A DNA stretch of 64,000 bases from Candidatus Babeliales bacterium (GTDB lineage: Bacteria; Babelota; Babeliae; Babelales; JANWKD01): assembly GCA_963762115.1 (NCBI GenBank), contig CAVXJH010000003.1, forward strand, positions 522,418-586,417, written 5' to 3'. The position numbers were made by a program, and so were the translations under genes. How positions within the stretch are numbered: the first letter of the stretch is position 1; every line of letters starts with the position of its first letter. Positions 1 to 64,000 of this stretch are shown here, piece by piece. The notes below the pieces were generated by a model that saw only the letters and a list, made by a program, of their open reading frames with translations, did not search any database and had not been told where the DNA came from.

Positions 1-1
1 A

Positions 2-2584
2 CACCATTTAATTGATTATGGTGCACGTGGTGATATTCAAGATAAAAGTGGCAATACACCCTATTCACTTGCTTGTGATTATTCTCTCAGTGATATTGTA
101 AACCGTATTAAACCCGAAAAAACAACTCCAGAAAAGGGTAAAGAAATAGAAGAATCTTTAGAGCAACCTCAAACAACCGGAAAACAAAAAGAATATAAGA
201 AAAAATCCCAAAAAGCTTTCACGGTATTATGTCTTACAAATGCTCGTAAAAACAGTGTGGAAACTCAAAAAAAATTATTGACAATGTTCACTGAAGAAAA
301 AGCCCAGTTAAAATCTTCAGCAAAAAAATCATCAACAGCACAAGATGATTGGTATCAATTATTCACGGCAGTTTCTGAAAATAATCTTGAAAAGGTAACA
401 CGCCTCCTTGAAGATAAAAATACTGATATCAATGCACAAACACCATCAGATTGGACAGCACTTACCCGTGCTTGTGATCAACTCAATGTTGAAATGGTAG
501 AAAAATTAATTGAACACAATTCTATCATTGTTGATCTTCCCCTTAAAAGAGGTACCACTCCTTTAATGATTGTAGCATCAAAAGTTGCACCCGCTTCACA
601 AGATGATAAAACCGGAAAAAACGCTTTTAAGATTGTAAAATTATTGCTTGAACATGGTGCTCATATTGATGCCCAAGATAATGATGGCGCAACCGCATTA
701 ATCAAGTCTCTTATGAGTGGCAACATTAAAACTGCCAAGCTTCTCATTAAGCTTGGAGCTGATACAACAATAAAAGATAAACATGGGTTTAATGCTCTTT
801 TTTATGCTGCAGGAAAAGGACATCTACCTATTGTTGAAAAATTAATCAAACGTGGCACACCTGTTGATGCAACAACAAAACAATGGAATCCTGTTACTCA
901 GACAATTTCAGAAAGTCATTATGAAATTGCACAATTGTTACAAGCAGAAGCAGCAAAATTATTAGATGAAGTAGAAGAATCTCTTAAAAATCAAGAAACA
1001 GAACAAACGGTTTCTAAAAAAAATAATAATCAAAACAATGTAAGCCTTTGGGAACGATTCAAAAAAAGTATTACAGATTCAACAAAACCGGTAACAAAAG
1101 ATTTTCTCTTTGCGAAAGATCAAAAAAACTTAAAAAAATGGTTAAAAAAGACTACATCAAAATTAAGATACATTCATGCTCATGATATGCAAAATGCAAT
1201 AGAAATAGGCAATGCATTATTATCTAGAAGTTATGAACAAACAAATGAATGGTATTGGGTGACCATTGGGATTTATGAAAAAATTTGTAATGATCATATT
1301 GAAATAATACGTATCTTGACTCAATGGTTATGTGCAAAAAATAGAGGCCTTCCAATGACACCCTTGCACATCGCCATAATGAAAGGTTCAACAAGAGTAG
1401 CTCAATGGTTAATTGAAACAAGCAAAGACATTGAATCGGATTCTTATTATGATGGATCCACACCTTTACTATTAGCAATACAAAAAAACGAATCTAAAAT
1501 TGTTCAATTATTAATCGAAGCCAGTGTTGATTTAAACAAAAGTAATAATGATGGAATAACACCATTAATGACAACAATTGCAAACAAGCAACCAGAAATT
1601 GCACGATTATTAATCGAAGCTGGAGTTGATGTAAATAAAGAACAAGATAATAATCTCTCTTTATTAATGTTAGCAATTGCACATAAACAAACAGAAATTG
1701 TTCAATTATTAATTAAAGCCTGTGCTGACGTTAATAAAAGTTGTAATGGAATGCAACCATTAACACTAGCAATAAGCAATAATGAACCAGAAATTACTCA
1801 ATTGCTCATACAAACTGGTGCAGATATTGATAAAGAGGATAATAATGGACTTACACCATTATTATTGGCAATACTAAAGAATCAACCAGAAATTGCTCGA
1901 TTATTAATTGAAGCTGGTGCCGATGTAAATAAACCTGATAATGATGATTGCACACCATTAATAAGTGCAATTGTAAATAACCAATTAGAGATTGCTCAAT
2001 TATTAATTAAAGCCAGGGCAAATGTTAACGTTAATCTTCCCGATAGAACAGGAATTGCCCACAAAAGCTTAAGTCTCTTAGAATATATAGCTAAGCAACC
2101 AAAATTACTAGAAATTTTTTCCTGTATTCTTGTTCATAATGCTGACCTGAGTGAAGCAACAAAACTAAAAATGCGAGTATGGGCAATTGAGGAAAACAAT
2201 CAAAAAGCAATTGAAACATTAGACGCTTTTAATATTGATTATGATCTTGGTGGTTTTTATAAAATTTCTAAAGATGATCAACAAAACAAACAAACTGCCA
2301 ATAATCCAAGAAGGACGATTGTTCATGCCATTGAAAAATCAACAGGGAAACCGACTGATTTAATAGAATTAATTGAAGTACTTGATAAATACAATATGCT
2401 TAATCAAGAAGCTATGGAAGATATTGAAGAAGCAGCCAATCAAAAAGCATCCATAGCAGCAAACCAAAGGGCATTTTTATTATCCAGGGTACGTGATAAT
2501 TTAACCCGTTTAAATACTATGCAAGAACATATACATCAACTGCAGCAGTCTAAACAAAATCCACCTTCTAAAGGAGATAAATAG
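2..2584 (+). CDS. Large ankyrin-repeat protein, 5' end beyond window edge
   Basis: Many TPL..A / GADVN repeats. Frame is open from base 2 (HHLIDYGARGDIQDKSGNTP), so the GTG at 257 is not the true start. Paralog of 19277-22237. Confidence 0.9.
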   Translation, partial: HHLIDYGARGDIQDKSGNTPYSLACDYSLSDIVNRIKPEKTTPEKGKEIEESLEQPQTTGKQKEYKKKSQKAFTVLCLTNARKNSVETQKKLLTMFTEEKAQLKSSAKKSSTAQDDWYQLFTAVSENNLEKVTRLLEDKNTDINAQTPSDWTALTRACDQLNVEMVEKLIEHNSIIVDLPLKRGTTPLMIVASKVAPASQDDKTGKNAFKIVKLLLEHGAHIDAQDNDGATALIKSLMSGNIKTAKLLIKLGADTTIKDKHGFNALFYAAGKGHLPIVEKLIKRGTPVDATTKQWNPVTQTISESHYEIAQLLQAEAAKLLDEVEESLKNQETEQTVSKKNNNQNNVSLWERFKKSITDSTKPVTKDFLFAKDQKNLKKWLKKTTSKLRYIHAHDMQNAIEIGNALLSRSYEQTNEWYWVTIGIYEKICNDHIEIIRILTQWLCAKNRGLPMTPLHIAIMKGSTRVAQWLIETSKDIESDSYYDGSTPLLLAIQKNESKIVQLLIEASVDLNKSNNDGITPLMTTIANKQPEIARLLIEAGVDVNKEQDNNLSLLMLAIAHKQTEIVQLLIKACADVNKSCNGMQPLTLAISNNEPEITQLLIQTGADIDKEDNNGLTPLLLAILKNQPEIARLLIEAGADVNKPDNDDCTPLISAIVNNQLEIAQLLIKARANVNVNLPDRTGIAHKSLSLLEYIAKQPKLLEIFSCILVHNADLSEATKLKMRVWAIEENNQKAIETLDAFNIDYDLGGFYKISKDDQQNKQTANNPRRTIVHAIEKSTGKPTDLIELIEVLDKYNMLNQEAMEDIEEAANQKASIAANQRAFLLSRVRDNLTRLNTMQEHIHQLQQSKQNPPSKGDK

Positions 2585-2627
2585 TTCCAAACAACTTTGA
2601 TAAATTTCCAGGACATTAAAATTATTT

Positions 2628-2672
2628 AAGACGAGAGAGATCAATCATTTTTTTGATCTCCCTCGTCTTTTT
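2628..2672 (+). terminator. Intrinsic terminator
   Basis: aagacgagagagatcaa / ttgatctccctcgtctt stem followed by Ts, downstream of the ankyrin gene. Confidence 0.7.
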
Positions 2673-2766
2673 AGTATTGTCATATCAACTATAACCTTGC
2701 GCTTTATTCCCCCGTTATGTTTGTCTCATAAATGAATATCATCATTGTTAGTAATAAGGCTTTAAT

Positions 2767-3288
2767 ATGTTAAAAACAATAATTTTTCGTACAATATTAG
2801 CAATTCATTCAGCGCTTGTATTTCACGAACTGAATGCTGTATGTCCCGTTTGTACTCTTGCCGTGGGAGCAGGAGTAAGTCTATCAAAATGGTTAGGCAT
2901 TGATGACACTATTACAGGCTTATGGATTGGCGCATTAACAGCATCAATGATAGCTTGGACCGTTACTCTTTTATCACGCTATAACATTCGCTTTTATGGT
3001 AGAAAAATTTTAGTAACAACAAGCTACTTTGCTCTTACCCTTTGGCCCTTATATCACAAACATTTAATTGGCAATCCTTTAAACACCTTATGGGGATTCG
3101 ATAAACTTTTATTAGGCATAGTTATGGGTGTCATACTCTTTACTATAAGCTGCCTTTGGTATTATTACCTCAAATTAAAAAACAAAGGGCATGCTTATTT
3201 TCCTTTCCAAAAAATTGCTATGCCTATCGGGTTTCTTTGTGTTGGCAGTATTATTTTTTACCTTATTGTGAGATGTAATGGAAAATAA
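2767..3288 (+). CDS. Membrane protein with CPVC (CxxC) motif
   Basis: CPVCTLAVGAG motif followed by several hydrophobic helices. Confidence 0.7.
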   Translation: MLKTIIFRTILAIHSALVFHELNAVCPVCTLAVGAGVSLSKWLGIDDTITGLWIGALTASMIAWTVTLLSRYNIRFYGRKILVTTSYFALTLWPLYHKHLIGNPLNTLWGFDKLLLGIVMGVILFTISCLWYYYLKLKNKGHAYFPFQKIAMPIGFLCVGSIIFYLIVRCNGK

Positions 3289-3865
3289 AATTAAAGATTT
3301 AAATGAGTTAATTGCAAAAGTAGATCAGATGAAAAAAAAAGATAAAATGGATCTTTCATCTGATCAAGATCTCAGCATTGCCATTATGAACCTCATCAGC
3401 ATAGAAGAACATCTTTTCTTTTCCGGCGCAAAAACAGGCAAATCTGCCTATTACGATTTAATCTATGAAGTTCGCAACATGCGTAAGGAACTGTTAAAAA
3501 AAATGATTAAAGAGTATGAAGGCGAAGTTTGGTGTATATCAAAACATCTTTTGGCATCCTCAATGCGCCTCATGGAAGTAGGCACAAAACAACTTGATAT
3601 GGGCAATAAAAAAGAAGCCTATGATCTTTTTGGAAAAGCTTATGATCTTTATGCCCTTTTTTGGGGTCTTAATATGCAACTCATTACTTCTGAAACCGTT
3701 AAAAAACATGCTATCGATCCAATTAATAACACTGCTGCCAATAATGATCCCCTTAAGAATGACCCCAATAACAATAGTTCATTGCATAACTCTGAAGAGA
3801 AAAAAGGGGTTATGAGATTGCTCGGAAAATTGGTAAAAATGGCGATTGATTGTTGTCTTGAATAA
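3278..3865 (+). CDS. Hypothetical protein with WCxSKH motif and C-terminal CCLE
   Basis: Overlaps upstream gene by 11 nt; 195 aa ORF. Confidence 0.65.
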   Translation: MENKIKDLNELIAKVDQMKKKDKMDLSSDQDLSIAIMNLISIEEHLFFSGAKTGKSAYYDLIYEVRNMRKELLKKMIKEYEGEVWCISKHLLASSMRLMEVGTKQLDMGNKKEAYDLFGKAYDLYALFWGLNMQLITSETVKKHAIDPINNTAANNDPLKNDPNNNSSLHNSEEKKGVMRLLGKLVKMAIDCCLE

Positions 3866-3986
3866 TGTATATAGTATGTTTTACTTAATCATGCAATAAA
3901 TACCTATCTTGCACAGACGCCATTAAAGTAACCCAATTTTAATATTGATCATTGTATGATACTATAAAAGCATAAGAAAGGCTTTT

Positions 3987-5195
3987 ATGGATCACTTACG
4001 CAAAGATTTTCCCATTTTCTCATCATCGCCACAGCCGTTTATTTATTTTGATAATGCTGCAACAACTCAGAAACCTGAATCGGTTATTGAAGCAATGAGC
4101 AATTTCTACCGCACAGACTATGCCACCGTGAATCGCAGTATGTATGCACGAGCAGAAAAAGCTACCGAAAAATATGAAGCCGTGCGAGCACAAGTAGCTT
4201 CTTTTATTGGTGCAGAACCATCAGAAATTGTTTTCACCAAAGGGGCAACTGAAAGCATTAATATGGTTGCAACTGCATGGGGTAGAGAAAATATAAAAAC
4301 AGGCGATGAAATTGTACTCAGTGAGCTGGAACATCATGCCAACTTATTGCCTTGGCAACAGATTGCACAAAAAACGGGGGCAATGCTGAAATTTATTCCC
4401 ATAACTTCAGATGGCACTTTAGCTTTAGACAAACTTACCGAAATTATAACGCCAAAAACCAAATTAGTGAGCATTATTCATGTCTCCAATGCTCTAGGAA
4501 CTCATAATGACTTAGAACCCATTATAAAAGCTGCTCATAAAGTCGGCGCTCGAGTTCTTGTTGATGCAGCACAATCAATTGCCCATCAAAAAATTAATGT
4601 AAGCCTAATGAATCCCGATTTCTTAGTGTTTTCAGGGCACAAAATGCTTGGCCCAACCGGCGTTGGTGTTCTCTATATAAAAAAAATAATACAACCTGAG
4701 ATGCCTCCTGCACAGTTTGGAGGCAGTATGGTTTTCCAAGCAACCTACACCGATGCTCAATGGTTACCAGCGCCAGCTTGTTATGAAGCAGGAACTCCTC
4801 CCATTGCTGAAGTTATTGGCCTTGGAGCAGCATTAGAGTATTATATCAAAAACATTGATTTTACAGCGTTAAAAGCTCATGAAACGGCATTAACCGCTCA
4901 TACTATTGCTGGGCTAGAAAAATTCCCGGAAATACGAATTTTGGGCCCTATAAAGCAACTTAAAGAAATGGGTCATATGGTAAGTTTCACCGTTGAAGGG
5001 TATCACCCTCATGATATTGGCGCCTACCTTGATGCGAAGGGCATTGCGGTGCGGACTGGTCATTATTGTGCTCAGCCACTTGCTCAACGATTGGGAATTA
5101 CTGGTTCAATTAGGGTCAGTTTTTCTTGTTATAATACGATTGAAGAAGTTGATTATTTCCTTGAAATAATGAGAAAATTGTTGGGTAAGTCTTAA
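3987..5195 (+). CDS. sufS: Cysteine desulfurase, SufS family
   Basis: DNAATTQKP, EHHAN, SGHK (PLP Lys) and RTGHYCA (group II catalytic Cys) motifs. Confidence 0.93.
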   Translation: MDHLRKDFPIFSSSPQPFIYFDNAATTQKPESVIEAMSNFYRTDYATVNRSMYARAEKATEKYEAVRAQVASFIGAEPSEIVFTKGATESINMVATAWGRENIKTGDEIVLSELEHHANLLPWQQIAQKTGAMLKFIPITSDGTLALDKLTEIITPKTKLVSIIHVSNALGTHNDLEPIIKAAHKVGARVLVDAAQSIAHQKINVSLMNPDFLVFSGHKMLGPTGVGVLYIKKIIQPEMPPAQFGGSMVFQATYTDAQWLPAPACYEAGTPPIAEVIGLGAALEYYIKNIDFTALKAHETALTAHTIAGLEKFPEIRILGPIKQLKEMGHMVSFTVEGYHPHDIGAYLDAKGIAVRTGHYCAQPLAQRLGITGSIRVSFSCYNTIEEVDYFLEIMRKLLGKS

Positions 5196-5261
5196 AATTT
5201 TATAAACATAAATTTTATTATCTCTCGGCCCTATGCGGGCAGCACAAAGGTATTGCGTGCC

Positions 5262-5614
5262 TCCGCCTACGCTTATCCAGGCCTTCAGGCTTGGCAAGCT
5301 TCGTCGGACAGGCAATATACCTTTGATACAAGGGCATCCGCCTTCGCCAAGGCTTCGGCGGACAGGCCAACCCTTCGAAGCGTTAGCGTAGTAGGGCCGC
5401 GCGAATATACACCACTCACTCATTGATGCCTTCAGCATCAAAATTCCAGGTGCACGTCGCACTACCGGACTAACTTATTTATAAAAATTTCGCCATGCAA
5501 CATCTATAAATATTCCGTTGAGCAAGACTGTTAGACGATCTGCAACATCTTTGCGAAGGTTTTCCTGTCCTTCGTAGCTTGCCAAGCCGGAAGGCGTGGA
5601 TAAGCGTAGGAGGA
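5262..5614. repeat. GC-rich palindromic repeat cluster (CCTGTCC-ended family)
   Basis: 5262-5312 and 5564-5614 are inverted copies (45/51); shorter copy at 5334-5367; additional hairpin at 5371-5396. Confidence 0.8.
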
Positions 5615-5719
5615 TGCCTAGCCGGCACGAGGCTTATTTGACAAATTGACTAAAAGAGATTAATTTTAAAACATAATAGTTATTAATAGTTATAATAATT
5701 ACAATTCAGACTATCAGAT

Positions 5720-6886
5720 ATGGAGGTATCAATGATTTTCTTTTCACTACAAAAACGATTTTTTACCCTGCTTTTAGGTGTTTGCCTTGTGGCAATGCCA
5801 ATACTTCAAGCAACTGAACCGGTTGCCACACCCCCAATCACACAAGACACTTGGGGAACTGCTTTGAGTAAAGCATGGAATACAACACTTTTAGTTGCAC
5901 CCACTCTTATTAATACCTGTACAGAAGTAAGTAAATTGTCATCAAACATTCAAAAATATCAAATTGGTGATACAGCAGTTAAACCTGAGATACAAACAGA
6001 AATCCAAAAATTAATGCATGAACAAAATATTCCCAATGCATGCGATATTGAAATAATTGCAATGCGAGGAGCACTCTATCAAATGTCCTTTGCTCATGAC
6101 ACCGCATTACCAACGCCACAATGTGTTCAAGTACAATCAACATTCAAGCATAATGTTCTTGGTGTTTATGTAACTAATGCATGCATCTTTATTGATGAAG
6201 ATATTATTAACTTTGAAAAAAGTCCGTTACTTTCAACATTTTTGATAAAGCATGCTTTAAAAAAATTTAAAAATAATGAGTATAGAAATACCATTTTTGC
6301 AAAAATAGGCTTGGGGTTGGCAAGTGGTGCAGCATTATATAAAACAATACCACTCGTAAACAGCGGTATGCAAAAACTTACCAATGCGGTTGGTTGGACA
6401 TCTTTTAGTGATTCACAAAAAAGTGGCATCTTATTAAATACAGCACGCGTTGCCCTTAATGGGATCGTTTGCCCCATGATTGCACAATCAATCGTTCAAA
6501 AACTTTCATCTCAGGCTTTTGCATGGTATAAACAAAGCACCCATGAAGAAATCGATGAAACATTAGTTGCACAAGATGACATTCTTCCCCTTATTGTTGA
6601 ATTAGCAAAAATTGTTGCTTTCTACCGAGTTGATCCAATCCTTGAACATATTGAAGGACAATTCGCCGGACAAAGACAAGAAGAAGCTCTTGCATGTGCT
6701 TATATGAATGAATTGTGCATATTGGCAAACAAATTGTTCACCACAACAAGTATTATTACCTGGCTTGACAATGAAATGAGTAATCAAGATAATGCCAAAA
6801 CAGCATTTATCTTGAAGCATTATAAAATGAATTTTTTTTCAAAACATCTCAGTGATACAGTCATTGATACGGATGCTAAAAAATAG
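5720..6886 (+). CDS. Hypothetical secreted/membrane protein
   Basis: 388 aa ORF with N-terminal signal peptide; start may be a few codons downstream. Confidence 0.65.
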   Translation: MEVSMIFFSLQKRFFTLLLGVCLVAMPILQATEPVATPPITQDTWGTALSKAWNTTLLVAPTLINTCTEVSKLSSNIQKYQIGDTAVKPEIQTEIQKLMHEQNIPNACDIEIIAMRGALYQMSFAHDTALPTPQCVQVQSTFKHNVLGVYVTNACIFIDEDIINFEKSPLLSTFLIKHALKKFKNNEYRNTIFAKIGLGLASGAALYKTIPLVNSGMQKLTNAVGWTSFSDSQKSGILLNTARVALNGIVCPMIAQSIVQKLSSQAFAWYKQSTHEEIDETLVAQDDILPLIVELAKIVAFYRVDPILEHIEGQFAGQRQEEALACAYMNELCILANKLFTTTSIITWLDNEMSNQDNAKTAFILKHYKMNFFSKHLSDTVIDTDAKK

Positions 6887-6930
6887 TTAATACTAATACT
6901 AGATAATGCTGATGGTTTGCTCCATCAGCA

Positions 6931-7935
6931 TTATTTTTTTGCATCAGAAGCATCTTCTTTCTGACTATTTTCTTCCCAATACTGTATTAAAAAATTCCCA
7001 GCATCACTATTTTTATTCTTTTGTGCATAAAACAAGGGAGTCATTTGATAATCATCAAGGCTCAAACTTTCTGCATCAAAATTCAATAATAATTGCACCG
7101 ATTTAACATTACCCGCTCGCATTACCTTATGCAGTGCCGTTTGCCCACACTTATTTTTTTCATTAACCGTTGCTTTGTTTTTTTCAAGCAATAACAATAA
7201 CCCTTTATAAAAACCCCAATCTGCCGCATTATGCAAAGGAATATTGCCATATCGTCCTACACAGGTTTCCTGAGCACCATGAGCAAGCAACCGCGTCATA
7301 ATCTCCACATACTCCTTTTTTGTGCCTCTTTTTGGTGCTTTATTTGGCGTGAATGATACTGAATTTGGCAAAGGGTCTTCCATAAAAAAAGCATAATCAT
7401 AATGCATAAAACCATTTTCAATAGTACCCTTTATTTCATGACAATAACCTCGTAACGCTGCTAAATGCAAAGGTGTATCACCATGAATACTAACACATTG
7501 CACATCAGCATTGCGCTCAAGAAGTAATTTTGTAACATCAGAAAATCCCCATGTTGCAGCCTTATGAAGTGCCGTTTCTTGCAGGCAATCACCTTTGTTT
7601 ATATCCATGGAAGGATAATAATCCAATAACTTCTTAACTGTTGGCAAGCTTAACGGGTTAGGATATAGCAACACAAAATAATGTAAAATACTCAAACGGT
7701 TCCAAGTTTGAGCAACATAATGATGATCAAGATATGCATAGAGTTCATTTGGCATTCTAATACGACATATATCAATAATTGATTCATCACCTTTTTTCAA
7801 AGAAGTAATGATGACGTCAGTTACCATCTTTTTTAATGACGGCATCACCGGCTTTTTTTGATTCTCCATACCAAGAAGATTATCAACAAACGCAACGAGG
7901 AAAAATAATAATAGATAGAATTCTGTTCTTTTCAT
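6931..7935 (-). CDS. Signal-peptide ankyrin-repeat protein
   Basis: ETALHKAA, DTPLHLAA, QTALHK repeats; signal peptide followed by GME. Confidence 0.88.
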   Translation of the reverse strand: MKRTEFYLLLFFLVAFVDNLLGMENQKKPVMPSLKKMVTDVIITSLKKGDESIIDICRIRMPNELYAYLDHHYVAQTWNRLSILHYFVLLYPNPLSLPTVKKLLDYYPSMDINKGDCLQETALHKAATWGFSDVTKLLLERNADVQCVSIHGDTPLHLAALRGYCHEIKGTIENGFMHYDYAFFMEDPLPNSVSFTPNKAPKRGTKKEYVEIMTRLLAHGAQETCVGRYGNIPLHNAADWGFYKGLLLLLEKNKATVNEKNKCGQTALHKVMRAGNVKSVQLLLNFDAESLSLDDYQMTPLFYAQKNKNSDAGNFLIQYWEENSQKEDASDAKK

Positions 7936-8027
7936 TTCTTTAAAACAATAGTAAAATTAAAAAAAATAACCTAACAGTAATAAGTATAACAATCTCTTAC
8001 TCTCACGTCATTAATTTCTAAACATTC

Positions 8028-8387
8028 ATGGGCACATATATGATAAAAAAAATACTCACTATACTCTTTTATATATGCTCTGCGACCTCACTATCATGCA
8101 GAACATTGCCTCAATTTACCAAAAATACCGAATTAACTTTTATTGATACGCTCACTATTTATTCAGAAGCAAAAGCACTTTTTGTTACCCGTTTAGCAGC
8201 AGTAAAATTATTTGAAATTAATGGTCACTGCTATGATTATGATACGATATTTACCGGTAAACCGCGGGAAATTCATTGGATAGACAATACCCAACGTGGG
8301 TTTCCTCGTGGCTTTTTATATGATTTGGATAAAGATGATGCTCCTCTTATTGAACCGATAGGCTATAATAAAAACTTTATGCAATAG
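8028..8387 (+). CDS. Hypothetical exported protein
   Basis: 119 aa ORF with hydrophobic N-terminus. Confidence 0.55.
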   Translation: MGTYMIKKILTILFYICSATSLSCRTLPQFTKNTELTFIDTLTIYSEAKALFVTRLAAVKLFEINGHCYDYDTIFTGKPREIHWIDNTQRGFPRGFLYDLDKDDAPLIEPIGYNKNFMQ

Positions 8388-8491
8388 TAAGACTTCTTAT
8401 TTTTTCATAAAAAATCAAAGTGTTCTTGCTTTCTTCAAAAAATCTTCTTTATACTCAAATTTGTGAGCACAATAAGGGTGAGGGGGAAGAT

Positions 8492-9184
8492 GTGGAAAAA
8501 AATAAGTATATACGGATTTGTATTGCCGTATTTTTTTTCCTTTTAATTATTACCGCTTATATCTTTAGAATTGATAAAAAAATTTCCCTTACTTTTTTGC
8601 AAGAACATCATCAACGCATACAAGAATTTATTACGCAGAACTATTTTCTTTCTCTTATGGGGTATATAATTTTATATATAGCATTTATCATAGTAATGCT
8701 GCCGATAACCATTTTGTTCAATATTGCTTCAGGATATTTCTTTGGTGTGGTACTAGGAACGGTGTATAGCGTTATTGGTTGCGTGATAGGCTCATTAGCT
8801 TCATTCTTAATTTTCAGGTATATTTTACGTGACTGGGCAACTAAACGATATCATAAAAGGCTTATACATGTTGAGCAAGAGTTTGATAAGCATGGTGCTT
8901 GGTATATTCTTTCGCTACAATTGTTTCCGATAACACCTTTTGCCATTATTAATACTATTGCAGGATTATCGCACATCCCCGCTTGGAAATTTATGGGCAT
9001 TTCGTGTATCGGCGTTACGCCCTATATCTTTTTGAATGCTTTTGCAGGGAGAAAATTAGTAGAAATTAGAACTCTTAAAGATGTGCTATCGCCTTGGTTT
9101 ATTGGAATTTTTGTGGGACTTTCATTATGTGCTCTTGCACCCACGTTGATACAATACATAAAAACAAAGTTAAAAAAACAATGA
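8492..9184 (+). CDS. TVP38/TMEM64 (DedA/VTT family) membrane protein
   Basis: SGYFFG..LG and L.LFPITPF..IN..AG motifs; GTG start after GGGGG-type RBS. Confidence 0.85.
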   Translation: MEKNKYIRICIAVFFFLLIITAYIFRIDKKISLTFLQEHHQRIQEFITQNYFLSLMGYIILYIAFIIVMLPITILFNIASGYFFGVVLGTVYSVIGCVIGSLASFLIFRYILRDWATKRYHKRLIHVEQEFDKHGAWYILSLQLFPITPFAIINTIAGLSHIPAWKFMGISCIGVTPYIFLNAFAGRKLVEIRTLKDVLSPWFIGIFVGLSLCALAPTLIQYIKTKLKKQ

Positions 9185-9930
9185 CTATGACCTTACAGCA
9201 AAAACTTCTTTTTATTGTTAATAATCACAAAAAACAACTCTTTGGCGCTCTTATTTTTCTCATAAGCATCATACTGCTTAAAATTTTTGGCATAACCGAT
9301 TATTTTACCCTCGACTATCTACACACGAATATTGCCCATTTACATATGCTCATCCAAAATAACTATTTCAATGCCATTGCCGTTTATTTATTGTGCTACA
9401 TCAGCGCTTCGGCATTATCCATTCCCGGATCAACCTTTTTTTTAACCGCATCTGGATTTTTATTTGGCACCATCATCGGCTTTTTTTTGGCGGTTATTGG
9501 CGCAACTACGGGCGGACTTATGCTTTTTTTTACTTCACGCTATATGATTGGCTCATGGGTTCAACGTTATTTTGGCCCACAATTAACAAGATTTAATATA
9601 GAAATTGGCCATCATGGTTTTTATTATTTACTCATGATTCGCCTCATTGGCATACTACCCTTTTTTATCGTTAATTTGTTATCGGGGATTACCCTTATCC
9701 GACCATTCACTTTTGTATGGACAACCTGCATTGGCATGATGCCCTTTGCTTTAACCTATGCATTTATTGGTGCACAATTAGCACAACTCGACACAATAAC
9801 CTATACAGGATCACCTGCCATTATTGCAGCACTAATACTATTTTTTATTTTTAAGATAGTTCTCGTTCCCTTGTTTTATAAAAAAATAAAACAACGACGA
9901 GCACGCGTAAGAGCGAAAAAAGAAAGTTAG
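9181..9930 (+). CDS. TVP38/TMEM64 (DedA/VTT family) membrane protein, tandem paralog
   Basis: IPG...SGFLFG and IRLIGILPFFIVN motifs; ATGA overlap with upstream stop. Confidence 0.85.
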   Translation: MTMTLQQKLLFIVNNHKKQLFGALIFLISIILLKIFGITDYFTLDYLHTNIAHLHMLIQNNYFNAIAVYLLCYISASALSIPGSTFFLTASGFLFGTIIGFFLAVIGATTGGLMLFFTSRYMIGSWVQRYFGPQLTRFNIEIGHHGFYYLLMIRLIGILPFFIVNLLSGITLIRPFTFVWTTCIGMMPFALTYAFIGAQLAQLDTITYTGSPAIIAALILFFIFKIVLVPLFYKKIKQRRARVRAKKES

Positions 9931-9931
9931 A

Positions 9932-10258
9932 TTATCGCTGCACTGGTAATTTGCCATATTCATACAAAATACAAAATATAAAACCAATGCCTAATAGAGC
10001 AATACTCGCGCTAATAAGGTGACCAGCAAATCTTATTCTTTTATCACAAAATTCGGCAATCTGAACATTAGTAATTTTACCGTCAGAATCTTTTGTTGTT
10101 ATTTGAAAAGAAGGATATTCGGCACAAGGAATACCCAAAAAATAATCGGTTTGAACCGGAGCTAATTTAATAATTTTTGTCGATGTTACACGTGGAACAG
10201 CCTCAAAAAAACTGCACATTAAAATCAGAATGGCCAATAATAGCCTATTTATTTTCAT
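9932..10258 (-). CDS. Hypothetical membrane protein
   Basis: Signal peptide and C-terminal TM; GGAG RBS. Confidence 0.55.
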   Translation of the reverse strand: MKINRLLLAILILMCSFFEAVPRVTSTKIIKLAPVQTDYFLGIPCAEYPSFQITTKDSDGKITNVQIAEFCDKRIRFAGHLISASIALLGIGFIFCILYEYGKLPVQR

Positions 10259-10504
10259 AATAACTCCATTTTACTGATAAGATAACCTCAATATAACTAT
10301 TTTATCAAAAATGGAAAAAATGACAATCAATATATGCTTATTTGTAAATAATAGGCAGAAAATGGTCACTTAACCCTGGTTATTCATAAAATACAGGGTG
10401 TTTTATGCCTTAACCTATAAATGTGCTGCAAAACATTGTAAACTTACTATTAAGGCAAATTCGATAAAAACGTGCTGATAGCAAAAAAACGTAAAAAACA
10501 GAGG

Positions 10505-10919
10505 TGTCATTGCGAGCCAACATTGTTGGCGTGGCAACTCAGCCAATAAAATTCTATTAATGAGATCCCTATGAAACAACCCGCAGTGTACATTATAACA
10601 AATAAAAAAAATGGAGCTCTTTATACAGGAGTAACTTCTAGTCTACTGCAAAGAATTCATCAACATAAAAACAATATAATTGAAGGATTTACAAAACAAC
10701 ATGGTTGTAAATTACTTGTCTATTATGAGCTTTATGACAACATGTTAAAAGCAATTGAGCGTGAAAAACAAATAAAATCAGGATCAAGAATAAAAAAATT
10801 AAAACTAATTGAATCAGCAAATCCTTGTTGGTTTGATTTGTTTGAGCAAATCAATAAAGAAAATTAATAGAATTTTATTGGCTGGGTTGCCACGCCAACA
10901 ATGTTGGCTCGCAATGACA
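10505..10919 (+). mobile_element. REP-bounded GIY-YIG nuclease element, copy 1 (putative autonomous)
   Basis: 57-bp inverted repeats 10505-10561 / 10863-10919 with 1 mismatch, enclosing only a GIY-YIG ORF. Confidence 0.75.
10571..10867 (+). CDS. Stand-alone GIY-YIG nuclease, 98 aa
   Basis: VYI...LYTGVT..L..R..QH...GFT...LVYYE...AIEREKQIK...NP.W.DL pattern; Tyr, Arg, His and Glu catalytic candidates present. Confidence 0.92.
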   Translation: MKQPAVYIITNKKNGALYTGVTSSLLQRIHQHKNNIIEGFTKQHGCKLLVYYELYDNMLKAIEREKQIKSGSRIKKLKLIESANPCWFDLFEQINKEN

Positions 10920-11010
10920 TTTCCGACTATCTAAGTTACCGTTAAAATTGTTTATCACCTACATCGAGTTCGCATTATAACGTTATACACCAAATTCATT
11001 AGGTAAATTC

Positions 11011-11973
11011 ATGCAAAAAGAAAACATTAATAATAAAAATACGAATTTCCAACTCCTCAACACAAAAACAATTCTCGAGGTTATTGGCAACACACCGTTA
11101 GTAAAAGTAGATTTTGGCACACCACCCACCATTTTGGCAAAATTAGAATACCTCAACCCTGGTGGCAGCATAAAAGATCGCGCAGCACTCTTTATGGTTG
11201 AAGAAGCTGAAAAAAAAGGCTTATTAAAACCTGGCGGCACCATTATCGAAGCATCTTCAGGCAATCAGGGCATTGCTGCTGCAATGATTGGCGCTGCTAA
11301 AGGATATAAAGTCATTATCACAACCAACAAAAAATTTAGCCAAGAAAAAATAAATACCATCACCGCCTATGGCGCTGAGATTATTATGTGTCCTTGCACT
11401 GAATTTGTAGAAGATCCACAAAGTTACCACAGTCAAGCAGTCACTCTGCACAAAAACACCCCTAATTCGTTCATGCTTAATCAATATTATAATCTCGCCA
11501 ATTCCCAAGGGCATTATCATTCACTCGGACCTGAAATATGGCAACAAACCCAAGGCGCAATAACTCATTTTTTTGCAGCTTCAGGAACCTGCGGCACCAT
11601 CACTGGCGTCGGCAGATATTTAAAAGAACAAAATAATGCGGTAAAAGTCATTGCCGTTGATGCGGTGAATTCATATCGCAGCACGCAAGGACACCCAAAA
11701 CCTTACTCTTTAGAAGGCATTGGTGTCGATTTCGATGCACCGATTTTGAATGCTTATCAATCATGTATTGATGAATTTTTTTGCGTTTCAGATGATCAAG
11801 GCCTTGCAATGTTAAAAAATATGGCCCGAAATCATGCCATTTTAGGTGGGCCAAGCAGTGGCGCCGTCGCCCACGCTGCTTATGAATATTCAAAAACCCT
11901 TTCTCCCCATGATATTGTTGTGATGATTATTGGCGATTCAGGACGAGCCTATTTGAGCAAAAATTATTATTAA
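11011..11973 (+). CDS. cysK: PLP-dependent cysteine synthase / cystathionine beta-synthase family
   Basis: IGNTPLV, KLEYLNPGGSIKDR, EASSGN, GTCGT motifs. Confidence 0.85.
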   Translation: MQKENINNKNTNFQLLNTKTILEVIGNTPLVKVDFGTPPTILAKLEYLNPGGSIKDRAALFMVEEAEKKGLLKPGGTIIEASSGNQGIAAAMIGAAKGYKVIITTNKKFSQEKINTITAYGAEIIMCPCTEFVEDPQSYHSQAVTLHKNTPNSFMLNQYYNLANSQGHYHSLGPEIWQQTQGAITHFFAASGTCGTITGVGRYLKEQNNAVKVIAVDAVNSYRSTQGHPKPYSLEGIGVDFDAPILNAYQSCIDEFFCVSDDQGLAMLKNMARNHAILGGPSSGAVAHAAYEYSKTLSPHDIVVMIIGDSGRAYLSKNYY

Positions 11974-12219
11974 AATATTCATATTTTACTACATAATGAT
12001 CTCATAAATGGAGGTCTTTCTTAAAAATATTCCCCTTCAAAAAAAGCCTGATTTCTATGGGTGTTATTCCCTTTTAATGTTAGTTTTTTATTTTATTTCT
12101 ATATTTAATTTTTAAAAATATTATTAATAATATTGCAAATTGAATTTTATATATGCTATCTTATTAGTAACAATAGCGTTGAAGATAGAGTAAAAACCAA
12201 ATACTAAAAGGGGAATCCT

Positions 12220-12654
12220 ATGAAAAAACAGTTATTATTTCTTGCACTTGTTGCCGGAATAGTTACTTCATCAGTTCAAGCAATGAGCAGCGTCGAAAAA
12301 ATTGATGCAGCAGAACAAAAATTTATGAGTCAATTTAGAGAACTACAACATGAAACCATAAATAAATTACAAAAGCTCTTTAACGACAACAAGAATTATA
12401 AATTTAATATCGATAGAGAATGGAGCCAAATACAATCAAATCTTCAAACATACGCTGGTAAAGGTTCACTCGGTGTTCCTGCAAGGATGGGAATACTCGC
12501 AGAAAAAATTTATAACATTTTAAAAGAACCTTATAAGCAAATAATGAATGCACAAGCAACGGGAAATGTAGAACAAACAATGAGAAGCCAAAATGCTTAT
12601 AATTTGACCGACCGCGCTTTAGTATTGGCTCACTTATACTATGATAAAAAATAA
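12220..12654 (+). CDS. Hypothetical secreted protein
   Basis: Signal peptide ending VQA followed by MS; RBS present. Confidence 0.7.
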   Translation: MKKQLLFLALVAGIVTSSVQAMSSVEKIDAAEQKFMSQFRELQHETINKLQKLFNDNKNYKFNIDREWSQIQSNLQTYAGKGSLGVPARMGILAEKIYNILKEPYKQIMNAQATGNVEQTMRSQNAYNLTDRALVLAHLYYDKK

Positions 12655-12677
12655 AACTAGATTTATACGCTAAAAAT

Positions 12678-12714
12678 AAAAAACCCATTGCCCTCAAAAG
12701 CAGTGGGTTTTTTT
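12678..12714. terminator. Bidirectional intrinsic terminator
   Basis: aaacccattgc / gcagtgggttt stem with A and T tracts, between convergent genes. Confidence 0.75.
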
Positions 12715-12764
12715 ATAAAAAGGAACAGCGTACCTTGTGCACTTTAAAAAAACAACAGTAAAAA

Positions 12765-13808
12765 TTAAAGTTCTTTATAAGAAGATTCAAGAATACGCGC
12801 ACTTTTGCTTGATGCAGAATCAAAAAAAAGCTTTTGTCCCAACGGCGGCACATGCAAATGAGCATGATTAAGTTTATCACTATTCAACTGCCACCAAGCA
12901 TGTAACTGTTCAATCGGTGTATGAACTGCATCAAGGCCAAAATGAAACGTACCCCAATGCATAGGAATAAAATGCTTTGCCCCTAACGTTAAAAACGCTT
13001 CTCCTGCCTCTTGAGCATTAATATGAGAATGCTGCATCCACTTTCTTGGTTCACAAGGACCAACGGGCAATAATGCGATATCAATAGAAGGGAATACTTT
13101 TGCAATATGCTCAAAATGATGCCAATTGGCTGTATCACCGCCAAAATAAAGGCGATAGCCCTTATATTCTATGAGCCAACTACCCCATAATGATCGATTT
13201 CTATCAAACAATGAACGTTGTGACCAATGGTAAGCGGGTAAAAAATAAAAACGAATTATTTCATCAGATTGCCCAACACCGGCAATTTCTTGCCACCATT
13301 CAGCTTCATGTACTTTGTCAAAAGCACGTTTTTGGAACCATTTTTTATCACCTTTTGGCACAAGCACGCGAGGCTGCTGAACACGCATATGCAATAAACT
13401 CTTGCTATCCATATGATCGCGATGATTATGAGAAAGCAACACATAATCTATAACCCCAAGATCAGACAACGAAATGCCTGGAGGAGCAATACGACGAAAC
13501 AAAAGAGAGGCATCACCAAAAATAGGATCCGTGATTAACGTTATTGTGCCAAGCTTTATTAAAAAAGTTGAATGCCCAATCCACGTAATTTCTATGTCAC
13601 CTGAAGAAAAAAGTGGCCCTTTTTGGGTTTGCGGCACTAAAAAACTGCTTTTTTGCGCAAAAAAACGCCTTTTGGCCCACGATTTCGTAAACATCAACAA
13701 TGAATGAAGAAATACGCCTCTTGATTTTTCATGTTCAAGATTATAATAACGATTATTTTTTTTATAGGGAGTAAGAAAATGAGCATGAGCTTTGGATGAA
13801 ATTACCAT
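12765..13808 (-). CDS. Metallo-beta-lactamase-fold hydrolase (NAPE-PLD/RomA-like)
   Basis: WIGHST, TDP, SHNHRDHMD, HWSQR, GDT and PMHWGTF motifs; start position inferred. Confidence 0.88.
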   Translation of the reverse strand: MVISSKAHAHFLTPYKKNNRYYNLEHEKSRGVFLHSLLMFTKSWAKRRFFAQKSSFLVPQTQKGPLFSSGDIEITWIGHSTFLIKLGTITLITDPIFGDASLLFRRIAPPGISLSDLGVIDYVLLSHNHRDHMDSKSLLHMRVQQPRVLVPKGDKKWFQKRAFDKVHEAEWWQEIAGVGQSDEIIRFYFLPAYHWSQRSLFDRNRSLWGSWLIEYKGYRLYFGGDTANWHHFEHIAKVFPSIDIALLPVGPCEPRKWMQHSHINAQEAGEAFLTLGAKHFIPMHWGTFHFGLDAVHTPIEQLHAWWQLNSDKLNHAHLHVPPLGQKLFFDSASSKSARILESSYKEL

Positions 13809-14022
13809 TGCCGTTTCCAAAAAGAAACCCCCATCCAGACGCGAAGTCAAGGACAGGGGAAATGGAGGTTATCTATTTAAAATTGTGCTTAAAACACTTA
13901 GTTAATGTACACTGAGTTTTAATAAAAAGCAAATTATTTATTGATATTATTCTCTTTTTTTGAATTCATCAAGTCAATAACATAGCTTACATATCTAATT
14001 TTAATTACAAATGGCTAATTTG

Positions 14023-15144
14023 TCAATAGATTTTGTCAGAATATTTAATATTTCTCAAATAAATATTTTCATACCCATTTTTCATAGCTTCCAGGGAAAG
14101 ATCATTTTTTACCGTTTTATAGGCATTTTTACCCAATAAAAGAGCATTTTGCCTATCAAACATGAGTGATTTTAGGGCATCTTTTAAAGCTTTTGCATCC
14201 CCGGAAGGCACCAATAAACCATTCACCCCCTGTTGTATCACCTCATGGGTCATTTTTTCATGGGTAGAAACACAAGGAAGAGAAAAACTCATTGCCTCTA
14301 AAAGAGCAACTGATATGCCCTCTTTATATGATGAAAGAGCAAAACAATCAAAAAGAGGATAATAACCATATGATTGTTGACCAATAATAAAAATAATTTT
14401 ATGAGCTACACCCAATCTTGAGGCCAAAGCGCGCAAATGCTGTTCTTCAGGGCCAGAACCAAGAAGAACAAGTCGTGCATGCTCACTCTCACGAGCAAGG
14501 AGCGCAAAAGCTTCTAGCAAAAGACCATAATTTTTTAAAGCCACAAAGCGCCCAACAGATCCAATGACAAAATGATTTTCTTCTAATCCCAGACTCTCAC
14601 GACTTTTAACGCAAAGCATACCGCGCTCTTTAATGCCCTGAGCAGGTACGCCATTTTTTATGGTGGTAATGGTGCCAATAGGCACGTTATGATGTTCAAC
14701 TAATGAAGACGCAACGCCATTGGAAACAGCAACCAACTCAGTGGCCATCCATTGTGAATAACGATCAAGCATGCCACGCATCATGCCATCTTGATCAACA
14801 TTATTATGAAAACTATTCAAAACAGGAATGCCAAGTAATTTTCCGATAATTCGTCCTGCTATGTTGGCCGACCAAAGCCAGGTATGCAGCAACGAAGGCT
14901 TTAATGTTTTTATGCATGTGTATAACCGAAAGAAAAAAATAGGATCATATAAACACAAAGCCCCTTTAATAGGAAACAAAGGAATTTTTAACTGCCGTAA
15001 TCGCTCAACATTGGGTCCTTCATGAAAATAGATCACGGTAACATCATACTTTTCACGATCAACAGATGCTAAAAAATCACACAGAAGCGATTCAGCGCCA
15101 CCCATTTTTAAACTCGTAATAAGATGCACTATCAACATTTTCAT
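14023..15144 (-). CDS. GT4 family glycosyltransferase
   Basis: GGAE, GR...K and EG...LLEAM motifs. Confidence 0.9.
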   Translation of the reverse strand: MKMLIVHLITSLKMGGAESLLCDFLASVDREKYDVTVIYFHEGPNVERLRQLKIPLFPIKGALCLYDPIFFFRLYTCIKTLKPSLLHTWLWSANIAGRIIGKLLGIPVLNSFHNNVDQDGMMRGMLDRYSQWMATELVAVSNGVASSLVEHHNVPIGTITTIKNGVPAQGIKERGMLCVKSRESLGLEENHFVIGSVGRFVALKNYGLLLEAFALLARESEHARLVLLGSGPEEQHLRALASRLGVAHKIIFIIGQQSYGYYPLFDCFALSSYKEGISVALLEAMSFSLPCVSTHEKMTHEVIQQGVNGLLVPSGDAKALKDALKSLMFDRQNALLLGKNAYKTVKNDLSLEAMKNGYENIYLRNIKYSDKIY

Positions 15145-16721
15145 TATGCATGCCCTTTAAGCAACGCTTCCTGTTCTTTTTTTAATCTTTTTTTATCAAC
15201 TTTGCCAAGTGCGGTCATAGGCAAATCAGGAAGACAAATAATATGACGGGGAATTTTATACGGTGCTAAATGTTGCTTGCATAATGCCTTGAGTGCTTTT
15301 TCACAATCAGGGTTATTCTCTCGAACGGCAACAAAAGCAATAGGGATTTCTCCTGTTAATTCATCTTCTTTGCCAATCACACCAGCCTTAAAAACTGCCG
15401 GATGTGACATCAATACGTTCTCAATTTCAGGTGGATAAATATTAAATCCTTTATGAATAATAAGATCTTTAAAGCGACCTGAAATAACCAAATTTCCACG
15501 TGTATCAAAATAAGCAAAATCGCCGGTATCCAACCAACCATCAACAAGCACTTGAGCGGTATGTTCTGGCGCATTATAATAGCCAAGCATAACATTATCA
15601 CCCTTCACCCATAAGATGCCTATCTTTCCCTTTTGGACTTCTTTTCCCGTTGTTTCATCGCGCAAAGAAATGTGAACACCAATTGCAGGCTTACCAATAG
15701 TATTGGTTGCTTGTACAATATCATCAACATCGCCGGCAATAAACGGTGAGCTTTCAGTCAATCCGTACCCATTACACATTTTTCGACGATAAATAAGTTC
15801 AAAACCAGCACGAATTTTATCAGGAAGTGCATCACCACCACAAATAACATACCGCACCGTTGAAAAATCTAAATGTTTCATCATGCACAATAAACCATAT
15901 AATGTTGGCACGCCCAGCATAATCGTTGGCGCATGACGAAATCCATCAAGAATCCATTTACGCTCAATTTTAGGCACAACAATAACACTCGCACCAAGAA
16001 ACATACTACTCCACACACATGAATTTTGTGCAAAACTATGGAATAACGGCAATATGCCAAATATGCGATCTTCATGACTTATTTCAATCGTCGCAGTAAT
16101 TTGCGCAACATTCGTGAGCAGATTTCTTGAACTCAACATAACCCCTTTAGGCAATCCTGTGGTGCCAGAAGTGTATAATAATGCCGCCATCAGATCAGGA
16201 TCAATCAGCGGTATTTCATATTCTTTTAATGGCGCTTCAGAAAACTCTTCAACATTTTTTAATACCGGTTCAATAAACACGAGCGGCAGCACCATACCAT
16301 TGTGCTCCAATGCCGAAAGCTTATGAGAAAATTCTTCTGAAACCACGAGTGCAACAGGTTGTGAATCATTAATAACATGTGCCAATTCTTTTTCAGTAAT
16401 AAAAGTATTCAATGGCGCTACAACAGCACCAGTCTGCCAAATACCAAAATACGCACTATAATATTCAATTGAATTTTCAAAAAGCAAACATACTCTATCA
16501 TGCGGCTTAATTCCTTTTTCAAGCAAATCACGCGTTACTCGCAATGAATGATGATACAATTGTAAAAAAGTAATGCTCACATCCTTGCAAATTAATGCTG
16601 TTGCATGCGGAAATCGCTTTGCAGCACGTTGTAATAAGCACCCTGCAAAAATCATACGGTTATTTTCATGCATTGCTTTATAATAATTATTAAAGCGTTC
16701 TTCCCGTGTTATTGTCGCCAT
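15144..16721 (-). CDS. Long-chain fatty acid--CoA ligase
   Basis: YTSGTTGLPKG, GYGLTE, TGD and GKVDK adenylation motifs. Confidence 0.9.
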   Translation of the reverse strand: MATITREERFNNYYKAMHENNRMIFAGCLLQRAAKRFPHATALICKDVSITFLQLYHHSLRVTRDLLEKGIKPHDRVCLLFENSIEYYSAYFGIWQTGAVVAPLNTFITEKELAHVINDSQPVALVVSEEFSHKLSALEHNGMVLPLVFIEPVLKNVEEFSEAPLKEYEIPLIDPDLMAALLYTSGTTGLPKGVMLSSRNLLTNVAQITATIEISHEDRIFGILPLFHSFAQNSCVWSSMFLGASVIVVPKIERKWILDGFRHAPTIMLGVPTLYGLLCMMKHLDFSTVRYVICGGDALPDKIRAGFELIYRRKMCNGYGLTESSPFIAGDVDDIVQATNTIGKPAIGVHISLRDETTGKEVQKGKIGILWVKGDNVMLGYYNAPEHTAQVLVDGWLDTGDFAYFDTRGNLVISGRFKDLIIHKGFNIYPPEIENVLMSHPAVFKAGVIGKEDELTGEIPIAFVAVRENNPDCEKALKALCKQHLAPYKIPRHIICLPDLPMTALGKVDKKRLKKEQEALLKGHA

Positions 16722-16805
16722 ACAAATACCTTTTTTTATATCTATAAAAACCTGAATTTTCTCAAAAATATAATAATATTGTGCAATGTAAATGATAGAC
16801 TAGAA

Positions 16806-16917
16806 CGTCATTCTGAGGCAACTTGTTGCCGTAGGAATCCAGTCAATAAAGTTACTTCCTTAAGTAATTACATAATAAATTCTGGATTACTACGTCGCTA
16901 CGCTCCTCATAATGACA
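16806..16917. repeat. CGTC/TGTC REP doublet without a gene (REPIN-like)
   Basis: cgtcattctgag-hairpin-gtaggaatccag facing ctggattactac-hairpin-ctcataatgaca. Confidence 0.8.
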
Positions 16918-17047
16918 CTAAGGCATGCACACGCCACTTTTGCTAATGTATATTCATTTACATGCATCTATATCTTGCTATACTAATACATACTAAAAAT
17001 AATAGTTATATTTTTATTTTCTTAGCATACAATCAAAATAAATAATT

Positions 17048-17704
17048 ATGAAATTAACAAAAAGCGGCATGCTCATTGCGTGCGAAGGCATTGATGGATC
17101 TGGCAAATCAACGCTCGCAAAGGCATTATTCGCCCATTTTTCTGCTCAGCATATTCCCGTACTTTTAACAAAAGAACCGGGAGGAACTTTATTTGGCATG
17201 CAATTACGCAGTATCTTACAAGATCCTATGGTGAAACGATGCTCAAAAGCAGAATTTTTATTATTCGCCGCTGATCGCGCACAACATTTTCAAGAAGTTA
17301 TTATGCCGGCACTTGCTAGCGGAACACTCATTATTTCTGATAGACTTGCCGATTCTTCTTTGGTGTATCAAGGATTTGGTCGTGGACTTGATCATGCAAT
17401 GATTGAACAGATCAACATGTGGGCAATGAATAATCATAAAGCTGATATCACCATCTATCTTCGCGTTACTGCGCAAACAGCTTTTGATCGTATTACGCAA
17501 AGAAATGAAAAAGCAACAGCGTTCGAACAAGAAAGCAAAGATTTTTTTAATCGACTCATTAACGGATTTGATACACTCTATGCAAATCGTTCTGATGTTC
17601 TTATTATCGATGGCGCCACAACACAAGAAGAAATTGCTCAAGAAACGAGTATGAAACTTACACACATGATAGCAAAAAAGCTCAAGGAACATGCACATGA
17701 TTAA
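17048..17704 (+). CDS. tmk: Thymidylate kinase
   Basis: EGIDGSGKST, KEPGGT, FAADRAQH, DR..SS.VYQG motifs. Confidence 0.95.
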   Translation: MKLTKSGMLIACEGIDGSGKSTLAKALFAHFSAQHIPVLLTKEPGGTLFGMQLRSILQDPMVKRCSKAEFLLFAADRAQHFQEVIMPALASGTLIISDRLADSSLVYQGFGRGLDHAMIEQINMWAMNNHKADITIYLRVTAQTAFDRITQRNEKATAFEQESKDFFNRLINGFDTLYANRSDVLIIDGATTQEEIAQETSMKLTHMIAKKLKEHAHD

Positions 17705-18422
17705 TGCTATCCCTCCTGCTCAACTATGGATTGGCAACGCAAGCACCTTACAAAAACAGGCAAAACAGTATTTGCAACAGCACTTGTGTACCTTACATGC
17801 CTGCACCATATGCGCTCACTGTAAAAACATAGAACAAAAGCAACATGCATCATTGTTATGGCTAACACCAGAAAAAAACTACACGCTTGAATTACTTGAA
17901 CCAATAAAACGCGTTGTTGCTTTTTGCTTAGAAGATGATCAAAAGTATTTTATCATTATTGAACATGCTCACCTTTTGTCTCCCGCGTGTGCCAATAGTT
18001 TATTAAAAGTGCTTGAAGAACCGCCGCGCGGCTATCATTTTATTTTGCTCTCGCAGTCGCTTGATGCGCTATTACCCACAATTCAATCACGCTGTTTTAT
18101 TGCAACTATTGCAACACACAGCAGTGACACTTTTACCCATGATATTGTTTATGCACTTACGGCACAAAAATTACCAACTGCTTTTGATTTTTTACAAATA
18201 CTCGAAAAAACAGCACCAGATGACGTGACTTCGATAACGCTTGTTGAACAAATTTTGGCATATTGGCTCGAACAGTATAAAATGAGTGTTGTAGAGAATA
18301 ATAATGAGCAACAAAAAAAAGCTTCTTTAATGATTGGTGTTTTGCAAAAAGGATTGTTGCAACCACCCATGCCGGGAAGCAGTAAGATATTTTGGAAAAA
18401 TGTTTTTTTACACTGTGTATAA
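17697..18422 (+). CDS. holB: DNA polymerase III delta' subunit (divergent, short)
   Basis: C..C..C zinc motif, ANSLLKVLEEPP, LLPTIQSRC; follows tmk. Confidence 0.85.
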   Translation: MINAIPPAQLWIGNASTLQKQAKQYLQQHLCTLHACTICAHCKNIEQKQHASLLWLTPEKNYTLELLEPIKRVVAFCLEDDQKYFIIIEHAHLLSPACANSLLKVLEEPPRGYHFILLSQSLDALLPTIQSRCFIATIATHSSDTFTHDIVYALTAQKLPTAFDFLQILEKTAPDDVTSITLVEQILAYWLEQYKMSVVENNNEQQKKASLMIGVLQKGLLQPPMPGSSKIFWKNVFLHCV

Positions 18423-18445
18423 ACTTTTTATGTTAGGGAATTTTC

Positions 18446-19183
18446 ATGAATAAAAAATATTTTGTTTTAACTTTTGTGATGATCTGTTCTACTGGAATTG
18501 TGCAAACAAGTTTTGGCATGGAGGGCGAAAGGGAAAAAAAAGACGCTACCATGCATGAGAATGGAACATTTTACACAGATAATGATGACGATACAACGCC
18601 AATAGAAAAACCAATGACATCGTTTGATAAAATAAGTTTGCGTATGCATGTATTAAATAATAATTTTGAAGAAATCTTTAAAAGACAAGATCAAGAAAAA
18701 ACTACTCTTGGTATAATTCAAGCATCTGCTCTACGTGGAGTTTCAAATGGTATAGCAACTGTTGTTTCTCATTATTTTGTAAAGACAATTGATAAGGGCG
18801 TTGGTTATCTTTTTCCCTCAAAAGAAGATCTTCTGGTTCAAGAACATACTAAAAATGCAGAGAAAGCTAATTTACTTTTTGAAAAAATGCAATTGCATGC
18901 GGGATTGCTACAATTAAAAAAACAACAATTGGATGCTACAAATGATCCGAGAAAGAAAGCAATATTACAAGAAGAATATCTTCGATTCAAAAAAGCAGAA
19001 AAAATATTAAAAAAAGAACTCAAAAATTGGGAAGAAGCTTATCTTAATTCAATTTTGCAACACAAAAAACATAAAGCAAAACAATCAAAAACAATTTTCA
19101 ACAATCAAAATGGTGAACTCACAAAAGTCCAAGAGCAAAATAATAATTTTGATTCTGAATTAACAATTCATGAACAAGAATAA
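18446..19183 (+). CDS. Hypothetical secreted coiled-coil protein
   Basis: Signal peptide followed by GME. Confidence 0.65.
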   Translation: MNKKYFVLTFVMICSTGIVQTSFGMEGEREKKDATMHENGTFYTDNDDDTTPIEKPMTSFDKISLRMHVLNNNFEEIFKRQDQEKTTLGIIQASALRGVSNGIATVVSHYFVKTIDKGVGYLFPSKEDLLVQEHTKNAEKANLLFEKMQLHAGLLQLKKQQLDATNDPRKKAILQEEYLRFKKAEKILKKELKNWEEAYLNSILQHKKHKAKQSKTIFNNQNGELTKVQEQNNNFDSELTIHEQE

Positions 19184-19207
19184 AATAGAAGTATAAAAAA
19201 TAATAAA

Positions 19208-19249
19208 AAACCAGAGAGATCATCAAATAAACAGTGATCTCTCTGGTTT
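19208..19249. terminator. Terminator hairpin between convergent genes
   Basis: aaaccagagagatca / tgatctctctggttt. Confidence 0.7.
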
Positions 19250-19276
19250 AAAGATTATAAAAAAATATCCGCCATA

Positions 19277-22237
19277 TTATTTTTTTCTATGCTGCAAACT
19301 ATCAAGAACTATATTTATTTCATTATTTAATTTTTCATGATTACTCTGTACTTGTTGTGCTGAAATAGATTGCGATATTTGTTCAGAAACAGGTGGTAAT
19401 CCTGATAAAGAATTTTGTATCCCTAAACTGCTTACACTTCTAGTATGCTCAGAAAACAGCCCTACAAAAAGAGGTTCTATTTCTATTATCTTATTCTGAC
19501 TATTGGTTATACTTTCTTTTTTTTGAGCAAAAGTACTTTTATCTTTTTGCTCGTCAATCACAGGTAATACAGGTGCAGTATTTGATTTCAAGTTAGAATA
19601 ATTTTGACTGTCATTATCACTTATCTTAGTATTAAACATATCCTTAAAATTCCAAGGTTTTTGATCGGTAAACAAAATATGTCGATTATTTAATTCTTTA
19701 ACAAAATATTTTTTTCCATTAACTTCTATGGGCTTTTTCTTTGCATTATTAAGATATTCTAATATTGTCATTTTATTACCAATCTTATAAGGAACATTTA
19801 AATCTGCTCCTTGTTCAATCAGGAGTTTTACAATGTCAGGATCAAAATCAATAAATGCATATTGCAATGGGGACATCTTACCATCACTTACATTAACGTC
19901 AGCCCAATACTTTAATAAAAGTACTATTGCAGGTATGGATTTAGCCTTAATTGCATTTATTAATGCTGTACCTCCTTTATTACATGCATTTTGATTTATT
20001 CCCAAATCAAGAAAAATTTTAAGGAGTTGCAAATCTTCAGTACGAGCAGCGATCATAAATGTTGCAGCACAACTAACATCATTAATATCAGCACCATTAA
20101 CAATTAAAAATTTTGCCGCCAAATCATTATACTTTTCAATTGCATATACTAAAGGTGTTTTATTGTAACGATCGCAAGCATTAATCAATGCTCCTTTACT
20201 AATCAAATAATCGATTATTTCAAGGCAACCAAAATTTGCCGCATACATTAACGGCGTTATTTTATCATTATTAGTTGCATTTGGATTAGCACCATAATCA
20301 AGCAATAATTTAACAAACTCAAAATTCTTAAAGGTAATTGCATGCATTAGCAATGTTGAACTATCTTTATAACGTGTATCAATACTATTAGTTTTGGTTA
20401 ATAAAAATTTAATAGCTCTTTCCAAATCAATATTCTCTTTGCACAGAACATCATGTGCTGTTTTAAAGTTCCCATTTATTAATGCAATAACAAATTTTTT
20501 AAGATGAATATTATTTTCATTTGGTTGTTGATTTTCAACAGGAGCAGAAGCTTGTTCTTCTAAAATAGGTTGCACATCCACTGCAAGAGCACCATCAAGC
20601 ACTTCAAGCTGTTGATTTGATTGGTCTCCGGCTGTGAAAACATCGTCATCTTTTTTTTCTAATTCTTCTTCATCAGAAATTTTTAACTCTGCGTCTTCAT
20701 GATAACTATCTTCATCTGAAAATTCTAAGGTAGGCATTTCTTCCTGAGCTAGTTGCTCAATTTCCTTTAATTTTGCTCGCAAGAAATTTTCAACCTCACG
20801 ATCCAAGAAATTTTCAACCTCATTATCTATGGTTTTTTTTTTATTTGCATGTAAGGGACTTGTTATTACCGTTTCATCTTCAATTATAGCTCCCTGACTT
20901 ACCAAATATTCAACTATCATAAGCGCACCTTTTTTGGCAGCAGAAAAGAGTAACCCATAATTTCTATAATCTTTGACGTTAACATCTGCACCAAGCTCCA
21001 CCAATTTTTTAACTATATTCAAAATATTAACATTTTCAGGGGCATTTTTATCTAATATTGAAACATAATTTTCTATAACATAAAATAATGCACTTTTTCC
21101 CCATTTATCTTGAAAATTAACATCCAATTCTTCATCATTAAGAAGCAAATCAACAATTTCTTTCGTGCTATAACAAAGGGCAGTTATTAAGGGCACCGTG
21201 CCTTCTTTAGTCGTAGCATTAATATTCGCACCTTTTTCTAACAAAAGTTTTACAATCTCAAAATGCTTGCTTGATATAGCGATCATGAGTGGCGTAACAC
21301 GTCCTAAAATCCATAAATCAATAGCTATATTTTTATGATTAATTAATGCTTTTACAATCTCAATATGACCATAACCAACTGCCTTTGCTAAAATGGTGTA
21401 ACCAGCAACATCTCGCGCATTAACATCAACTTTTGGATCATTAATTAATGCAACGAAGGTTTCAAGGTCATTATTAAAAACTGCCATCATTAAAGATGAC
21501 CATTCCTTACCAATTTGAGCTCGTTTTTTCCCTGCTGCTTTTTCTTGTAATTCTTTTTTTACTATTTCATCTAATATTCTTTTTTGTGTTTCAATCATCA
21601 CTTTTTTTGGATGACTTACCGCTCTTTTAGTGTATCGCATTGGATGTTTGGCAGCTTTAAAACCTTCTTTTATACCCAGTTTTGCCATATTCATACCAGA
21701 TCTTGCAGCCCGCGCCAATTTATTTTTTGTGGTTACTTTTTCTACTTTTTCTGGCTCTTTTTCTTTTTTTTCTTCTGATGGTGTTAAAGATAGATTATAT
21801 TCATCTGCTATTAGATGCTTTACAATTAGAATATAAGAAAACCCATAAGCAAGAGTAAGAGCAGTATCGCCATTCATATCTTGTATATCACCACGAGCGC
21901 CTTTATCTATTAAACGATGTGCAAAATCCTTATTTCCTTTTAGAATTGCCCATGATAATGGTGTTAAACCCTGTTTATCTTGAACATTAACATTGACTTG
22001 TAATCCGATAAGCTTAAAGAAAAGAGTAAAGTCATTGTGCTGAGCAGCAAAAATCAATGGTATTATGCCAAGGACATCAGGTTTATTAAGGTTTTCACCT
22101 TGGCTTATACGAGTTTGAATGCTTCCTCTTATGGTATCAATGTTATCGATGTCATCGATGTTCATTTCCATACCAAAAATTGGCGAAAAATTAGCGATGG
22201 TGAGAAAAATGGTTAATAAAATAATATGTTTCTTCAT
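19277..22237 (-). CDS. Large signal-peptide ankyrin-repeat protein
   Basis: Three blocks of ankyrin repeats separated by basic and acidic linkers; AAGGA RBS. Confidence 0.92.
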   Translation of the reverse strand: MKKHIILLTIFLTIANFSPIFGMEMNIDDIDNIDTIRGSIQTRISQGENLNKPDVLGIIPLIFAAQHNDFTLFFKLIGLQVNVNVQDKQGLTPLSWAILKGNKDFAHRLIDKGARGDIQDMNGDTALTLAYGFSYILIVKHLIADEYNLSLTPSEEKKEKEPEKVEKVTTKNKLARAARSGMNMAKLGIKEGFKAAKHPMRYTKRAVSHPKKVMIETQKRILDEIVKKELQEKAAGKKRAQIGKEWSSLMMAVFNNDLETFVALINDPKVDVNARDVAGYTILAKAVGYGHIEIVKALINHKNIAIDLWILGRVTPLMIAISSKHFEIVKLLLEKGANINATTKEGTVPLITALCYSTKEIVDLLLNDEELDVNFQDKWGKSALFYVIENYVSILDKNAPENVNILNIVKKLVELGADVNVKDYRNYGLLFSAAKKGALMIVEYLVSQGAIIEDETVITSPLHANKKKTIDNEVENFLDREVENFLRAKLKEIEQLAQEEMPTLEFSDEDSYHEDAELKISDEEELEKKDDDVFTAGDQSNQQLEVLDGALAVDVQPILEEQASAPVENQQPNENNIHLKKFVIALINGNFKTAHDVLCKENIDLERAIKFLLTKTNSIDTRYKDSSTLLMHAITFKNFEFVKLLLDYGANPNATNNDKITPLMYAANFGCLEIIDYLISKGALINACDRYNKTPLVYAIEKYNDLAAKFLIVNGADINDVSCAATFMIAARTEDLQLLKIFLDLGINQNACNKGGTALINAIKAKSIPAIVLLLKYWADVNVSDGKMSPLQYAFIDFDPDIVKLLIEQGADLNVPYKIGNKMTILEYLNNAKKKPIEVNGKKYFVKELNNRHILFTDQKPWNFKDMFNTKISDNDSQNYSNLKSNTAPVLPVIDEQKDKSTFAQKKESITNSQNKIIEIEPLFVGLFSEHTRSVSSLGIQNSLSGLPPVSEQISQSISAQQVQSNHEKLNNEINIVLDSLQHRKK

Positions 22238-22360
22238 TGGTTATCCTTTATTTTGAACCTAAAAAACAGTAAAACATCAATTTGAGTATAATTTAATATT
22301 AGCATAATATAAATATACGTCAACAATCATGCATTCTATTTGAAAATAAAAACAATCATA

Positions 22361-22393
22361 AAAGAAGCCCCCGATAATTTTGGGGGCTTCTTT
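22361..22393 (-). terminator. Intrinsic terminator
   Basis: aaagaagccccc / gggggcttcttt. Confidence 0.7.
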
Positions 22394-22406
22394 ATTTTAA
22401 AAACAA

Positions 22407-22658
22407 TTATTGTCGATGGGGAAATATTTCTCGTTCTTCATCTTTGGCATAAACAACAGGACCAACCTCATCAAAAGGATTACGTGAATGAGGGAATGAA
22501 TACGATTCCAAGAACCCATATTCATGCACATAGGCGATAACAGTAGCTTTAACAGAAGGTTGTTCTTCTATCCCTTCTTCCTTGGTCTGTTGCATACCAA
22601 AGCTCATAGTAATGAATGAAATGCTCAAGGCAAGCATGGTTATGTTTGTATGATTCAT
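22407..22658 (-). CDS. Small secreted hypothetical protein
   Basis: Signal peptide followed by GMQQ; terminator downstream. Confidence 0.55.
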   Translation of the reverse strand: MNHTNITMLALSISFITMSFGMQQTKEEGIEEQPSVKATVIAYVHEYGFLESYSFPHSRNPFDEVGPVVYAKDEEREIFPHRQ

Positions 22659-22756
22659 AAGATGTCCAATCGTAAAAAAAGTTACTAAAAAAATATTTAA
22701 AACAAAAATCTCTGCTTAATAAGTATTTAAAAAAATAACGTTTCCGAGAATAATCG

Positions 22757-25309
22757 TCAAAATCTTTTTGCACCATTCATAGTATTAGAACGCCCATTCA
22801 ATAACCAATAATAAAATAACTTAACTAATTCAGTACCAATGAAACAAATCAAAACAATCAACGCAATTTTAACATACATATCAAACGTTGGTGGTACAAA
22901 GTGAAAGAGTTCTTGGCCAATTGTTGTCAATGGTATACCCAACGTTACAAATGCCGCAAGCACCGATAGGCCAACTAAAATAAAAGATGGTCGCTTTGCT
23001 TTAAAAAAAACTAATCTCGTTCGTATTGAATATATCGAAGCAAGTGCGGTTAAAATATTTTCGATAAACCAATTTGTTTGTAATACTTCAGGAGAAATGC
23101 GATAAAATAATGAAACAACAATCACATCACAACAAGAATTAACAACAGCAAGCATAGTCGAAATAAGCAACAAATCCTTGAATGCATAGGTTTTTGGTTT
23201 GCGTAATTCTTGCATATCAACGGTATCCGTTGATATGGCAATCAAAGGAAAATCTGAAAGAAGATTCACCAAAAGAATTTGTAAGGGCAACATGGGCAAA
23301 AAATCAAGAAATAAAGAAGCAAGAGCAACAGAATAAAAATTACCAAAAATTGAAGAAAAACTTGTTTTTAAATATTTAATAGTATTGGCAAAAACAATAC
23401 GTCCTTCATAAATACCATCAATGATGACATTCAAACTTTTTTTGAGCAAAATAATATCAGCAGCATCACGCGCAATATCAGCGGCCCCTTGCACCACCAA
23501 GGCAACATGCGCAACCTTTAGCGCCGGAGCATCATTAATGCCGTCACCCATATACCCAACTTGATTTTTTTCTTGTAGCAACTGCACAATTTCATATTTT
23601 TGTTGCGGCTCAACACGAGCAAAAATAGTATAATCGTAAACAGCTTTTCTTTTTTCTTCCGTATCCAATCGCGCAAACTGCGCACCGGTAATTACTTCTT
23701 TTCCCGATTTGATAAGCCCTATTTCTATGCCAACAGCTTGAGCAACATCAGACGAATCACCGGTCAAAATTTTTAGAACAACGCCCAATTGTTTTGCTTT
23801 GATAACTGCTTGATGCACATCCTTTTTTATCGGATCAGCGAGCGCAAGCAACCCAACACATTCGCACTTATTTTCATCTTTTGCTTCTTGAGGCATCTGA
23901 TCATCATGTACAATAGTTTTTCTAGCAATAACAAGAACACGTCTCCCCTGTAATTCTTGTTGTTTGGTCCATGAACTCATGTCCTTTTTTTGATCTTCAC
24001 TCAAATTACAACGATCCAACATCGTTTCAATAACACCGCGAGCAACAACTTCATAGACGCCATTACGTTCCACAACAACCGTATTGCGCAAACGAAGAGG
24101 ATCAAAAGGAACTTCATACATCAATGAGTAAGAAGCAAGATCAGCCTGTTGTTCCGGTTTTAACGCAACCCAACATGCCTCATCAATAGGATTAAATCGA
24201 TGCTTTAAATGATCTTTGGTCAGCAAAGAGGCTGCAATGTTAGCATATTTTAAAACAGCTGGTGTATCAGCACCATACATATCTGCAACAGCGAGAATGT
24301 TTTCCGTTAACGTGCCCGTTTTATCAGAACAAAGAATATCAATACTTCCCAGATCTTCAATTGCTGTAAGTCGTTTCACCACTACTTTGTTACGTGCCAG
24401 TTTTAAAGCGCCGCGCGATAAACAAAACGTAATAACAATAGGTAACGCTTCTGGTGTTATCGTTACCGCCAATGCTATGGCAAAAATAAGCAATTGACTA
24501 AAAGAAACATATAACCCTTTGAAAAGCAAATTAAGCACCAGCACTAACACAAGCGTGCTTATGACAAGCAAGATAACAAAGCGACTAAATGATGCCATTT
24601 CTTTTGCAAAAATAGTCTCCCGTTCAGCTTGCTGCGTTAATTGTGCAATTGATCCCATTACGGTTTTTTGTGCCGTTGCAAACACAACACCAATACCTTT
24701 TCCACCGACAACGGTGGTCCCCATTACGCCAATGTTTGTGGCTTGAAATAACTGTTCAGGTTCAACTTTTAAAGGTTCACTTATTTTTTGTATGGGCACC
24801 GATTCACCCGTGATTGTTGATTCATCAATAATCAAACCCTTTTGATCAATAAAACGAACATCAGCTGCAATAACATCGCCAGGTTCAATAATAATAACAT
24901 CACCGGGCACTAACGAGGTACTTGGCACTACAGCATCTTTACCATCACGACGGACCTTGACCATCGAAAGAATATATTTTTTGAGCAATAAAATTGTCTG
25001 CTCTGCTTTATATTCTTGATAAAAACCAAGAAGAGTATTGACCATAACAAAAAAAAGAATCATACCTCCTTCAATATATTCGCCAAATACAACTGCTAGA
25101 ATTGCCGCACCAAAAAGTAAATAAATAAATGGTGAATGAAGTTGTCGTAAGAATATAAACATTCCATGCACCGTTTCCTCGTGCAATTGATTGAATCCAT
25201 ATTCTTTTTGACGATTTTTCACTTCAGATTCAGATAACCCTTCTTTTTTGGTTTTTAAATCAGCAAGAATCTGTTCAATTGATAACGTCGTATAGGAAAG
25301 GTTATCCAT
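22757..25309 (-). CDS. P-type cation ATPase, probably Mg2+-importing (MgtA/MgtB-like)
   Basis: TGES, TPEALP, DKTGTLT, TGD, GDGINDAP motifs. Confidence 0.88.
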   Translation of the reverse strand: MDNLSYTTLSIEQILADLKTKKEGLSESEVKNRQKEYGFNQLHEETVHGMFIFLRQLHSPFIYLLFGAAILAVVFGEYIEGGMILFFVMVNTLLGFYQEYKAEQTILLLKKYILSMVKVRRDGKDAVVPSTSLVPGDVIIIEPGDVIAADVRFIDQKGLIIDESTITGESVPIQKISEPLKVEPEQLFQATNIGVMGTTVVGGKGIGVVFATAQKTVMGSIAQLTQQAERETIFAKEMASFSRFVILLVISTLVLVLVLNLLFKGLYVSFSQLLIFAIALAVTITPEALPIVITFCLSRGALKLARNKVVVKRLTAIEDLGSIDILCSDKTGTLTENILAVADMYGADTPAVLKYANIAASLLTKDHLKHRFNPIDEACWVALKPEQQADLASYSLMYEVPFDPLRLRNTVVVERNGVYEVVARGVIETMLDRCNLSEDQKKDMSSWTKQQELQGRRVLVIARKTIVHDDQMPQEAKDENKCECVGLLALADPIKKDVHQAVIKAKQLGVVLKILTGDSSDVAQAVGIEIGLIKSGKEVITGAQFARLDTEEKRKAVYDYTIFARVEPQQKYEIVQLLQEKNQVGYMGDGINDAPALKVAHVALVVQGAADIARDAADIILLKKSLNVIIDGIYEGRIVFANTIKYLKTSFSSIFGNFYSVALASLFLDFLPMLPLQILLVNLLSDFPLIAISTDTVDMQELRKPKTYAFKDLLLISTMLAVVNSCCDVIVVSLFYRISPEVLQTNWFIENILTALASIYSIRTRLVFFKAKRPSFILVGLSVLAAFVTLGIPLTTIGQELFHFVPPTFDMYVKIALIVLICFIGTELVKLFYYWLLNGRSNTMNGAKRF

Positions 25310-25414
25310 AAATCTCCCTTTTATTTTTTTTATAAAATTATTAAAACACTCAACTTTTCTTAAAAGAATACCTAAACTAATAACTATCTTTCAACGCATT
25401 ATGAGTTAACGATT

Positions 25415-25852
25415 ATGACAAGACATGTTAGAGAATTTTTACCTACGATTCTTCCAACACAAAAAACGTGGCAATTATATATTATCCAAAATTGGGAAAC
25501 GATTGTTGGTGATCTGAAACAATATGTGCGTCTTGAAAAAATTCAAGATGACAACACACTTTTGTTAGGCGTTACTCACACAGCATGGATGCAAGAATTA
25601 TATTATTTATCAGATGTTATCATCCAAAAAATTAATACAAAATTAGAACATCCCCATGTAAAACATCTTCGTTTTAAATATACACCACGCAAAAAAAAAA
25701 TAGTTGAGCACAGCTTACCCATAAAAAATAAACCAATCTGCAAAACAATTACCTTAACACCACGCCAAAAAAAAGCTCTCGAATATATCGATGATCAACA
25801 ATTGCAAGAAGCTTTAACCAATTTTCTTATCCGTTGTACTAAAGAATACTAA
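25415..25852 (+). CDS. DUF721 / DciA-like protein
   Basis: WETIVG...AWMQEL...IIQKIN pattern. Confidence 0.7.
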   Translation: MTRHVREFLPTILPTQKTWQLYIIQNWETIVGDLKQYVRLEKIQDDNTLLLGVTHTAWMQELYYLSDVIIQKINTKLEHPHVKHLRFKYTPRKKKIVEHSLPIKNKPICKTITLTPRQKKALEYIDDQQLQEALTNFLIRCTKEY

Positions 25853-25863
25853 GGGAGATTATA

Positions 25864-27510
25864 ATGAAGCGTATTGTCCAAAATGTAGTACTAATACTAC
25901 CGCTCATTCTTTCAATGGTGACCAGTTACTCAAGGCCATCTTCACAAAATTATCAAACATATCTTTGGGCACATTTTAACCATTTAAATAAACATGATGA
26001 TGTTGCAGAAAAAAGCTATCAACTTCTTTTGCGTGAAAAGCCACACAGCATCGTGTATGAAGGATACGCTCATCATCTTTTTCAAACAGAGCATTATGCA
26101 CAATTAGTACAACTCATACCAGAACTTGAAAAAAGTGTACCCAACAATCTTGATACACAACTCTTATGCGCACAAGCATTAGACCTTGTTGGCAAACGAG
26201 ATGAGGCCACAAAAAAATTAGTCACCTTAAGCAATCAATTTCCCACAAATCCTGAAGTTGTTTATTATGCTGCAGCAGCACAAGCGCAAAGCAACCAGAA
26301 TGATGCGGCCCTAAAAATCATTGATGCATATCTTGCTAATACGCCAGAACACATGAAGCAATTCATTTTTTATTTTTTAAAAGCACAAATTTATTCTGCT
26401 ATCGGCAACAAAGAAGCCGCTTTAGAAAATGTAAAAAAGTCACTTGAACTTAATACACAATTTGATCAAGGATGGCTCCTATTAGGACTTATCCATGAAT
26501 TATCAGGAGAACTTGATCATGCTCTTAAGGGATATCATCAATGCCTGAATATCATGGGCAGCAATGAACTTCTTGAAAGACAAATCATACAATTACAACT
26601 GCGCAAACAGCAACAGCAGTTCACGAACACGTCACAAGCACAGTATACAAAAGCCCTTGAACTATTTAATAAAAATAACTACCAAGAAGCACTCGTTTTT
26701 GTTGATGCAACACTCAAAAAAGGCACCCATACCCCAAGTCGAATATTGAAAATAGAAATTTTTTGTCGCACCGGCCATGTTTCCCAAGCAATTGCACTTT
26801 TACAAGAATGGGCGCTCATTGATGACCGTAATGAAACTTGGTATCGCGCTCTTCATATTTTACAACAGGCAGGAGCTCCAACCAACGCTATTTTACACAC
26901 CTATAACGTTCTTGAAAAAAAGAATGCTAAAAACTGGCTACCTTGCGCTTATCAAGCAGATCTTTATCTCAAAACACAACAAATACAACAAGCACAAAAT
27001 TACTTAAGAAAAACATTAGAGCTTTGTACCGATCCAAAAATTCGTACACGAACATCATTTCAATTAGCACTCATCGCTTATCAAGCACAACAATGGCAAG
27101 CATTGGAAAAAATCCTTAAAAGTGCCTATGAACTTAATCATGATTTCCCTCCATTACTCAATTTATTTGCTTATTATCATGCAACACAAACCAAACAATT
27201 TGATATGGCACAAAAACTCATCGAAAAAGCATTAGCAAAAGATCCTCGCAATCCTCATTTCTTAGATACACAAGCAATTATTTGGCATAAAAAGAAAGAA
27301 TTCAAAAAGGCTTATGATACTCTTGTTGTTGTCGCACAACAGGTTCCTCACGATAGTTTGATACACTATCATTTAGCAAAAGCTGCACATCACCTAGGTG
27401 AAAATTCACTTGCACAATCAAGTGTAGAAAAAGCAATTGCACTCAGCTCAAACCAAAAAGATAAAGAACGCTATAAAAACTATTTACATGCATGGAATTC
27501 TCGAAAATAA
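25864..27510 (+). CDS. Secreted TPR protein
   Basis: TPR motifs (ALAKDPRNPHFLDT, IHYHLAKA); signal peptide. Confidence 0.85.
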   Translation: MKRIVQNVVLILPLILSMVTSYSRPSSQNYQTYLWAHFNHLNKHDDVAEKSYQLLLREKPHSIVYEGYAHHLFQTEHYAQLVQLIPELEKSVPNNLDTQLLCAQALDLVGKRDEATKKLVTLSNQFPTNPEVVYYAAAAQAQSNQNDAALKIIDAYLANTPEHMKQFIFYFLKAQIYSAIGNKEAALENVKKSLELNTQFDQGWLLLGLIHELSGELDHALKGYHQCLNIMGSNELLERQIIQLQLRKQQQQFTNTSQAQYTKALELFNKNNYQEALVFVDATLKKGTHTPSRILKIEIFCRTGHVSQAIALLQEWALIDDRNETWYRALHILQQAGAPTNAILHTYNVLEKKNAKNWLPCAYQADLYLKTQQIQQAQNYLRKTLELCTDPKIRTRTSFQLALIAYQAQQWQALEKILKSAYELNHDFPPLLNLFAYYHATQTKQFDMAQKLIEKALAKDPRNPHFLDTQAIIWHKKKEFKKAYDTLVVVAQQVPHDSLIHYHLAKAAHHLGENSLAQSSVEKAIALSSNQKDKERYKNYLHAWNSRK

Positions 27511-27514
27511 TGAT

Positions 27515-28549
27515 ATGAAAAAATCGTATATTTGCTTTGTTGCAGGAAAATCAGGCGGACATCTCTTGCCCTGTATTGCCAAAGCACAACAAATTATAGC
27601 CCAACAACCTGAAACAGAAATTTTATTTTTCACCACAAAAAATATTCTTGATAAAAAAATTATAGAACAATATCCATGTATCAAACACATCGTTTTTTTG
27701 CCCATTCGCCCTTTTGCACAAAAACATTTTTGGCGTTATCCATCATTTTTTTGGCATCTTATATACTCTTTTTTTATGAGTTTATTTTTTTTATATCGCT
27801 ATAAACCAACAATCATTATAAGCATGGGCGGCCTCATCTCAATTCCTGTTTGTTTGGCAGGAAAAGCACTTTCATTACCTATCACCTTATACGAACTCAA
27901 TGTTATTCCCGGCAAAGCAATTCAAGCACTTGCGCCTTTGGCTGATTCTCTTTTTATTTGTTTTCAAAAAACACAGGACTATTTTAAAAAAAAATGTACC
28001 ATTGCCGAATATCCACTCCGTTTTACTCAACACCATAAAGCAATAACTAAAGAAGAAGCCCGTGAAAAATTAGGTTTAAAAAAAAATATACCCACCATAG
28101 TTATTTTTGGTGGATCACAAGGATCATTATTTTTAAACAATATTATTAAATCATGGGTGGCAACTATTCATAGTCATGAAGCGGTTCAAATTATTCATCA
28201 AATTGGTAATCATGATATACAAGAGTGGCACAATTTTTACAACACCTTAGAGGTCACCGCTATTGTATTCTCATTTCAGCATGAAATTGAACAATATTAT
28301 GCCGCCGCTGATATCATAGTGTGCAGAGCAGGAGCTGGAACCTTGTTTGAAATTCTTTTTTTTCAAAAACCAACTATTGTTGTTCCCCTTGAAACCAACA
28401 CCAACAACCATCAACTTACCAACGCATTAGTTTGCGCGGAAGAAAATCCAAATCTTATCACGGTCATTCGACAACGCGACATACAACACAATGCCAATGT
28501 ATTTTCATCACTGATGAATCAGAAACTTACTTTGCTGGCCAATCCTTAG
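27515..28549 (+). CDS. murG: Lipid II GlcNAc transferase MurG
   Basis: GKSGGH, ELN.IPG, GGSQG, RAGAGT, HQ..NA motifs. Confidence 0.92.
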   Translation: MKKSYICFVAGKSGGHLLPCIAKAQQIIAQQPETEILFFTTKNILDKKIIEQYPCIKHIVFLPIRPFAQKHFWRYPSFFWHLIYSFFMSLFFLYRYKPTIIISMGGLISIPVCLAGKALSLPITLYELNVIPGKAIQALAPLADSLFICFQKTQDYFKKKCTIAEYPLRFTQHHKAITKEEAREKLGLKKNIPTIVIFGGSQGSLFLNNIIKSWVATIHSHEAVQIIHQIGNHDIQEWHNFYNTLEVTAIVFSFQHEIEQYYAAADIIVCRAGAGTLFEILFFQKPTIVVPLETNTNNHQLTNALVCAEENPNLITVIRQRDIQHNANVFSSLMNQKLTLLANP

Positions 28550-30413
28550 GCTTATCGCCTGCCAATAAAATAAATTCATTGCTGCCCGCTTGATAAATAA
28601 GTGGATAATTTTCAAAGCTCACTGGACCAGATAAAAGCATATCCAATCCATGTTTCCCCAACGCATTTAACGTTTTGCTTCCACCCTTTGTCTCAAAAAA
28701 ACCATCAGCGCCATACTGTTGTATGAACTGAGTAATCTCTTGTGTTATTCCTGACTTATTAGTTTGATAGGCAACAATCCAAGCAATTATTTTTTTATCC
28801 AAATCATCAGAAAATTTTTGCAATTTTTCTTTATCACTACTAATTTTTTTTGCATCCAAGAATGTAGCAAATAATCCACTTAATTGATCAATGCGTAACA
28901 ATGCTGGAGGAATTTGATAATAATAAGGCCCATACCCAAGTCCTCGTGGGCTAAAACGATCAACTAATAACACAAGACCTTTTACGCCAGAATTTCCATT
29001 ACCCTTGGTATCATCAATAATTCCTTTGAGATTAGGTTTTACGGCAGAAAGAACCGTGGCAGCATCAAACGTCGACACCTTCACAACCGGCTCAAGAGCA
29101 TCTTGTCCTATCACCCCATCTGTAAGTCTTTTTAGAAATGCTTTTGCCTTTACATCATCTTGAGTCGCGACAAAAACAACCAAAAGAGAAGATTTTTTTT
29201 CAGAAATTTGTGGCCGCAACAATGAAAAGTCAACAACATCCCCCGCTTTAATTTTTTTCTGAAATAATGAGTCTTTGGTTGTATATGAAATCCACACTTG
29301 TCCATTCGGCTCAAAAGGCATATCAGTATCTTTTGGATCCATCTTTTTTTTATAATCATCAGGAGATTGATACCACACATGACATTCCAGGGGATTTATA
29401 TCACGCACAACATTTTTTTTTGCATCTGCACCAAGTGTTTGCGGATAATGTCCAAGCGCTAATCCTTGCATGCCAACATCAAAATTTTGACCATTTTGAA
29501 AAACCTCATAGGTATATAACATAGGCTCACTGGGGATAAATTCTTTTGGTTTTACCGGATTAGGTTGCATGCCGCAAATTGCTTCCGGCATAAGTGGCAA
29601 TGAAGCAAACACCGTTGACCCATCTTTCAAGAACGTTAAAAAACGTTTTTCAGTGCCCTCTTTTGCTGGACGTATTGAATCTTTCACAAGACTATCTGAA
29701 CTGAGCAAACTAAAAGAACCTGGTTCTAACGTTGCTTGATATGTTTGGCCATTTTTCATAAATTTCAAGATAGCTGATTGCGCTGCAGAATTAGTAAACA
29801 CGCCATTAAATTCATTTGTTGTAGTTTTAATGCCCAAATATTCAGCCTTTGGCACTGTTTTATCGGTGTATACGCGGTAATAATACACATTATTAGTCAT
29901 ATCAGGATACGCAATATTTTTTCGAAATATCGTATTCCAATTTGTTGGATTGGCAGGTTTTTTGGTGGCACTATATGATTCATATAAACCAGGATTATTC
30001 ACATCAATTTGAAGAGCAACTTTAAAATAAAGATCCATGTGCCAAAAAAGACCATTTTGCACACCACCAACATATTGGTATGGCTGCACAACTTCTGCAC
30101 GAATAGTATCACCATCAAAATCAATACCCATCACTTTTTTGACATCTTCTATAACAGCATTTATAGGCCCTGGCGAATCATTCCAAACCATCACCGAATA
30201 ACTACAACCACCCGCCATGATACATTTACCTGAAAATGTTGCAGCAATACCAGTACCGAAATTCTCACCATAATCTTTTACTGAATTCCACGCACCATTG
30301 AATGCGCCTGTCAATTGATCAACACCATCATCAGCGTTAGTAATTATTATTTGCATGCAAATAATAATTACTAAACCAAGCTTAATAAGTATATTACTTC
30401 TACTACCAATCAT
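28527..30413 (-). CDS. Large secreted hypothetical protein
   Basis: 628 aa ORF, signal peptide, AAGGAG RBS. Confidence 0.7.
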   Translation of the reverse strand: MIGSRSNILIKLGLVIIICMQIIITNADDGVDQLTGAFNGAWNSVKDYGENFGTGIAATFSGKCIMAGGCSYSVMVWNDSPGPINAVIEDVKKVMGIDFDGDTIRAEVVQPYQYVGGVQNGLFWHMDLYFKVALQIDVNNPGLYESYSATKKPANPTNWNTIFRKNIAYPDMTNNVYYYRVYTDKTVPKAEYLGIKTTTNEFNGVFTNSAAQSAILKFMKNGQTYQATLEPGSFSLLSSDSLVKDSIRPAKEGTEKRFLTFLKDGSTVFASLPLMPEAICGMQPNPVKPKEFIPSEPMLYTYEVFQNGQNFDVGMQGLALGHYPQTLGADAKKNVVRDINPLECHVWYQSPDDYKKKMDPKDTDMPFEPNGQVWISYTTKDSLFQKKIKAGDVVDFSLLRPQISEKKSSLLVVFVATQDDVKAKAFLKRLTDGVIGQDALEPVVKVSTFDAATVLSAVKPNLKGIIDDTKGNGNSGVKGLVLLVDRFSPRGLGYGPYYYQIPPALLRIDQLSGLFATFLDAKKISSDKEKLQKFSDDLDKKIIAWIVAYQTNKSGITQEITQFIQQYGADGFFETKGGSKTLNALGKHGLDMLLSGPVSFENYPLIYQAGSNEFILLAGDKPKDWPAK

Positions 30414-30593
30414 ATCAAACTCCTTGTATTCTTTTTTTATTTTCTAAAAAAAGCATACAGAAATCGTTTATGTTCATGCAATTACTTTGAAAAGATTCCA
30501 TAAAGTTTTGTACATGAATAAAACTATTGCCAATTTTTAAACCAATTTATTAAATTAAATAAAATTAAAAAATTATAAAAAAGGAACTTAAAA

Positions 30594-32026
30594 ATGAATT
30601 TTAAAAAATTATTTTTTATTTTGTTTTATTTTGTACTACTACAAAATTTTAACCTCAATGGCATGGAAAGAACATCACTCTATGAAATTTTAGAAGTAAA
30701 CAAAAATGCAACACCCGCAGAAATTAAAAAAGCATATTTCAAGTTAGCTAGACAATGGCATCCCGACAAATGGGAAGATAAAGCAAAGGAAGAAAGAGAT
30801 GTCGCGGAAGAAAAATTCAAAGAAATTTCTAGCGCCTACGAAATATTAAGTGATGAACAAAAAAGAAAACACTATGACAAATTTGGTGGTAAAGCCAAGG
30901 AAGAAGGGTCTTCACAAGAAAAAGCAAACCAACTAAATGAACAACTTGATGCCCTGAAAAATATACTCGACTACCAACAACAATTTGTGCTACTCGATGT
31001 AATACTTAATAATCTCGCTAACATATATGATGAAAATCTTGATAACAGAGCTTTGAATGCAACATATGATTTAGCAAATGACTATTTCAGAAAACAAGAA
31101 TATGATAAGGCGTATCAACTGTTACAATTGGGTATCGACAATGCCATTTACTTGCATTATCCAGCTCAATATGACCGATTCATGCAAGCATATTCTTATC
31201 TTGAAGAAACTGCAAAGCGAACACCACAAAGACAATTTATACCCAAACCTCAAAAAGGTGAACACTATGCAAATATACATTTAACTGACTTTAAACATGC
31301 AAATAAAGATACGCCTGAAAGCAAAGAATATTTTCTCAAACAGGCCCTCGATGCCACTGAAGGTATTTTTATTTCTAAAGAATTGATGCAACGTTTTATT
31401 GAAGCATTCAAAGAACTTATTCAAATCTATCAAAAAAAAATAATACTGAAAAAGTAAACCAATACACAGAAATAATGTCTACAAAAATAGAAGAATGGAA
31501 AGATCTACAAGCTGAAGAATTGGAACAAAATAAATCACACAAAGAAAAGATGATAAAAGAATATGGAGAACAAGTTCGAAAAATGAATGAACAAGAAGCA
31601 AACACTTCAGTTAAGCGAAAATTATTTGATTTTTTTGAATCACCGGTAACAGAAACCAAAGAATGGTATATTGACCACGTTCTCATTGCACTCAACCATT
31701 TCAAACCTTCTAGTCCAACCATAAAAAAAAGCATTCTGGATGCCCTCAAAGGGCTTATTCAAATCTATCAAAAAGAAAATAATTCTGAAAAAACAAAGCA
31801 ATATGCAAAAATAGGATTAGCAAAAGCACAAGAATGGAGTTTTGAATCATTTGAAAAAGAATTTGAAACTATTTTACAAGAGAAAAAACCTGCCGCAAAA
31901 CCCCATCGCGAAGAAAAAAAACCGCAACAACCAAAACAAGAACCATTAAAAACAGAGTTAACAAAAAAATTGCAGGAATTATACACTACGTTAAAACAAT
32001 TAGAAATGGCTTTAAACAACAAATAA
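30594..32026 (+). CDS. Secreted J-domain protein split by a frameshift in an A9 tract (31432-31440)
   Basis: [24 protein letters not shown]-domain. One added A joins 30594-31457 to 31475-32026 and restores an internal repeat. Confidence 0.75.
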
Positions 32027-32337
32027 TTAACCTAAAGATTATTAAATAGTCGCACATCAACAAGAAAAAATAGTTGATTAAAGCCACGAAAATTCTCGAA
32101 GTGGTATATTTTCTATAAAAGTGGCACGGCCTGTGCTACTTTTTCACTTGTAGAAGATTATTATATAGGTTTGCCCTGAAAAAACCCTTTAGAACCCTTG
32201 CTTTTTTGAAGGCAAATCTGTTACGCTTAAAATAATAATATTCTATAAATTACTCTCGAACTCCAATAATCATTATGTTAATTTTTTACCACTTGCATAC
32301 AATTGCAAATATTTTTTAATAATCAAGGAGAAATCTC

Positions 32338-32817
32338 ATGAAAAAACTTATTATTGCAGCGATGCTGCTTTTAATCAATGGCGTATCAGTAAATCTTATT
32401 AATGCACAAACCGTTATACCAAAAACTCCAGCAATACCTGCCATTCCAGAAACTGCGAAAGAGTATTGCGTGGTTTTACAAGAAGTGCAACAAGCATTTG
32501 ATAATAAAAAAGCCAAAGAATATATAAACCAACTTGCTAAAGAGCAAAAAGAAAACGAAGCTAAAACAAAAGAAGCAACAACAAAGAAAGAAAAAGAAGA
32601 AGCAGCAAAAAAAGCTCTCGATCTCGAAACAAAGGCACAATTAGTTAATGCAATTGCGAAAAATATCTCAGACCAAATAGCACTCGATGTAGTTGGACGC
32701 AAAAAAACTCAAGCAGAACAATCAAAAGCAAAAGAAGAACATCAAGAAGCCCAAGACCTTGCTGATGCTGCAAAAGTTACTGCTAGAACTGCTGTAAAAG
32801 CTGTTATTGTGCAATAA
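32338..32817 (+). CDS. Secreted helical hypothetical protein
   Basis: AAGGAG RBS and signal peptide. Confidence 0.7.
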   Translation: MKKLIIAAMLLLINGVSVNLINAQTVIPKTPAIPAIPETAKEYCVVLQEVQQAFDNKKAKEYINQLAKEQKENEAKTKEATTKKEKEEAAKKALDLETKAQLVNAIAKNISDQIALDVVGRKKTQAEQSKAKEEHQEAQDLADAAKVTARTAVKAVIVQ

Positions 32818-32888
32818 ACATCAGAAAATATTAATACAAGGGCTCTTGTTCTATACTTGAGCCCTTGATTCCATAAAAAGGAGCTCTC

Positions 32889-33305
32889 ATGTTTAAACAA
32901 AAAATTATGGTAGTTTTATGCCTATTCACTCTTATTCCATTTAACTTAAAAACAGCAATGGTCACCAAACAAGAATGTGTCGACAGAATTGAACAATTTA
33001 AAAAAAGTGAAAATACATTAAATGCATATCTTACAGACATTCGCAATGATTTTAACAACTTTGAAAATGAAGTTAAAAATATAGTAACCCGTGCAAAAAC
33101 AACCGTTGAAAAAATTGGTGGCAACGCGCAAGCAAAATCTTATAAAGAATTCGCTACGCTAAAAAAGAAATTGAAAAACAAAATTCGTGCATTCGAAACA
33201 ATACTAAATGACCATGTTTTTATGATATTAATGATCGAAGATTGCTACTTTAATCGATTAATAAGTCGTGAAAAATATGAAAACCTATTTCAATTAAACC
33301 AATAA
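32889..33305 (+). CDS. Secreted hypothetical protein
   Basis: AAGGAG RBS and signal peptide. Confidence 0.7.
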   Translation: MFKQKIMVVLCLFTLIPFNLKTAMVTKQECVDRIEQFKKSENTLNAYLTDIRNDFNNFENEVKNIVTRAKTTVEKIGGNAQAKSYKEFATLKKKLKNKIRAFETILNDHVFMILMIEDCYFNRLISREKYENLFQLNQ

Positions 33306-33318
33306 AGGAGATAATCTA

Positions 33319-33939
33319 ATGAAAAAACTTATTATTGCAGCGATGCTGCTTGTATTAAATATAATACCGTTAAATTTCATTAATGCTGTTGAAACAATAA
33401 GCCCTAAAGCTAAGGCGGCATTTGATCAGATAACTAAAGTTTGGAACTCCAATGAAAAAAACTTAAGAGACTTTGATAGAAATGTCATTAATAATGGCAT
33501 AAACAATATCAGTGAAACAATAAATAAATCATTACAAAACATCAATACTCAAATTTCACTAGCAGAAATTCTTAATTTAATAAAAACCCTAAAGGATCAA
33601 AAAACAACTCTTAAACCTATTTCAACAACATTATCAAATGAAACATCGCAGGCTCTCAAAAATATTTTTAATGCAACAAAAGATTTCTATAAAAAACTTA
33701 TTGAAACACAAAAAATTGTCGTAAAGGCACAGGCTGAACCAGAGCTGATTGGCAATATGACAAGTTTTGATAAACTGGCACAAGGTATTTTGGTTATTAT
33801 CAAAAGTGCCGTTGAAGATCATAATGCCAATCCTGCATTGTTACCTTTAAAGCTTACTAATAAAGAAAAGGAGCAAGAAAAAAAGGCTTTTGATGAGTTA
33901 AAAAATACAAAATTATATGAAGTAATTATCAAAAAATAA
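33319..33939 (+). CDS. Secreted hypothetical protein
   Basis: AAGGAG RBS; first 33 nt identical to gene at 32338. Confidence 0.7.
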   Translation: MKKLIIAAMLLVLNIIPLNFINAVETISPKAKAAFDQITKVWNSNEKNLRDFDRNVINNGINNISETINKSLQNINTQISLAEILNLIKTLKDQKTTLKPISTTLSNETSQALKNIFNATKDFYKKLIETQKIVVKAQAEPELIGNMTSFDKLAQGILVIIKSAVEDHNANPALLPLKLTNKEKEQEKKAFDELKNTKLYEVIIKK

Positions 33940-33961
33940 ATCAAGTCAAAATACATCTTTT

Positions 33962-33991
33962 AAAAGTAGCACAGGTTGTGCTACTTTTTTT
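33962..33991. terminator. Terminator hairpin
   Basis: aaaagtagcaca / tgtgctacttttttt. Confidence 0.7.
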
Positions 33992-34038
33992 GCATTCTAA
34001 AAAAATATATTAAAGCTTATGCAGTTACTTTGAAAAGA

Positions 34039-35922
34039 TTAGCTCAAAATCACCAACGCATTCGGATCATAGCGATTATCAAGAATCTCACCAGTTTTGG
34101 CATGCACACAATATTCTTTAAGCGAAGGATCATAGGAAAATTTTTTCTTGCCAAAAGGTATCGACATATACAATTTCTTCCAAATAGGAAATGCCGTTCG
34201 TATAGCATACACATTATTGCCCAGTGACTCATTTTCATCACAACCAATATAAACACCGGTGATCAATTCTGGCGTCGCACCAATAAACAAACATGTTCTT
34301 GAATCATTATTTGTTCCTGTTTTACCGATTGCCTCTGAATCGATCCACTGAGACCCATTACGTTTTTGTGCACGATCCATACCAATACTTAATACCTTTA
34401 CCACCTGACCATTCACGCGAGAATTCAAAGCGGTTTCTTGATGCGGATGCACGGTAAAAATCTTGTGACCCCATTCATCTTTTATCCAACGAATATAATG
34501 TGGTTCTATATAAATACCGTTATTGGCATATACATTAAACATACCAACAGCATCTTTAAGAGTACCATCAACACACCCAAGTGCTAATGATGGATATGGG
34601 TGCAAGGTCGCTTTTATGCCAAAACGAGGAACCATATTCATCACTTTTTCATAACCAACTGATAATAACGTTTTTATTGCAATAATATTGTTTGAATATG
34701 CAAGCGCACGAGCTAATGTCATTTCACCTTCAAATTTACGATTATGATTTCTAGGATTCCATGTGTTAAGGTGAATAGGTTCATCAATTTCTGTTTGTGC
34801 AAAATGCGCTCCTTCTTCAATTGCTGCAGCATAAATAAGAGGTTTAAAAGTAGAACCCATTTGTCGGCGAGCTTGCAAAGCTCGACTAAATTTAGAAACA
34901 GAAAAATCAAAACCGCCGATAAGAGCTTTGATATAACCCGTTTTCACCTCCATTGAAATTAAAGCACCATCAACTACAGGATTTTTTTTACGCAAGAGGA
35001 TAATTTGTTCTTTGAACGCATTTTCTGCTACCTGCTGAATAGCACGATTCAACGTGGTTTGTACAACATAACCGCCGGTATATATTTTTTTCTTGCCAAC
35101 AATTTCTTCTAATGCCATGCGAACTGCTTCTTTTAAATGCGGTGCGCACAAATCAGTTTCATGCACCACAAGATGAACCTCATTCAATTTTGCTTGTGCG
35201 TATTCTTCTTGTGTTATAAACTTCTGCTGCAGCATTGAATGTAAAACAACATTTCTTCGCTTTTGTGCCGATAAAGGATATTTGAGAGGACAATAGTGAG
35301 AAGGATTTTTAACAATACCCGCCAATAATGCAGCTTGATCAAGCGAAATTCCAGCGGCTGATTTACCCCAAAACCGTTGGCTCGCGGCTTCAACGCCATA
35401 AATACCAAAACCAAAAAAAACATGATTAAGATATGTTTGCAAAATATGCTCTTTGCTAAATTGCTGCTCAACAACTAATGCAAACAATTGATCTTTTATT
35501 TTGCGCATAAAAGTACGTTTTGAATCAGTAAAAAGTAATTTTACCAATTGCTGCGTTATAGTGCTTGCGCCCTGCACAATTCTTCCGTGATACATGTTAA
35601 TACATAATGACCGAAGAATACCTTTCCAAGAAATACCGTGATGTTGGAAAAATGCATGATCTTCAGCAGCAACAAATGCTTGAATAAGATGTGGGGACAT
35701 TTGCTGCAATGATATTGGCAAACGGCGATCCAAAGCAAATCGCGCCCATTCATTACCTTGATCATCGAGCAACACCGTTGGCTTTCCAGGATTATATTGT
35801 TCCAAAACACTCAAATCAATAACGGTGTTTTGCACAAAAAAGAAGAATGAGCCCATCAAACAGGAGAACAATAAACTATTTATAATAAGAAAAGTTCTAA
35901 TAATTGACATAACGTTTAACAT
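34039..35922 (-). CDS. Class A penicillin-binding protein (PBP1A family)
   Basis: EDHAFFQHHG, GASTITQQ, STFK, SNN, KTG motifs. Confidence 0.93.
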   Translation of the reverse strand: MLNVMSIIRTFLIINSLLFSCLMGSFFFFVQNTVIDLSVLEQYNPGKPTVLLDDQGNEWARFALDRRLPISLQQMSPHLIQAFVAAEDHAFFQHHGISWKGILRSLCINMYHGRIVQGASTITQQLVKLLFTDSKRTFMRKIKDQLFALVVEQQFSKEHILQTYLNHVFFGFGIYGVEAASQRFWGKSAAGISLDQAALLAGIVKNPSHYCPLKYPLSAQKRRNVVLHSMLQQKFITQEEYAQAKLNEVHLVVHETDLCAPHLKEAVRMALEEIVGKKKIYTGGYVVQTTLNRAIQQVAENAFKEQIILLRKKNPVVDGALISMEVKTGYIKALIGGFDFSVSKFSRALQARRQMGSTFKPLIYAAAIEEGAHFAQTEIDEPIHLNTWNPRNHNRKFEGEMTLARALAYSNNIIAIKTLLSVGYEKVMNMVPRFGIKATLHPYPSLALGCVDGTLKDAVGMFNVYANNGIYIEPHYIRWIKDEWGHKIFTVHPHQETALNSRVNGQVVKVLSIGMDRAQKRNGSQWIDSEAIGKTGTNNDSRTCLFIGATPELITGVYIGCDENESLGNNVYAIRTAFPIWKKLYMSIPFGKKKFSYDPSLKEYCVHAKTGEILDNRYDPNALVILS

Positions 35923-35967
35923 TAATTTTATAGTGATAAATAATTAGTAAAATAACCAAAATAATCA

Positions 35968-36384
35968 AAATGTCATTGCGAGGCACATTGTGCCGTGGCA
36001 ACCCAGCTTATAAAATTCTATTTATTTTTCCTTATTAAGTTGTTCATATAAATCAAACCAACAAGGGTTTATTGATTCAATAAGCTTCAATTTTTTTGTT
36101 CTTGATCCAGACTTTATTTGTTTCTCTCGTTCAATTGCTTTTAACATATCTTCATAAAGCTCATAATATACAAGTAATTTACAACTGTATTGCTTTGTAA
36201 AGCCGTCAATCATATTATTCTTGTGCTGAAAGACTCTTTGAAAAAGATTAGAAGTTACACCCGTATAAAGTGCACCATTTCTTTCATTTGTCATAATATA
36301 TACAGCTGCTTGTTTCATATGAATCTCATAGTAGAATTTTATAAGCTGGGTTGCCACGGCACAATGTGCCTCGCAATGACATTT
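35968..36384 (-). mobile_element. REP-bounded GIY-YIG nuclease element, copy 2 (putative autonomous)
   Basis: Perfect 53-bp inverted repeats 35968-36020 / 36332-36384 enclosing only a GIY-YIG ORF. Confidence 0.75.
36022..36318 (-). CDS. Stand-alone GIY-YIG nuclease, 98 aa
   Basis: 79/98 identical to 10571-10867 with no gaps; true start is MKQAAVY. Confidence 0.92.
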   Translation of the reverse strand: MKQAAVYIMTNERNGALYTGVTSNLFQRVFQHKNNMIDGFTKQYSCKLLVYYELYEDMLKAIEREKQIKSGSRTKKLKLIESINPCWFDLYEQLNKEK

Positions 36385-36433
36385 CGATTTCAATATTTTT
36401 GTTGTTAGCGTAAACATGATTGTTAACATGACA

Positions 36434-36455
36434 AAGGGTCGCCTAAGCGACCCTT
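36434..36455 (-). terminator. Terminator hairpin
   Basis: aagggtcgc-ctaa-gcgaccctt. Confidence 0.65.
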
Positions 36456-36514
36456 ATAATAATTATTTTATTAATTGTTGTTAAGCGTGACAGTCATTTA
36501 CTGCCTACAATTAA

Positions 36515-36940
36515 TTAATATACAAACTTTGTTTCTTCTTGCTCATCTTCAACACCAAAGAAAGCTCTGAATGCTGGGCAAGTTTTCCAAAGAACCGCAA
36601 AACCAACTACTGCAGATACACCAACTACAACAAGTTTATGATCTGTGCACCATTGTTTTGCTTGAGCAAATGTTGGAACGTATGATTTTTTTGCAACAAC
36701 TGGTTTAACTTCTTCTGCAGGTTGTGCAGCACCTGTTGTTACCACAGGGGTTTCTGCTGGAGCTGCTGGTGTTGCTACTGAAGCGTCAACAACAGGAGCT
36801 TCTGGAAGTTGAACTGCTGGAGCTACTACTTCTACTGAAGTTGGAACAACGGGGGTAACTGCTGTTGTTACTTCTTCTGCGCGAAGATATGTACCAGCAA
36901 ACAACATAGCACTTAATGCTAGAGTAATTTGTTTTTTCAT
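36515..36940 (-). CDS. Secreted Pro/Ala/Val-rich protein with C-terminal TM anchor
   Basis: Signal peptide, low-complexity stalk, hydrophobic tail; AGGAG RBS. Confidence 0.75.
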   Translation of the reverse strand: MKKQITLALSAMLFAGTYLRAEEVTTAVTPVVPTSVEVVAPAVQLPEAPVVDASVATPAAPAETPVVTTGAAQPAEEVKPVVAKKSYVPTFAQAKQWCTDHKLVVVGVSAVVGFAVLWKTCPAFRAFFGVEDEQEETKFVY

Positions 36941-37065
36941 TGAATGTGAACTCCTAAAAATAAAGATGAATCAAACTTAACAACTGGATAAAAATGTACT
37001 TGAATAATATTATTTGTCAATATAAGATTATTAAAATGGCAAAAAATGCAGAAGGAGTCGTCGCC

Positions 37066-37518
37066 ATGAATGCTATCATAACACTATTCATTTTTTTATT
37101 TTTCTTTCTTGATGTAACACTTGCAGGTTTTTTTAATTACCATTTTTTCTATTTAATTGGTTGTTTATATTATGCAACATTATTTTTTTCGCAAAATTAT
37201 CTATCTTTGATGATAGCTCTTATGCCAATGCTTTTGCTGGAAGAATTTCTTATTGATGGTCGTTTTGGCATACATCTTTTATATATTTTACCAATAACAC
37301 TCATTGTGTGTTATATAAGACCATTTTTTCGCCAAGATTCAATCCTTATGCCATGCCTCTCATTAACGTTCTTTCTCATTATTAAGACTTTCTTTAAAAG
37401 AGGGTCTTTATTCTCGGGCACCTATATTTTTTTTGAAATTTGTGTTAATATCATAGTGTTAATTATTTTCTTGAAATATATAGTTAAAGGTAGACTAGGC
37501 AATCGCTTGTATGCATAA
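37066..37518 (+). CDS. Integral membrane protein (possibly MreD-like)
   Basis: About 5 TM helices; AAGGAG RBS before ATG 37066; 3' end overlaps rnpB. Confidence 0.55.
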   Translation: MNAIITLFIFLFFFLDVTLAGFFNYHFFYLIGCLYYATLFFSQNYLSLMIALMPMLLLEEFLIDGRFGIHLLYILPITLIVCYIRPFFRQDSILMPCLSLTFFLIIKTFFKRGSLFSGTYIFFEICVNIIVLIIFLKYIVKGRLGNRLYA

Positions 37519-37839
37519 TACAAGAGGAAAGTCCGGACTCCAAACGAACTAAGTACCTTAGGAGAACTTGTTTCAACTAAGGGGGATGTAAATCCATGGA
37601 AAGTGCCACAGAAAATAACCGCCACTCTTGAAAAAGAATGGTAAGGGTGAAAACGCGTGGTAAGAGCACACGAATTATTATAGCAATATAATAATGGGGT
37701 AAACCCTACTTGGAGCAAGACAAAATAGGCATGTTCGGTTGTTCGTTCCGGTTTAAACATGCGGGTATGTCGCCTAGATAAATGATTGTCATTTTTAATG
37801 TTCGCATTAAAAAACAGAATCCGGCTTATTGTCTACCTT
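37487..37839 (+). ncRNA. rnpB: RNase P RNA, bacterial type A
   Basis: GAGGAAAGTCCGGACTCC, GAAAGTGCCACAGAAA, AGGGTGAAACG, GGTAAACCC, GAGCAAG, CTAGATAAATG, ACAGAATCCGGCTTA; P1 aaggtagac/gtctacctt. Confidence 0.97.
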
Positions 37840-37859
37840 ACCTATTTTTAGAAATACCT

Positions 37860-38558
37860 ATGACAAAAAAATTCTTCTGGCTCGTTCCTTTTCTCTGTTT
37901 TATATGCACCTATTTTATGTTACATAAAATTTTCAGCATAGCTCCTTTTACCACGCCCAGTGTTGTTGGTAAACCTATTCAAGAAGCGCTTACCATTCTT
38001 TCAGGACACACCCTCAATAGTCGCCTCATCTCCCAAACAGAAGATAATGATCTTCCTGCTGGCATTATTCTCAGCCAACAACCACTTGCCAATCAACAAG
38101 TGCGTCCTTATCAAACGATTTTTTTGACCATTTCAAAGCGAAAAGATAGGATTCCTGCGCCAGATTTAGCGCATAAAACAATAAATACTCTTAAAACCAT
38201 TCTTGAGAAAGACGGAATCAGCTTTAAATTCTACGGACTCATGAGCACAAATCCCCAAAATAGTTGTATTGCTCAAATACCACAACCAGCAGAATTGTTA
38301 AGTGAAGATAAAAAAATGATTATCTACAGTTCACTTGGCATCAACAAACCCGTAATTTTACCATCATTCAAATCATGTGCAGCTGATGAAGTTGTACAAT
38401 TTTTAACAAATAATACTATTAAAACAACAATCTTTCACGCTAAACCAGTTCCTGATGAGCATCGTTGTTTATTTTGCAAAGTTGTTGAACAAAAGCCCCT
38501 TGCCGGTTCTCTTATTGACCTAAAAAAACCACTTACCGTACAATTATATGTTCGATAA
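37860..38558 (+). CDS. PASTA-domain membrane protein
   Basis: TM followed by PSVVGK...ILSQQP repeats. Confidence 0.8.
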   Translation: MTKKFFWLVPFLCFICTYFMLHKIFSIAPFTTPSVVGKPIQEALTILSGHTLNSRLISQTEDNDLPAGIILSQQPLANQQVRPYQTIFLTISKRKDRIPAPDLAHKTINTLKTILEKDGISFKFYGLMSTNPQNSCIAQIPQPAELLSEDKKMIIYSSLGINKPVILPSFKSCAADEVVQFLTNNTIKTTIFHAKPVPDEHRCLFCKVVEQKPLAGSLIDLKKPLTVQLYVR

Positions 38559-38570
38559 ATTGCACAAAAG

Positions 38571-39269
38571 TTATTGAATATCTTCTAAAACATTGTGCAG
38601 TTGCACAAGTGCATGATTTAAATCGCGCAAATTTGATATAAGCGATGAAGAAGAAATACTCGCAATTGGCTGAGGAGCTAACACACATGTTACAGGCTTT
38701 TCTTGTGGTAATGGTTTTGGCACTGATGGCTGAATTTGAATAACAGGTTTTTTTTGTGATGGATTTTTCAAGAGATTAACAATATCTGCATATCCTAATT
38801 TTTCTGCAAGCTGCAACGGTGTTAAATAAAAATTAGAAAGTTTCTTATTCATCTCAAAAAAAATTGATGGAACCTTAAAACCCCATAAATTCGTATAAAT
38901 AGTTGGCATCTGTACATCTGTTTTTTTATTTATATCAACACCCTGATCTATCAAAAAACCAACTATTTCAAGATGATTACCAATTATCGCAGCTGTTAAT
39001 GCATTCCATATTGGAGGGTTTCTACCCGCGACATAAATCCCTTCATTAATATTCTTAACGTGTGGAAAATATTCCTTAACTCGCTCAAGATCACCCATTA
39101 AAGCCGCAACTATAAACCAACGATGAGCTTTATGCTCAGGAAGCATTGGCGTCGTAGGAACATCAGGCCAAAAATCTCCCCACATTGGTACAATGTTTTC
39201 TAAATGCGGATCCATTGTAAAAGAAATCATGACCTTACTTACTAAAATGCATAATATTATTTTTTTCAT
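38571..39269 (-). CDS. Signal-peptide ankyrin protein
   Basis: NALTAAI..NHLEIVGFLIDQGVDIN; TPLQLA. Confidence 0.8.
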   Translation of the reverse strand: MKKIILCILVSKVMISFTMDPHLENIVPMWGDFWPDVPTTPMLPEHKAHRWFIVAALMGDLERVKEYFPHVKNINEGIYVAGRNPPIWNALTAAIIGNHLEIVGFLIDQGVDINKKTDVQMPTIYTNLWGFKVPSIFFEMNKKLSNFYLTPLQLAEKLGYADIVNLLKNPSQKKPVIQIQPSVPKPLPQEKPVTCVLAPQPIASISSSSLISNLRDLNHALVQLHNVLEDIQ

Positions 39270-39360
39270 ACTTAATCCTCATACTAAAAAAATATTTTTA
39301 TGCATTCATCATAAATTTAATAATTTGTACAAATCAAGAGAACTACAATTTGTACAAAAC

Positions 39361-39512
39361 ATCAGATAAATCTTTCTTTGCAAAAAGAACATCATAAACG
39401 TTAGAAAATAGCGGCACTGTTATTGCATGCGCAACAATAAGTTGCTGCACAATCTTTCATGCAAAATCAGTGCCTGATGAGCATCGTTGTTTATTTTGCA
39501 AATTCGATAAAT
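39361..39512. repeat. Fused duplicate fragments of the gpsA 3' end and PASTA gene 3' end
   Basis: 39361-39449 matches 40519-40607 (77/89); 39449-39502 matches 38427-38480 (50/54); 39503-39512 equals 38551-38560. Confidence 0.85.
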
Positions 39513-39591
39513 ATTTTTCAAAAATTATTGCTTAAGAACAAACAATGTTCATACAATAAATCCTGACGCGTATTTTTTTACGGGAGAATTA

Positions 39592-40488
39592 ATGAAAACA
39601 GCTCTTCAAAAATGTTGTATAGTGCTTTTGTTGTTGCACACATCACTTACAAGTTGCATGGAACAACCTGAACGAAAATTAACCTATGAATTAGTACAAT
39701 TAACTGAAATATTAGATGCACTAGAAAAAAAATTACAAAAAAATATCACGTCACCATTAGAATCATTACCTAACGAAATTATCGCTCAGATTATTGAAAC
39801 TAAAATTCCTAAAAAATTCCAACATGCTAGTGAAATAATCAACGCCATTAGCATGCAATCATTGAGCAATACCAATAAAATGATGAAGGAACAATTTGGT
39901 GATTATATAAAAACAAAATTAAGTGAAGCGCTAAAAGCAAGTAAAAATATCTATAAAGAACTTGATCCGGACCGTTTTGGTCTAATACAACCGCGTATCC
40001 CCGGCCGACTTCCCTATAAAAATAAGATAAGAATAGTAGATAAAGCATTATTAAAAGCATTCAAAAAAAATAACTTCACCGTTATGAAATTTTTACTTGA
40101 AAATGGTGCAGACATCGAGGCTAGATATAAAACGCCAATTGATCCTCAAGATAAAAATCCTTTTTTTGAATACTTTACTTTACTTATGCTTGCGCTGCAC
40201 CAAAAAGATATACGCAAAGTAAACTTTTTACTTTCTTTTATTAAAAACAGAGATGAAAGCTCTCTTTTAAATGATTCAAGCAACAATAAAACACCACTTT
40301 ATATAGCAATACAAGCTAACTTTAAGGAAGGCATTGAAGCACTATTTAAAGCAGCTCAAAAAAATAACATCAGTGAATTAAATGTAGGAATATTGCCTCA
40401 AGAAAAATTCATACAAGCTCGTAATACTTTAGAGCCCTTCATTAAAAAATATAAGGTAGGAATAGGAAAACATCTTAGGTATGATTAA
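39592..40488 (+). CDS. Secreted F-box-like / ankyrin protein
   Basis: LESLPNEIIAQII; FLLENGADIE; TPLYIA. Confidence 0.75.
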   Translation: MKTALQKCCIVLLLLHTSLTSCMEQPERKLTYELVQLTEILDALEKKLQKNITSPLESLPNEIIAQIIETKIPKKFQHASEIINAISMQSLSNTNKMMKEQFGDYIKTKLSEALKASKNIYKELDPDRFGLIQPRIPGRLPYKNKIRIVDKALLKAFKKNNFTVMKFLLENGADIEARYKTPIDPQDKNPFFEYFTLLMLALHQKDIRKVNFLLSFIKNRDESSLLNDSSNNKTPLYIAIQANFKEGIEALFKAAQKNNISELNVGILPQEKFIQARNTLEPFIKKYKVGIGKHLRYD

Positions 40489-40500
40489 TGATAGTTGTTA

Positions 40501-41469
40501 CTAAATTTCATCTAAAAAATCAGCTAATTTTTTCTTTTCAAAAAGAACATCATAAAGAGCGGAAAATAGAGGCACTGTTATTGCGTGCGCAATAATAAGT
40601 TGCTGCAATGAAGCAAGAGTATTAATGCTCTCAGGAACGGCATGCATTGTTGCTAAAATTGCTTCCAACGATTCCCCAGCACCCAAGCGTCGGCCAACTT
40701 CTCTGTTGCGACTCTTCTGACCATACGAAGTTAATACAATATCACCAATGCCAGCCAACCCAAAAACTGTTTCTTTGTTACCACCAAGCGCAATAACCAA
40801 CTGCATTAACTCATGTAACAACTTAGTAAGTGTCGATGCTTTTGTTGATTCAGAATAACCAGCGCCATCAAGCATGCCAAGTAATAAAGCAATACAATTT
40901 TTTAGAGCACCACAAAATTGTACACCAATCACATCCGCCGTTAAAGACAAGCGAAAATAGGCATTAGAAAGTAATTGTTCTACTTGAGTAAGGAGTATAT
41001 GATCTGATGATGCACAACTCACTGCAACGACCTGCTTCTTGGCAATATCATGCGCAAAACTTGGACCAGAAATAACTGCTTTTTTTACTGCATACCCAAA
41101 AACATCATCAAGAATTTGTGAAGGTAGTAACAAAGTATTTTGTTCAATGCCTTTACTCAAGAATATCCATGTTTGATCGCGATGTGCATAATTTTTTGCT
41201 TGAATAAGAACGGAACGCAAAAATTGCGTTGGAATAGCTTCGAAAATATATGAACTTTCTTTAAGTGCTTGTTGAATATCATGCGTCGGCATAATACGCT
41301 CATCAAGAATAACGCCTGGCAAATATTTTTTATTTTCTCTTGTTGTTAGAATTTGTGCAGGAATATCAGCATTATGACACCACAAATGCACCATATGCCC
41401 GTTATTGGCAAGCAGTGTTGCAAATGCTGTACCAAAAGCACCTTCTCCTAAAACAGTAACGTTGCTCAT
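40501..41469 (-). CDS. gpsA: NAD(P)H-dependent glycerol-3-phosphate dehydrogenase
   Basis: GEGAFGTA, SKG, SGPSFA, GALKN, GDIVLT, SRN motifs. Confidence 0.93.
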   Translation of the reverse strand: MSNVTVLGEGAFGTAFATLLANNGHMVHLWCHNADIPAQILTTRENKKYLPGVILDERIMPTHDIQQALKESSYIFEAIPTQFLRSVLIQAKNYAHRDQTWIFLSKGIEQNTLLLPSQILDDVFGYAVKKAVISGPSFAHDIAKKQVVAVSCASSDHILLTQVEQLLSNAYFRLSLTADVIGVQFCGALKNCIALLLGMLDGAGYSESTKASTLTKLLHELMQLVIALGGNKETVFGLAGIGDIVLTSYGQKSRNREVGRRLGAGESLEAILATMHAVPESINTLASLQQLIIAHAITVPLFSALYDVLFEKKKLADFLDEI

Positions 41470-42155
41470 CCGCCAAGATTCCTCTGTATTCTATTAAATT
41501 CAGTTAAAGCTCCTTGCAAATCTTGCTCAGTGATATCGGGCCATAAACAATCTAAAAAATAAAGTTCACTATAAGCAGCTTGATACAACAAAAAATTACT
41601 TAATCGTTTTGTGCCGCCTGTGCGAATGATTAATTCTGGTTCGGGAATATTGCCCATCCACAAATACTTTTTAAAAAGATCTTCAGTAAAATCTTCCAAG
41701 ACAAGAAGACCATTCTTTATATGAGAAAGAACTTTTTTCACCGCGCCAAAAATTTCCTGTTGACCGCCATAACAAAACAAAAGATTGAGATGTAACCGTG
41801 AACAATCTTTTGTTTTATCTTGCATAAAAAAAATAGTTTCTTTTACTGCTTCGGGAAATAATGTTTCATCACCAATAAAATGAATGCGTACTCCTTGTTC
41901 AATATACTGCACAACATTATCACGCAAAACTCGTACCAACAATGAAAAAAGATGAGAAATTTCTTGCTCAGATCGCTTAAAATTTTCAATGGAGAAGGTA
42001 TATAATGAAACATATTTAATGTCTTGATCTAAGGCAAATTGAATAACGCGTTTTACCGACTCAGCCCCTTGATTATGACCAAGCCATGGCCGCAATCCTT
42101 GCTTTTTTGCCCACCGTCGATTGCCATCCATTATGCATGCTAAATGCTGTATCAT
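41466..42155 (-). CDS. uppS: Undecaprenyl diphosphate synthase
   Basis: IMDGNRRWA, FSIENFKR, IRTGG..RLSNFL motifs. Confidence 0.95.
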   Translation of the reverse strand: MIQHLACIMDGNRRWAKKQGLRPWLGHNQGAESVKRVIQFALDQDIKYVSLYTFSIENFKRSEQEISHLFSLLVRVLRDNVVQYIEQGVRIHFIGDETLFPEAVKETIFFMQDKTKDCSRLHLNLLFCYGGQQEIFGAVKKVLSHIKNGLLVLEDFTEDLFKKYLWMGNIPEPELIIRTGGTKRLSNFLLYQAAYSELYFLDCLWPDITEQDLQGALTEFNRIQRNLGG

Positions 42156-42187
42156 AACACTTCGAGTCCTTCATCTTTGCCCGTTAA

Positions 42188-42838
42188 TTAGATGTTTGAA
42201 CTGGCAGGCACTCTTGCAAATCCATGAACGAATTTTTCTAGATGTTTCACTGCATACCCGCCAACTGCATGCAGTATAATCATACCACTACACAAGAGCA
42301 AGCGCTCAACAGCAACAACTGGCATGAGAGCATACCAATATGCCGGAACTGTTGGCAAAGTATAAATCCACAGAACTGAACCCACAGCATGAGCAACAAA
42401 AGTGCTACCAAGAGCTTGAACAATAATGCTTTTATGTGAAAAAAAATAGAGCACAATAGGAATTAACCAATACAACGTATAAAAAGGCACCTGATAACCG
42501 ATTGGATGCATAATAAAGAGTATCATGCAGAGTAACGGCACAAAAAGACGAATTAAGGCACTGGAAGAAGCCCAATAAGCAGATGCAAAAATGGTGGGAA
42601 TGTGATATGATAAAGGAGTAAAGAATCCTACTCCTGTGATTAATCGACGAAGTAAAAATAACGCCAAACCTAAAAATGAAAAGCTCTGAATTCCTGTTAG
42701 CGGCCCTATTAAATTAATACCGGAAAAATAAAAAGAATGCGCTCCAAACAAGTAGCTAATGCGAATAAAACGGGACAATTCACAGAGAATATACACCGAG
42801 AATACCTGCGCAACACTACGGAATGATTTATTAATCAT
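42188..42838 (-). CDS. Multi-TM membrane protein
   Basis: About 6 hydrophobic helices. Confidence 0.7.
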   Translation of the reverse strand: MINKSFRSVAQVFSVYILCELSRFIRISYLFGAHSFYFSGINLIGPLTGIQSFSFLGLALFLLRRLITGVGFFTPLSYHIPTIFASAYWASSSALIRLFVPLLCMILFIMHPIGYQVPFYTLYWLIPIVLYFFSHKSIIVQALGSTFVAHAVGSVLWIYTLPTVPAYWYALMPVVAVERLLLCSGMIILHAVGGYAVKHLEKFVHGFARVPASSNI

Positions 42839-42938
42839 AGCGATAACCTTTACCTTAATACATTAATAACATTGGAAATTTTTATCTTTAGCTTATCATC
42901 AATAGTCATATTCAACAATAGTAAAAGAAAGGAATATA

Positions 42939-43613
42939 ATGCACTATAAAGCAATTATTTTCGATATGGATGGTACCATTATTGACACCACCCTTATTTG
43001 GAAACAAGCAACAAAAAATCTTGTTACCGCCCATGGTATTGATTTTGATCCTGAACAACATCGAGATTTAACGGCCAAACTGCACGGACTTGGCATGAGA
43101 GAAAGTTGTTCACTTATTAAAAATCATTTTAATTTGACGGCTTCAGTAACCTCACTCATGGAAGAAAAATCACACTTAGCGGCTGACTTATATCAAAAAA
43201 ATGTTTGTTTTATTGAAGGATTCCAACAATTTCATATGCAGGTCAAAGAAGCACAACTCAAAACAGGCATCGCAACAAACGCCGATGATGTCACCCTCAA
43301 AATTACCAATTCGATTTTGAATTTGGAGCAATTTTTTGGTGAACATATTTATAGCATTTCGCAAGTTAACTATATTTGTAAACCCGATCCTGCTATTTAT
43401 TTGCTTGCCGCAAAAAAACTTAATGTTGATCCAAAAGAATGCATTGCCATCGAAGATTCTGCTCACGGCGTTGAAGCTGCAAAAAAAGCGGGGATCTTTT
43501 GTATCGGTATTAATACCGGCAAAAATAGAGCCAATGTACAACATTCTGATTTAATTATTGATTCGTATGATGAATTGGAATTAGCAACGTTACTGAGTAA
43601 AAAAACAGAATAG
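42939..43613 (+). CDS. HAD-family phosphatase (beta-PGM/CbbY-like)
   Basis: FDMDGT, KPDP, IEDS..G motifs. Confidence 0.9.
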   Translation: MHYKAIIFDMDGTIIDTTLIWKQATKNLVTAHGIDFDPEQHRDLTAKLHGLGMRESCSLIKNHFNLTASVTSLMEEKSHLAADLYQKNVCFIEGFQQFHMQVKEAQLKTGIATNADDVTLKITNSILNLEQFFGEHIYSISQVNYICKPDPAIYLLAAKKLNVDPKECIAIEDSAHGVEAAKKAGIFCIGINTGKNRANVQHSDLIIDSYDELELATLLSKKTE

Positions 43614-43699
43614 TATATAATTCTTACATTTCGTATTGTGCATACAGTACTCTTATTCTTAAGGGACAATACTCTTTTTGTAGGGGGGTACTTATAGCT

Positions 43700-44335
43700 A
43701 TGCAGTCAAATAAAAAATATTCTGCCATTGCTTTTGATTTACACGATGTGCTTTTTGCACGCGATTATAAAAAAATGCTCTATTTAATGCTGACAACACC
43801 GGGTAAATTAAAAATAATCATCACCCTCTTTAATCCACGCTTTCTTTATGATGTACTATGTTTATATCGAAAAACGCGCGTAGCAGAAGAATATATTCTC
43901 ACGTTGGGAGCAAAATATCCTTTATTGAAACCACATATTGATCGTGGCATCGCTATCACCAACTCCTTGTTACCATGCAATGAACTTTTTCATATCACCC
44001 AGCAGCTCAAGGAACACGGCTATTCATTGTATATTTTCTCTAACATTGGCAAAAAAACCTACCATGAATTATTGAAAATACATGCACCACTTTTTACCCT
44101 CTTTGACGGCATTCATTACACGCATGAAAATAATAATTGGCTCCAAAAGCCATTACCAAATGCATATCATCATTTTATAAAACGTTTTAATCTTAAACCA
44201 TCTGAAGTTGTATTTATCGATGACAGCAAAAAAAATAGTAATGCGGCACAATCATGCGGCATTACGGCAATACACTATAAATCAGTTGATCAACTACGCA
44301 ACTCATTTTTGCATTTGGGCATTTTACCAACTTAA
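43700..44335 (+). CDS. HAD-family hydrolase (YihX-like)
   Basis: FDLHDV, SN, KP, FIDD motifs. Confidence 0.85.
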   Translation: MQSNKKYSAIAFDLHDVLFARDYKKMLYLMLTTPGKLKIIITLFNPRFLYDVLCLYRKTRVAEEYILTLGAKYPLLKPHIDRGIAITNSLLPCNELFHITQQLKEHGYSLYIFSNIGKKTYHELLKIHAPLFTLFDGIHYTHENNNWLQKPLPNAYHHFIKRFNLKPSEVVFIDDSKKNSNAAQSCGITAIHYKSVDQLRNSFLHLGILPT

Positions 44336-44381
44336 TAAATAGTCAATGCAAATGTGGCAAGTAAAATATCAAAAATCTAAA

Positions 44382-44519
44382 TGTCATTGCGAGGAGCATT
44401 GCGACGTGGCAACCCAGATTATAATGTTCTAATAAAAAAATCTTTGAAAAAGTTTAAGGAAAATCAGTAGGATTTTATATGCTGGGTTGCCACGCCAACA
44501 ATGTTGGCTCGCAATGACA
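44382..44519. mobile_element. Non-autonomous REP doublet of the GIY-YIG element family (138 bp)
   Basis: 44481-44519 is identical to 10881-10919; left end is a variant REP. Confidence 0.75.
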
Positions 44520-44591
44520 CTCCTGTTATTAATATTTTTTTTGTTATAGCGCAAGCACTTTGTATTTCAAATTTTTTTCTTCAAACTCGCA

Positions 44592-44897
44592 TTAATCTTG
44601 CGTGAACCACTGCTCCACTCTAAAACAACAACCCACAAAAAAAGAAAAACCTTCATTCAGGACAACATCAATTTTTTCATCAACACCCATTTCAGCACCT
44701 TCAAACAAACGCAAAACGGCTTGTGACGCTGATAATACTGGCATAAATTCATTAAACTCAACTTCATCTTCATCTTGATTATTGCGAAGATATTTTCCTA
44801 CACCTGGTGGAGAATCATCAGAAGATAATTCCATCGGCAAAACATACATTTGAAAAGAAAGTATTAACACTAACGTTACAGACATATTTTTTTTCAT
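44592..44897 (-). CDS. Small secreted acidic protein
   Basis: MKKN signal peptide followed by PME. Confidence 0.55.
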   Translation of the reverse strand: MKKNMSVTLVLILSFQMYVLPMELSSDDSPPGVGKYLRNNQDEDEVEFNEFMPVLSASQAVLRLFEGAEMGVDEKIDVVLNEGFSFFVGCCFRVEQWFTQD

Positions 44898-44991
44898 AGC
44901 AGGCATTCGTTTTTGTAAAAATATAAAAAACTTGTCTTTCTTAAGAGTTATTTTGTACATTTTTATTAAAATTACCCGTGAAAGGCAATCA

Positions 44992-46191
44992 ATGATATAT
45001 AAAAATATAAAAAATATTCGGTTCTCATTTGTATTCTTTTTTTTCTTTTTTGTACAGAATAATATCTCGCATGCGTCAGAAACTACTCAAAAAAATGATG
45101 TGCAATGGACTATTATTGGTGCAGGGCCAGCTGGTATTATCGTGGTTAGTTTATTGTTAGATTTAGGCATCCCCCCAAAAAGCATTGCGTGGGTTGATCC
45201 AGAATTTAATGTTGGACGATTAGGAAAATATTATACAACAGTGCCAGGCAACAGCCAAACAAAAGTGTTTATTGAATTTATTAACTCATGCAAAGTATTT
45301 CAATGTTGCAACCCATCGAGCATTTGTATAATAAATTCCTATGGCCCTGATGATGACTATCCCCTCAATATTATTGTTGAACCACTTCAAACAATCACCA
45401 ATTATATTTGTACGCAAGTAACAACCTATACCTCAGAACTCAAATCGCTAGAATTTAATGATGAATCATGGCATGTAGGAACAACTCATGAACTCTTTAC
45501 TTCACATAATGTTGTTCTGGCGACCGGTTCTCATCCAAAAACATTATCATATACATCTAATCAAGAAATCCCCTTAGATCTTGCCCTTGATAAAAATACC
45601 CTTGCCACTTTAGTTACCACTGAAGATTCAGTTGCTGTTGTTGGCGGTTCACATTCTGCAATTCTAATTTTAAAATATCTGACCGAACTCAACGTAAAAC
45701 GCATTATTAATTTTTATAAAAACCCTTTATGTTATTCCTATGAAGCTGATGGCATTTATTATAATGCAACCGATGGACTTAAAGGAACAGCGGCACGATG
45801 GGCACAACAAGTATTAGAAAAAAATTGTCCTGCACATTTGATGCGCATAAAAAATACCCCCGAAGCCTTAGAAGCATGGCTTCCCGTTTGCAATAAAATA
45901 ATCTATGCAATAGGCTACGAACGCAATCAATTACCAACAATTAATGGAATGCCAAACACACTCTATGATGCATACAATGCCACTTCCGGTGTTATTGGGC
46001 CTCGCTTATTTGGCATTGGCATTGCATTTCCTGAACAATTTATTGATCAAACAGGAACACCTCAACTTGGCATTGGATTAATTGATTTTATGCAGTATGC
46101 TCAATGTGTGTTGCCCGAATGGATGCAAACAAAACAAGGATTAGCGCAATTTGCCTACTTTGCGCAATTGTTCTCAATTGCACAACTATAA
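44992..46191 (+). CDS. FAD-dependent oxidoreductase
   Basis: IIGAGPAG, LATG, VGGSHSA motifs. Confidence 0.8.
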   Translation: MIYKNIKNIRFSFVFFFFFFVQNNISHASETTQKNDVQWTIIGAGPAGIIVVSLLLDLGIPPKSIAWVDPEFNVGRLGKYYTTVPGNSQTKVFIEFINSCKVFQCCNPSSICIINSYGPDDDYPLNIIVEPLQTITNYICTQVTTYTSELKSLEFNDESWHVGTTHELFTSHNVVLATGSHPKTLSYTSNQEIPLDLALDKNTLATLVTTEDSVAVVGGSHSAILILKYLTELNVKRIINFYKNPLCYSYEADGIYYNATDGLKGTAARWAQQVLEKNCPAHLMRIKNTPEALEAWLPVCNKIIYAIGYERNQLPTINGMPNTLYDAYNATSGVIGPRLFGIGIAFPEQFIDQTGTPQLGIGLIDFMQYAQCVLPEWMQTKQGLAQFAYFAQLFSIAQL

Positions 46192-46216
46192 GGGCGTAAA
46201 TCATAGTAGGATATGC

Positions 46217-47101
46217 ATGCAAATCAAAAAAATAGTTTCTCTCTTAAGAGCATGTATCATACTAATCTTCTGGCAAATGCCCTATGCTTATTGTCAAGAT
46301 GTTGGTGATATATTAGAAGCACAAATGGGTGGACCCAATCCCTTATTTAGTATTGGTCATAACGTACAAAAAAAACATCATGGCATGCTACGCTCTACCT
46401 CATTCTATGAAGAACGAGACCAAAGCCAATCATTGTTTGTTTCATATAATGGTATTTTTTATGGCATTACCGACAACTTTACGATGTATGCACGCTTACC
46501 CTGCGTCAGAGAACGTAAAACATCAAATTTAAAATCAACGGGGATTGGCAACTTACAAATACAAGGAGAATGGGCATTCTATAATGAACGGGTTGACGAT
46601 AGCTTTAATCAAGTTACCGTTCTAGCAGCTATTCGTTTACCAACCTCCACCGTTGAATTTCCTGGTCTTGATACCTTCAAAGCAACTAATTTCCTTTTTG
46701 GGCTTACAACCAGTAATTGGTCCGAAAAATGGCATCTCTATAGTGATTGTGGTTACTTAGTATTTACAACGCATCAACATTTCAAACTAGGAAATGCTTT
46801 TGTTTATAATTTAGGGCTAGGACGCATCATTGGGTCACGCCCTTTAAAAGATGACGGCATTCTTTATTTTGAATTAATCGCTGATATGAACGGCCTCTAT
46901 GAACAACCAAGCATCCTGGATAAAAAAGATGTTTTCAAAACGGGTGGCCATGTTCTTTTTGTCGGACCAACGTTTCGCTTCTCTGTCCCTTCGTTTGTTT
47001 TGCTCGGAGGATTACAATACCCAATTAGTCAACGAATAAAAAATCCACTTTTTACCAAAACAAATTATAAAATGGGAATTTCTCTCTCATGGCTTTTTTA
47101 A
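46217..47101 (+). CDS. Putative outer-membrane beta-barrel protein
   Basis: Alternating beta pattern, YGITD, GIGN, C-terminal Phe. Confidence 0.65.
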   Translation: MQIKKIVSLLRACIILIFWQMPYAYCQDVGDILEAQMGGPNPLFSIGHNVQKKHHGMLRSTSFYEERDQSQSLFVSYNGIFYGITDNFTMYARLPCVRERKTSNLKSTGIGNLQIQGEWAFYNERVDDSFNQVTVLAAIRLPTSTVEFPGLDTFKATNFLFGLTTSNWSEKWHLYSDCGYLVFTTHQHFKLGNAFVYNLGLGRIIGSRPLKDDGILYFELIADMNGLYEQPSILDKKDVFKTGGHVLFVGPTFRFSVPSFVLLGGLQYPISQRIKNPLFTKTNYKMGISLSWLF

Positions 47102-47949
47102 TATCGCTCTCTACCCTTTTTTTTATTTTTATGCTTTCATGGGCACCAGTATCATGCACTGATACCAACAATAAAAATTCCTTATTACAAGGGCCTGGGC
47201 CGATATTTAGTTTGGGTCACAATATTTTTCCCAAAAATCAACTTGTTGTAGAAGAAGAATTATTTTTTGTAAAAATAAAGCCAAACAACAACTCACTCTT
47301 GATTAACTTCAACAATATATATTACGGCATAACCAATCGATTAAGCATTCTTGTTACTATACCAGTTATTCTTAAAGAAATAAAAATCCCCCATAAACAC
47401 TCGCGCGGCTTAGGCAATCTTATAGCACAAGCAGAATATGCATTTTACGAAAAAAAAGAAGTCGATGCACTGTTTCAATGGACCGTACTTGGTAATGTTG
47501 TTATTCCCACCACACGTATTGTAGCTAACACCGATGTTATTACCACGCGAGCTCCAAGCTTTTTTTGCGGAATTACCACTAATAATTTATCTTCAGTCTG
47601 GTATACCTACAGCGATATTGGTGTATTTTTTACTACAAAAAGACATCAATTCAAACTGGGCAATCAACTATGGTATGGATTAGGCGGTGGAAGAAAATTA
47701 TATACCCACAATAAACTTACGCTAACGGGTCTGATTGAAATGAGCGGTATTTATGAAAGACCTGATAAAATTGGAAAAAAGACTGATTTAAAAACAGGCG
47801 GCAACCGTTTATATTTAGGGCCAACATTACGAATATATTATGGCTCTTTAGTATTGATTGGCGGGTTTCAATATGCAATTGCTGATGTTTCTCGAGAAGA
47901 TATTTCATTTAAATACCGAAGCGTTTTTTCAGCATCATATGTTTTCTAA
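47089..47949 (+). CDS. Putative outer-membrane beta-barrel protein, tandem paralog
   Basis: Shares P.FS.GHN, YSD.G, KTGG..L..GPT.R with upstream gene; C-terminal Phe. Confidence 0.65.
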   Translation: MAFLISLSTLFFIFMLSWAPVSCTDTNNKNSLLQGPGPIFSLGHNIFPKNQLVVEEELFFVKIKPNNNSLLINFNNIYYGITNRLSILVTIPVILKEIKIPHKHSRGLGNLIAQAEYAFYEKKEVDALFQWTVLGNVVIPTTRIVANTDVITTRAPSFFCGITTNNLSSVWYTYSDIGVFFTTKRHQFKLGNQLWYGLGGGRKLYTHNKLTLTGLIEMSGIYERPDKIGKKTDLKTGGNRLYLGPTLRIYYGSLVLIGGFQYAIADVSREDISFKYRSVFSASYVF

Positions 47950-48089
47950 CGATGTTTAATACATGATAAAATAACTTTTACTTAATGTAAGTTCGGTTAA
48001 ATAGTAAGCATAAAACAAAAGATTTGAAACCTGTAATGTCATTCCGAGGCACATTGTGCCGTGGGAACCCAGATCATGATGTTCTATTA

Positions 48090-48183
48090 GAGCTTATCCG
48101 AAACTTAAGTATCATAAAGAAAACTATGCAAAAGAAAGAGGATGTCATTCAGAGTTCGCGTTTTGCGCGGACGTGGAATCCAG
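48090..48183 (+). repeat. IS5-like MITE left end followed by a REP copy
   Basis: tta|gagcttatccgaaa as at 63260; REP at 48143-48183; no right TIR found. Confidence 0.55.
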
Positions 48184-48659
48184 TTTAATTAGGTTTTTAT
48201 ATTGTCATTCGTTCCAATTCGTGACAAATTGTCAGGATCTGAGAGCAACTATATTATAAAAAATAAATTATTGAATCCAGTTTAAATTAAAATTTTATTT
48301 CATTATTTAAGACTTTTGTGTACAAAAAAACCTAATTAAAAACAACAAAAAACTCACTTTTTCTGGTGATTAAATTCATAGTTTTTTCTATTAATATAAA
48401 GATCTTGTAATGCATTATCCAATCAGTGTTTTCAGCGAGTTAACCTGTAAAATTATTTCTATTGATTTTTATAAAAATCTATATAGAGTTACCATCTAAT
48501 AATTCTAAAAGCTACGGTTAGTAATGAAGCAAGCAAGTTAAACACTATTACAATCGTAGGAGTATTCTATGTTTATTCATATATAACGCATTTTTAATTA
48601 ATTTTTTTTATTCAAAAATACATTTTTTATTTAAACAAAAAATCGAAAGTACATTCACT

Positions 48660-49238
48660 ATGAAGGTAACATCAAAAATATTATTACTATCTTTATTCGC
48701 TATTCCTTTTGCACAAGCAATGGAAGAACTTTCTTCTGGTAAACTTACTCAGATAAAAAAATCGTCATTATTTGCTACACATGATGTTGGTGAAATAGAT
48801 CTTTTTCATAATGATAAAGGATTCCATGTTGTTCACAATGACGAAGTTCATTCCATAGATAAACTTTCCGTAGACCCTGTTTTAAGAACTCTTAAACATA
48901 AACAACTTAAAAAATTCCAAAAAATTGGTTATATTCAAGTAAAAAAGAATAACCATAATGAATTTTCTCTTGTATCAAAAGTAAGAGGAAATGGCGGTGG
49001 CGCTGGCGGAGCAACAGCAGGTTTCTGGGCAGGAAAATGGGTTACTCATGCGGTTGCTCAAACTGTTTATGCACTGGCAGCTACAGGAACTACCATAGTA
49101 ACTGGAGGAAATCTTGCGGCTGGCGCTGTTGTTTGGGCGTCATTACAATCTACATTTGCATTACCTGTAGAAGCAGCTAGTAATGTAATAGGATGTGCCG
49201 CTGGTATTGCTGGTGGTGCCGCTACGGGTCTTATTTAA
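48660..49238 (+). CDS. Secreted protein with internal di-Gly motif and Gly/Ala-rich hydrophobic C-terminus (bacteriocin/toxin-like)
   Basis: Signal peptide AQA followed by MEE; KVRGNGG; glycine-zipper-like tail. Confidence 0.7.
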   Translation: MKVTSKILLLSLFAIPFAQAMEELSSGKLTQIKKSSLFATHDVGEIDLFHNDKGFHVVHNDEVHSIDKLSVDPVLRTLKHKQLKKFQKIGYIQVKKNNHNEFSLVSKVRGNGGGAGGATAGFWAGKWVTHAVAQTVYALAATGTTIVTGGNLAAGAVVWASLQSTFALPVEAASNVIGCAAGIAGGAATGLI

Positions 49239-49257
49239 ATAAGGAGATATAATATCT

Positions 49258-49350
49258 ATGTGGTATTGGTATGAATTAGTTATGATTGGACTTTTATCAA
49301 TGATAGTAGTTTATTATATAAAATTATATTTATGGGAATATAAAAAATGA
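49258..49350 (+). CDS. 30-aa single-TM peptide (absent from ORF track)
   Basis: AAGGAG RBS at 49241; MWYWYELVMIGLLSMIVVYYIKLYLWEYKK. Confidence 0.6.
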   Translation: MWYWYELVMIGLLSMIVVYYIKLYLWEYKK

Positions 49351-49493
49351 CCCAAAATATGCATATCTTTATTGCATTCATTATTTTATTTATTCTTTGG
49401 CATCTTCTTTTAAAGAAACATTTCTTTATACAAAAAGAAGCTGATTTTTGGCAAGAATATTTTAAAGATAAATTTTTTTAATATACAAATTAA
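49347..49493 (+). CDS. 48-aa single-TM peptide (absent from ORF track)
   Basis: ATGA coupling to the previous ORF; MTQNMHIFIAFIILFILWHLLLKKH... Confidence 0.55.
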
Positions 49494-49512
49494 TCAATAT
49501 CTACAATAAACG

Positions 49513-49549
49513 TTCCCTACTCTATCAATATCGTTTATAGAGTAGGGAA
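49513..49549 (+). terminator. Hairpin / terminator
   Basis: ttccctactctat-N11-atagagtagggaa. Confidence 0.65.
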
Positions 49550-49657
49550 TTTTGTGCTTAAACAACATCTTATGCGCCAAATAAAAATCAAGTGACTGGA
49601 ATAATTCTTCATGATATTATAATTAAGAAAGATACAAAAACCCACATTAGGGAATTA

Positions 49658-50002
49658 ATGATAACATTGTTTGAATCGTTCCTATCGCAGATAGAAATAT
49701 TAGCAATCGGCTTACTACTTTTTACCTTAAAGCATATTATTAGCGGCGATGAAAGAGCAATGCTTGATGCGTTGCCGGATAGTTTTAGAAGAGATCTCAA
49801 AAACAAATATTACCAGACATTTTTTATAGTGTTATGGTTTGGTTTTTTTACCTGGCTTGGCTATTACATTCAAAAGCCGCGCTATGGTATTTGGAGCTAT
49901 TTATTTGCTTATGATAATAAGTTGTTTTGGTTAATACTATTTTTAACGATTGTAACACGTGTCGGAATGTGGTTATATGATCGCTTTTATCCTACTGATT
50001 GA
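49658..50002 (+). CDS. Small 3-TM membrane protein
   Basis: AGGGA RBS before ATG 49658; three hydrophobic helices. Confidence 0.6.
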   Translation: MITLFESFLSQIEILAIGLLLFTLKHIISGDERAMLDALPDSFRRDLKNKYYQTFFIVLWFGFFTWLGYYIQKPRYGIWSYLFAYDNKLFWLILFLTIVTRVGMWLYDRFYPTD

Positions 50003-50029
50003 AACGATCAATCTCCTTCTTAAATAAAG

Positions 50030-50074
50030 ACTCCTCACTCTATGGATATCATTTATAGAGTGAGGAGTTTTTTT
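50030..50074 (+). terminator. Intrinsic terminator
   Basis: actcctcactctat-N11-atagagtgaggagt followed by T tract. Confidence 0.75.
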
Positions 50075-50347
50075 GTTGATAAGTAATGCACATTTTGAAA
50101 CAAAATCAAACAGATGCTATCAAAAATCTAAAAAATTTATATCTCACACACGAATTTAATAAACACAATGCTCTAAAATTGTTTGACAGGAAAAATAGTT
50201 TGTTTTTTATAAGTATTTAATTTATTAGAACATTATAATCTGGGTTCCCACGGCACAATGTGCCTCGGAATGACATTTCTGTTATTAACGTTCTTTTTTT
50301 AGCGCAAACAAGCCTTATCTTAAATACTTTTACTTCTTGAATTTACG

Positions 50348-53071
50348 TTAAATAAGATCATATTCCTTGCATCGTCGATTAATTGAAGAACGATTTACGC
50401 CCAAGAATGCCGCAATCTTATTCTGGTTTTTGAATTTATTCCACAAGATGTTCATAATCTTTGGATCTTTTAATGCTTTTTTGCCCAATCGAGCTGCTTG
50501 CGCCAATGCCGGATCAGTTATTGAATAGGTCTGATCAAACTCCATCGAATCCTCAACATTGTTCTTTTTTGATTTGTGCATTAAAAGTTGCTGAATTTTT
50601 GTTTTAAATTGGAACAAACTCATTGGGCGATCATCAATCAATATATTCTTTTCTCGCTCAGTGAGCTCTAAGAGAGTTTTGAACGTTGACGAACGTAATG
50701 CTTGTTTGGTGAAACCATCAACAAGATCATGCATTTCTTCACTGGCAAGATTGGCAATAGAAGGCATGCTCAACGTTGTTTTTTGCAATTCTTTAAAGAG
50801 GCATGGCGAAAATCTTCCCTCTTGCACCAAAGCCTCAATATTCAAATGTGATGAAGCAATAATACGCACATCGCTTACAATCCGTTGATCACCTTTATAC
50901 ACAGTGTAATAACCATATTTTATGAACTCAGCTAACTTTTCCTGTAATTCAATATCAAGCAAATGAATATTCTGAATAAACAAGGTGCCCACATTATGTA
51001 ACTGTTCCAACATTGAAGGCTTTTGAGCAAACCCTAATAACGGATTAATACCAAAAAGCTGTATGGCAATATCAGTGTTTTTGAGCGCCTGTAAGCTCAC
51101 CACCTGCAATTTTTCACGCAAACTAATATGATGAATAATCTCAACCGTTGGCAATAAATCGGCTTCTGGCATTTGCAGCAATAATGCTTTTCTGCTTAAA
51201 GCAATTTTAAGCAACCCAATTTTGAAATTAAGCAACTGACTTCCTGAACCGGGAATCAACTGATTAATCAATTGACCAGATTTGGTTGTTTCTAAATATA
51301 ACAAATAATCCCACTCAGATGGATTTTGCAATAAATCAATTTGCTTTTTAATAACATCAGCAATTTCAGGGTAGTACACGGTAATGATAATAGTATTATG
51401 CTCAAGACTGGGAATACCAACCAAAATCAGCTTATTTCCTTGCGCATCGAGCCCAAAACTATGTTGCGTTGCTTTATAATTTTCAACCTGCTCAACAAGC
51501 TGCTTACAAACTTTTGCCAATGAATGGCCCATATGAGCATTCAAATCAACATTGATAAGCTCTTTTGCTGCCTGATTACCAAAAGTAAATCGTCTATTTT
51601 TATAAAATAAGATGCCAATTTTTCGTTGACGGCTTGAACGCAAGAAAGTACGAATACTTTCTTTATATTGATTAATTTCCTGATGTTTTTGGAACAACTC
51701 TTCACGCAGCTCTTTTTCTTGAGCAATAAGCAAGGTAAGATTCCTGTTTTGGAGCAAGTGGATGATATTTCCCAAATAACTGGCAAAAACGAGCATTTCA
51801 TCACGTTCAACGTTACTGAAAAATTCATTAGATCGCCCATCACGCTCAACAATGATATAGGCAATTAATGTTGCATGTTCATAGATTGGCAAAAAGATGG
51901 CTGCATTTATGCGCTCAAGAAATTGAATTAACTCACGATTAATTTTGTTTTCTTGATAAAAGTTATTAAAAACAATTTCATCATAAATTAATATTTTATG
52001 CTGTTTAATTGCTTGTACAATATCATGAGTAATTTCATTATTACCATTAATACACCGCTCAACAGTCACTTCTCGCGATGATAACTCATTTTTTTGTTCA
52101 TTTGATTTTGTGTGATTTGCCAGGGAACGAATATATAAATTGGTACAATTTGCCTGTAACCCAAAAGCATCCTTAAAGAATAGTTGGGTGAGAATACTCA
52201 ACTCGGGGACAGAGTTGGTGTAACTTAATTTTTCAAGCACATTTTTAAAATCATCAATAAAATTAAACGTTTTTGCAGCTTGCACATGATTTTGGAAATT
52301 CAAAAATCTAAGCCCCATCACTTTACGCATTGCATGGTAAATAGCAAACGTGAGAAGTAATGTTGAAACACTAGTTATACAATATAAATAATTATTAGCC
52401 GTTACATTTAAATACATTTTTGTAACGATTATTAAAGTTTGTATTGATTCTGTTAATAAATAAGGACATAAAAGAAAGGTAACTAAAATCGTAAGTTGTT
52501 TTTTTAATATCTTCGGAAAATTAACTTGATAAAGATTTTTTAATGTTAAAAAAATACTAGGCAAAATTAAAAAAAATAACACATAAAAGACGATGACATT
52601 CATCATAGTGAACTCAAATTCAGAACGCCCATGAACAATATCAAAATGAAAAAATGCAGAATAAAAAAAATACATTGAAAATATAAAACTAAATACTAAC
52701 AACGTTTTTTGACGTAAGTTAATTTTGTATTTTTTATCAACAAGGCTTTCAACAAACAAACTTAATGATTGAAATTGCAAAACATTAAATGCCCAGCCTA
52801 ATCTAATAAAAAAAACTATATAACTATAATCCAACAAAGGATACCATAATTCCCTAAATAATTTTATTATCCAAACAAAATCACCAAAGGCGCCATTAAA
52901 TAATAAAGCTAATAACAAATAAAGAGGCGTAGAAAGATTTTTGCTTCTTAATGCTTTAGTAATTAAAAAAAACAAAAAATATAACTTTGCAAAAAAAGCA
53001 ATAGTTTCAACAAAAAATAGAAATTCCAATCCCTTAACAAGTGACCAAAAAAACTCTAATAAAATTATCAT
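50348..53071 (-). CDS. Multi-TM sensor fused to degenerate sigma54-activator-like AAA domain and HTH
   Basis: About 7 TMs; GTLFIQNI..L...LQ.KL, DVRIIASS, GRF...LF; C-terminal AAFLGVNRSSI HTH. Confidence 0.8.
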   Translation of the reverse strand: MIILLEFFWSLVKGLEFLFFVETIAFFAKLYFLFFLITKALRSKNLSTPLYLLLALLFNGAFGDFVWIIKLFRELWYPLLDYSYIVFFIRLGWAFNVLQFQSLSLFVESLVDKKYKINLRQKTLLVFSFIFSMYFFYSAFFHFDIVHGRSEFEFTMMNVIVFYVLFFLILPSIFLTLKNLYQVNFPKILKKQLTILVTFLLCPYLLTESIQTLIIVTKMYLNVTANNYLYCITSVSTLLLTFAIYHAMRKVMGLRFLNFQNHVQAAKTFNFIDDFKNVLEKLSYTNSVPELSILTQLFFKDAFGLQANCTNLYIRSLANHTKSNEQKNELSSREVTVERCINGNNEITHDIVQAIKQHKILIYDEIVFNNFYQENKINRELIQFLERINAAIFLPIYEHATLIAYIIVERDGRSNEFFSNVERDEMLVFASYLGNIIHLLQNRNLTLLIAQEKELREELFQKHQEINQYKESIRTFLRSSRQRKIGILFYKNRRFTFGNQAAKELINVDLNAHMGHSLAKVCKQLVEQVENYKATQHSFGLDAQGNKLILVGIPSLEHNTIIITVYYPEIADVIKKQIDLLQNPSEWDYLLYLETTKSGQLINQLIPGSGSQLLNFKIGLLKIALSRKALLLQMPEADLLPTVEIIHHISLREKLQVVSLQALKNTDIAIQLFGINPLLGFAQKPSMLEQLHNVGTLFIQNIHLLDIELQEKLAEFIKYGYYTVYKGDQRIVSDVRIIASSHLNIEALVQEGRFSPCLFKELQKTTLSMPSIANLASEEMHDLVDGFTKQALRSSTFKTLLELTEREKNILIDDRPMSLFQFKTKIQQLLMHKSKKNNVEDSMEFDQTYSITDPALAQAARLGKKALKDPKIMNILWNKFKNQNKIAAFLGVNRSSINRRCKEYDLI

Positions 53072-53479
53072 AAAACCTTGCTATGAATTAAAGTAGTAAT
53101 TATACTATTCTTAGTTTTCAACATAATGTTCAACTTCAAAGGTAATAAATCATGTTAAAAAGTAAACCATTTATATCACTTTTATATTATATAAGTAAAG
53201 TGGGCTGTAGCGTGTTATTTACTCTCGTACTATTCCGATGGCCACCTGCAACATAAACAAGAATATCAAAAAATAACGATTGCGACAAATTGCTTGTGTT
53301 TTGACTACATCGGACTTGTGATAATGATGCAAAAAAATTAGCTAGTATGATTTGTCGTACTAGCTATTTCGATGAATTAAATCCTATTATTAATCAATAT
53401 TATTTTACTTCTAACTAATATTTCACAGTTTTAAATCTGCAATCGCAGTAAAACTTCCTTCTTGCCAGGACCAAACATC

Positions 53480-56400
53480 ATGAAGCACACCCTCAACCAA
53501 GCGGCAATTCTGCTTATCCTACTTTCATTGCATTCTCTGCATGGCATGGAGCAACCAAATAATCATGAACAACCAACCTTTCAGTGCAAAGTTCCCTTTG
53601 GCAATGATGAATTCCCCGATGAAATTCCTGTAGAACAAAACGCCTATCATACAACACTTCTCTATAACGAGAATGACACTTCCTATTATTATGAACCAGA
53701 TCCTGAAAGACCCGGAACGTTAAAGCGAAAAAAATATGATGCAACCTTTGATCTTATATATCACAACGAACCCCCTCCACCTCCATCACCGAGACAAACA
53801 AGAGCACCATTGCCTTATCTTAGCGATCGCCAAAGCAGATTAAACAGCAGCAGCCACAGTTTTGCTCAAAGATCAGAATATTATGCCAGAAGAGATTTTG
53901 AGATTGATCAGTATTTGCATGCATATAATCAATTTGATGAACACGGCCAAGCCATGCTTGCTCATGAAAATAAAAAATTACATGAACTTGCCATGCGAAG
54001 AATAGCCTATGAAAATCAACCACCCTTCAGACAACGAGTTAAAACAAGTCTGAATATCATAGGCGAAAAAATTTCATCAACAAAAGATCGATTCAGTTCA
54101 TGGTTGCGAGGGCCTGCAACCGATGATAATCCTGAAAAAGAACTCGATGAACGCGTAACAACCAGAAATGATTATCAGCGCGCAACCGCTGAGCAAACAC
54201 AGCAATCAACTTCACATCATCGTGATTATATAAATGCTTGCTTAGAACAACAATCACCTCGAAAATCACAAGACCCATTCCACATCGAAACTGTCTTAGA
54301 AAAGTTTGAAAAAAAAGCTGCAGAACGCGCTCAAGAAGATGCGCAAAAAGAAGAAAAATTAGAAGAAAAGAGAGAAGCCGTCTTTGCTCCGACGGGCATC
54401 ACCTTTATCCCCGGTACTTCATCATCAAGCACATCGGAAAGTGCCACCTCAACAGCAACTGATAATGCAGAATCAACAAAAAAGCCTTCGCTATTTCCAG
54501 CAGAAAAGCCAAAAGAGCAGGATAAAGATAAAAAGCCGCATGGTATTCCTCAAGAGATAAAAGAAAAATATGAAGAATACAAAAAGCAAGAATCAACGCT
54601 GCACGATAAAACAGAAAAATCGGCTCAAACGCAACGATCTGAATCATCAAATATAACTGCCATCACCAAAGAGCCAATGATTGATGTCATTAATCAAGAT
54701 TCAAAAGCATTTATAGCAAAGCTCGATCTGCCACGCCAAGCTTCTGGCGGCAACAGCAGTTCATCTACGCGATCTTCACCACCTCCGCCAGCGGCAACAT
54801 CATTGCCAACATCACCGCTCAGCCAAATCAATAGTTATCAAGCGTATGCATCAACCGCACCAACAAGAACATCTTCTGCGCAATCAAGTTCACTGCAATC
54901 GCAACGACAATATTACAACAATCAAATTAGCCAAGCGGCTCGCAGAGAATCGAGTACTGCACGCGCTTGGGGCGGAAGTCAAGAAAGAAAGCAGCTTGAA
55001 GCACAGCGGAGTAAAGTTGAATCTGCAATTAGATACCAAGAAGCTCTTGAAAATTATTCTCGGGGCACCGAATATGGAGAGTATTTGAAAAGAGTTAGAA
55101 AAATGCGGGAAGCAGGCCTTAATCATGCTAGATATATGCAATCCACCAACGATAACTCTGCTCAATACAAAAGAAAAATTAGGTATTTATTAAAAAACGG
55201 TTTGATTAGCGAAAAAGAGAAAAAATTTATTAATGATGCTTGGAGTGAAGAAACAAAAAAATCGGAAAGACCTGATTTAGTTTGTCTAAGCCCCCTTAAT
55301 GCAAATACAGTGCACAGTTCTGATTCTATATACGAAACGGTTCTTCGCGGATGTAACGAAAAAGTAAATCCACTGTACGAAAGACAAAGTAAATGGGAAA
55401 AAGAAATATTATTACCTATTTTGCGAGAAAATAATTTTGACCAAGCAAATAAACTAGTATCAAAAAAAATAGATAGAGAAGAATGGTTAAAAATCAGACG
55501 CAAATTAGAAAAGCATCATTCAGATATTAGTAAAAGTACAATTGCTCGAAAAAAACAGGATGAAATTACAAAGAAAACAGATGAAGAGTATAAAAAAATT
55601 GGTTACACTGAATGGTTTTTTTCGTGGGACAAATACGGTAAAATACGTGCAATAAAAAAAGAAGAAGCTTACAATGAATACCTTGATGAAATTTCTCATA
55701 AAAAAAACTTAGAACATCAACAGAAACTTGCAGCTGAAAAATTAGAACGCGAACGACAACAAGCAGAAATTGAACGTCAGCTTGCAGCAGAACGTGCTGA
55801 GCAAGAGCGCATCCAAAAAGTAGTTGAACTTGCACAAAAAAAAGAAGCAAATGCAAAATTAGTTGGTGAAAAATTAGAATATGAAGCAAAGAAAATTCGC
55901 TTACAACAAGAATTTGAACTTGAACAATCGAAAAAACGATTAGAAGCAATCACGCGAAGAATTAATGCTCCGCATTATCAACGAGAAAAAGAAGATTTTT
56001 CTCCTGCAACCCCACAACCAACCTTCGATCAAATCGAATTAATCGTTGAACCTGCACCATCATTTTCATTGCAAGATATTCTTGCTCAACCTGCTCATGA
56101 TTTCTTATCAACTGGCCGTCATGAAACACAACGAACTGATCCAGAAGTTATAACAGAACTTATTGCTGATCCTACAACACCACACAATATTGTTGAACTT
56201 TTGGAGCGAGCACAATTTTTGCAAAACAACGTTGATGATAAAGCACTCAATGATTTATCATCAACAGCAACTGAATTAATTTTGTATGGTGAAATTATTT
56301 CAAAAAAAATGGCCGAAAGCCGCTTTGCTCGAAGCACAGAAGAATCTGAGCGACTTGACGCATTAAAAATAGAAATAGTAAGAATTTCCTCATTTATTCT

Positions 56401-57763
56401 TGATTGCATTGGCATTGCCCATGAAGAAATGAAAAAAAAGCGAGCAGAACATTATGAACTCTTTAAATTTGTTTCAGAACATCCGATTGAGTCATTAAAA
56501 ATTGTAACACCAATTCTAGCTCATATTACACAAAAAATTGTAAGGTTAGCAGTAGTTCTCGCTCCCTACGATGATGCTGGCCCTGATCTTTTCATTCAAA
56601 ATCTTACTGACGGTACTATTTCTGATCTTCAAAAAGAATCTCTTGATGAATTAACCGCACTTGTTGATGCTTCTAGCAAATCTGTTACTGATTTCCTCTG
56701 GCATACATCACGTCGAGAACAATTTAAAGGTGGTATTAATTTTGGCTTTGATTTAGCAGCACAACATCTAATCCTTAAATCATGCGCAATGCTCAAATCA
56801 ACATTACGCACGAATTTTATTCAAGCTAATGTATTGCAATCAGTTGCAACAACAGCTGAAGAACTGGCTACCTTGGAAGCAACTGCTGAATTGGCTTTGC
56901 AACAAAAGCAATTGGTGCTGGCTATTGAGCATGCTGTCGAAGGCGATCTTGCTCAAACAGCTGAAAATGTTGGGCGAACTCAGCGAGTTAATAAAATCCT
57001 TGATGCTGCAACAGAGTTTTCACAATCAGAAAAAGCTAAAGAAATTTTGTCACGATTAGAAGGTGGTGTAAAAAATACTCCATTGCCTCAAAGACACGCT
57101 CCAATTAGAATCCCTGAAACAGAACTCCCCCAGATCAAAGTACATCTTGAACGAACAGTTGCACATTTAGAGACTTTATATGATAAATCAATAATAGATG
57201 AAGCAAAATCCATTTTAAAATTTGATAATGATAGAGTTCTCATAAAAATGCATGAACCCGAAAAATTGTTAGAATCAACTATAGAAGCCATTCAAAAAAT
57301 TGATAGTAACCCAAGATGGAAAGACTTTAGATTTGATCCTGCAAAGAATGGTGGTTGCAATATAACTTCAATAGAAGAGGCTATTGCTGGTATAGCAGCT
57401 GAAGAACAAGAGTTTCTACAAAATTTGGTCCGTGAAGCAACTGGCAAAGGAGAATTTATTGATCCTGCCGGGAAAATTTGGGATGTTAAAACAGCAAAAT
57501 CATATGCTTTAAATGGTGAACATATTTTTAATACTCAAGGCAAAAAAGAATTTTTAGCATCTCTTGAAAAATCATTAACAAAAGATCTTAATGAAAATCT
57601 TATAGTAAATATATCTTATCTTATAAAAACGGAACATGGTGCACTATATGATCTTCTGCGGAATCTACCCAAATCTAAATTGGAAAGAATTATTATAATT
57701 GATGCAATAAATCCGATGAATAGTAAAACAACTTTTGAGTTATTAAAATATTTAGGAGTATAA
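53480..57763 (+). CDS. Large secreted polymorphic-toxin-like protein with C-terminal PD-(D/E)xK-like nuclease
   Basis: Signal peptide followed by GME; low-complexity and coiled-coil body; C-terminal E..A...EFID...WDVK motif. Confidence 0.7.
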   Translation: MKHTLNQAAILLILLSLHSLHGMEQPNNHEQPTFQCKVPFGNDEFPDEIPVEQNAYHTTLLYNENDTSYYYEPDPERPGTLKRKKYDATFDLIYHNEPPPPPSPRQTRAPLPYLSDRQSRLNSSSHSFAQRSEYYARRDFEIDQYLHAYNQFDEHGQAMLAHENKKLHELAMRRIAYENQPPFRQRVKTSLNIIGEKISSTKDRFSSWLRGPATDDNPEKELDERVTTRNDYQRATAEQTQQSTSHHRDYINACLEQQSPRKSQDPFHIETVLEKFEKKAAERAQEDAQKEEKLEEKREAVFAPTGITFIPGTSSSSTSESATSTATDNAESTKKPSLFPAEKPKEQDKDKKPHGIPQEIKEKYEEYKKQESTLHDKTEKSAQTQRSESSNITAITKEPMIDVINQDSKAFIAKLDLPRQASGGNSSSSTRSSPPPPAATSLPTSPLSQINSYQAYASTAPTRTSSAQSSSLQSQRQYYNNQISQAARRESSTARAWGGSQERKQLEAQRSKVESAIRYQEALENYSRGTEYGEYLKRVRKMREAGLNHARYMQSTNDNSAQYKRKIRYLLKNGLISEKEKKFINDAWSEETKKSERPDLVCLSPLNANTVHSSDSIYETVLRGCNEKVNPLYERQSKWEKEILLPILRENNFDQANKLVSKKIDREEWLKIRRKLEKHHSDISKSTIARKKQDEITKKTDEEYKKIGYTEWFFSWDKYGKIRAIKKEEAYNEYLDEISHKKNLEHQQKLAAEKLERERQQAEIERQLAAERAEQERIQKVVELAQKKEANAKLVGEKLEYEAKKIRLQQEFELEQSKKRLEAITRRINAPHYQREKEDFSPATPQPTFDQIELIVEPAPSFSLQDILAQPAHDFLSTGRHETQRTDPEVITELIADPTTPHNIVELLERAQFLQNNVDDKALNDLSSTATELILYGEIISKKMAESRFARSTEESERLDALKIEIVRISSFILDCIGIAHEEMKKKRAEHYELFKFVSEHPIESLKIVTPILAHITQKIVRLAVVLAPYDDAGPDLFIQNLTDGTISDLQKESLDELTALVDASSKSVTDFLWHTSRREQFKGGINFGFDLAAQHLILKSCAMLKSTLRTNFIQANVLQSVATTAEELATLEATAELALQQKQLVLAIEHAVEGDLAQTAENVGRTQRVNKILDAATEFSQSEKAKEILSRLEGGVKNTPLPQRHAPIRIPETELPQIKVHLERTVAHLETLYDKSIIDEAKSILKFDNDRVLIKMHEPEKLLESTIEAIQKIDSNPRWKDFRFDPAKNGGCNITSIEEAIAGIAAEEQEFLQNLVREATGKGEFIDPAGKIWDVKTAKSYALNGEHIFNTQGKKEFLASLEKSLTKDLNENLIVNISYLIKTEHGALYDLLRNLPKSKLERIIIIDAINPMNSKTTFELLKYLGV

Positions 57764-57764
57764 T

Positions 57765-58112
57765 ATGTCACTTGTCATTGATTGGAAAAATAAAACAATA
57801 TTACAATGTTCAAACGGTATTATTTCCGCATTAAATGATGCCCTATTGGATCTTATCTATGAAGAGAATTTATCTTTTAATAAAGATATTGAAAAATTAA
57901 TTAATAGATTAGAAACAGCTTCCAGAGGAATTGGTTTTGATCTTGCTGACTATTTACATACACAAGAAGATCTTAAGATTTTTAAAGATTTGGTAAAAAA
58001 GGGAATAGATAGATTGCATCAAGAAATTCCACCATTACCACCAACAACAACGGAACGACTGGAAAGTTTTTACAAAGGCTTAGTAGAAGCATGTAAAACT
58101 TTTCCGAATTAA
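57765..58112 (+). CDS. Putative immunity protein
   Basis: Starts 1 nt after toxin stop; AGGAG RBS lies inside the toxin 3' end. Confidence 0.6.
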   Translation: MSLVIDWKNKTILQCSNGIISALNDALLDLIYEENLSFNKDIEKLINRLETASRGIGFDLADYLHTQEDLKIFKDLVKKGIDRLHQEIPPLPPTTTERLESFYKGLVEACKTFPN

Positions 58113-58358
58113 GAAAAAACATGATTGAAAAACTTGGATTTTTATGTTGCTTTTGTAATCGAGGCATAATCTAAAATAAAACTGATAATATTGATATCAA
58201 TATTATCACCGATGAAGATTAATCAATGTAAAATAATCTACGAGTTAATTATTAACTAAACCATTGTGAACAAACAAATGTTACTAAAAAAATATTAATG
58301 CGAAAATAGATTAGCTAAGATTTTTTTGTTTAAATTTACAAAATCTCATTATGTAATA

Positions 58359-59246
58359 CTATCGCTTAATTTTTTTATATTCACTCCATAATGCTGAATG
58401 ATATCCTACATGACCTCGATCGGATCCGGTCGTTACAATTGTTAATCCTTTGTTTATTTGTATTAGCCTGCTTATAAATAATGCATCATCGCGATTACTT
58501 AAAATTTCATCAGGATCTTGAAAATGAAGCATGATATTTAATTTCATTCCTGATAATAAGTAAACACTATAAATGGGATTCATAACATTATTGGAATAAT
58601 TTTCTGCAAGAATTTTTAATTCAGGACTGTTACCTCGAAATGCTATTATTTCTCCAATTGATTTTAATGGACAATCAAGAATAATGTATCCTTGTTCAAT
58701 GATGTTTAATATCCTCTTTTTTTCTTCCACAAAAATGCCGATTTCTTCTAACATTCTATCATGGTAGCTGTTATTTAAAACACCAAGAGCATTAATAATT
58801 GCAGCACCACCAGCAGAAAAACCATAAAGATTTATTTTGGAAATTTGCAAATCACAGACACAATATTTGAGAATATATAAAAGAGGAAGAATTTCATCAA
58901 TTGTACCATAAGCTACTTCACGATGATCCGCAGTTGACTTTATGTTGTAATCAGGAAAATTAAACCCTATTAAATTTTCAGTGAAAACATTATAAGAATT
59001 AATTACATCAACAATTTGATTGTTGTGTCCATATCCATGACAACAAATAGTTACAGCAGTGCTAGACGATTTACTAGGAATAACTTTTATACCAAGATCA
59101 TAAAAAAAGCGATGACGACTGGGAAATGTTAACAATGGCTCTTGAGCAAATGAATATAACACGGCACTTAATAATAAACTAAATAGTACAATATTATAGA
59201 ACTTATTATTAGATACGTTTAATTTTACCATGTTTTTTTCCAACAA
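58359..59246 (-). CDS. Alpha/beta hydrolase
   Basis: HGYG, GFSAG, D and H candidates. Confidence 0.75.
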   Translation of the reverse strand: MLEKNMVKLNVSNNKFYNIVLFSLLLSAVLYSFAQEPLLTFPSRHRFFYDLGIKVIPSKSSSTAVTICCHGYGHNNQIVDVINSYNVFTENLIGFNFPDYNIKSTADHREVAYGTIDEILPLLYILKYCVCDLQISKINLYGFSAGGAAIINALGVLNNSYHDRMLEEIGIFVEEKKRILNIIEQGYIILDCPLKSIGEIIAFRGNSPELKILAENYSNNVMNPIYSVYLLSGMKLNIMLHFQDPDEILSNRDDALFISRLIQINKGLTIVTTGSDRGHVGYHSALWSEYKKIKR

Positions 59247-59599
59247 TCTTTATTGTATAACAACAAAATAACAAATTTTTTACGTTTTTATCGTTTAGAC
59301 GTTAACATATTAACGTATTTTATGCGAATTTTATGATTCAATAATTCGATTTAAGCAACAAGCTGAAAAAATATTTGAAAGCTTTGTTGCGCAAGAAGAT
59401 AAAGAAAAAATATTATATGCTGAAAGTCCTGCTTATAATAAAATTTGGTTTTATCTTATTTTAGCTGCTGATATGTGCTCAGAAAAAATCATAAAATAAT
59501 ACTTCTAATTATATATTGTTTTTTAAAGATACTATTATTTACAATGAAATAAAAAATAGTTGTGTTTTTTGCTTTGTTTAGATTGTTTGGAGTCTTTTC

Positions 59600-60388
59600 A
59601 TGAAAATAATATCTATTTTTTTATGCAGCATATTGGTAATTAATTTGCGGTGTAATGATCTTGAAAACGCATTAAGCAATCTTCGTAACGCATTGCAAAC
59701 ATTAGAAAATAAATTACAAAATATTTCGATTACCTATGAATTACCTCCATCAAACATCAAAATTTTTGATAAACCATCTTCAATTACCTGCGGCCCGCGT
59801 TATAGAGATGATGGAAAAATTATTCTTAAAAGAACAAAAAAAGATAAACTTCTTTGTGTTTTGAAAGGCTATCGTAACTTTTATTTTGAAAAATGGGATC
59901 CATCTGATAGCGAATTATACAATACTCTTGATACAGAAGATTTCTCAGAAAATTTTGTGGCAATAAAGATTATTAAAGTTGAAATTTTTAAAACATTTCA
60001 AACACAAACAATAAAAACTGAAATTGGAAATGACGTAATAAAATATTGCATCATTTGTCCAAAAAACAACCCTGATATAAGGGAAAAAGTAAGAATCTTA
60101 TTATATGCAACAGTAACAGAAAACCAAGTAACCAAATATCTTATACAAACATTACTTGGCTATAAAAAAAGCGAAATCAAACGATTTTATGAGATTAAAT
60201 ATTCTGATTGGAAAAAAAAGTTTGATCAAGATAAAGATAGTGCAAGAAAATTAATAAAAGAAGCACAAAATAAAAAAATTCCTGATTATTGTTCAGGCAT
60301 AAATAATTATAAGTTCGAACCACTTTTTTCTAAAAAACAGTTTCGTGGTAAAACATATCAGACTCAAGAGACTTGCACGCTCTGGTGA
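59600..60388 (+). CDS. Secreted hypothetical protein
   Basis: GGAG RBS, signal peptide, N-terminal Leu-heptad helix. Confidence 0.65.
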   Translation: MKIISIFLCSILVINLRCNDLENALSNLRNALQTLENKLQNISITYELPPSNIKIFDKPSSITCGPRYRDDGKIILKRTKKDKLLCVLKGYRNFYFEKWDPSDSELYNTLDTEDFSENFVAIKIIKVEIFKTFQTQTIKTEIGNDVIKYCIICPKNNPDIREKVRILLYATVTENQVTKYLIQTLLGYKKSEIKRFYEIKYSDWKKKFDQDKDSARKLIKEAQNKKIPDYCSGINNYKFEPLFSKKQFRGKTYQTQETCTLW

Positions 60389-60512
60389 ATAATCAATAGG
60401 GATTTGACTCTCAACTGACCCCTTCTACATAAAAAACTGCAAAAAGAGTGAATATAGGGTATACTAATAAATAATTAGTAGTATACATATTTACCTTTTT
60501 ATTTTTTGATAT

Positions 60513-61805
60513 ATGAAAAAACACCTTTATTCTCTTATTCTCATTTTTCTATTGGCAGGCGCCCCAAGCGCTCAGCTTTATGCAGAAAACACCGTAACAC
60601 CCTGCCAAAACCAGGAGGAAACCTGGTTAACGATTATTGTGCATGGCATCATCAACCCAAAACCACATATTTCATTATCCAATATTATTCTTGTCATGCG
60701 TGATCAAATTGAAAATTCACTCTATGCGCATACCGTTGATATCACCCGTAATGACCCTTTTTTCTATCAATATCATCCCATGCAGGCCCCAGGTTTACAA
60801 AAAATTGATATGCATGACTTTAAAGAAGGAAGTGCATCGACCGCTTTTGCCCATGTTTATGATGCAATGAGCAAACTCAATCAGAAAATTCCTTGCACTA
60901 ATGAATATTATACCTTTGGCTGGTCAGGCCTCTTAGGCACTAAAATTCGTACTATTGATGCAGAAATTTTTTATTGGCAATTAACGCAAGAATTAAAAAA
61001 ATATCACGCTCAAAATATATTCCCTAAAATTAGAATTATTGGTTATAGTCATGGGGGCCACATTACGTTACATTTGGCAACCATTCATGCAAAACAAGAA
61101 ACTGAAAACGCATTACAAGCCATTGATGAAGTCATTTTACTCGGCTTGCCCGTGGTGTGTGATACAGATCATTTGGTTGCAGCACCCTTATTTAAAAAGG
61201 TATTTCACGTATATTCTCCTGGAGACAGAGTACAAATTTCTGATTTTTTGGCATGTCATCGTTTCCTTTCAAACCGCATGTTCAAATCTCGCTCAGATTT
61301 CACCATTCCTGATAACCTTTATCAAATAGAATTGCGCTGGAAACGGCTCGCACGCACAAAGAAAAAGTATACTTTTCCGCACTACCCAAAATGGCTTATT
61401 CGCAACGCCGACCCTGGCCACACAGAACTCTTCTCTTTTGGTTGGATTTATAATTATCGCGATTATATGCCTTTTTATCCCTTACCCGCAGTATGTTATC
61501 TTGGCTATATTTTACAGGCTATTGAGCAAGCAGCCAGCGAAACACGTGCTATCACTGTTGATATCAGGCCTTTCCAAGATTGTATGTTTTTGCAAGATAA
61601 AAACAGTAAAAAGATCAATAAAATACCCTTTTTAACCCAAGAACAACAAGAATACTTTCGATGCCTCGTAAACCCTTTTAAGCCACAAGGGTTTAATCAC
61701 CAGGTTTTTAGTGAAAAAACAGCAAAAACGCTCAGTAAAGCTAAAAAGGTTCAGAAGAAACTAGAAAATCAACAAAAACAGGTAAAAAGAGATCGGCATG
61801 TTTGA
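60513..61805 (+). CDS. Secreted alpha/beta hydrolase-like protein
   Basis: VHG, FGWSG, GYSHGG, D.VQ, GH motifs. Confidence 0.75.
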   Translation: MKKHLYSLILIFLLAGAPSAQLYAENTVTPCQNQEETWLTIIVHGIINPKPHISLSNIILVMRDQIENSLYAHTVDITRNDPFFYQYHPMQAPGLQKIDMHDFKEGSASTAFAHVYDAMSKLNQKIPCTNEYYTFGWSGLLGTKIRTIDAEIFYWQLTQELKKYHAQNIFPKIRIIGYSHGGHITLHLATIHAKQETENALQAIDEVILLGLPVVCDTDHLVAAPLFKKVFHVYSPGDRVQISDFLACHRFLSNRMFKSRSDFTIPDNLYQIELRWKRLARTKKKYTFPHYPKWLIRNADPGHTELFSFGWIYNYRDYMPFYPLPAVCYLGYILQAIEQAASETRAITVDIRPFQDCMFLQDKNSKKINKIPFLTQEQQEYFRCLVNPFKPQGFNHQVFSEKTAKTLSKAKKVQKKLENQQKQVKRDRHV

Positions 61806-61882
61806 TTTTCAGACATGAAATCACTAAAAGATGTTTGATTTTTCGACATGGAATTGTTATAGTATGTTTGATTTTTAAACAT
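61798..61882. promoter_or_regulatory. Three imperfect 19-bp palindromes at a 33-bp period (putative operators)
   Basis: atgtttgattttcagacat 61798, atgtttgatttttcgacat 61831, atgtttgatttttaaacat 61864. Confidence 0.6.
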
Positions 61883-61901
61883 CATTATAGCGGAGATTCG
61901 A

Positions 61902-63259
61902 TTGAAAAGGCTTATTGATACTCATCTTCTCACGTGGAAAAATGATGAATCTCGAAAGCCCTTACTTTTAAGGGGCGCTCGACAAATAGGAAAAACATTT
62001 GCCGTACGTATTTTAGGCACCAATTTTGAAAATTTTATTGAAATTAATTTTGAACTCACCCCTGATGCAACATTACTTTTTGACAAAGATCTTCAACCCG
62101 AACGACTTATCAGAGAACTTTCTCTCTTTGTCGGCAAACAAATAATTCCGGGCAAAACATTATTATTTTTTGATGAAATTCAAGCTGCACCAAAAGTTCT
62201 TTCTGCTTTACGCTATTTTTATGAATTAATGCCATCTCTTCATGTGATTGCAGCAGGATCTTTATTAGATTTTACCACAGAAGAACTTGGCATTCCTGTC
62301 GGTAGAGTTATGTCGCTTTATATGTATCCCATGTCATTTATCGAATTTCTCTACGCGCTAAAACAAGAACTTTTAGTGGAAGAAATTCTAAAACATACTA
62401 CAGAAATGCCATTAAGCGAACCTATACACCAAAAACTACTATCATTTCTTGGAGAGTATTTAGCTATAGGAGGCATGCCTGAGATTGTCAAAACTTGGCA
62501 AGAAAAAAAGATATATTTGCCTGCTTTAGCTTACAACAAACACTTGTTGACACCTATCGACAAGATTTTAATAAATATGCAAAAAAATTCCAAATTAAGT
62601 ATTTAAACCTTCTTTTTGATCATGTTCCTTTACGCTTGGGCAAAAAATTTAAATATAGTGAAGTGAGCAGTGATCACCTGAAAAGAGAATTGGCTCCATG
62701 CCTTGATTTGCTCGCAACTGCTGGTGTTGTAAACAAAGTTAGATTCAGTGCCGGCAATGGAATTCCCTTGGGTGCACAGGTTGACACGCAGGATTTTAAA
62801 GTCATTTTTCTTGATATAGCATTAAGTCAGGTTATTCTTGGTCTTGACTTAGGCGCTTGGATAATAAATCCATTGCAACAATTTATCAATAAAGGCGAAC
62901 TCGTAGAAGCATTTGTTGGGCAAGAAATGTTAGCCTATGAAAACCCTTATAAAAAAGCTTCACTTTTTTATTGGCACAGAACTGAACGCAATAGCCAAGC
63001 CGAAATTGATTATCTTATTCAACAACAAGGAACCATTATTCCCATTGAGGTAAAAAGTGGCAGCGGAACAACACTTAAAAGTATGCAATTATTTTTAGAA
63101 AGTCATCCCAACTCACCCTATGGTATTAGATTTTCTACCCTTAATTACTCAGTATTTCAAAAAATACATTCGTACCCGCTCTATGCAATTGCAAAGGTTT
63201 TATTAGAAAACGCCAATTCATTCTCTGAAAACCATCAAAAAAACAAGCATTTAAACTAA
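61902..63259 (+). CDS. AAA+ ATPase (AAA_14) with DUF4143-type C-terminus, -1 frameshift at about 62504-62510
   Basis: GARQIGKT, FDEIQ, GGMPE in frame 0; EIDY...PIEVKS in the -1 frame; A_AAA_AAG at the junction. Confidence 0.8.
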
Positions 63260-63482
63260 GAGCTTATCCGAAAATTAAAAAGATTTGCCTCAAAAAGAAA
63301 TGTACTAAGAAAGTAATACGGTGTCATTCAGAGCGCGAGTGAAACGAGTGCGTGGAATCCAGTCTAATAATTATTTTCATTTTAAAGACTGGATCACTAC
63401 GGCACTTCGTGCCTCATGATGACACTGAGCAGGCTATTATTCTTCTTACCTTGATTAGAATTTGGAATTTTCGGATAAGCCC
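63260..63482. mobile_element. MITE with IS5/IS1031-like ends containing a REP doublet
   Basis: 17-bp TIRs (16/17) gagcttatccgaaaatt / aattttcggataagccc, TAA on both flanks; REP doublet at 63321-63425. Confidence 0.7.
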
Positions 63483-63581
63483 TAAAAAAGAGATCTATAA
63501 TTTCTACTTGTAATTTAATTATTTTTATATATACTATTATATATATGGAATTTAGTTATTTTAACCTGAAAAGGACCTGTA

Positions 63582-64000
63582 ATGATGACAAAAAAATCTC
63601 TTTTAACCCTGTTTTTAAGCGTAACTCTCATACCTCTATCATATGGCATGGAAGCTGGGTCTTTCGATCAAGAAATGACCGCCATGGTGATTGAAGAAAA
63701 AAATAGCAGTATTGAGTGTCTCAATAGTGACGGCAAAAGAATATTTACCTTTGAGATGCCTCTACAAACATTAGAATTATCAAAAACATTAAAAAATTCT
63801 CTCGATGCTTCAGATGAAGATGCTCATACAATAACCATAGCTCCTTCTTTCCATAATTTTTCATCAGGAGCATTAAAAATGACTCTGAATCTTATGAAAA
63901 CAGTTTCCAATAATAGTTCAGAAAGAAGAAGAAAGCCTTATACATCTTTTAGTAAACACAAATGAACCAAAAGATCTTTTACAACTTGCTCATGCTGCAT
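63582..64000 (+). CDS. Secreted Skp1/BTB-like protein, apparently frameshifted near 63900-63930 and running off the window
   Basis: NSDGKRIF...LSKTLKN resembles the Skp1 N-terminus; the +1 frame continues DLLQLAHAA. Confidence 0.5.

Follow-up and report, generated by a model that had tools for sequence, protein, structure and literature searches.

Ssn-family nuclease genes between TGTC-tagged hairpins and their possible carriage by IS982-type miniature elements

RAYTs are HUH/Y1 enzymes that form a covalent intermediate. In RAYT/REPIN systems the Y1 transposase gene is located between inverted REPs tagged GTAG, and gene-less REP dimers are dispersed through the genome. The locus analyzed here shows the same arrangement, gene-less dimers included, but its tags are TGTC/CGTC and the gene between them encodes a GIY-YIG nuclease. 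CGTC-tagged REPs were described as a group without a dedicated transposase, with dimers residing inside other palindromes in H. neapolitanus (Di Nocera et al. 2013; PMC3733652). The present repeats resemble them in the CGTC/TGTC tag, the AT at the stem base, the CCA tail and the occurrence as dimers; however, the published CGTC-1 to 4 have stems of 8-9 bp and loops of 4-5 nt, while the stems here are interrupted and the loops longer.

The closest enzyme system is the Ssn family, which was characterized as cleaving ssDNA with specificity for a hairpin (Chenal et al. 2025; PMC11893778). Pairing of the nuclease with CGTC hairpins was published there and is not new. The same paper pointed out the likeness of the Ssn layout to insertion sequences and proposed the IS/RAYT analogy, with mobility as a hypothesis. 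Ssn/SsnA with its NTS/SRM hairpins shares with our locus a single-domain GIY-YIG protein of ~95 amino acids, the spacing of the catalytic Y/Y/E residues, tagged hairpins on both sides and a repeat number that tracks gene presence. A further relevant group is the IS982 family, with 5'-AC ends, a parent element of ~1 kb and a DDE transposase of ~295 amino acids, and with derived MITEs that have short target-site duplications (TSDs) and non-autonomous forms of ~200 bp (PMC7335449; PMC9769881). The elements reported below share these properties, TSDs being seen at a subset of the shells, but here the cargo of the miniature forms is a hairpin dimer or the complete nuclease cassette, of which the available passages on the Cardinium MITEs make no mention.

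The nucleases and their cassettes

The window is a stretch of 64,000 nucleotides of the source genome (G000); a genome of the same genus (G001) was used for comparison. The features in the window are as follows.

10453..10465, + strand: IS982-type terminal repeat, left end of the copy 1 shell; agrees with the consensus at 12/13 positions and lies 53 bp outward of the hairpin tag, motif as in the IS982 elements L214-L216
10505..10561, + strand: copy 1 left arm, TGTC-tagged bulged hairpin (10505-10541) and AT-rich tail
10571..10867, + strand: ssn gene copy 1, 98-aa single-domain GIY-YIG nuclease; Y7, Y18, E65; KSGSRIKK at 69-76
10863..10919, - strand: copy 1 right arm (hairpin 10883-10919), overlapping the stop codon
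10963..10975, - strand: IS982-type terminal repeat, right end of the copy 1 shell; 12/13, 57 bp outside the tag, without a clean TSD beyond it
16806..16917, no strand: gene-less dimer, its two variant hairpins (TCTGAG/TATGAG type) facing inward; the matching G001 interval is without hairpin
35919..35931, + strand: weak IS982-type repeat (11/13) at the end of the copy 2 downstream arm; ambiguous, may belong instead to the remains of a long direct repeat where the PBP begins
35963..36020, + strand: copy 2 downstream arm (hairpin 35971-36005)
36022..36318, - strand: ssn gene copy 2, 98 aa; the ATG farther upstream (36429), from which the frame runs through the hairpin, is an unlikely start
36332..36389, - strand: copy 2 upstream arm (hairpin 36347-36381)
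44382..44519, no strand: gene-less inward hairpin dimer; spacer similar to the two end portions of the interior of the ssn cassette
48037..48182, + strand: two hairpins on the same strand (48037-48071, 48143-48182)
50241..50275, - strand: single hairpin
63322..63424, no strand: gene-less inward dimer of variant hairpins

The first-pass annotation had described two 98-aa GIY-YIG genes, identical at 79 of 98 positions, within long inverted repeats, and the genes were found as described. Its repeat coordinates were exact for copy 1 (57 nt, 98%), including the stop codon (10865-10867) within the right repeat, while the copy 2 repeats (58 nt, 98%; TGTC tags at 35971 and 36381) are slightly longer than claimed. 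The unit size of ~415 bp has to be revised, as units are often larger: homology and the IS982-type terminal repeat reach ~55 bp past the TGTC ends, so copy 1 extends from 10453 to 10975 (523 bp). The absence of a clean TSD at either copy was borne out, and no transposase family was found among the 17 + 41 window ORFs scanned, short shadow ORFs aside. Beyond the two window copies no further ssn copy was found in G000, the next tblastn match having an E value of 0.056. The repeat itself is present in 76 copies at 50 loci of G000 and in none of five Markov shuffles, and is therefore not due to chance. Contigs from four sequencing runs showed no joints and did not span the unit.

Sequence comparison places the window nucleases in the Ssn family (cd10448). 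Both proteins match PF01541 (58 and 54 bits, cut-off 22.6), and this domain alone in 98 amino acids fits the Ssn criterion of a single-domain GIY-YIG protein below 150 aa. Homology to the N. gonorrhoeae SsnA orthologue L021 (52% identity, 94% query coverage, E 5e-25) lies within the Ssn limits of E<1e-10 over >75% of the length. This orthologue is a 94-aa ORF among NTS repeats and matches the Y6A/Y17A/E64A primers of Chenal et al. Residues Y7, Y18 and E65 align with the SsnA catalytic Y6, Y17 and E64 and do not vary in an alignment of 11 sequences. No relative of solved structure was detected at E<=0.001.

Hairpin type and association with the nuclease

The published SRM pattern has no exact match in G000, the four cassette ends needing 4-5 substitutions, and it occurs at 2 of 74 GTDB and 0 of 61 metagenome homologous loci. 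Since SRMs flank only 42% of Ssn homologues on both sides (Chenal et al. 2025), a missing SRM indicates a variant rather than exclusion from the family. The hairpins here are bulged and have an inner stem, whereas all substrates in the oligo list of Chenal et al. are perfect-stem, and the window nucleases have Gly instead of Trp at residue 71. The bulged hairpin, overlooked by the published SRM pattern, is linked to a Gly71 sub-clade. Residue 71 and hairpin type are strikingly paired in the table of loci. Co-evolution of the two is a lead only, because without the motif columns no more than two independent pairs are left on starred branches (sign test p 0.5) and four changes are needed for the Trp group. 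The GTDB and metagenome samples were, in addition, biased by the search peptide EKQIKSGS.

The suggestion that this nuclease and the CGTC/TGTC hairpins are cognate partners is supported across genomes. Inward hairpins were found on both sides at 42 of 74 GTDB loci versus 4 of 139 control windows, and at 28 of 61 metagenome loci versus 0 of 83 controls. Gene presence also follows repeat count, a correlation that the first-pass annotation had proposed as a check: at least 10 pattern matches occur in 17 of 39 ssn-positive versus 3 of 122 ssn-negative genomes, in a set where kin are not independent. One of the exceptions, G050, contains internally deleted ssn remnants between hairpins.

Mobility and IS982-type shells

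Mobility of the units had been proposed from the window alone, with empty orthologous sites as a check, and the comparison of G000 with G001 supports it. All six ssn loci of the two genomes are without the gene in the other genome, two of them with gaps of 21 bp, and 18 of 34 scoreable repeat loci of G000 and 68 of 85 in the reverse direction are without the repeat, though in a two-genome comparison gain and loss are not polarised where no TSD survives. One deletion junction is common to seven gene-less dimers, and 6 of 7 non-gene matches to the KLKLIES-coding segment are no more than 200 bp from a hairpin, although such positions make up just 1.7% of G000. Judged from these sequences, at least seven gene-less dimers are copies of a single internal deletion form of the cassette that was amplified. 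A closer relative also has the copy 2 locus (L233), the neighbouring PBP being 87% identical, and copy 2 is therefore regarded as vertically inherited there.

IS982-type terminal repeats lie on both sides, 25-75 bp outside the hairpins, of 24 of 99 dimers (8/33 and 16/66 with both ends at least 11/13; in controls, a single side reached this in 2.75% and 1.5%); the other 75 have no recognisable terminal repeat on both sides. Perfect TSDs of 6-7 bp surround six of these 24 shells, five have a TSD with one mismatch and 13 have none, while mismatched pairs gave perfect TSDs in 0 of 56 and 1.3% of 240 cases. The unit at G001:C1:1329560-1329784 has a clean empty site in G000 with a single TSD copy, and shells L222 and L223 of G004 enclose dimers with perfect 7-bp TSDs. 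Copy 1 has both terminal repeats at 12/13 and copy 2 one weak end only; both repeats were found at copy 1 alone among the window copies and the four G001 ssn units, none of which has a clean TSD. The same outer motif bounds elements of ~1 kb (L214-L216) with 6-bp TSDs; their transposases score 240 and 253 bits against NF033520, above its cut-off of 130. No IS982 transposase matched in G000 (95% complete); the one intact IS982 copy of G001 has non-matching ends, and the cognate copy in G004 is broken. When the idea of fixed shells with exchanged interiors was examined, the orthologous arm came among the best 10 of 181 in just 4 of 21 comparisons. Two other enzymes of G000, an IS200 TnpA and a 463-aa DDE transposase, were discarded as mobilisers, being unconnected to these hairpins or ends. 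None of the five Y1 genes has a hairpin within 400 bp; the one scanned is an IS200 TnpA and falls below the RAYT cut-off.

The composite of shell and hairpin occurs in four genomes of family f1 and in G050, with single matches in five others and none in 151 of 161, and was absent from the metagenome ssn loci (0) and from viral contigs (0 matches). Being limited to this lineage, it is no general explanation for CGTC repeats. Among the top-listed results of literature searches outside subscription journals, no paper connected IS982 miniature elements with either CGTC hairpins or Ssn.

How the cassettes may spread

We lean towards the explanation that the hairpins around the ssn gene are bound and cut by its product as ssDNA, and that IS982-derived miniature elements were the main carriers of the cassette and of its gene-less derivatives in this lineage, with the transposase acting in trans. 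The nuclease, Ssn by sequence and of the Gly71 sub-clade to which the bulged hairpin is tied, would by analogy with SsnA bind the hairpin as ssDNA and cut a few nucleotides 5' of the tag. Lineage-specific sites of cassettes and dimers, with one internal deletion at at least seven loci, would reflect the spread, and the IS982-type repeats and 6-7 bp TSDs around a subset of dimers its probable route. Those insertions, copy 1 included, would be due to an IS982 transposase not found in G000, and Ssn nicks might keep the cassette ends alike and perhaps occasionally cause insertions with long duplications.

The first-pass annotation had instead made the nuclease itself the spreader, an idea not supported in that form: the clearest insertion signatures here, terminal repeats together with TSDs of 6-7 bp, are typical of an IS982 DDE transposase. 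In this RAYT-like scheme Ssn nicks ssDNA beside the tags, host repair copies the unit, and IS982 miniature elements are merely favoured landing sites. It draws on the ssn genes carried by most repeat-rich genomes, on the deleted remnants in G050 and on the absence of a shell from most ssn loci elsewhere; however, 22 of the 39 ssn-positive genomes have fewer than 10 pattern matches. Also in its favour, different hairpin types occur within one kind of shell (L217, L218), and 16 of 34 G000 repeat intervals also contain a repeat in G001. Against this, shells without hairpins are very rare, with a single candidate in G000 and none seen in G001, and near-identical outer arms at separate loci imply that the composite was copied whole. 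Hairpin loops differ between the orthologous cassettes of copy 2 and L233, yet the left and right ends match within each, which would fit an activity of Ssn at the ends. Perfect direct repeats of 25-26 bp at L233 and L176, without clear IS982 ends and unlike the 6-7 bp shell TSDs, point the same way. Direct repeats of at least 15 bp were found around none of 33 G000 and 69 G001 dimers and gave five matches among 58 other ssn units, three of which (L007, L303, L004) were discarded as repeat-related or duplicated arms. For SsnA, the available parts of the published account report cutting only, and no strand transfer or joining (PMC11893778). Mobilisation by Ssn itself is considered unlikely.

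A still less probable reading is a host-domesticated ssDNA restriction module as in Neisseria, scattered by horizontal transfer, inter-repeat recombination and differential loss with no dedicated mobiliser. In N. meningitidis, SsnA makes transforming DNA that bears NTS integrate less (PMC11893778), and the vertical inheritance of copy 2 and the window copies without TSDs agree with such a role. Differential loss, however, would require six ancestral copies, each lost cleanly and two leaving 21-bp gaps, and the TSD-bounded shells together with one deletion derivative at at least seven loci require copying to new sites. Carriage by IS982-derived elements is retained as the preferred explanation. 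A tentative extension, which we hold with less confidence than carriage as such, combines two routes in this bacterial family: a captured IS982 miniature element would be the missing mobiliser of CGTC repeats, with a DDE transposase carrying the Ssn cassette along with the derivatives that arose from it by deletion, and Gly71 Ssn would read bulged hairpins via residues 70-75, its nicks homogenising the ends and occasionally writing the insertions with 25-26 bp duplications.

Relative to the available parts of the published accounts, that of Chenal et al. (2025) included, the new elements are the bulged hairpin with its Gly71 sub-clade, the empty sites at 6/6 loci with the amplified deletion, and the IS982-type terminal repeats forming shells outside the hairpins. 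How CGTC-type repeats spread has been an open question since 2013, and the 2025 Ssn paper put forward mobility only as a hypothesis. Co-occurrence of nuclease and repeat is by itself no proof that the nuclease is a transposase. The present locus provides comparative evidence for movement of the cassette and names a concrete vehicle for one lineage. Furthermore, it draws attention to a large sub-clade of Ssn that differs in its hairpin and has a candidate loop for specificity, a matter of relevance to Ssn-based ssDNA tools.

The two nuclease cassettes and their hairpins

The two units of the window, each a small GIY-YIG nuclease gene (ssn) between inverted repeats, were found as the first-pass annotation had described them, with a slight correction of the coordinates of copy 2. 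In G000, the genome holding the window, a strict pattern recovered 76 copies of the flanking repeat at 50 loci (0 in 5 shuffles) and a relaxed pattern recovered 89 copies, with 33 inward dimers. The two commonest loop types, which include the flanking types of both genes, have 12 and 7 identical hairpin cores. Among titled homologues, the closest is L089 (83%), from Candidatus Babeliales.

SsnA of N. meningitidis, a protein of 94 aa (cd10448), cuts ssDNA only, at a position just upstream of the NTS hairpin that it binds; cutting is abolished by Y6A, Y17A and E64A. The same study reports the motif on both sides in 42% of homologues, likens the NTS-ssnA-NTS layout to an IS and compares it with REP-associated transposases (Chenal et al. 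2025; PMC11893778). The window protein P0001 shares 52% identity with the N. gonorrhoeae orthologue L021, which agrees with the mutagenesis primers of PMC11893778 and is surrounded by NTS repeats. Alignment showed that the catalytic residues are kept in P0001.

The published SRM pattern had no match in G000 and was present at 2 of 74 GTDB ssn loci and none of 61 metagenome loci (6 of 80 GTDB loci were left out for short flanks, and 18 of 79 metagenome loci were left out). When homologue flanks were scored, as had been proposed, inward bulged hairpins lay on both sides of 42/74 GTDB loci versus 4/139 control windows and of 28/61 metagenome loci versus 0/83. A quick tree of 119 proteins, 21 rows of which were untyped, separated a 22-row Trp71 group including L021 (perfect-stem hairpins in 18/18 typed rows) from 97 other rows (bulged hairpins in 79/80 typed). 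The pattern amounts to essentially a single tree split and does not demonstrate co-evolution of residue 71 with hairpin type. Every substrate in the oligo list of PMC11893778 is perfect-stem.

Insertion sites and repeat number

Between G000 and G001, a single-contig genome of the same genus, there are 868 reciprocal best hits (median identity 69%), and synteny is kept in 690 of the 867 adjacent intervals. The ssn sites all differ, with four genes in G001 and two in G000. The empty orthologous sites predicted for a mobile unit were found at five of these six, where the flanking orthologues lie close together without the gene (gaps of 21, 21, 200, 445 and 485 bp); at the sixth, unrelated ORFs occupy the interval in the other genome. 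The copy 1 interval additionally contains a 108-aa ORF without a G001 match. Among repeat loci that could be scored, 18 of 34 in G000 and 68 of 85 in G001 lack a repeat in the other genome (16 and 22 were unscoreable). A closer relative carries a cassette, L233, at the site of copy 2, and this insertion therefore predates their split. In seven gene-less G000 dimers, picked from relaxed-pattern dimers and matches to the KLKLIES segment, the pre-ATG leader is joined to the KLKLIES-coding segment at a single junction. These dimers are an amplified non-autonomous derivative of the cassette; no such internally deleted remnant was found in G001.

An ssn match was present in 39 of 161 genomes of the order. 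The expected link between gene and repeat number was recovered: at least 10 hairpin matches occur in 17/39 ssn-positive versus 3/122 ssn-negative genomes, a set in which related genomes are not independent samples and fragmented assemblies are common. In G050, one of the three repeat-rich negatives, hairpins enclose ssn remnants with internal deletions; the other two, G033 and G071, have GIY-YIG genes of other types only. G050 has 94 hairpin matches and no intact ssn gene was found in it; its remnants between tandem bulged hairpins (L205, L206) adjoin IS982-type ends.

Other GIY-YIG genes and repeat elements

Further features are as follows.

G000 C5:~10660-10900 (-): small GIY-YIG gene of a different type, 32% to P0001, E 0.056
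Window 5226-5640: distinct repeat element with inverted arms of 57 nt (5259-5315/5561-5617) beginning CGGCCCTATGCGGG
Window 257-2584, 6931-7935, 19277-22237, 38571-40488, 53462-57763: five ankyrin-repeat genes and a 1433-aa ORF without Pfam match
Window 61902-63259: two overlapping ORFs with AAA_14 and DUF4143 domains, which may be a single frameshifted gene

In three genomes (G000; L194 and L196 in G033; L192 and L197 in G071), a gene of the first type immediately follows a tRNA gene and is accompanied by GC-rich hairpins of its own, possibly forming a second nuclease-hairpin pair targeting tRNA genes. A gene of another GIY-YIG subfamily (L191, G033:C13:~111300) lies between inward CTCATCCTGAG...CGAAGGA hairpins, and a similar hairpin (L217, G040:C87:2890-3090) lies inside an IS982 shell, a unit bounded by IS982-type terminal repeats. 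About ten elements in G000 are related to the one at 5226-5640. A 463-aa DDE transposase is present in four copies within elements of this family, and one of the elements fills the interval where G001 carries an ssn cassette. Five Y1 transposase genes have near-equal scores (G000 C3:498763, C5:13616, C6:283117, C6:404294 and C7:24556), and the single one scanned is IS200 TnpA. A candidate hairpin-free IS982 shell of ~81 bp was seen at G000 C6:160447-160527.

IS982 shells and the possible role of the nuclease

Inserted lengths exceed the hairpin-to-hairpin span by 80-170 bp, and above-control flank similarity reaches ~50 bp outward of the hairpins. The outer arms end in ACRYGAAYTCGAT, usually preceded by TA. 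This motif is present in 41 of 161 genomes, several without an ssn match and with at most 3 hairpin matches. Elements of ~1 kb in G040, G058 and G004 have it as their terminal repeat; two of them encode transposases that score above the cut-off for IS982, and 6-bp target-site duplications (TSDs) were seen at two. These elements share the 5'-AC ends and ~1 kb length described for the IS982 family (PMC7335449). The terminal repeat occurs on both sides of 24 of 99 inward dimers in G000 and G001, with perfect TSDs of 6-7 bp in 6 and one mismatch in 5, the one-mismatch null being as high as 12.5% in G001. For one more G001 shell, the corresponding G000 site is cleanly empty. In an ssn-derived dimer, C6:376498-376792, both terminal repeats are complete and there is a 9-bp duplication that contains one mismatch. 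Copy 1 has both terminal repeats and no clean TSD, and copy 2 has a single weak terminal repeat. In three non-orthologous cassettes, homology of the downstream arms reaches as far as the repeat position. G000 yielded no IS982 transposase, the IS982 element of G001 has ends that differ from those of the shell, and the cognate copy in G004 is broken. Apart from single matches in five other genomes, the hairpin-shell composite is limited to family f1 (four genomes) and G050, and shells are not typical of ssn loci elsewhere.

The first-pass annotation had held that the nuclease itself spreads the repeat family, as a RAYT/REPIN analogue. This was partly anticipated in print (PMC11893778), and in this lineage spread within IS982 shells is better supported. 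Unlike shell TSDs, perfect direct repeats of 25 and 26 bp, located where the next gene begins, bound the cassettes L233 and L176. The hairpin loop differs between copy 2 and L233, yet the ends are matched within each. These duplications and matched ends fit nick-stimulated repair without proving it; fold-back template switching could also produce the matched ends.

The cassette is real, mobile and a member of an already published family. New here are the bulged-hairpin sub-clade of the Ssn family, the empty sites, the amplified deletion derivative, and the IS982 shells.

Follow-up and report, generated by a model that had tools for sequence, protein, structure and literature searches.

The window, that is, the whole 64,000-nt stretch of DNA analysed here, contains two small cassettes, copy 1 and copy 2, each with a GIY-YIG gene between inverted repeats (Table 1). 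Copy 1 is located at 10505-10919. A 57-nt inverted repeat, matched at 56 of 57 positions, encloses the 98-aa ORF 10571-10867; the spacer between the arms is 301 nt, and the sole mismatch is at 10539 (T versus C). Copy 2, the second GIY-YIG cassette of the genome, is located at 35971-36381 on the opposite strand. In their longest form (35963-36020 and 36332-36389), its arms are 58 nt with one mismatch, and 53 nt of them are exact. Every cassette arm consists of a TGTC-headed imperfect hairpin and an AT-rich tail, and the heads face outward. In the 1.53-Mb genome, the tail motif of copy 1 has just two occurrences, one per arm. A previous reading made from the sequence only had reported end matches of 56/57 and 53/53, an identity reaching into the tail, and about 19% divergence between the two proteins. 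All of these were confirmed (for the last, see Table 1); the identity enters the tail in both cassettes, and in copy 1 it starts at the hairpin head.

Table 1. Positions of the cassettes, leaders and repeats discussed in the text (window numbering)
Feature	Position	Strand	Remarks
Probable outer leader, copy 1 gene-5' side	10455..10504	+	Distinct from the 3' leader; approximate outer limit
Copy 1 gene-5' arm	10505..10561	+	TGTC-headed imperfect hairpin repeat (SRM/CGTC-type) with A-type tail; C>T at 10539
Ssn-like gene of copy 1	10571..10867	+	98 aa, single-domain GIY-YIG; Y7/Y18/R28/E65 present
Copy 1 gene-3' arm	10863..10919	-	Overlaps the stop codon; likely conversion donor
Outer leader beyond hairpin head, copy 1 gene-3' side	10920..10972	-	Homology among copy 1, copy 2 and the G001 cassette; approximate outer limit
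Copy 2 gene-3' arm	35971..36020	+	Exact match to its partner over 50 nt from the head
GIY-YIG gene of copy 2	36022..36318	-	Versus copy 1: 79/98 aa and 240/294 nt identical
Copy 2 gene-5' arm	36332..36381	-	Partner of 35971..36020
Gene-less heterodimer doublet	44382..44519	.	B tail and A tail, cores 6 edits apart; counter-example within the window
Solo B-type repeat (48035 end)	48037..48090	+	Not one element with the 50275 repeat
Solo B-type repeat (50277 end)	50221..50275	-	Not one element with the 48037 repeat

Relationship to the Ssn nucleases

The 98-aa protein of copy 1 matches PF01541 (E=1e-15, 58.1 bits against a cut-off of 22.6) and no other Pfam domain. A search of NCBIfam gave only a sub-threshold match to an intron endonuclease, and a search of the PDB only a weak match to UPF0213. 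According to tblastn, the copy 1 and copy 2 genes are the only two close matches in the genome. The nearest outside relative (83%) is at locus L082 in G001, a sister genome of the same genus. The metagenome protein scan found relatives only at 51-66% identity, and the clade-specific DNA pattern had 0 metagenome matches. Thus, only three cassettes are known for this clade, copy 1, copy 2 and the G001 cassette at L082.

The Ssn proteins are single-domain GIY-YIG nucleases of about 94 aa, whose binding to a YGTC-headed hairpin requires ssDNA; the cleavage falls a few bases upstream of the hairpin (Chenal et al., 2025, PMC11893778). Repeats are present on both sides of 42% of the homologs, each homolog is flanked by its own repeat variant, and an IS-like origin and domestication of this layout were already hypothesised (PMC11893778). 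In the case of SsnA from Neisseria meningitidis, dsDNA is not cut, the identity of the loop is not essential for cleavage, and the binding depends most on the cytosine after the palindrome (PMC11893778). The 98-aa protein shares with the Ssn family (cd10448) the small single-domain GIY-YIG build of about 95 aa, and its Y7, Y18 and E65 are spaced like Y6, Y17 and E64 of SsnA, as compared by spacing and not by alignment. Both GIY-YIG genes here are flanked by oriented repeats, and the repeat family has 87 profile matches in the genome, 81 of which were parsed; an oriented YGTC-headed hairpin on either side of the gene and dozens of dispersed copies are also found in the Ssn/NTS/SRM system (PMC11893778). 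R. tamurae and R. asembonensis are scored as cd10448-positive in the table of Chenal et al. (PMC11893778). The small GIY-YIG loci fetched from R. tamurae (5/6) and R. asembonensis (2/2), compared without long ORFs and one match below the cut-off, are all 40-64% identical to the 98-aa protein (E<=2e-13).

Judging from its size, residue spacing and layout, 10505-10919 is likely an Ssn-family cassette with the SRM-ssn-SRM layout, a member of an already published system. By analogy with the Ssn proteins, its nuclease is predicted to nick ssDNA just outside each hairpin. It would add to the ssDNA-cutting enzymes one whose repeats fall outside the published SRM pattern. This degenerate pattern is a search tool, and it gave a match for 71% of the homologs (PMC11893778). 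The repeats here miss the pattern (0/81 exact, 8 with one substitution), and the cassette arms are 3-4 edits away from it. Ca. Babela massiliensis, the only Babeliales row found in the supplement of Chenal et al., has 0 SRM and no homolog (PMC11893778). Among the papers listed by a literature search, with subscription journals mostly outside its scope, only Chenal et al. (2025) dealt with Ssn, and none with partner-end matching in Ssn cassettes. The accessible text of that paper does not treat the identity of partner ends, outer leaders, empty sites or remnants of the gene inside doublets (PMC11893778).

Three further small GIY-YIG genes of a different group are present in the genome (G000:C5:10664-10876, C5:155858-156073 and C5:148358-148567). 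The one that can be aligned is about 32% identical to Ssn, and one carries TGA. They sit downstream of a second, GC-rich palindrome family, and the first follows an apparent tRNA 3' end. Window 5259-5617 is one of about 22 loci of a repeat family that resembles this GC-rich palindrome in appearance.

Comparison of the repeat ends in the genome

After removal of 6 truncated or interrupted repeats from the 87 profile matches, 81 ends were compared; a few divergent repeats lie outside this set. The ends form 31 convergent pairs less than 600 nt apart, and the difference between two ends was counted as edits over the core and 16 nt of the tail. The copy 1 arms are 1 edit apart, and the copy 2 arms 0. 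Each of the four cassette arms has its partner as the sole closest end, with a margin of one edit in the case of copy 2. End pairs within 1 edit amount to 43 of 3240 (1.3%) overall and to 15 of 435 (3.4%) within the same tail class (A-tail). Partners are nearest neighbours in only two of the 31 convergent pairs, and both are the gene-bearing cassettes. In the 29 gene-less doublets, the partners differ by 13.97 edits on average, compared with 13.38 after shuffling (p=0.80); for the tails alone, partners resemble each other less than shuffled ones do (5.21 versus 4.60 edits, p=0.02). None of the 29 is within 2 edits, and 20 are heterodimers with an A tail and a B tail. For 29 of the 31 pairs, partners are no closer than random pairs. 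The sequence-only reading, that partner ends match and differ between elements, applies to the two gene-bearing cassettes and fails for the gene-less doublets.

A tree was calculated from 56 A/B-class ends with few columns, leaving out 25 other ends. The copy 1 arms are sister leaves with a support of 98/87. The copy 2 arms show no resolved sister relation, and no sister pairs were found among the A/B doublets or for 48037/50275. The core of copy 2 is the commonest variant (12/81 ends), and its tail is the same as that of the G001 cassette. The repeats at 48035 and 50277 had been regarded as another pair with its own variant, and this did not hold. Their core is among the commonest variants (10/81 ends), their tails differ at 2 of 16 positions, and 9 other ends match the 50277 end as well as 48035 does, or better. 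The two are separated by 2.1 kb with another repeat, two unrelated ORFs and no ssn gene. One element was rejected on the basis of the common core, the lack of a sister relation and the unrelated ORFs in between. The similarity of 48035 and 50277 is a coincidence of a common variant, the match of copy 2 is weak evidence, and that of copy 1 is a real signal.

Similar doublets are known from the CGTC-tagged REPs (CGTC-1: dRS3, Rickettsia RPE-6), which are tagged imperfect palindromes and mostly paired (PMC3733652). Their bias to homodimers or heterodimers varies with the family and species, and the heterodimers were suggested to evade SbcCD-type clearance (Di Nocera et al., 2013, PMC3733652). Unlike in these families, the head here is mostly TGTC and the doublets bear traces of the ssn gene; the accessible text of PMC3733652 has no link to GIY-YIG (0 occurrences of 'GIY').

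Several other features of the repeats were observed. The B-type tails (26 ends, for example window 44415-44430) mostly contain an exact TATAAT and are never beside an intact ssn gene. A link of this motif to the expression of the nuclease is possible; as for a TATAAT promoter, a scan of 10400-11020 gave no site. Seven short doublets with 41-47 nt between the cores have two different cores and a nearly self-complementary AT spacer and are REPIN-like (for example G000:C3:63851-63955, C3:329325-329436 and C6:521316-521422). At G000:C3:206113-206372 and C3:214098-214325, repeats of the main family are interrupted within the hairpin by copies of the second, GC-rich palindrome family.

Outer leaders, empty sites and related cassettes

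In the three-way alignment of the clade, the similarity runs 40-55 nt beyond the hairpin head on the gene-3' side, and blastn of L082 extends to 10957 and to 35916. The leader motif is present in 29 of 81 upstream flanks, compared with 3.1% in the AT-matched background. The two outer leaders of one cassette differ from each other. Therefore, the hairpins occupy subterminal positions, and homogenisation affects the hairpin and tail only.

At the G001 site syntenic to copy 1, the flanking genes lead directly into a PALP-family gene, and neither a cassette nor the 108-aa neighbour is present. This neighbour, the ORF at window 9932-10258 (-), has no Pfam match and is missing there along with copy 1. 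At the copy 2 site, G001 has about 20 nt where the window has about 510. Loss in G001 is a possible cause of both absences. The three clade cassettes are at three different, non-syntenic sites. Together with the common outer leaders of about 50 nt, the empty sites and the non-syntenic positions show, at the level of sequence comparison, that the cassettes move or are copied as units. The earlier statement that the ends are not independent REP insertions is upheld by the empty sites and the homologous leaders. A 7-nt direct repeat around copy 2 was rejected as a target duplication; it is AT-rich and unlike the empty site in G001.

Another G001 cassette, L111 (ssn cassette at G001:C1:974631-974912), carries the inner hairpin of copy 1 and lies about 2 kb from the copy 1 syntenic site, on the other side of two membrane-protein genes; this is a local hop or a coincidence. 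It is enclosed by a near-exact direct duplicate of about 63 nt of the left arm and tail, 503 nt apart (568-630 and 1071-1133; G001:C1:974567 and 975070), as if it had been inserted into, or duplicated from, a solo repeat.

The spacers of the gene-less doublets were compared with the interior of the ssn gene. Eight of 21 match in the cassette orientation at p<0.05, five of them at the shuffle floor of 0.003; 13 of 21 have no significant match, the spacers being AT-rich and the p values uncorrected for multiple tests. On account of these gene remnants, the doublets are probably deleted cassettes. Fold-back or circle junctions were also searched for in five runs, which hold 5-18% of the sampled words, all in contigs, with no holder of RNA listed. 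None was found over copy 1, at a coverage generally too low to speak for or against such molecules. Over copy 2, a single joint (300 nt skipped, 55 other letters in between, one contig, side 30) is interpreted as a gene-less doublet of another locus and not as an excision.

To see the end matching more widely, 150 distinct ssn loci with flanks were surveyed, and 92 have a convergent repeat on either side, some rows being mis-parsed. Among the 92 loci, only copy 1 itself is within 1 edit, and only copy 1 and the G001 cassette have tails within 2 edits. Over 73 loci, partner cores are closer to each other than to other local copies (p=0.002), whereas tails are not (p=0.67). In the four G001 cassettes, all with open reading frames, the core/tail edits are 9/1, 15/8, 14/7 and 1/7; in the one closest to copies 1 and 2, the cores are 9 edits apart. 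None of 53 parsed Babeliales cassettes is within 2 edits over core and tail. The motif-based analyses of 91 Babeliales loci are biased, since the folding filter kept 42 and the GC filter kept 54 and dropped copy 1. Thus, we relied on the longest stretch with at most one mismatch between the flanks, a motif-free measure available for 88 of the 91 loci. The median for the 86 other Babeliales cassettes is 29 nt, four reach 40 and one reaches 50, compared with 57 and 58 here.

The hairpin cores behave differently from the full ends. Of 55 within-genome pairs of cassettes, drawn from 26 genomes, 46 have a core closer to its own partner than to an end of the other cassette, with 3 ties and 6 against, and 0 of 20000 permutations were as high as observed; the pairs share cassettes, and kin are not independent. 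The excess depends on the protein identity of the two cassettes: 30/32 below 70% aa, 11/12 at 70-80% and 5/11 at 80% or more, where the mean own-cross difference is -0.1 nt (Spearman -0.58 over identity). This pattern fits one hairpin type per nuclease lineage, as Chenal et al. noted (PMC11893778). The recent paralogs L247/L269 of genome G214 (92% nt) and L245/L268 of genome G208 (91% nt) have unrelated distal flanks and keep distinct left and right ends. In the case of L247 and L270 of G214 (98% nt), the left hairpin differs, and that of L270 is of the short right-end type. Thus, the swaps are fast and single.

Origin of the matched ends

In the alignment of six arms (copy 1, copy 2 and the G001 cassette), the two ends of copy 2 have a CTTAT-type tail, and those of the G001 cassette agree with it to within one base. 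Both ends of copy 1 have a derived tail (CCAAT), with two tail substitutions common to the two arms. Since this private tail is in both arms and the arms are sister leaves, one copy 1 arm was likely copied onto the other as a past event. Moreover, the junction in the 5' arm of copy 1 is of the 3' type and exceeds that of copy 2 and the G001 cassette by one base. The direction is therefore read as 3'-to-5', to which this one junction in three sequences points. The C>T at 10539 would be later than the conversion, and it falls on the position corresponding to the cytosine after the palindrome which SsnA needs most, as suggested by analogy across distant homologs. The earlier idea that one end is templated from the other thus stands as a past event in copy 1, and not as an obligatory fold-back intermediate.

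We consider that the matched ends probably reflect an inherited pairing of nuclease and repeat, with episodic arm conversion on top of it. In the related genomes, the two ends of each cassette lineage are of one hairpin type, and the contrast between cassettes grows with the divergence of the proteins, for which the inherited pairing would be the cause. The arms may be homogenised now and then. In copy 1, a single transfer between the arms, through template switching or gene conversion over the spacer of about 300 nt, would have brought the tail and junction from 3' to 5', after which the new C>T arose. Copy 2 would retain the ancestral symmetric tail with the commonest core at both ends, so that at most one core swap is needed, and the gene-less doublets may be deleted cassettes which keep their unequal arms. 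We propose that nicks by Ssn may start the conversion. Template switching and recombination are published routes of inverted-repeat homogenisation (PMC5941160). As in that process, imperfect arms become perfect by a multi-nucleotide change in one step; the published arms are below 20 bp with spacers of at most 70 bp, whereas here the arms are 57 bp and the spacer is 301 bp (PMC5941160). The well-supported conversion is one event only, that in copy 1. Both intact cassettes here are matched beyond a rare random process, and selection or a lineage-specific mechanism may contribute.

Selection could act on the intact cassette if perfect arms fold the ssDNA into a 57-bp panhandle that conceals both hairpins from the ssDNA-only nuclease encoded between them; matched arms would then persist only beside an intact gene. 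Folding predicts such a panhandle (-92.3 kcal/mol, z -13; a single arm gives -8.3), SsnA leaves dsDNA uncut (PMC11893778), and 2/2 intact cassettes are matched against 0/29 doublets within 2 edits. However, all four G001 cassettes have open frames and unmatched ends, which argues that matching is not required, and the count within 2 edits over the 53 parsed Babeliales cassettes is zero. A heterodimer doublet folds back too (-35.6), and such selection would still need conversion to create the match. Copy 1 and copy 2 arms differ chiefly in the inner stem-loop, in or next to the loop; as the loop identity is not essential for SsnA, selection by the nuclease alone is a poor fit, and copying is the better explanation. 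We regard the panhandle as an unlikely cause. Chance and ancestry, that is, a small pool of variants and an ancestrally symmetric tail, might match the ends without arm-to-arm copying. For copy 2 this would be enough, with its frequent core, its G001-like tail and its place in the tree. The tail of copy 1 is confined to its own two arms, and two independent identical double substitutions are improbable; as an account of both cassettes, it is quite unlikely.

The earlier model, in which hairpin or fold-back replication always rebuilds one end from the other, agrees with the match into the tail in both cassettes and with the start of the copy 1 identity at the hairpin head, and REPINs were proposed to move as ssDNA hairpins (PMC3337134). 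Against this, the recent paralogs of G214 and G208, which occupy unrelated sites, have retained distinct ends; such a step would erase this asymmetry. The cores of the sister-genome G001 cassette are unmatched, only copy 1 among the 92 broad loci is within 1 edit, the outer leaders differ between the ends, and the doublets are mostly heterodimers. As a family rule, fold-back is largely refuted, and we consider it very improbable as the origin of the ends here. The asymmetric recent paralogs and the conserved leaders outside the repeats also differ from a TIR element with ends regenerated by fold-back. A collapse of the consensus in this metagenome-type assembly could make the arms alike, and the gene-5' arm of copy 1 is absent among the identical contig pieces listed. 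Nevertheless, one mismatch survives between the copy 1 arms, and other doublets of the same assembly are unmatched. In addition, 10870-11020, the gene-3' arm of copy 1 with its unique flank, is reproduced without differences in a 151-nt contig of run X4, and a contig of run X5 does the same for 35925-36075, the corresponding region of copy 2; the two runs are possibly related to the source of the assembly. An artefact is highly improbable.

The pairing of nuclease and repeat is known from the literature, and no new intermediate is revealed by the matched ends. Chenal et al. put forward the IS-like origin of the Ssn repeats only as a hypothesis (PMC11893778), and this clade offers comparative footprints of multiplication: syntenic sites that are empty, boundaries lying about 50 nt beyond the hairpins, recent copies in unrelated places, traces of the gene within doublets and a single arm-to-arm conversion that can be dated. 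These footprints define substrates for a direct test of mobility. To our knowledge, GIY-YIG proteins are hydrolytic nucleases with no strand-transfer step, so any mobility of the cassettes would need host repair. Tentatively, Ssn cassettes could be autonomous mobile elements without a transposase, although we hold this to be rather doubtful: the nuclease would nick beside the hairpins, host repair would copy the cassette with its leaders of about 50 nt, nick-primed synthesis would overwrite one arm, the panhandle would shield the intact gene, and deleted copies would spread as unequal-armed doublets. In the REPIN/RAYT system, inverted REP doublets are likewise non-autonomous units beside one small ssDNA-acting enzyme, and asymmetric REPINs are known in enterobacteria (PMC3337134, PMC8049555). 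RAYT is, however, a tyrosine (HUH) transposase (PMC3337134, PMC8049555), whereas the cassette gene here is of the GIY-YIG type.

Follow-up and report, generated by a model that had tools for sequence, protein, structure and literature searches.

At the junction of two resident genes in the genome of a Candidatus Babeliales bacterium lies a small block of DNA bracketed by inverted repeats, and it probably represents a putative toxin/immunity cassette with an extra membrane gene that was inserted at this junction, the repeat arms being leftovers of two separate elements of the Ssn (GIY-YIG) type and not the ends of a carrier. The present evidence does not bear a carrier reading, and the repeats are of a kind already known. 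More worth following, as the better lead, is the cassette family: its precursor protein is unmatched in the libraries searched and spread across the Babeliales, and the other cassette loci examined are not REP-bracketed.

Layout of the locus and its site in relatives

The genome (G000) is 1.53 Mb in size with 34% GC, and the window, which is the whole stretch of 64,000 nucleotides analysed here, forms the end of its contig C3. Features of the locus are given in Table 1.

Table 1. Features of the bracketed block and its resident neighbours (window positions).
Feature	Position	Strand	Remarks
Left resident gene	47089..47949	+	286 aa; no Pfam match; L080 ortholog 61%
Whole insert relative to empty site	47950..50347	.	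overshoots the arms by 85 bp and 70 bp
Left REP/SRM-type arm	48035..48088	+	type-A end: TGTC tag, hairpin and CCA tail, the last truncated by MITE
IS5-type MITE, left half	48089..48200	+	TIR-bounded family; own REP arm at 48143-48184; no right half, no second TIR
Precursor ORF	48660..49238	+	192 aa; signal-peptide-like start; ~90-aa conserved domain; type-1 tail
Micro-ORF, MWYWYE type	49258..49350	+	30 aa, single-helix membrane; candidate immunity component
Micro-ORF, MTQxxH type	49347..49481	+	44 aa, membrane; start overlaps stop of 30-aa ORF; candidate immunity component
Terminator-like hairpin after three-gene cassette	49513..49549	+	z -6.8
Membrane protein ORF	49658..50002	+	114 aa; candidate immunity gene, additional or orphan
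Terminator-like hairpin with T tail	50026..50072	+	second hairpin in block
Right REP/SRM-type arm	50224..50277	-	end type A; ~25 nt of usual inner spacer
Right resident gene	50348..53071	-	membrane-anchored, sigma-54-activator-like; PF00158; present in 183/261 genomes

The 52-bp inverted repeats described in an earlier note on this DNA were recovered, with 48035-48086 matching the reverse complement of 50226-50277 at 50 of 52 positions, and the four ORFs which it placed between them (a precursor gene, two micro-ORFs and a membrane gene ending at 50002) are all present. Nuclease and transposase families match none of these ORFs, in agreement with its description of the cargo as free of a nuclease. 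The membrane gene stands as such, but the three transmembrane segments assigned to it became two in a crude hydropathy scan, while the MITE end seen abutting the left repeat is real, its first base being 48089 and not 48090. A promoter scan scored below shuffle level and a search against Rfam gave 0 matches. The two terminator-like hairpins are 72% alike; their being cassette recombination sites was rejected, as other cassette loci show no similar hairpin family.

The MITE half beside the left arm aligns to a complete 225-bp MITE at window 63259-63483. No second terminal inverted repeat (TIR) was found in the region at ≤4 mismatches, leaving the left half only, and a related TIR bounds a complete IS5-family transposase (DUF4096 and DDE) in the related genome G001 (L241). 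The complete MITE is composite, with IS5-type TIRs around a REP doublet (window 63259-63483, G000 C6:585261-585491 and G001 L242-L244), and is present as several copies in two genomes. There is also a further palindromic MITE-like family, often adjoining REP arms (window 5259-5617; G000 C6:394240, C6:430230 and C3:513780).

At the equivalent site in one relative (L080), the flanking genes, whose proteins are 77% and 61% identical to those of the window, overlap at their stop codons with neither repeat nor cargo, and the insert is therefore taken to be 47950-50347. In G001 the junction consists of a gap of ~300 bp in which other variants of the repeat are clustered; both the cargo and the 286-aa gene are missing there. 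The site is thus empty of the cassette in both relatives; the earlier note had reasoned that the operon standing here without the repeats would speak against a part for them, and this arrangement was seen in neither, both lacking the operon. Repeats at the 3′ end of the sigma-54-like gene family occur in three relatives (G001, G003 and G004), and in G003 two precursor genes sit just outside an intact doublet.

Sequence reads were also considered. Run X2, from a closer strain whose flank pieces are ~93-99% alike, covers both flanks and enters the left arm (47365-48064), with little or no cover over the cargo; as no contig joins across, it is not counted as evidence. Run X1, which may derive from the source organism, matches the cargo in parts at 99%+, and run X3 contributes one 252-bp piece. 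The precursor has its closest homolog at 76% and the membrane gene at 67%, and for both the longest contig listed is 2425 bp, near the size of the insert; should this be one contig broken at repeats, transport would be favoured.

The repeat family and its paired arms

Elsewhere in the window, two arm pairs (10505-10919 and 35971-36381) each enclose a 98-aa single-domain GIY-YIG gene, both genes matching PF01541 above cut-off. They are the two copies in the genome, both intact-looking and flanked by inverted YGTC-tagged hairpins, with the closest relative (83%) found in a Candidatus Babeliales bacterium (L112). As set out in the accessible text of Chenal et al. (2025, PMC11893778), the Ssn family has the layout repeat-ssnA-repeat, SsnA being a site-specific single-strand nuclease. 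Features in common with that Ssn/SRM system are a gene of ~98 aa with a single GIY-YIG domain between inward-facing YGTC-tagged hairpins and the many gene-less copies, and in Neisseria the Ssn repeats are described as clustering beside variable membrane-protein genes, a likeness to the window locus (PMC11893778). However, the hairpin is longer here and the published SRM string is absent (PMC11893778): its degenerate form has 0 sites in G000 and matches neither window arm. The repeats are therefore filed as putatively Ssn-like by layout and domain, and not by the published string.

A second likeness is to the CGTC-family REP dimers, which, in the portion of Di Nocera et al. (2013, PMC3733652) available, share the TGTC/CGTC tag, stem-loop and CCA tail, the opposite-orientation dimers and the presence of DNA inserted between partners. 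There a dedicated transposase was not found (PMC3733652), whereas here the spacers are partly derived from the nuclease gene and there are two end types.

A regular-expression search identified 90 repeat copies genome-wide, 10 of which, both window arms included, carry exactly this CC..GG core, a minority variant beside the main exact core of 12 copies. What the earlier note called a private variant is therefore private within the window but not in the genome. Nor is the match between the arms exceptional. Among the 11 A-type arms, 50/52 or better is reached in 16 of 53 unlinked pairs, and the same level is attained by 36 of 290 unlinked pairs when all 25 close copies are taken, so a match of 50/52 is ordinary for the family. 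The strict repeat pattern was found in 4 of 261 genomes.

Arms come in two tail (end) types, A and B, and it is in their pairing that the window arms stand apart. Counting the main family only (other sub-families account for 12 further pairs, and a few partners escaped the pattern), there are 24 inward-facing pairs: 21 short doublets of A with B, the two nuclease elements of B with B, and the window pair, which is the only A with A. The short doublets span 127-218 bp and all 21 pair unlike ends. In 8 of the 20 testable cases the spacer is similar to the nuclease gene at p<0.05, with arm A on the start-codon side, and the doublets look like internal deletion derivatives of the nuclease element; on that resemblance, the family would spread without its gene. 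Repeat clusters with a neighbour within 3 kb number 6 of 53 against 4.7 expected for random gene junctions, and two clusters at such a distance are thus at chance level.

The two window arms are not a cognate pair, as their end pairing is not the normal one of the family and they are not each other's nearest kin. The left arm has its nearest copy on another contig (C5:90280), from which it differs at 1 position in 54, and it differs from the right arm at 3. The right arm in turn has four other copies closer to it (2 mismatches) than the left arm is (3). Neither a B arm nor a remnant of one was found within the block, and no target duplication of >4 bp flanks the arms, only 4-bp repeats being present. 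Outside the arms the insert has a further 85 and 70 bp, and the corresponding lengths at an ordinary doublet are 46 and 72 bp, a comparison made against a distant empty relative (L080). The DNA inside the right arm resembles other spacers at p 0.047, a value which a single spacer accounts for, and a decayed nuclease gene at that position was rejected (p 0.87). A second copy of the arm-cargo-arm unit was not found in G000 or in the cassette loci examined.

The ordinary doublet referred to, at window 44336-44591, is at a site which is empty in L080 (gap of 8 bp against 256 bp), the extra DNA outside its arms being the 46 and 72 bp given above. The outer flanks of many copies look weakly alike, so the true element ends may lie outside the hairpins.

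Origins of the bracketing

On the preferred explanation, the cassette would have arrived at the gene junction by a route not needing the repeats, repeat doublets would have settled on both of its edges as they have around a glycosyltransferase gene, and an IS5 insertion together with deletions would then have removed the inner B arms. That glycosyltransferase gene (C3:507401-508537) is a resident which sits between two intact doublets, and its G001 ortholog (64%) also has arms on both sides, so inverted arms on the outer sides, at a distance of 1.3-1.6 kb, can come about without transport. Signs of an insertion hotspot are also apparent, in that three other arms or doublets in the genome are interrupted by other mobile elements or have them directly behind (a Tn5-like transposase, an IS110 transposase and another MITE). 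REP sequences are known as targets of insertion sequences (Tobes and Pareja, 2006; PMC1525189), and the accessible part of that work has in common with this genome the insertion of mobile elements in or beside repeat doublets, although complete insertion sequences are involved there and an IS5-type MITE half with a gene cassette here. It is the non-cognate arms, their chance-level spacing, the bracketed resident gene, the hotspot signs and the cassettes without repeats which favour separate accretion. Against it count the need for two inner arms to be lost, the finding that lone arms elsewhere in the genome are mostly of the B type and the lack of a significant nuclease-gene remnant inside the right arm, and the unique geometry of two A arms with identical cores is not fully explained by it, at least not directly.

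The cassettes without repeats come from searches for homologs of 48660-49238 and of the micro-ORFs. None is REP-bracketed outside the window's own locus among the loci examined (54 with 1.5-kb flanks, some overlapping, 11 with 7-kb flanks and 30 micro-ORF loci), contrary to what passenger carriage would suggest, though this is a weak control since most cassette genomes lack the repeat subfamily and the comparison is effective in G000, G001, G003 and G004 only. A non-REP inverted repeat of 93 bp (91%) brackets a 10-kb precursor-cassette array in another genome (L231 in G254, 2413-2503/12415-12507).

It was proposed in the earlier note that the REP/GIY-YIG system can carry passenger genes. In its specific form, an Ssn element would have captured the cassette between its arms and been moved as a unit by the nuclease acting in trans, a possibility we regard as improbable. 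It draws on the inward-facing arms with identical cores, the empty sites in relatives, the two intact-looking nuclease genes and the short doublets which, as apparent deletions of nuclease elements (8/20 spacers), spread without the gene, and also on an arm pair beside a nuclease gene at locus L114 which encloses another gene. However, the end pairing is the wrong one and the arms are not nearest kin, there is no second copy of the unit in the genome, half a MITE lies inside it, and SsnA is shown, in the accessible text, only to cut single-stranded DNA, with transposition or a likeness to mobile elements put forward there as a hypothesis (PMC11893778). That text reports no passenger genes in Ssn elements (PMC11893778), and among 110 loci here an extra ORF (≥70 aa) is present in 0 of 22 doubly flanked GIY-YIG elements, that is, those with arms within 400 bp on each side, which span 383-694 bp, 11 others being longer. 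Inspection of five GIY-YIG loci, three of them of longer span, revealed near arms previously missed in four, L187 being the exception; the REP detector still misses some arms, which makes its negatives soft. Passenger carriage is thus unsupported, given the non-cognate arms, the unbracketed cassettes and the 0/22 count. The broader proposal, that Ssn/SRM elements are true mobile elements with passengers and that the block is a cargo-carrying example delivering a Babeliales-specific cassette, is judged just as improbable; if it were true, the locus would show directly, at the level of the genome, gene transfer driven by a GIY-YIG nuclease acting on single strands. The long arm pairs of G001 were rejected as carriers, these being neighbouring doublets or arms around a resident gene. 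The L114 locus, from Nitrospina, has at 3957-5282 a nuclease gene, a doublet, a further gene and an inward arm in series, and represents a repeat-bracketed neighbour gene.

The other reading in the earlier note was that a doublet at an insertion hotspot had been split. The busy junction stands, with other doublets interrupted and repeats at the neighbouring gene in relatives, but a simple split should leave unlike arms and the absence of a B arm from the block counts against it. A modified version, in which the cassette and MITE split a single doublet on arrival and recombination with another copy afterwards turned its B arm into an A arm, is unlikely, albeit the least so of the alternatives for the bracketing. 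It would account for both arms sharing one minority core (10 copies, the main variant having 12), for the repeat cluster at the empty site of G001 and for the left arm being cut by the MITE at a TTA. Conversion should nevertheless make the arms nearest kin, which they are not, no B arm or remnant is left in the block, and the arms of G001 are other sub-variants. Slightly more improbable than transport by Ssn would be an IS5-family element which entered the left doublet bringing the cassette, by one-ended or composite transposition, and then lost its right end. An IS5-type TIR is indeed positioned directly at the left edge of the cargo, but it is that of a MITE family, 225 bp long and equipped with a repeat doublet of its own, there is no right TIR, and other cassette loci lack such ends in inverted-repeat scans. 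We therefore retain separate accretion as the probable origin of the bracketing.

The precursor family and its downstream genes

The precursor family occurs in 88 of the 261 genomes of the phylum, often in tandem, and a search at E≤1e-10 returned 1017 representative clusters, a count which the low-complexity tail may inflate. Its members are built from a signal-like start (125/158 by a crude rule), a conserved domain of ~90 aa, a Gly-Gly (residues 112-114 in the window precursor) and a Gly/Ala-rich hydrophobic tail, with an xGG(G/P) junction in 150 of 161. The tail is predicted to form two long helices (mean pLDDT 85, pTM 0.53). No match was obtained in Pfam, NCBIfam, PHROG, PADLOC, PDB or Foldseek, the NCBIfam and PDB-sequence matches being weak and below cut-off and Foldseek giving none at E≤0.001 against PDB and viral structures. 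A precursor search of genome contigs gave none and one of viral contigs a single marginal match of 26 residues. No description of the family was found in open-access text, including a term search of Babeliales genome papers.

There are two main tail types, and the tail is swapped at the Gly-Gly junction, with sister N-domains that are 83-99% identical carrying tails only 29-31% identical. In a tree built from 106 N-domains over 93 columns, with bootstrap values not fully settled and with 55 of the 161 proteins left out for length or an unclassified tail, tail type is unclustered and at least 16 tail changes are forced. G000 has a second family member at C7:16272-16778 (L249), degenerate-looking and without repeats, whose locus has 71-77% DNA identity over ~830 bp to loci of G001 and G004.

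The genes downstream follow the tail. Both micro-ORFs are found behind 11 of 22 type-1 tails and behind 0 of 19 type-2 and 0 of 12 unclassified tails, although the relatives counted are not independent. Behind type-2 tails there are mostly different small membrane ORFs. The 30-aa MWYWYE micro-protein is conserved behind type-1 tails in other genomes, while the 44-aa MTQxxH family occurs in 42 of 261 genomes, with 20 of its best 30 loci linked to a precursor and 10 orphan. As regards the membrane gene, its two homologs (67 and 73%) start at the ATG at 49658, giving a protein of 114 aa for which no family match was found. A complex prediction for the tail with both micro-proteins gave no answer (score 0.00).

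Swapped tails, tail-specific downstream genes and orphan partners are characteristic of polymorphic toxins with cognate immunity, and by this pattern the cassette is likely to be such a toxin with its immunity genes. It has in common with those systems a conserved N-terminal part, a swapped C-terminal tail and a cognate downstream gene, as well as orphan downstream genes and tandem arrays; it differs in its length of 170-260 aa, its hydrophobic tail, its two micro-protein partners and its lack of a library family. The precursor would be exported by Sec and cut or hinged at the Gly-Gly, after which its hydrophobic hairpin would attack the membranes of related bacteria, with the cognate micro-proteins blocking it. 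Class II double-glycine bacteriocins and microcins also have a Gly-Gly before a Gly/Ala-rich hydrophobic core, here of 75-80 aa, and small membrane genes downstream, but their leader is short, whereas the Gly-Gly here comes only after ~112 residues, behind both a Sec-like signal and a folded domain. Double-glycine bacteriocins undergo C39 processing according to the available portion of PMC11798529. A C39 peptidase/ABC exporter was found in 0 of 5 genomes by a search whose control matched in 7 of 14, so any Gly-Gly processing would be without a known enzyme. With the junction internal and no C39 peptidase in the five genomes, membership of this bacteriocin class was rejected.

It is possible, if rather doubtful, that the cargo instead encodes a membrane effector secreted against the protist host, or a small membrane complex with its subunits. 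The Babeliales are intracellular and 44% of the genes of one isolate are given signal peptides in the accessible text of PMC6561590, so a signal peptide says little in this group and a host-directed role is possible; the lack of a C39 system is also in keeping with it. However, the tail swapping, the tail-specific downstream genes and the orphan micro-ORF pairs are the pattern of toxin and immunity and not of structural complexes. If the cassette is a toxin-immunity system, strictly intracellular protist parasites would be fighting their kin. The precursor family is compact, was found in a third of the searched Babeliales genomes and, if a toxin, would offer a small, pore-former-like scaffold that is easily tested, while its partner genes of 30-45 aa are tail-specific, usually missed by annotation and exist also as orphans.

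Precursor genes lie ≤6 kb from a sigma-54-like gene in 5 of the 50 genomes listing both, against a rough expectation of ~0.9, two of the five sharing a genus (window 50348-53071, G003 L058, G004 L059, G081 L230 and G055 L250). An orphan micro-ORF pair is found at the 3′ end of a second sigma-54-like paralog in G001 (L057:10118-10341). The sigma-54-like gene may regulate the cassettes or mark a place where they integrate. Divergent from it in the window (53462-58112) is a gene for a secreted-looking protein of 1433 aa with a 115-aa gene directly behind; homologs of the former in related genomes match only partly and it has no Pfam match, and the pair looks like a large polymorphic toxin with its immunity gene.
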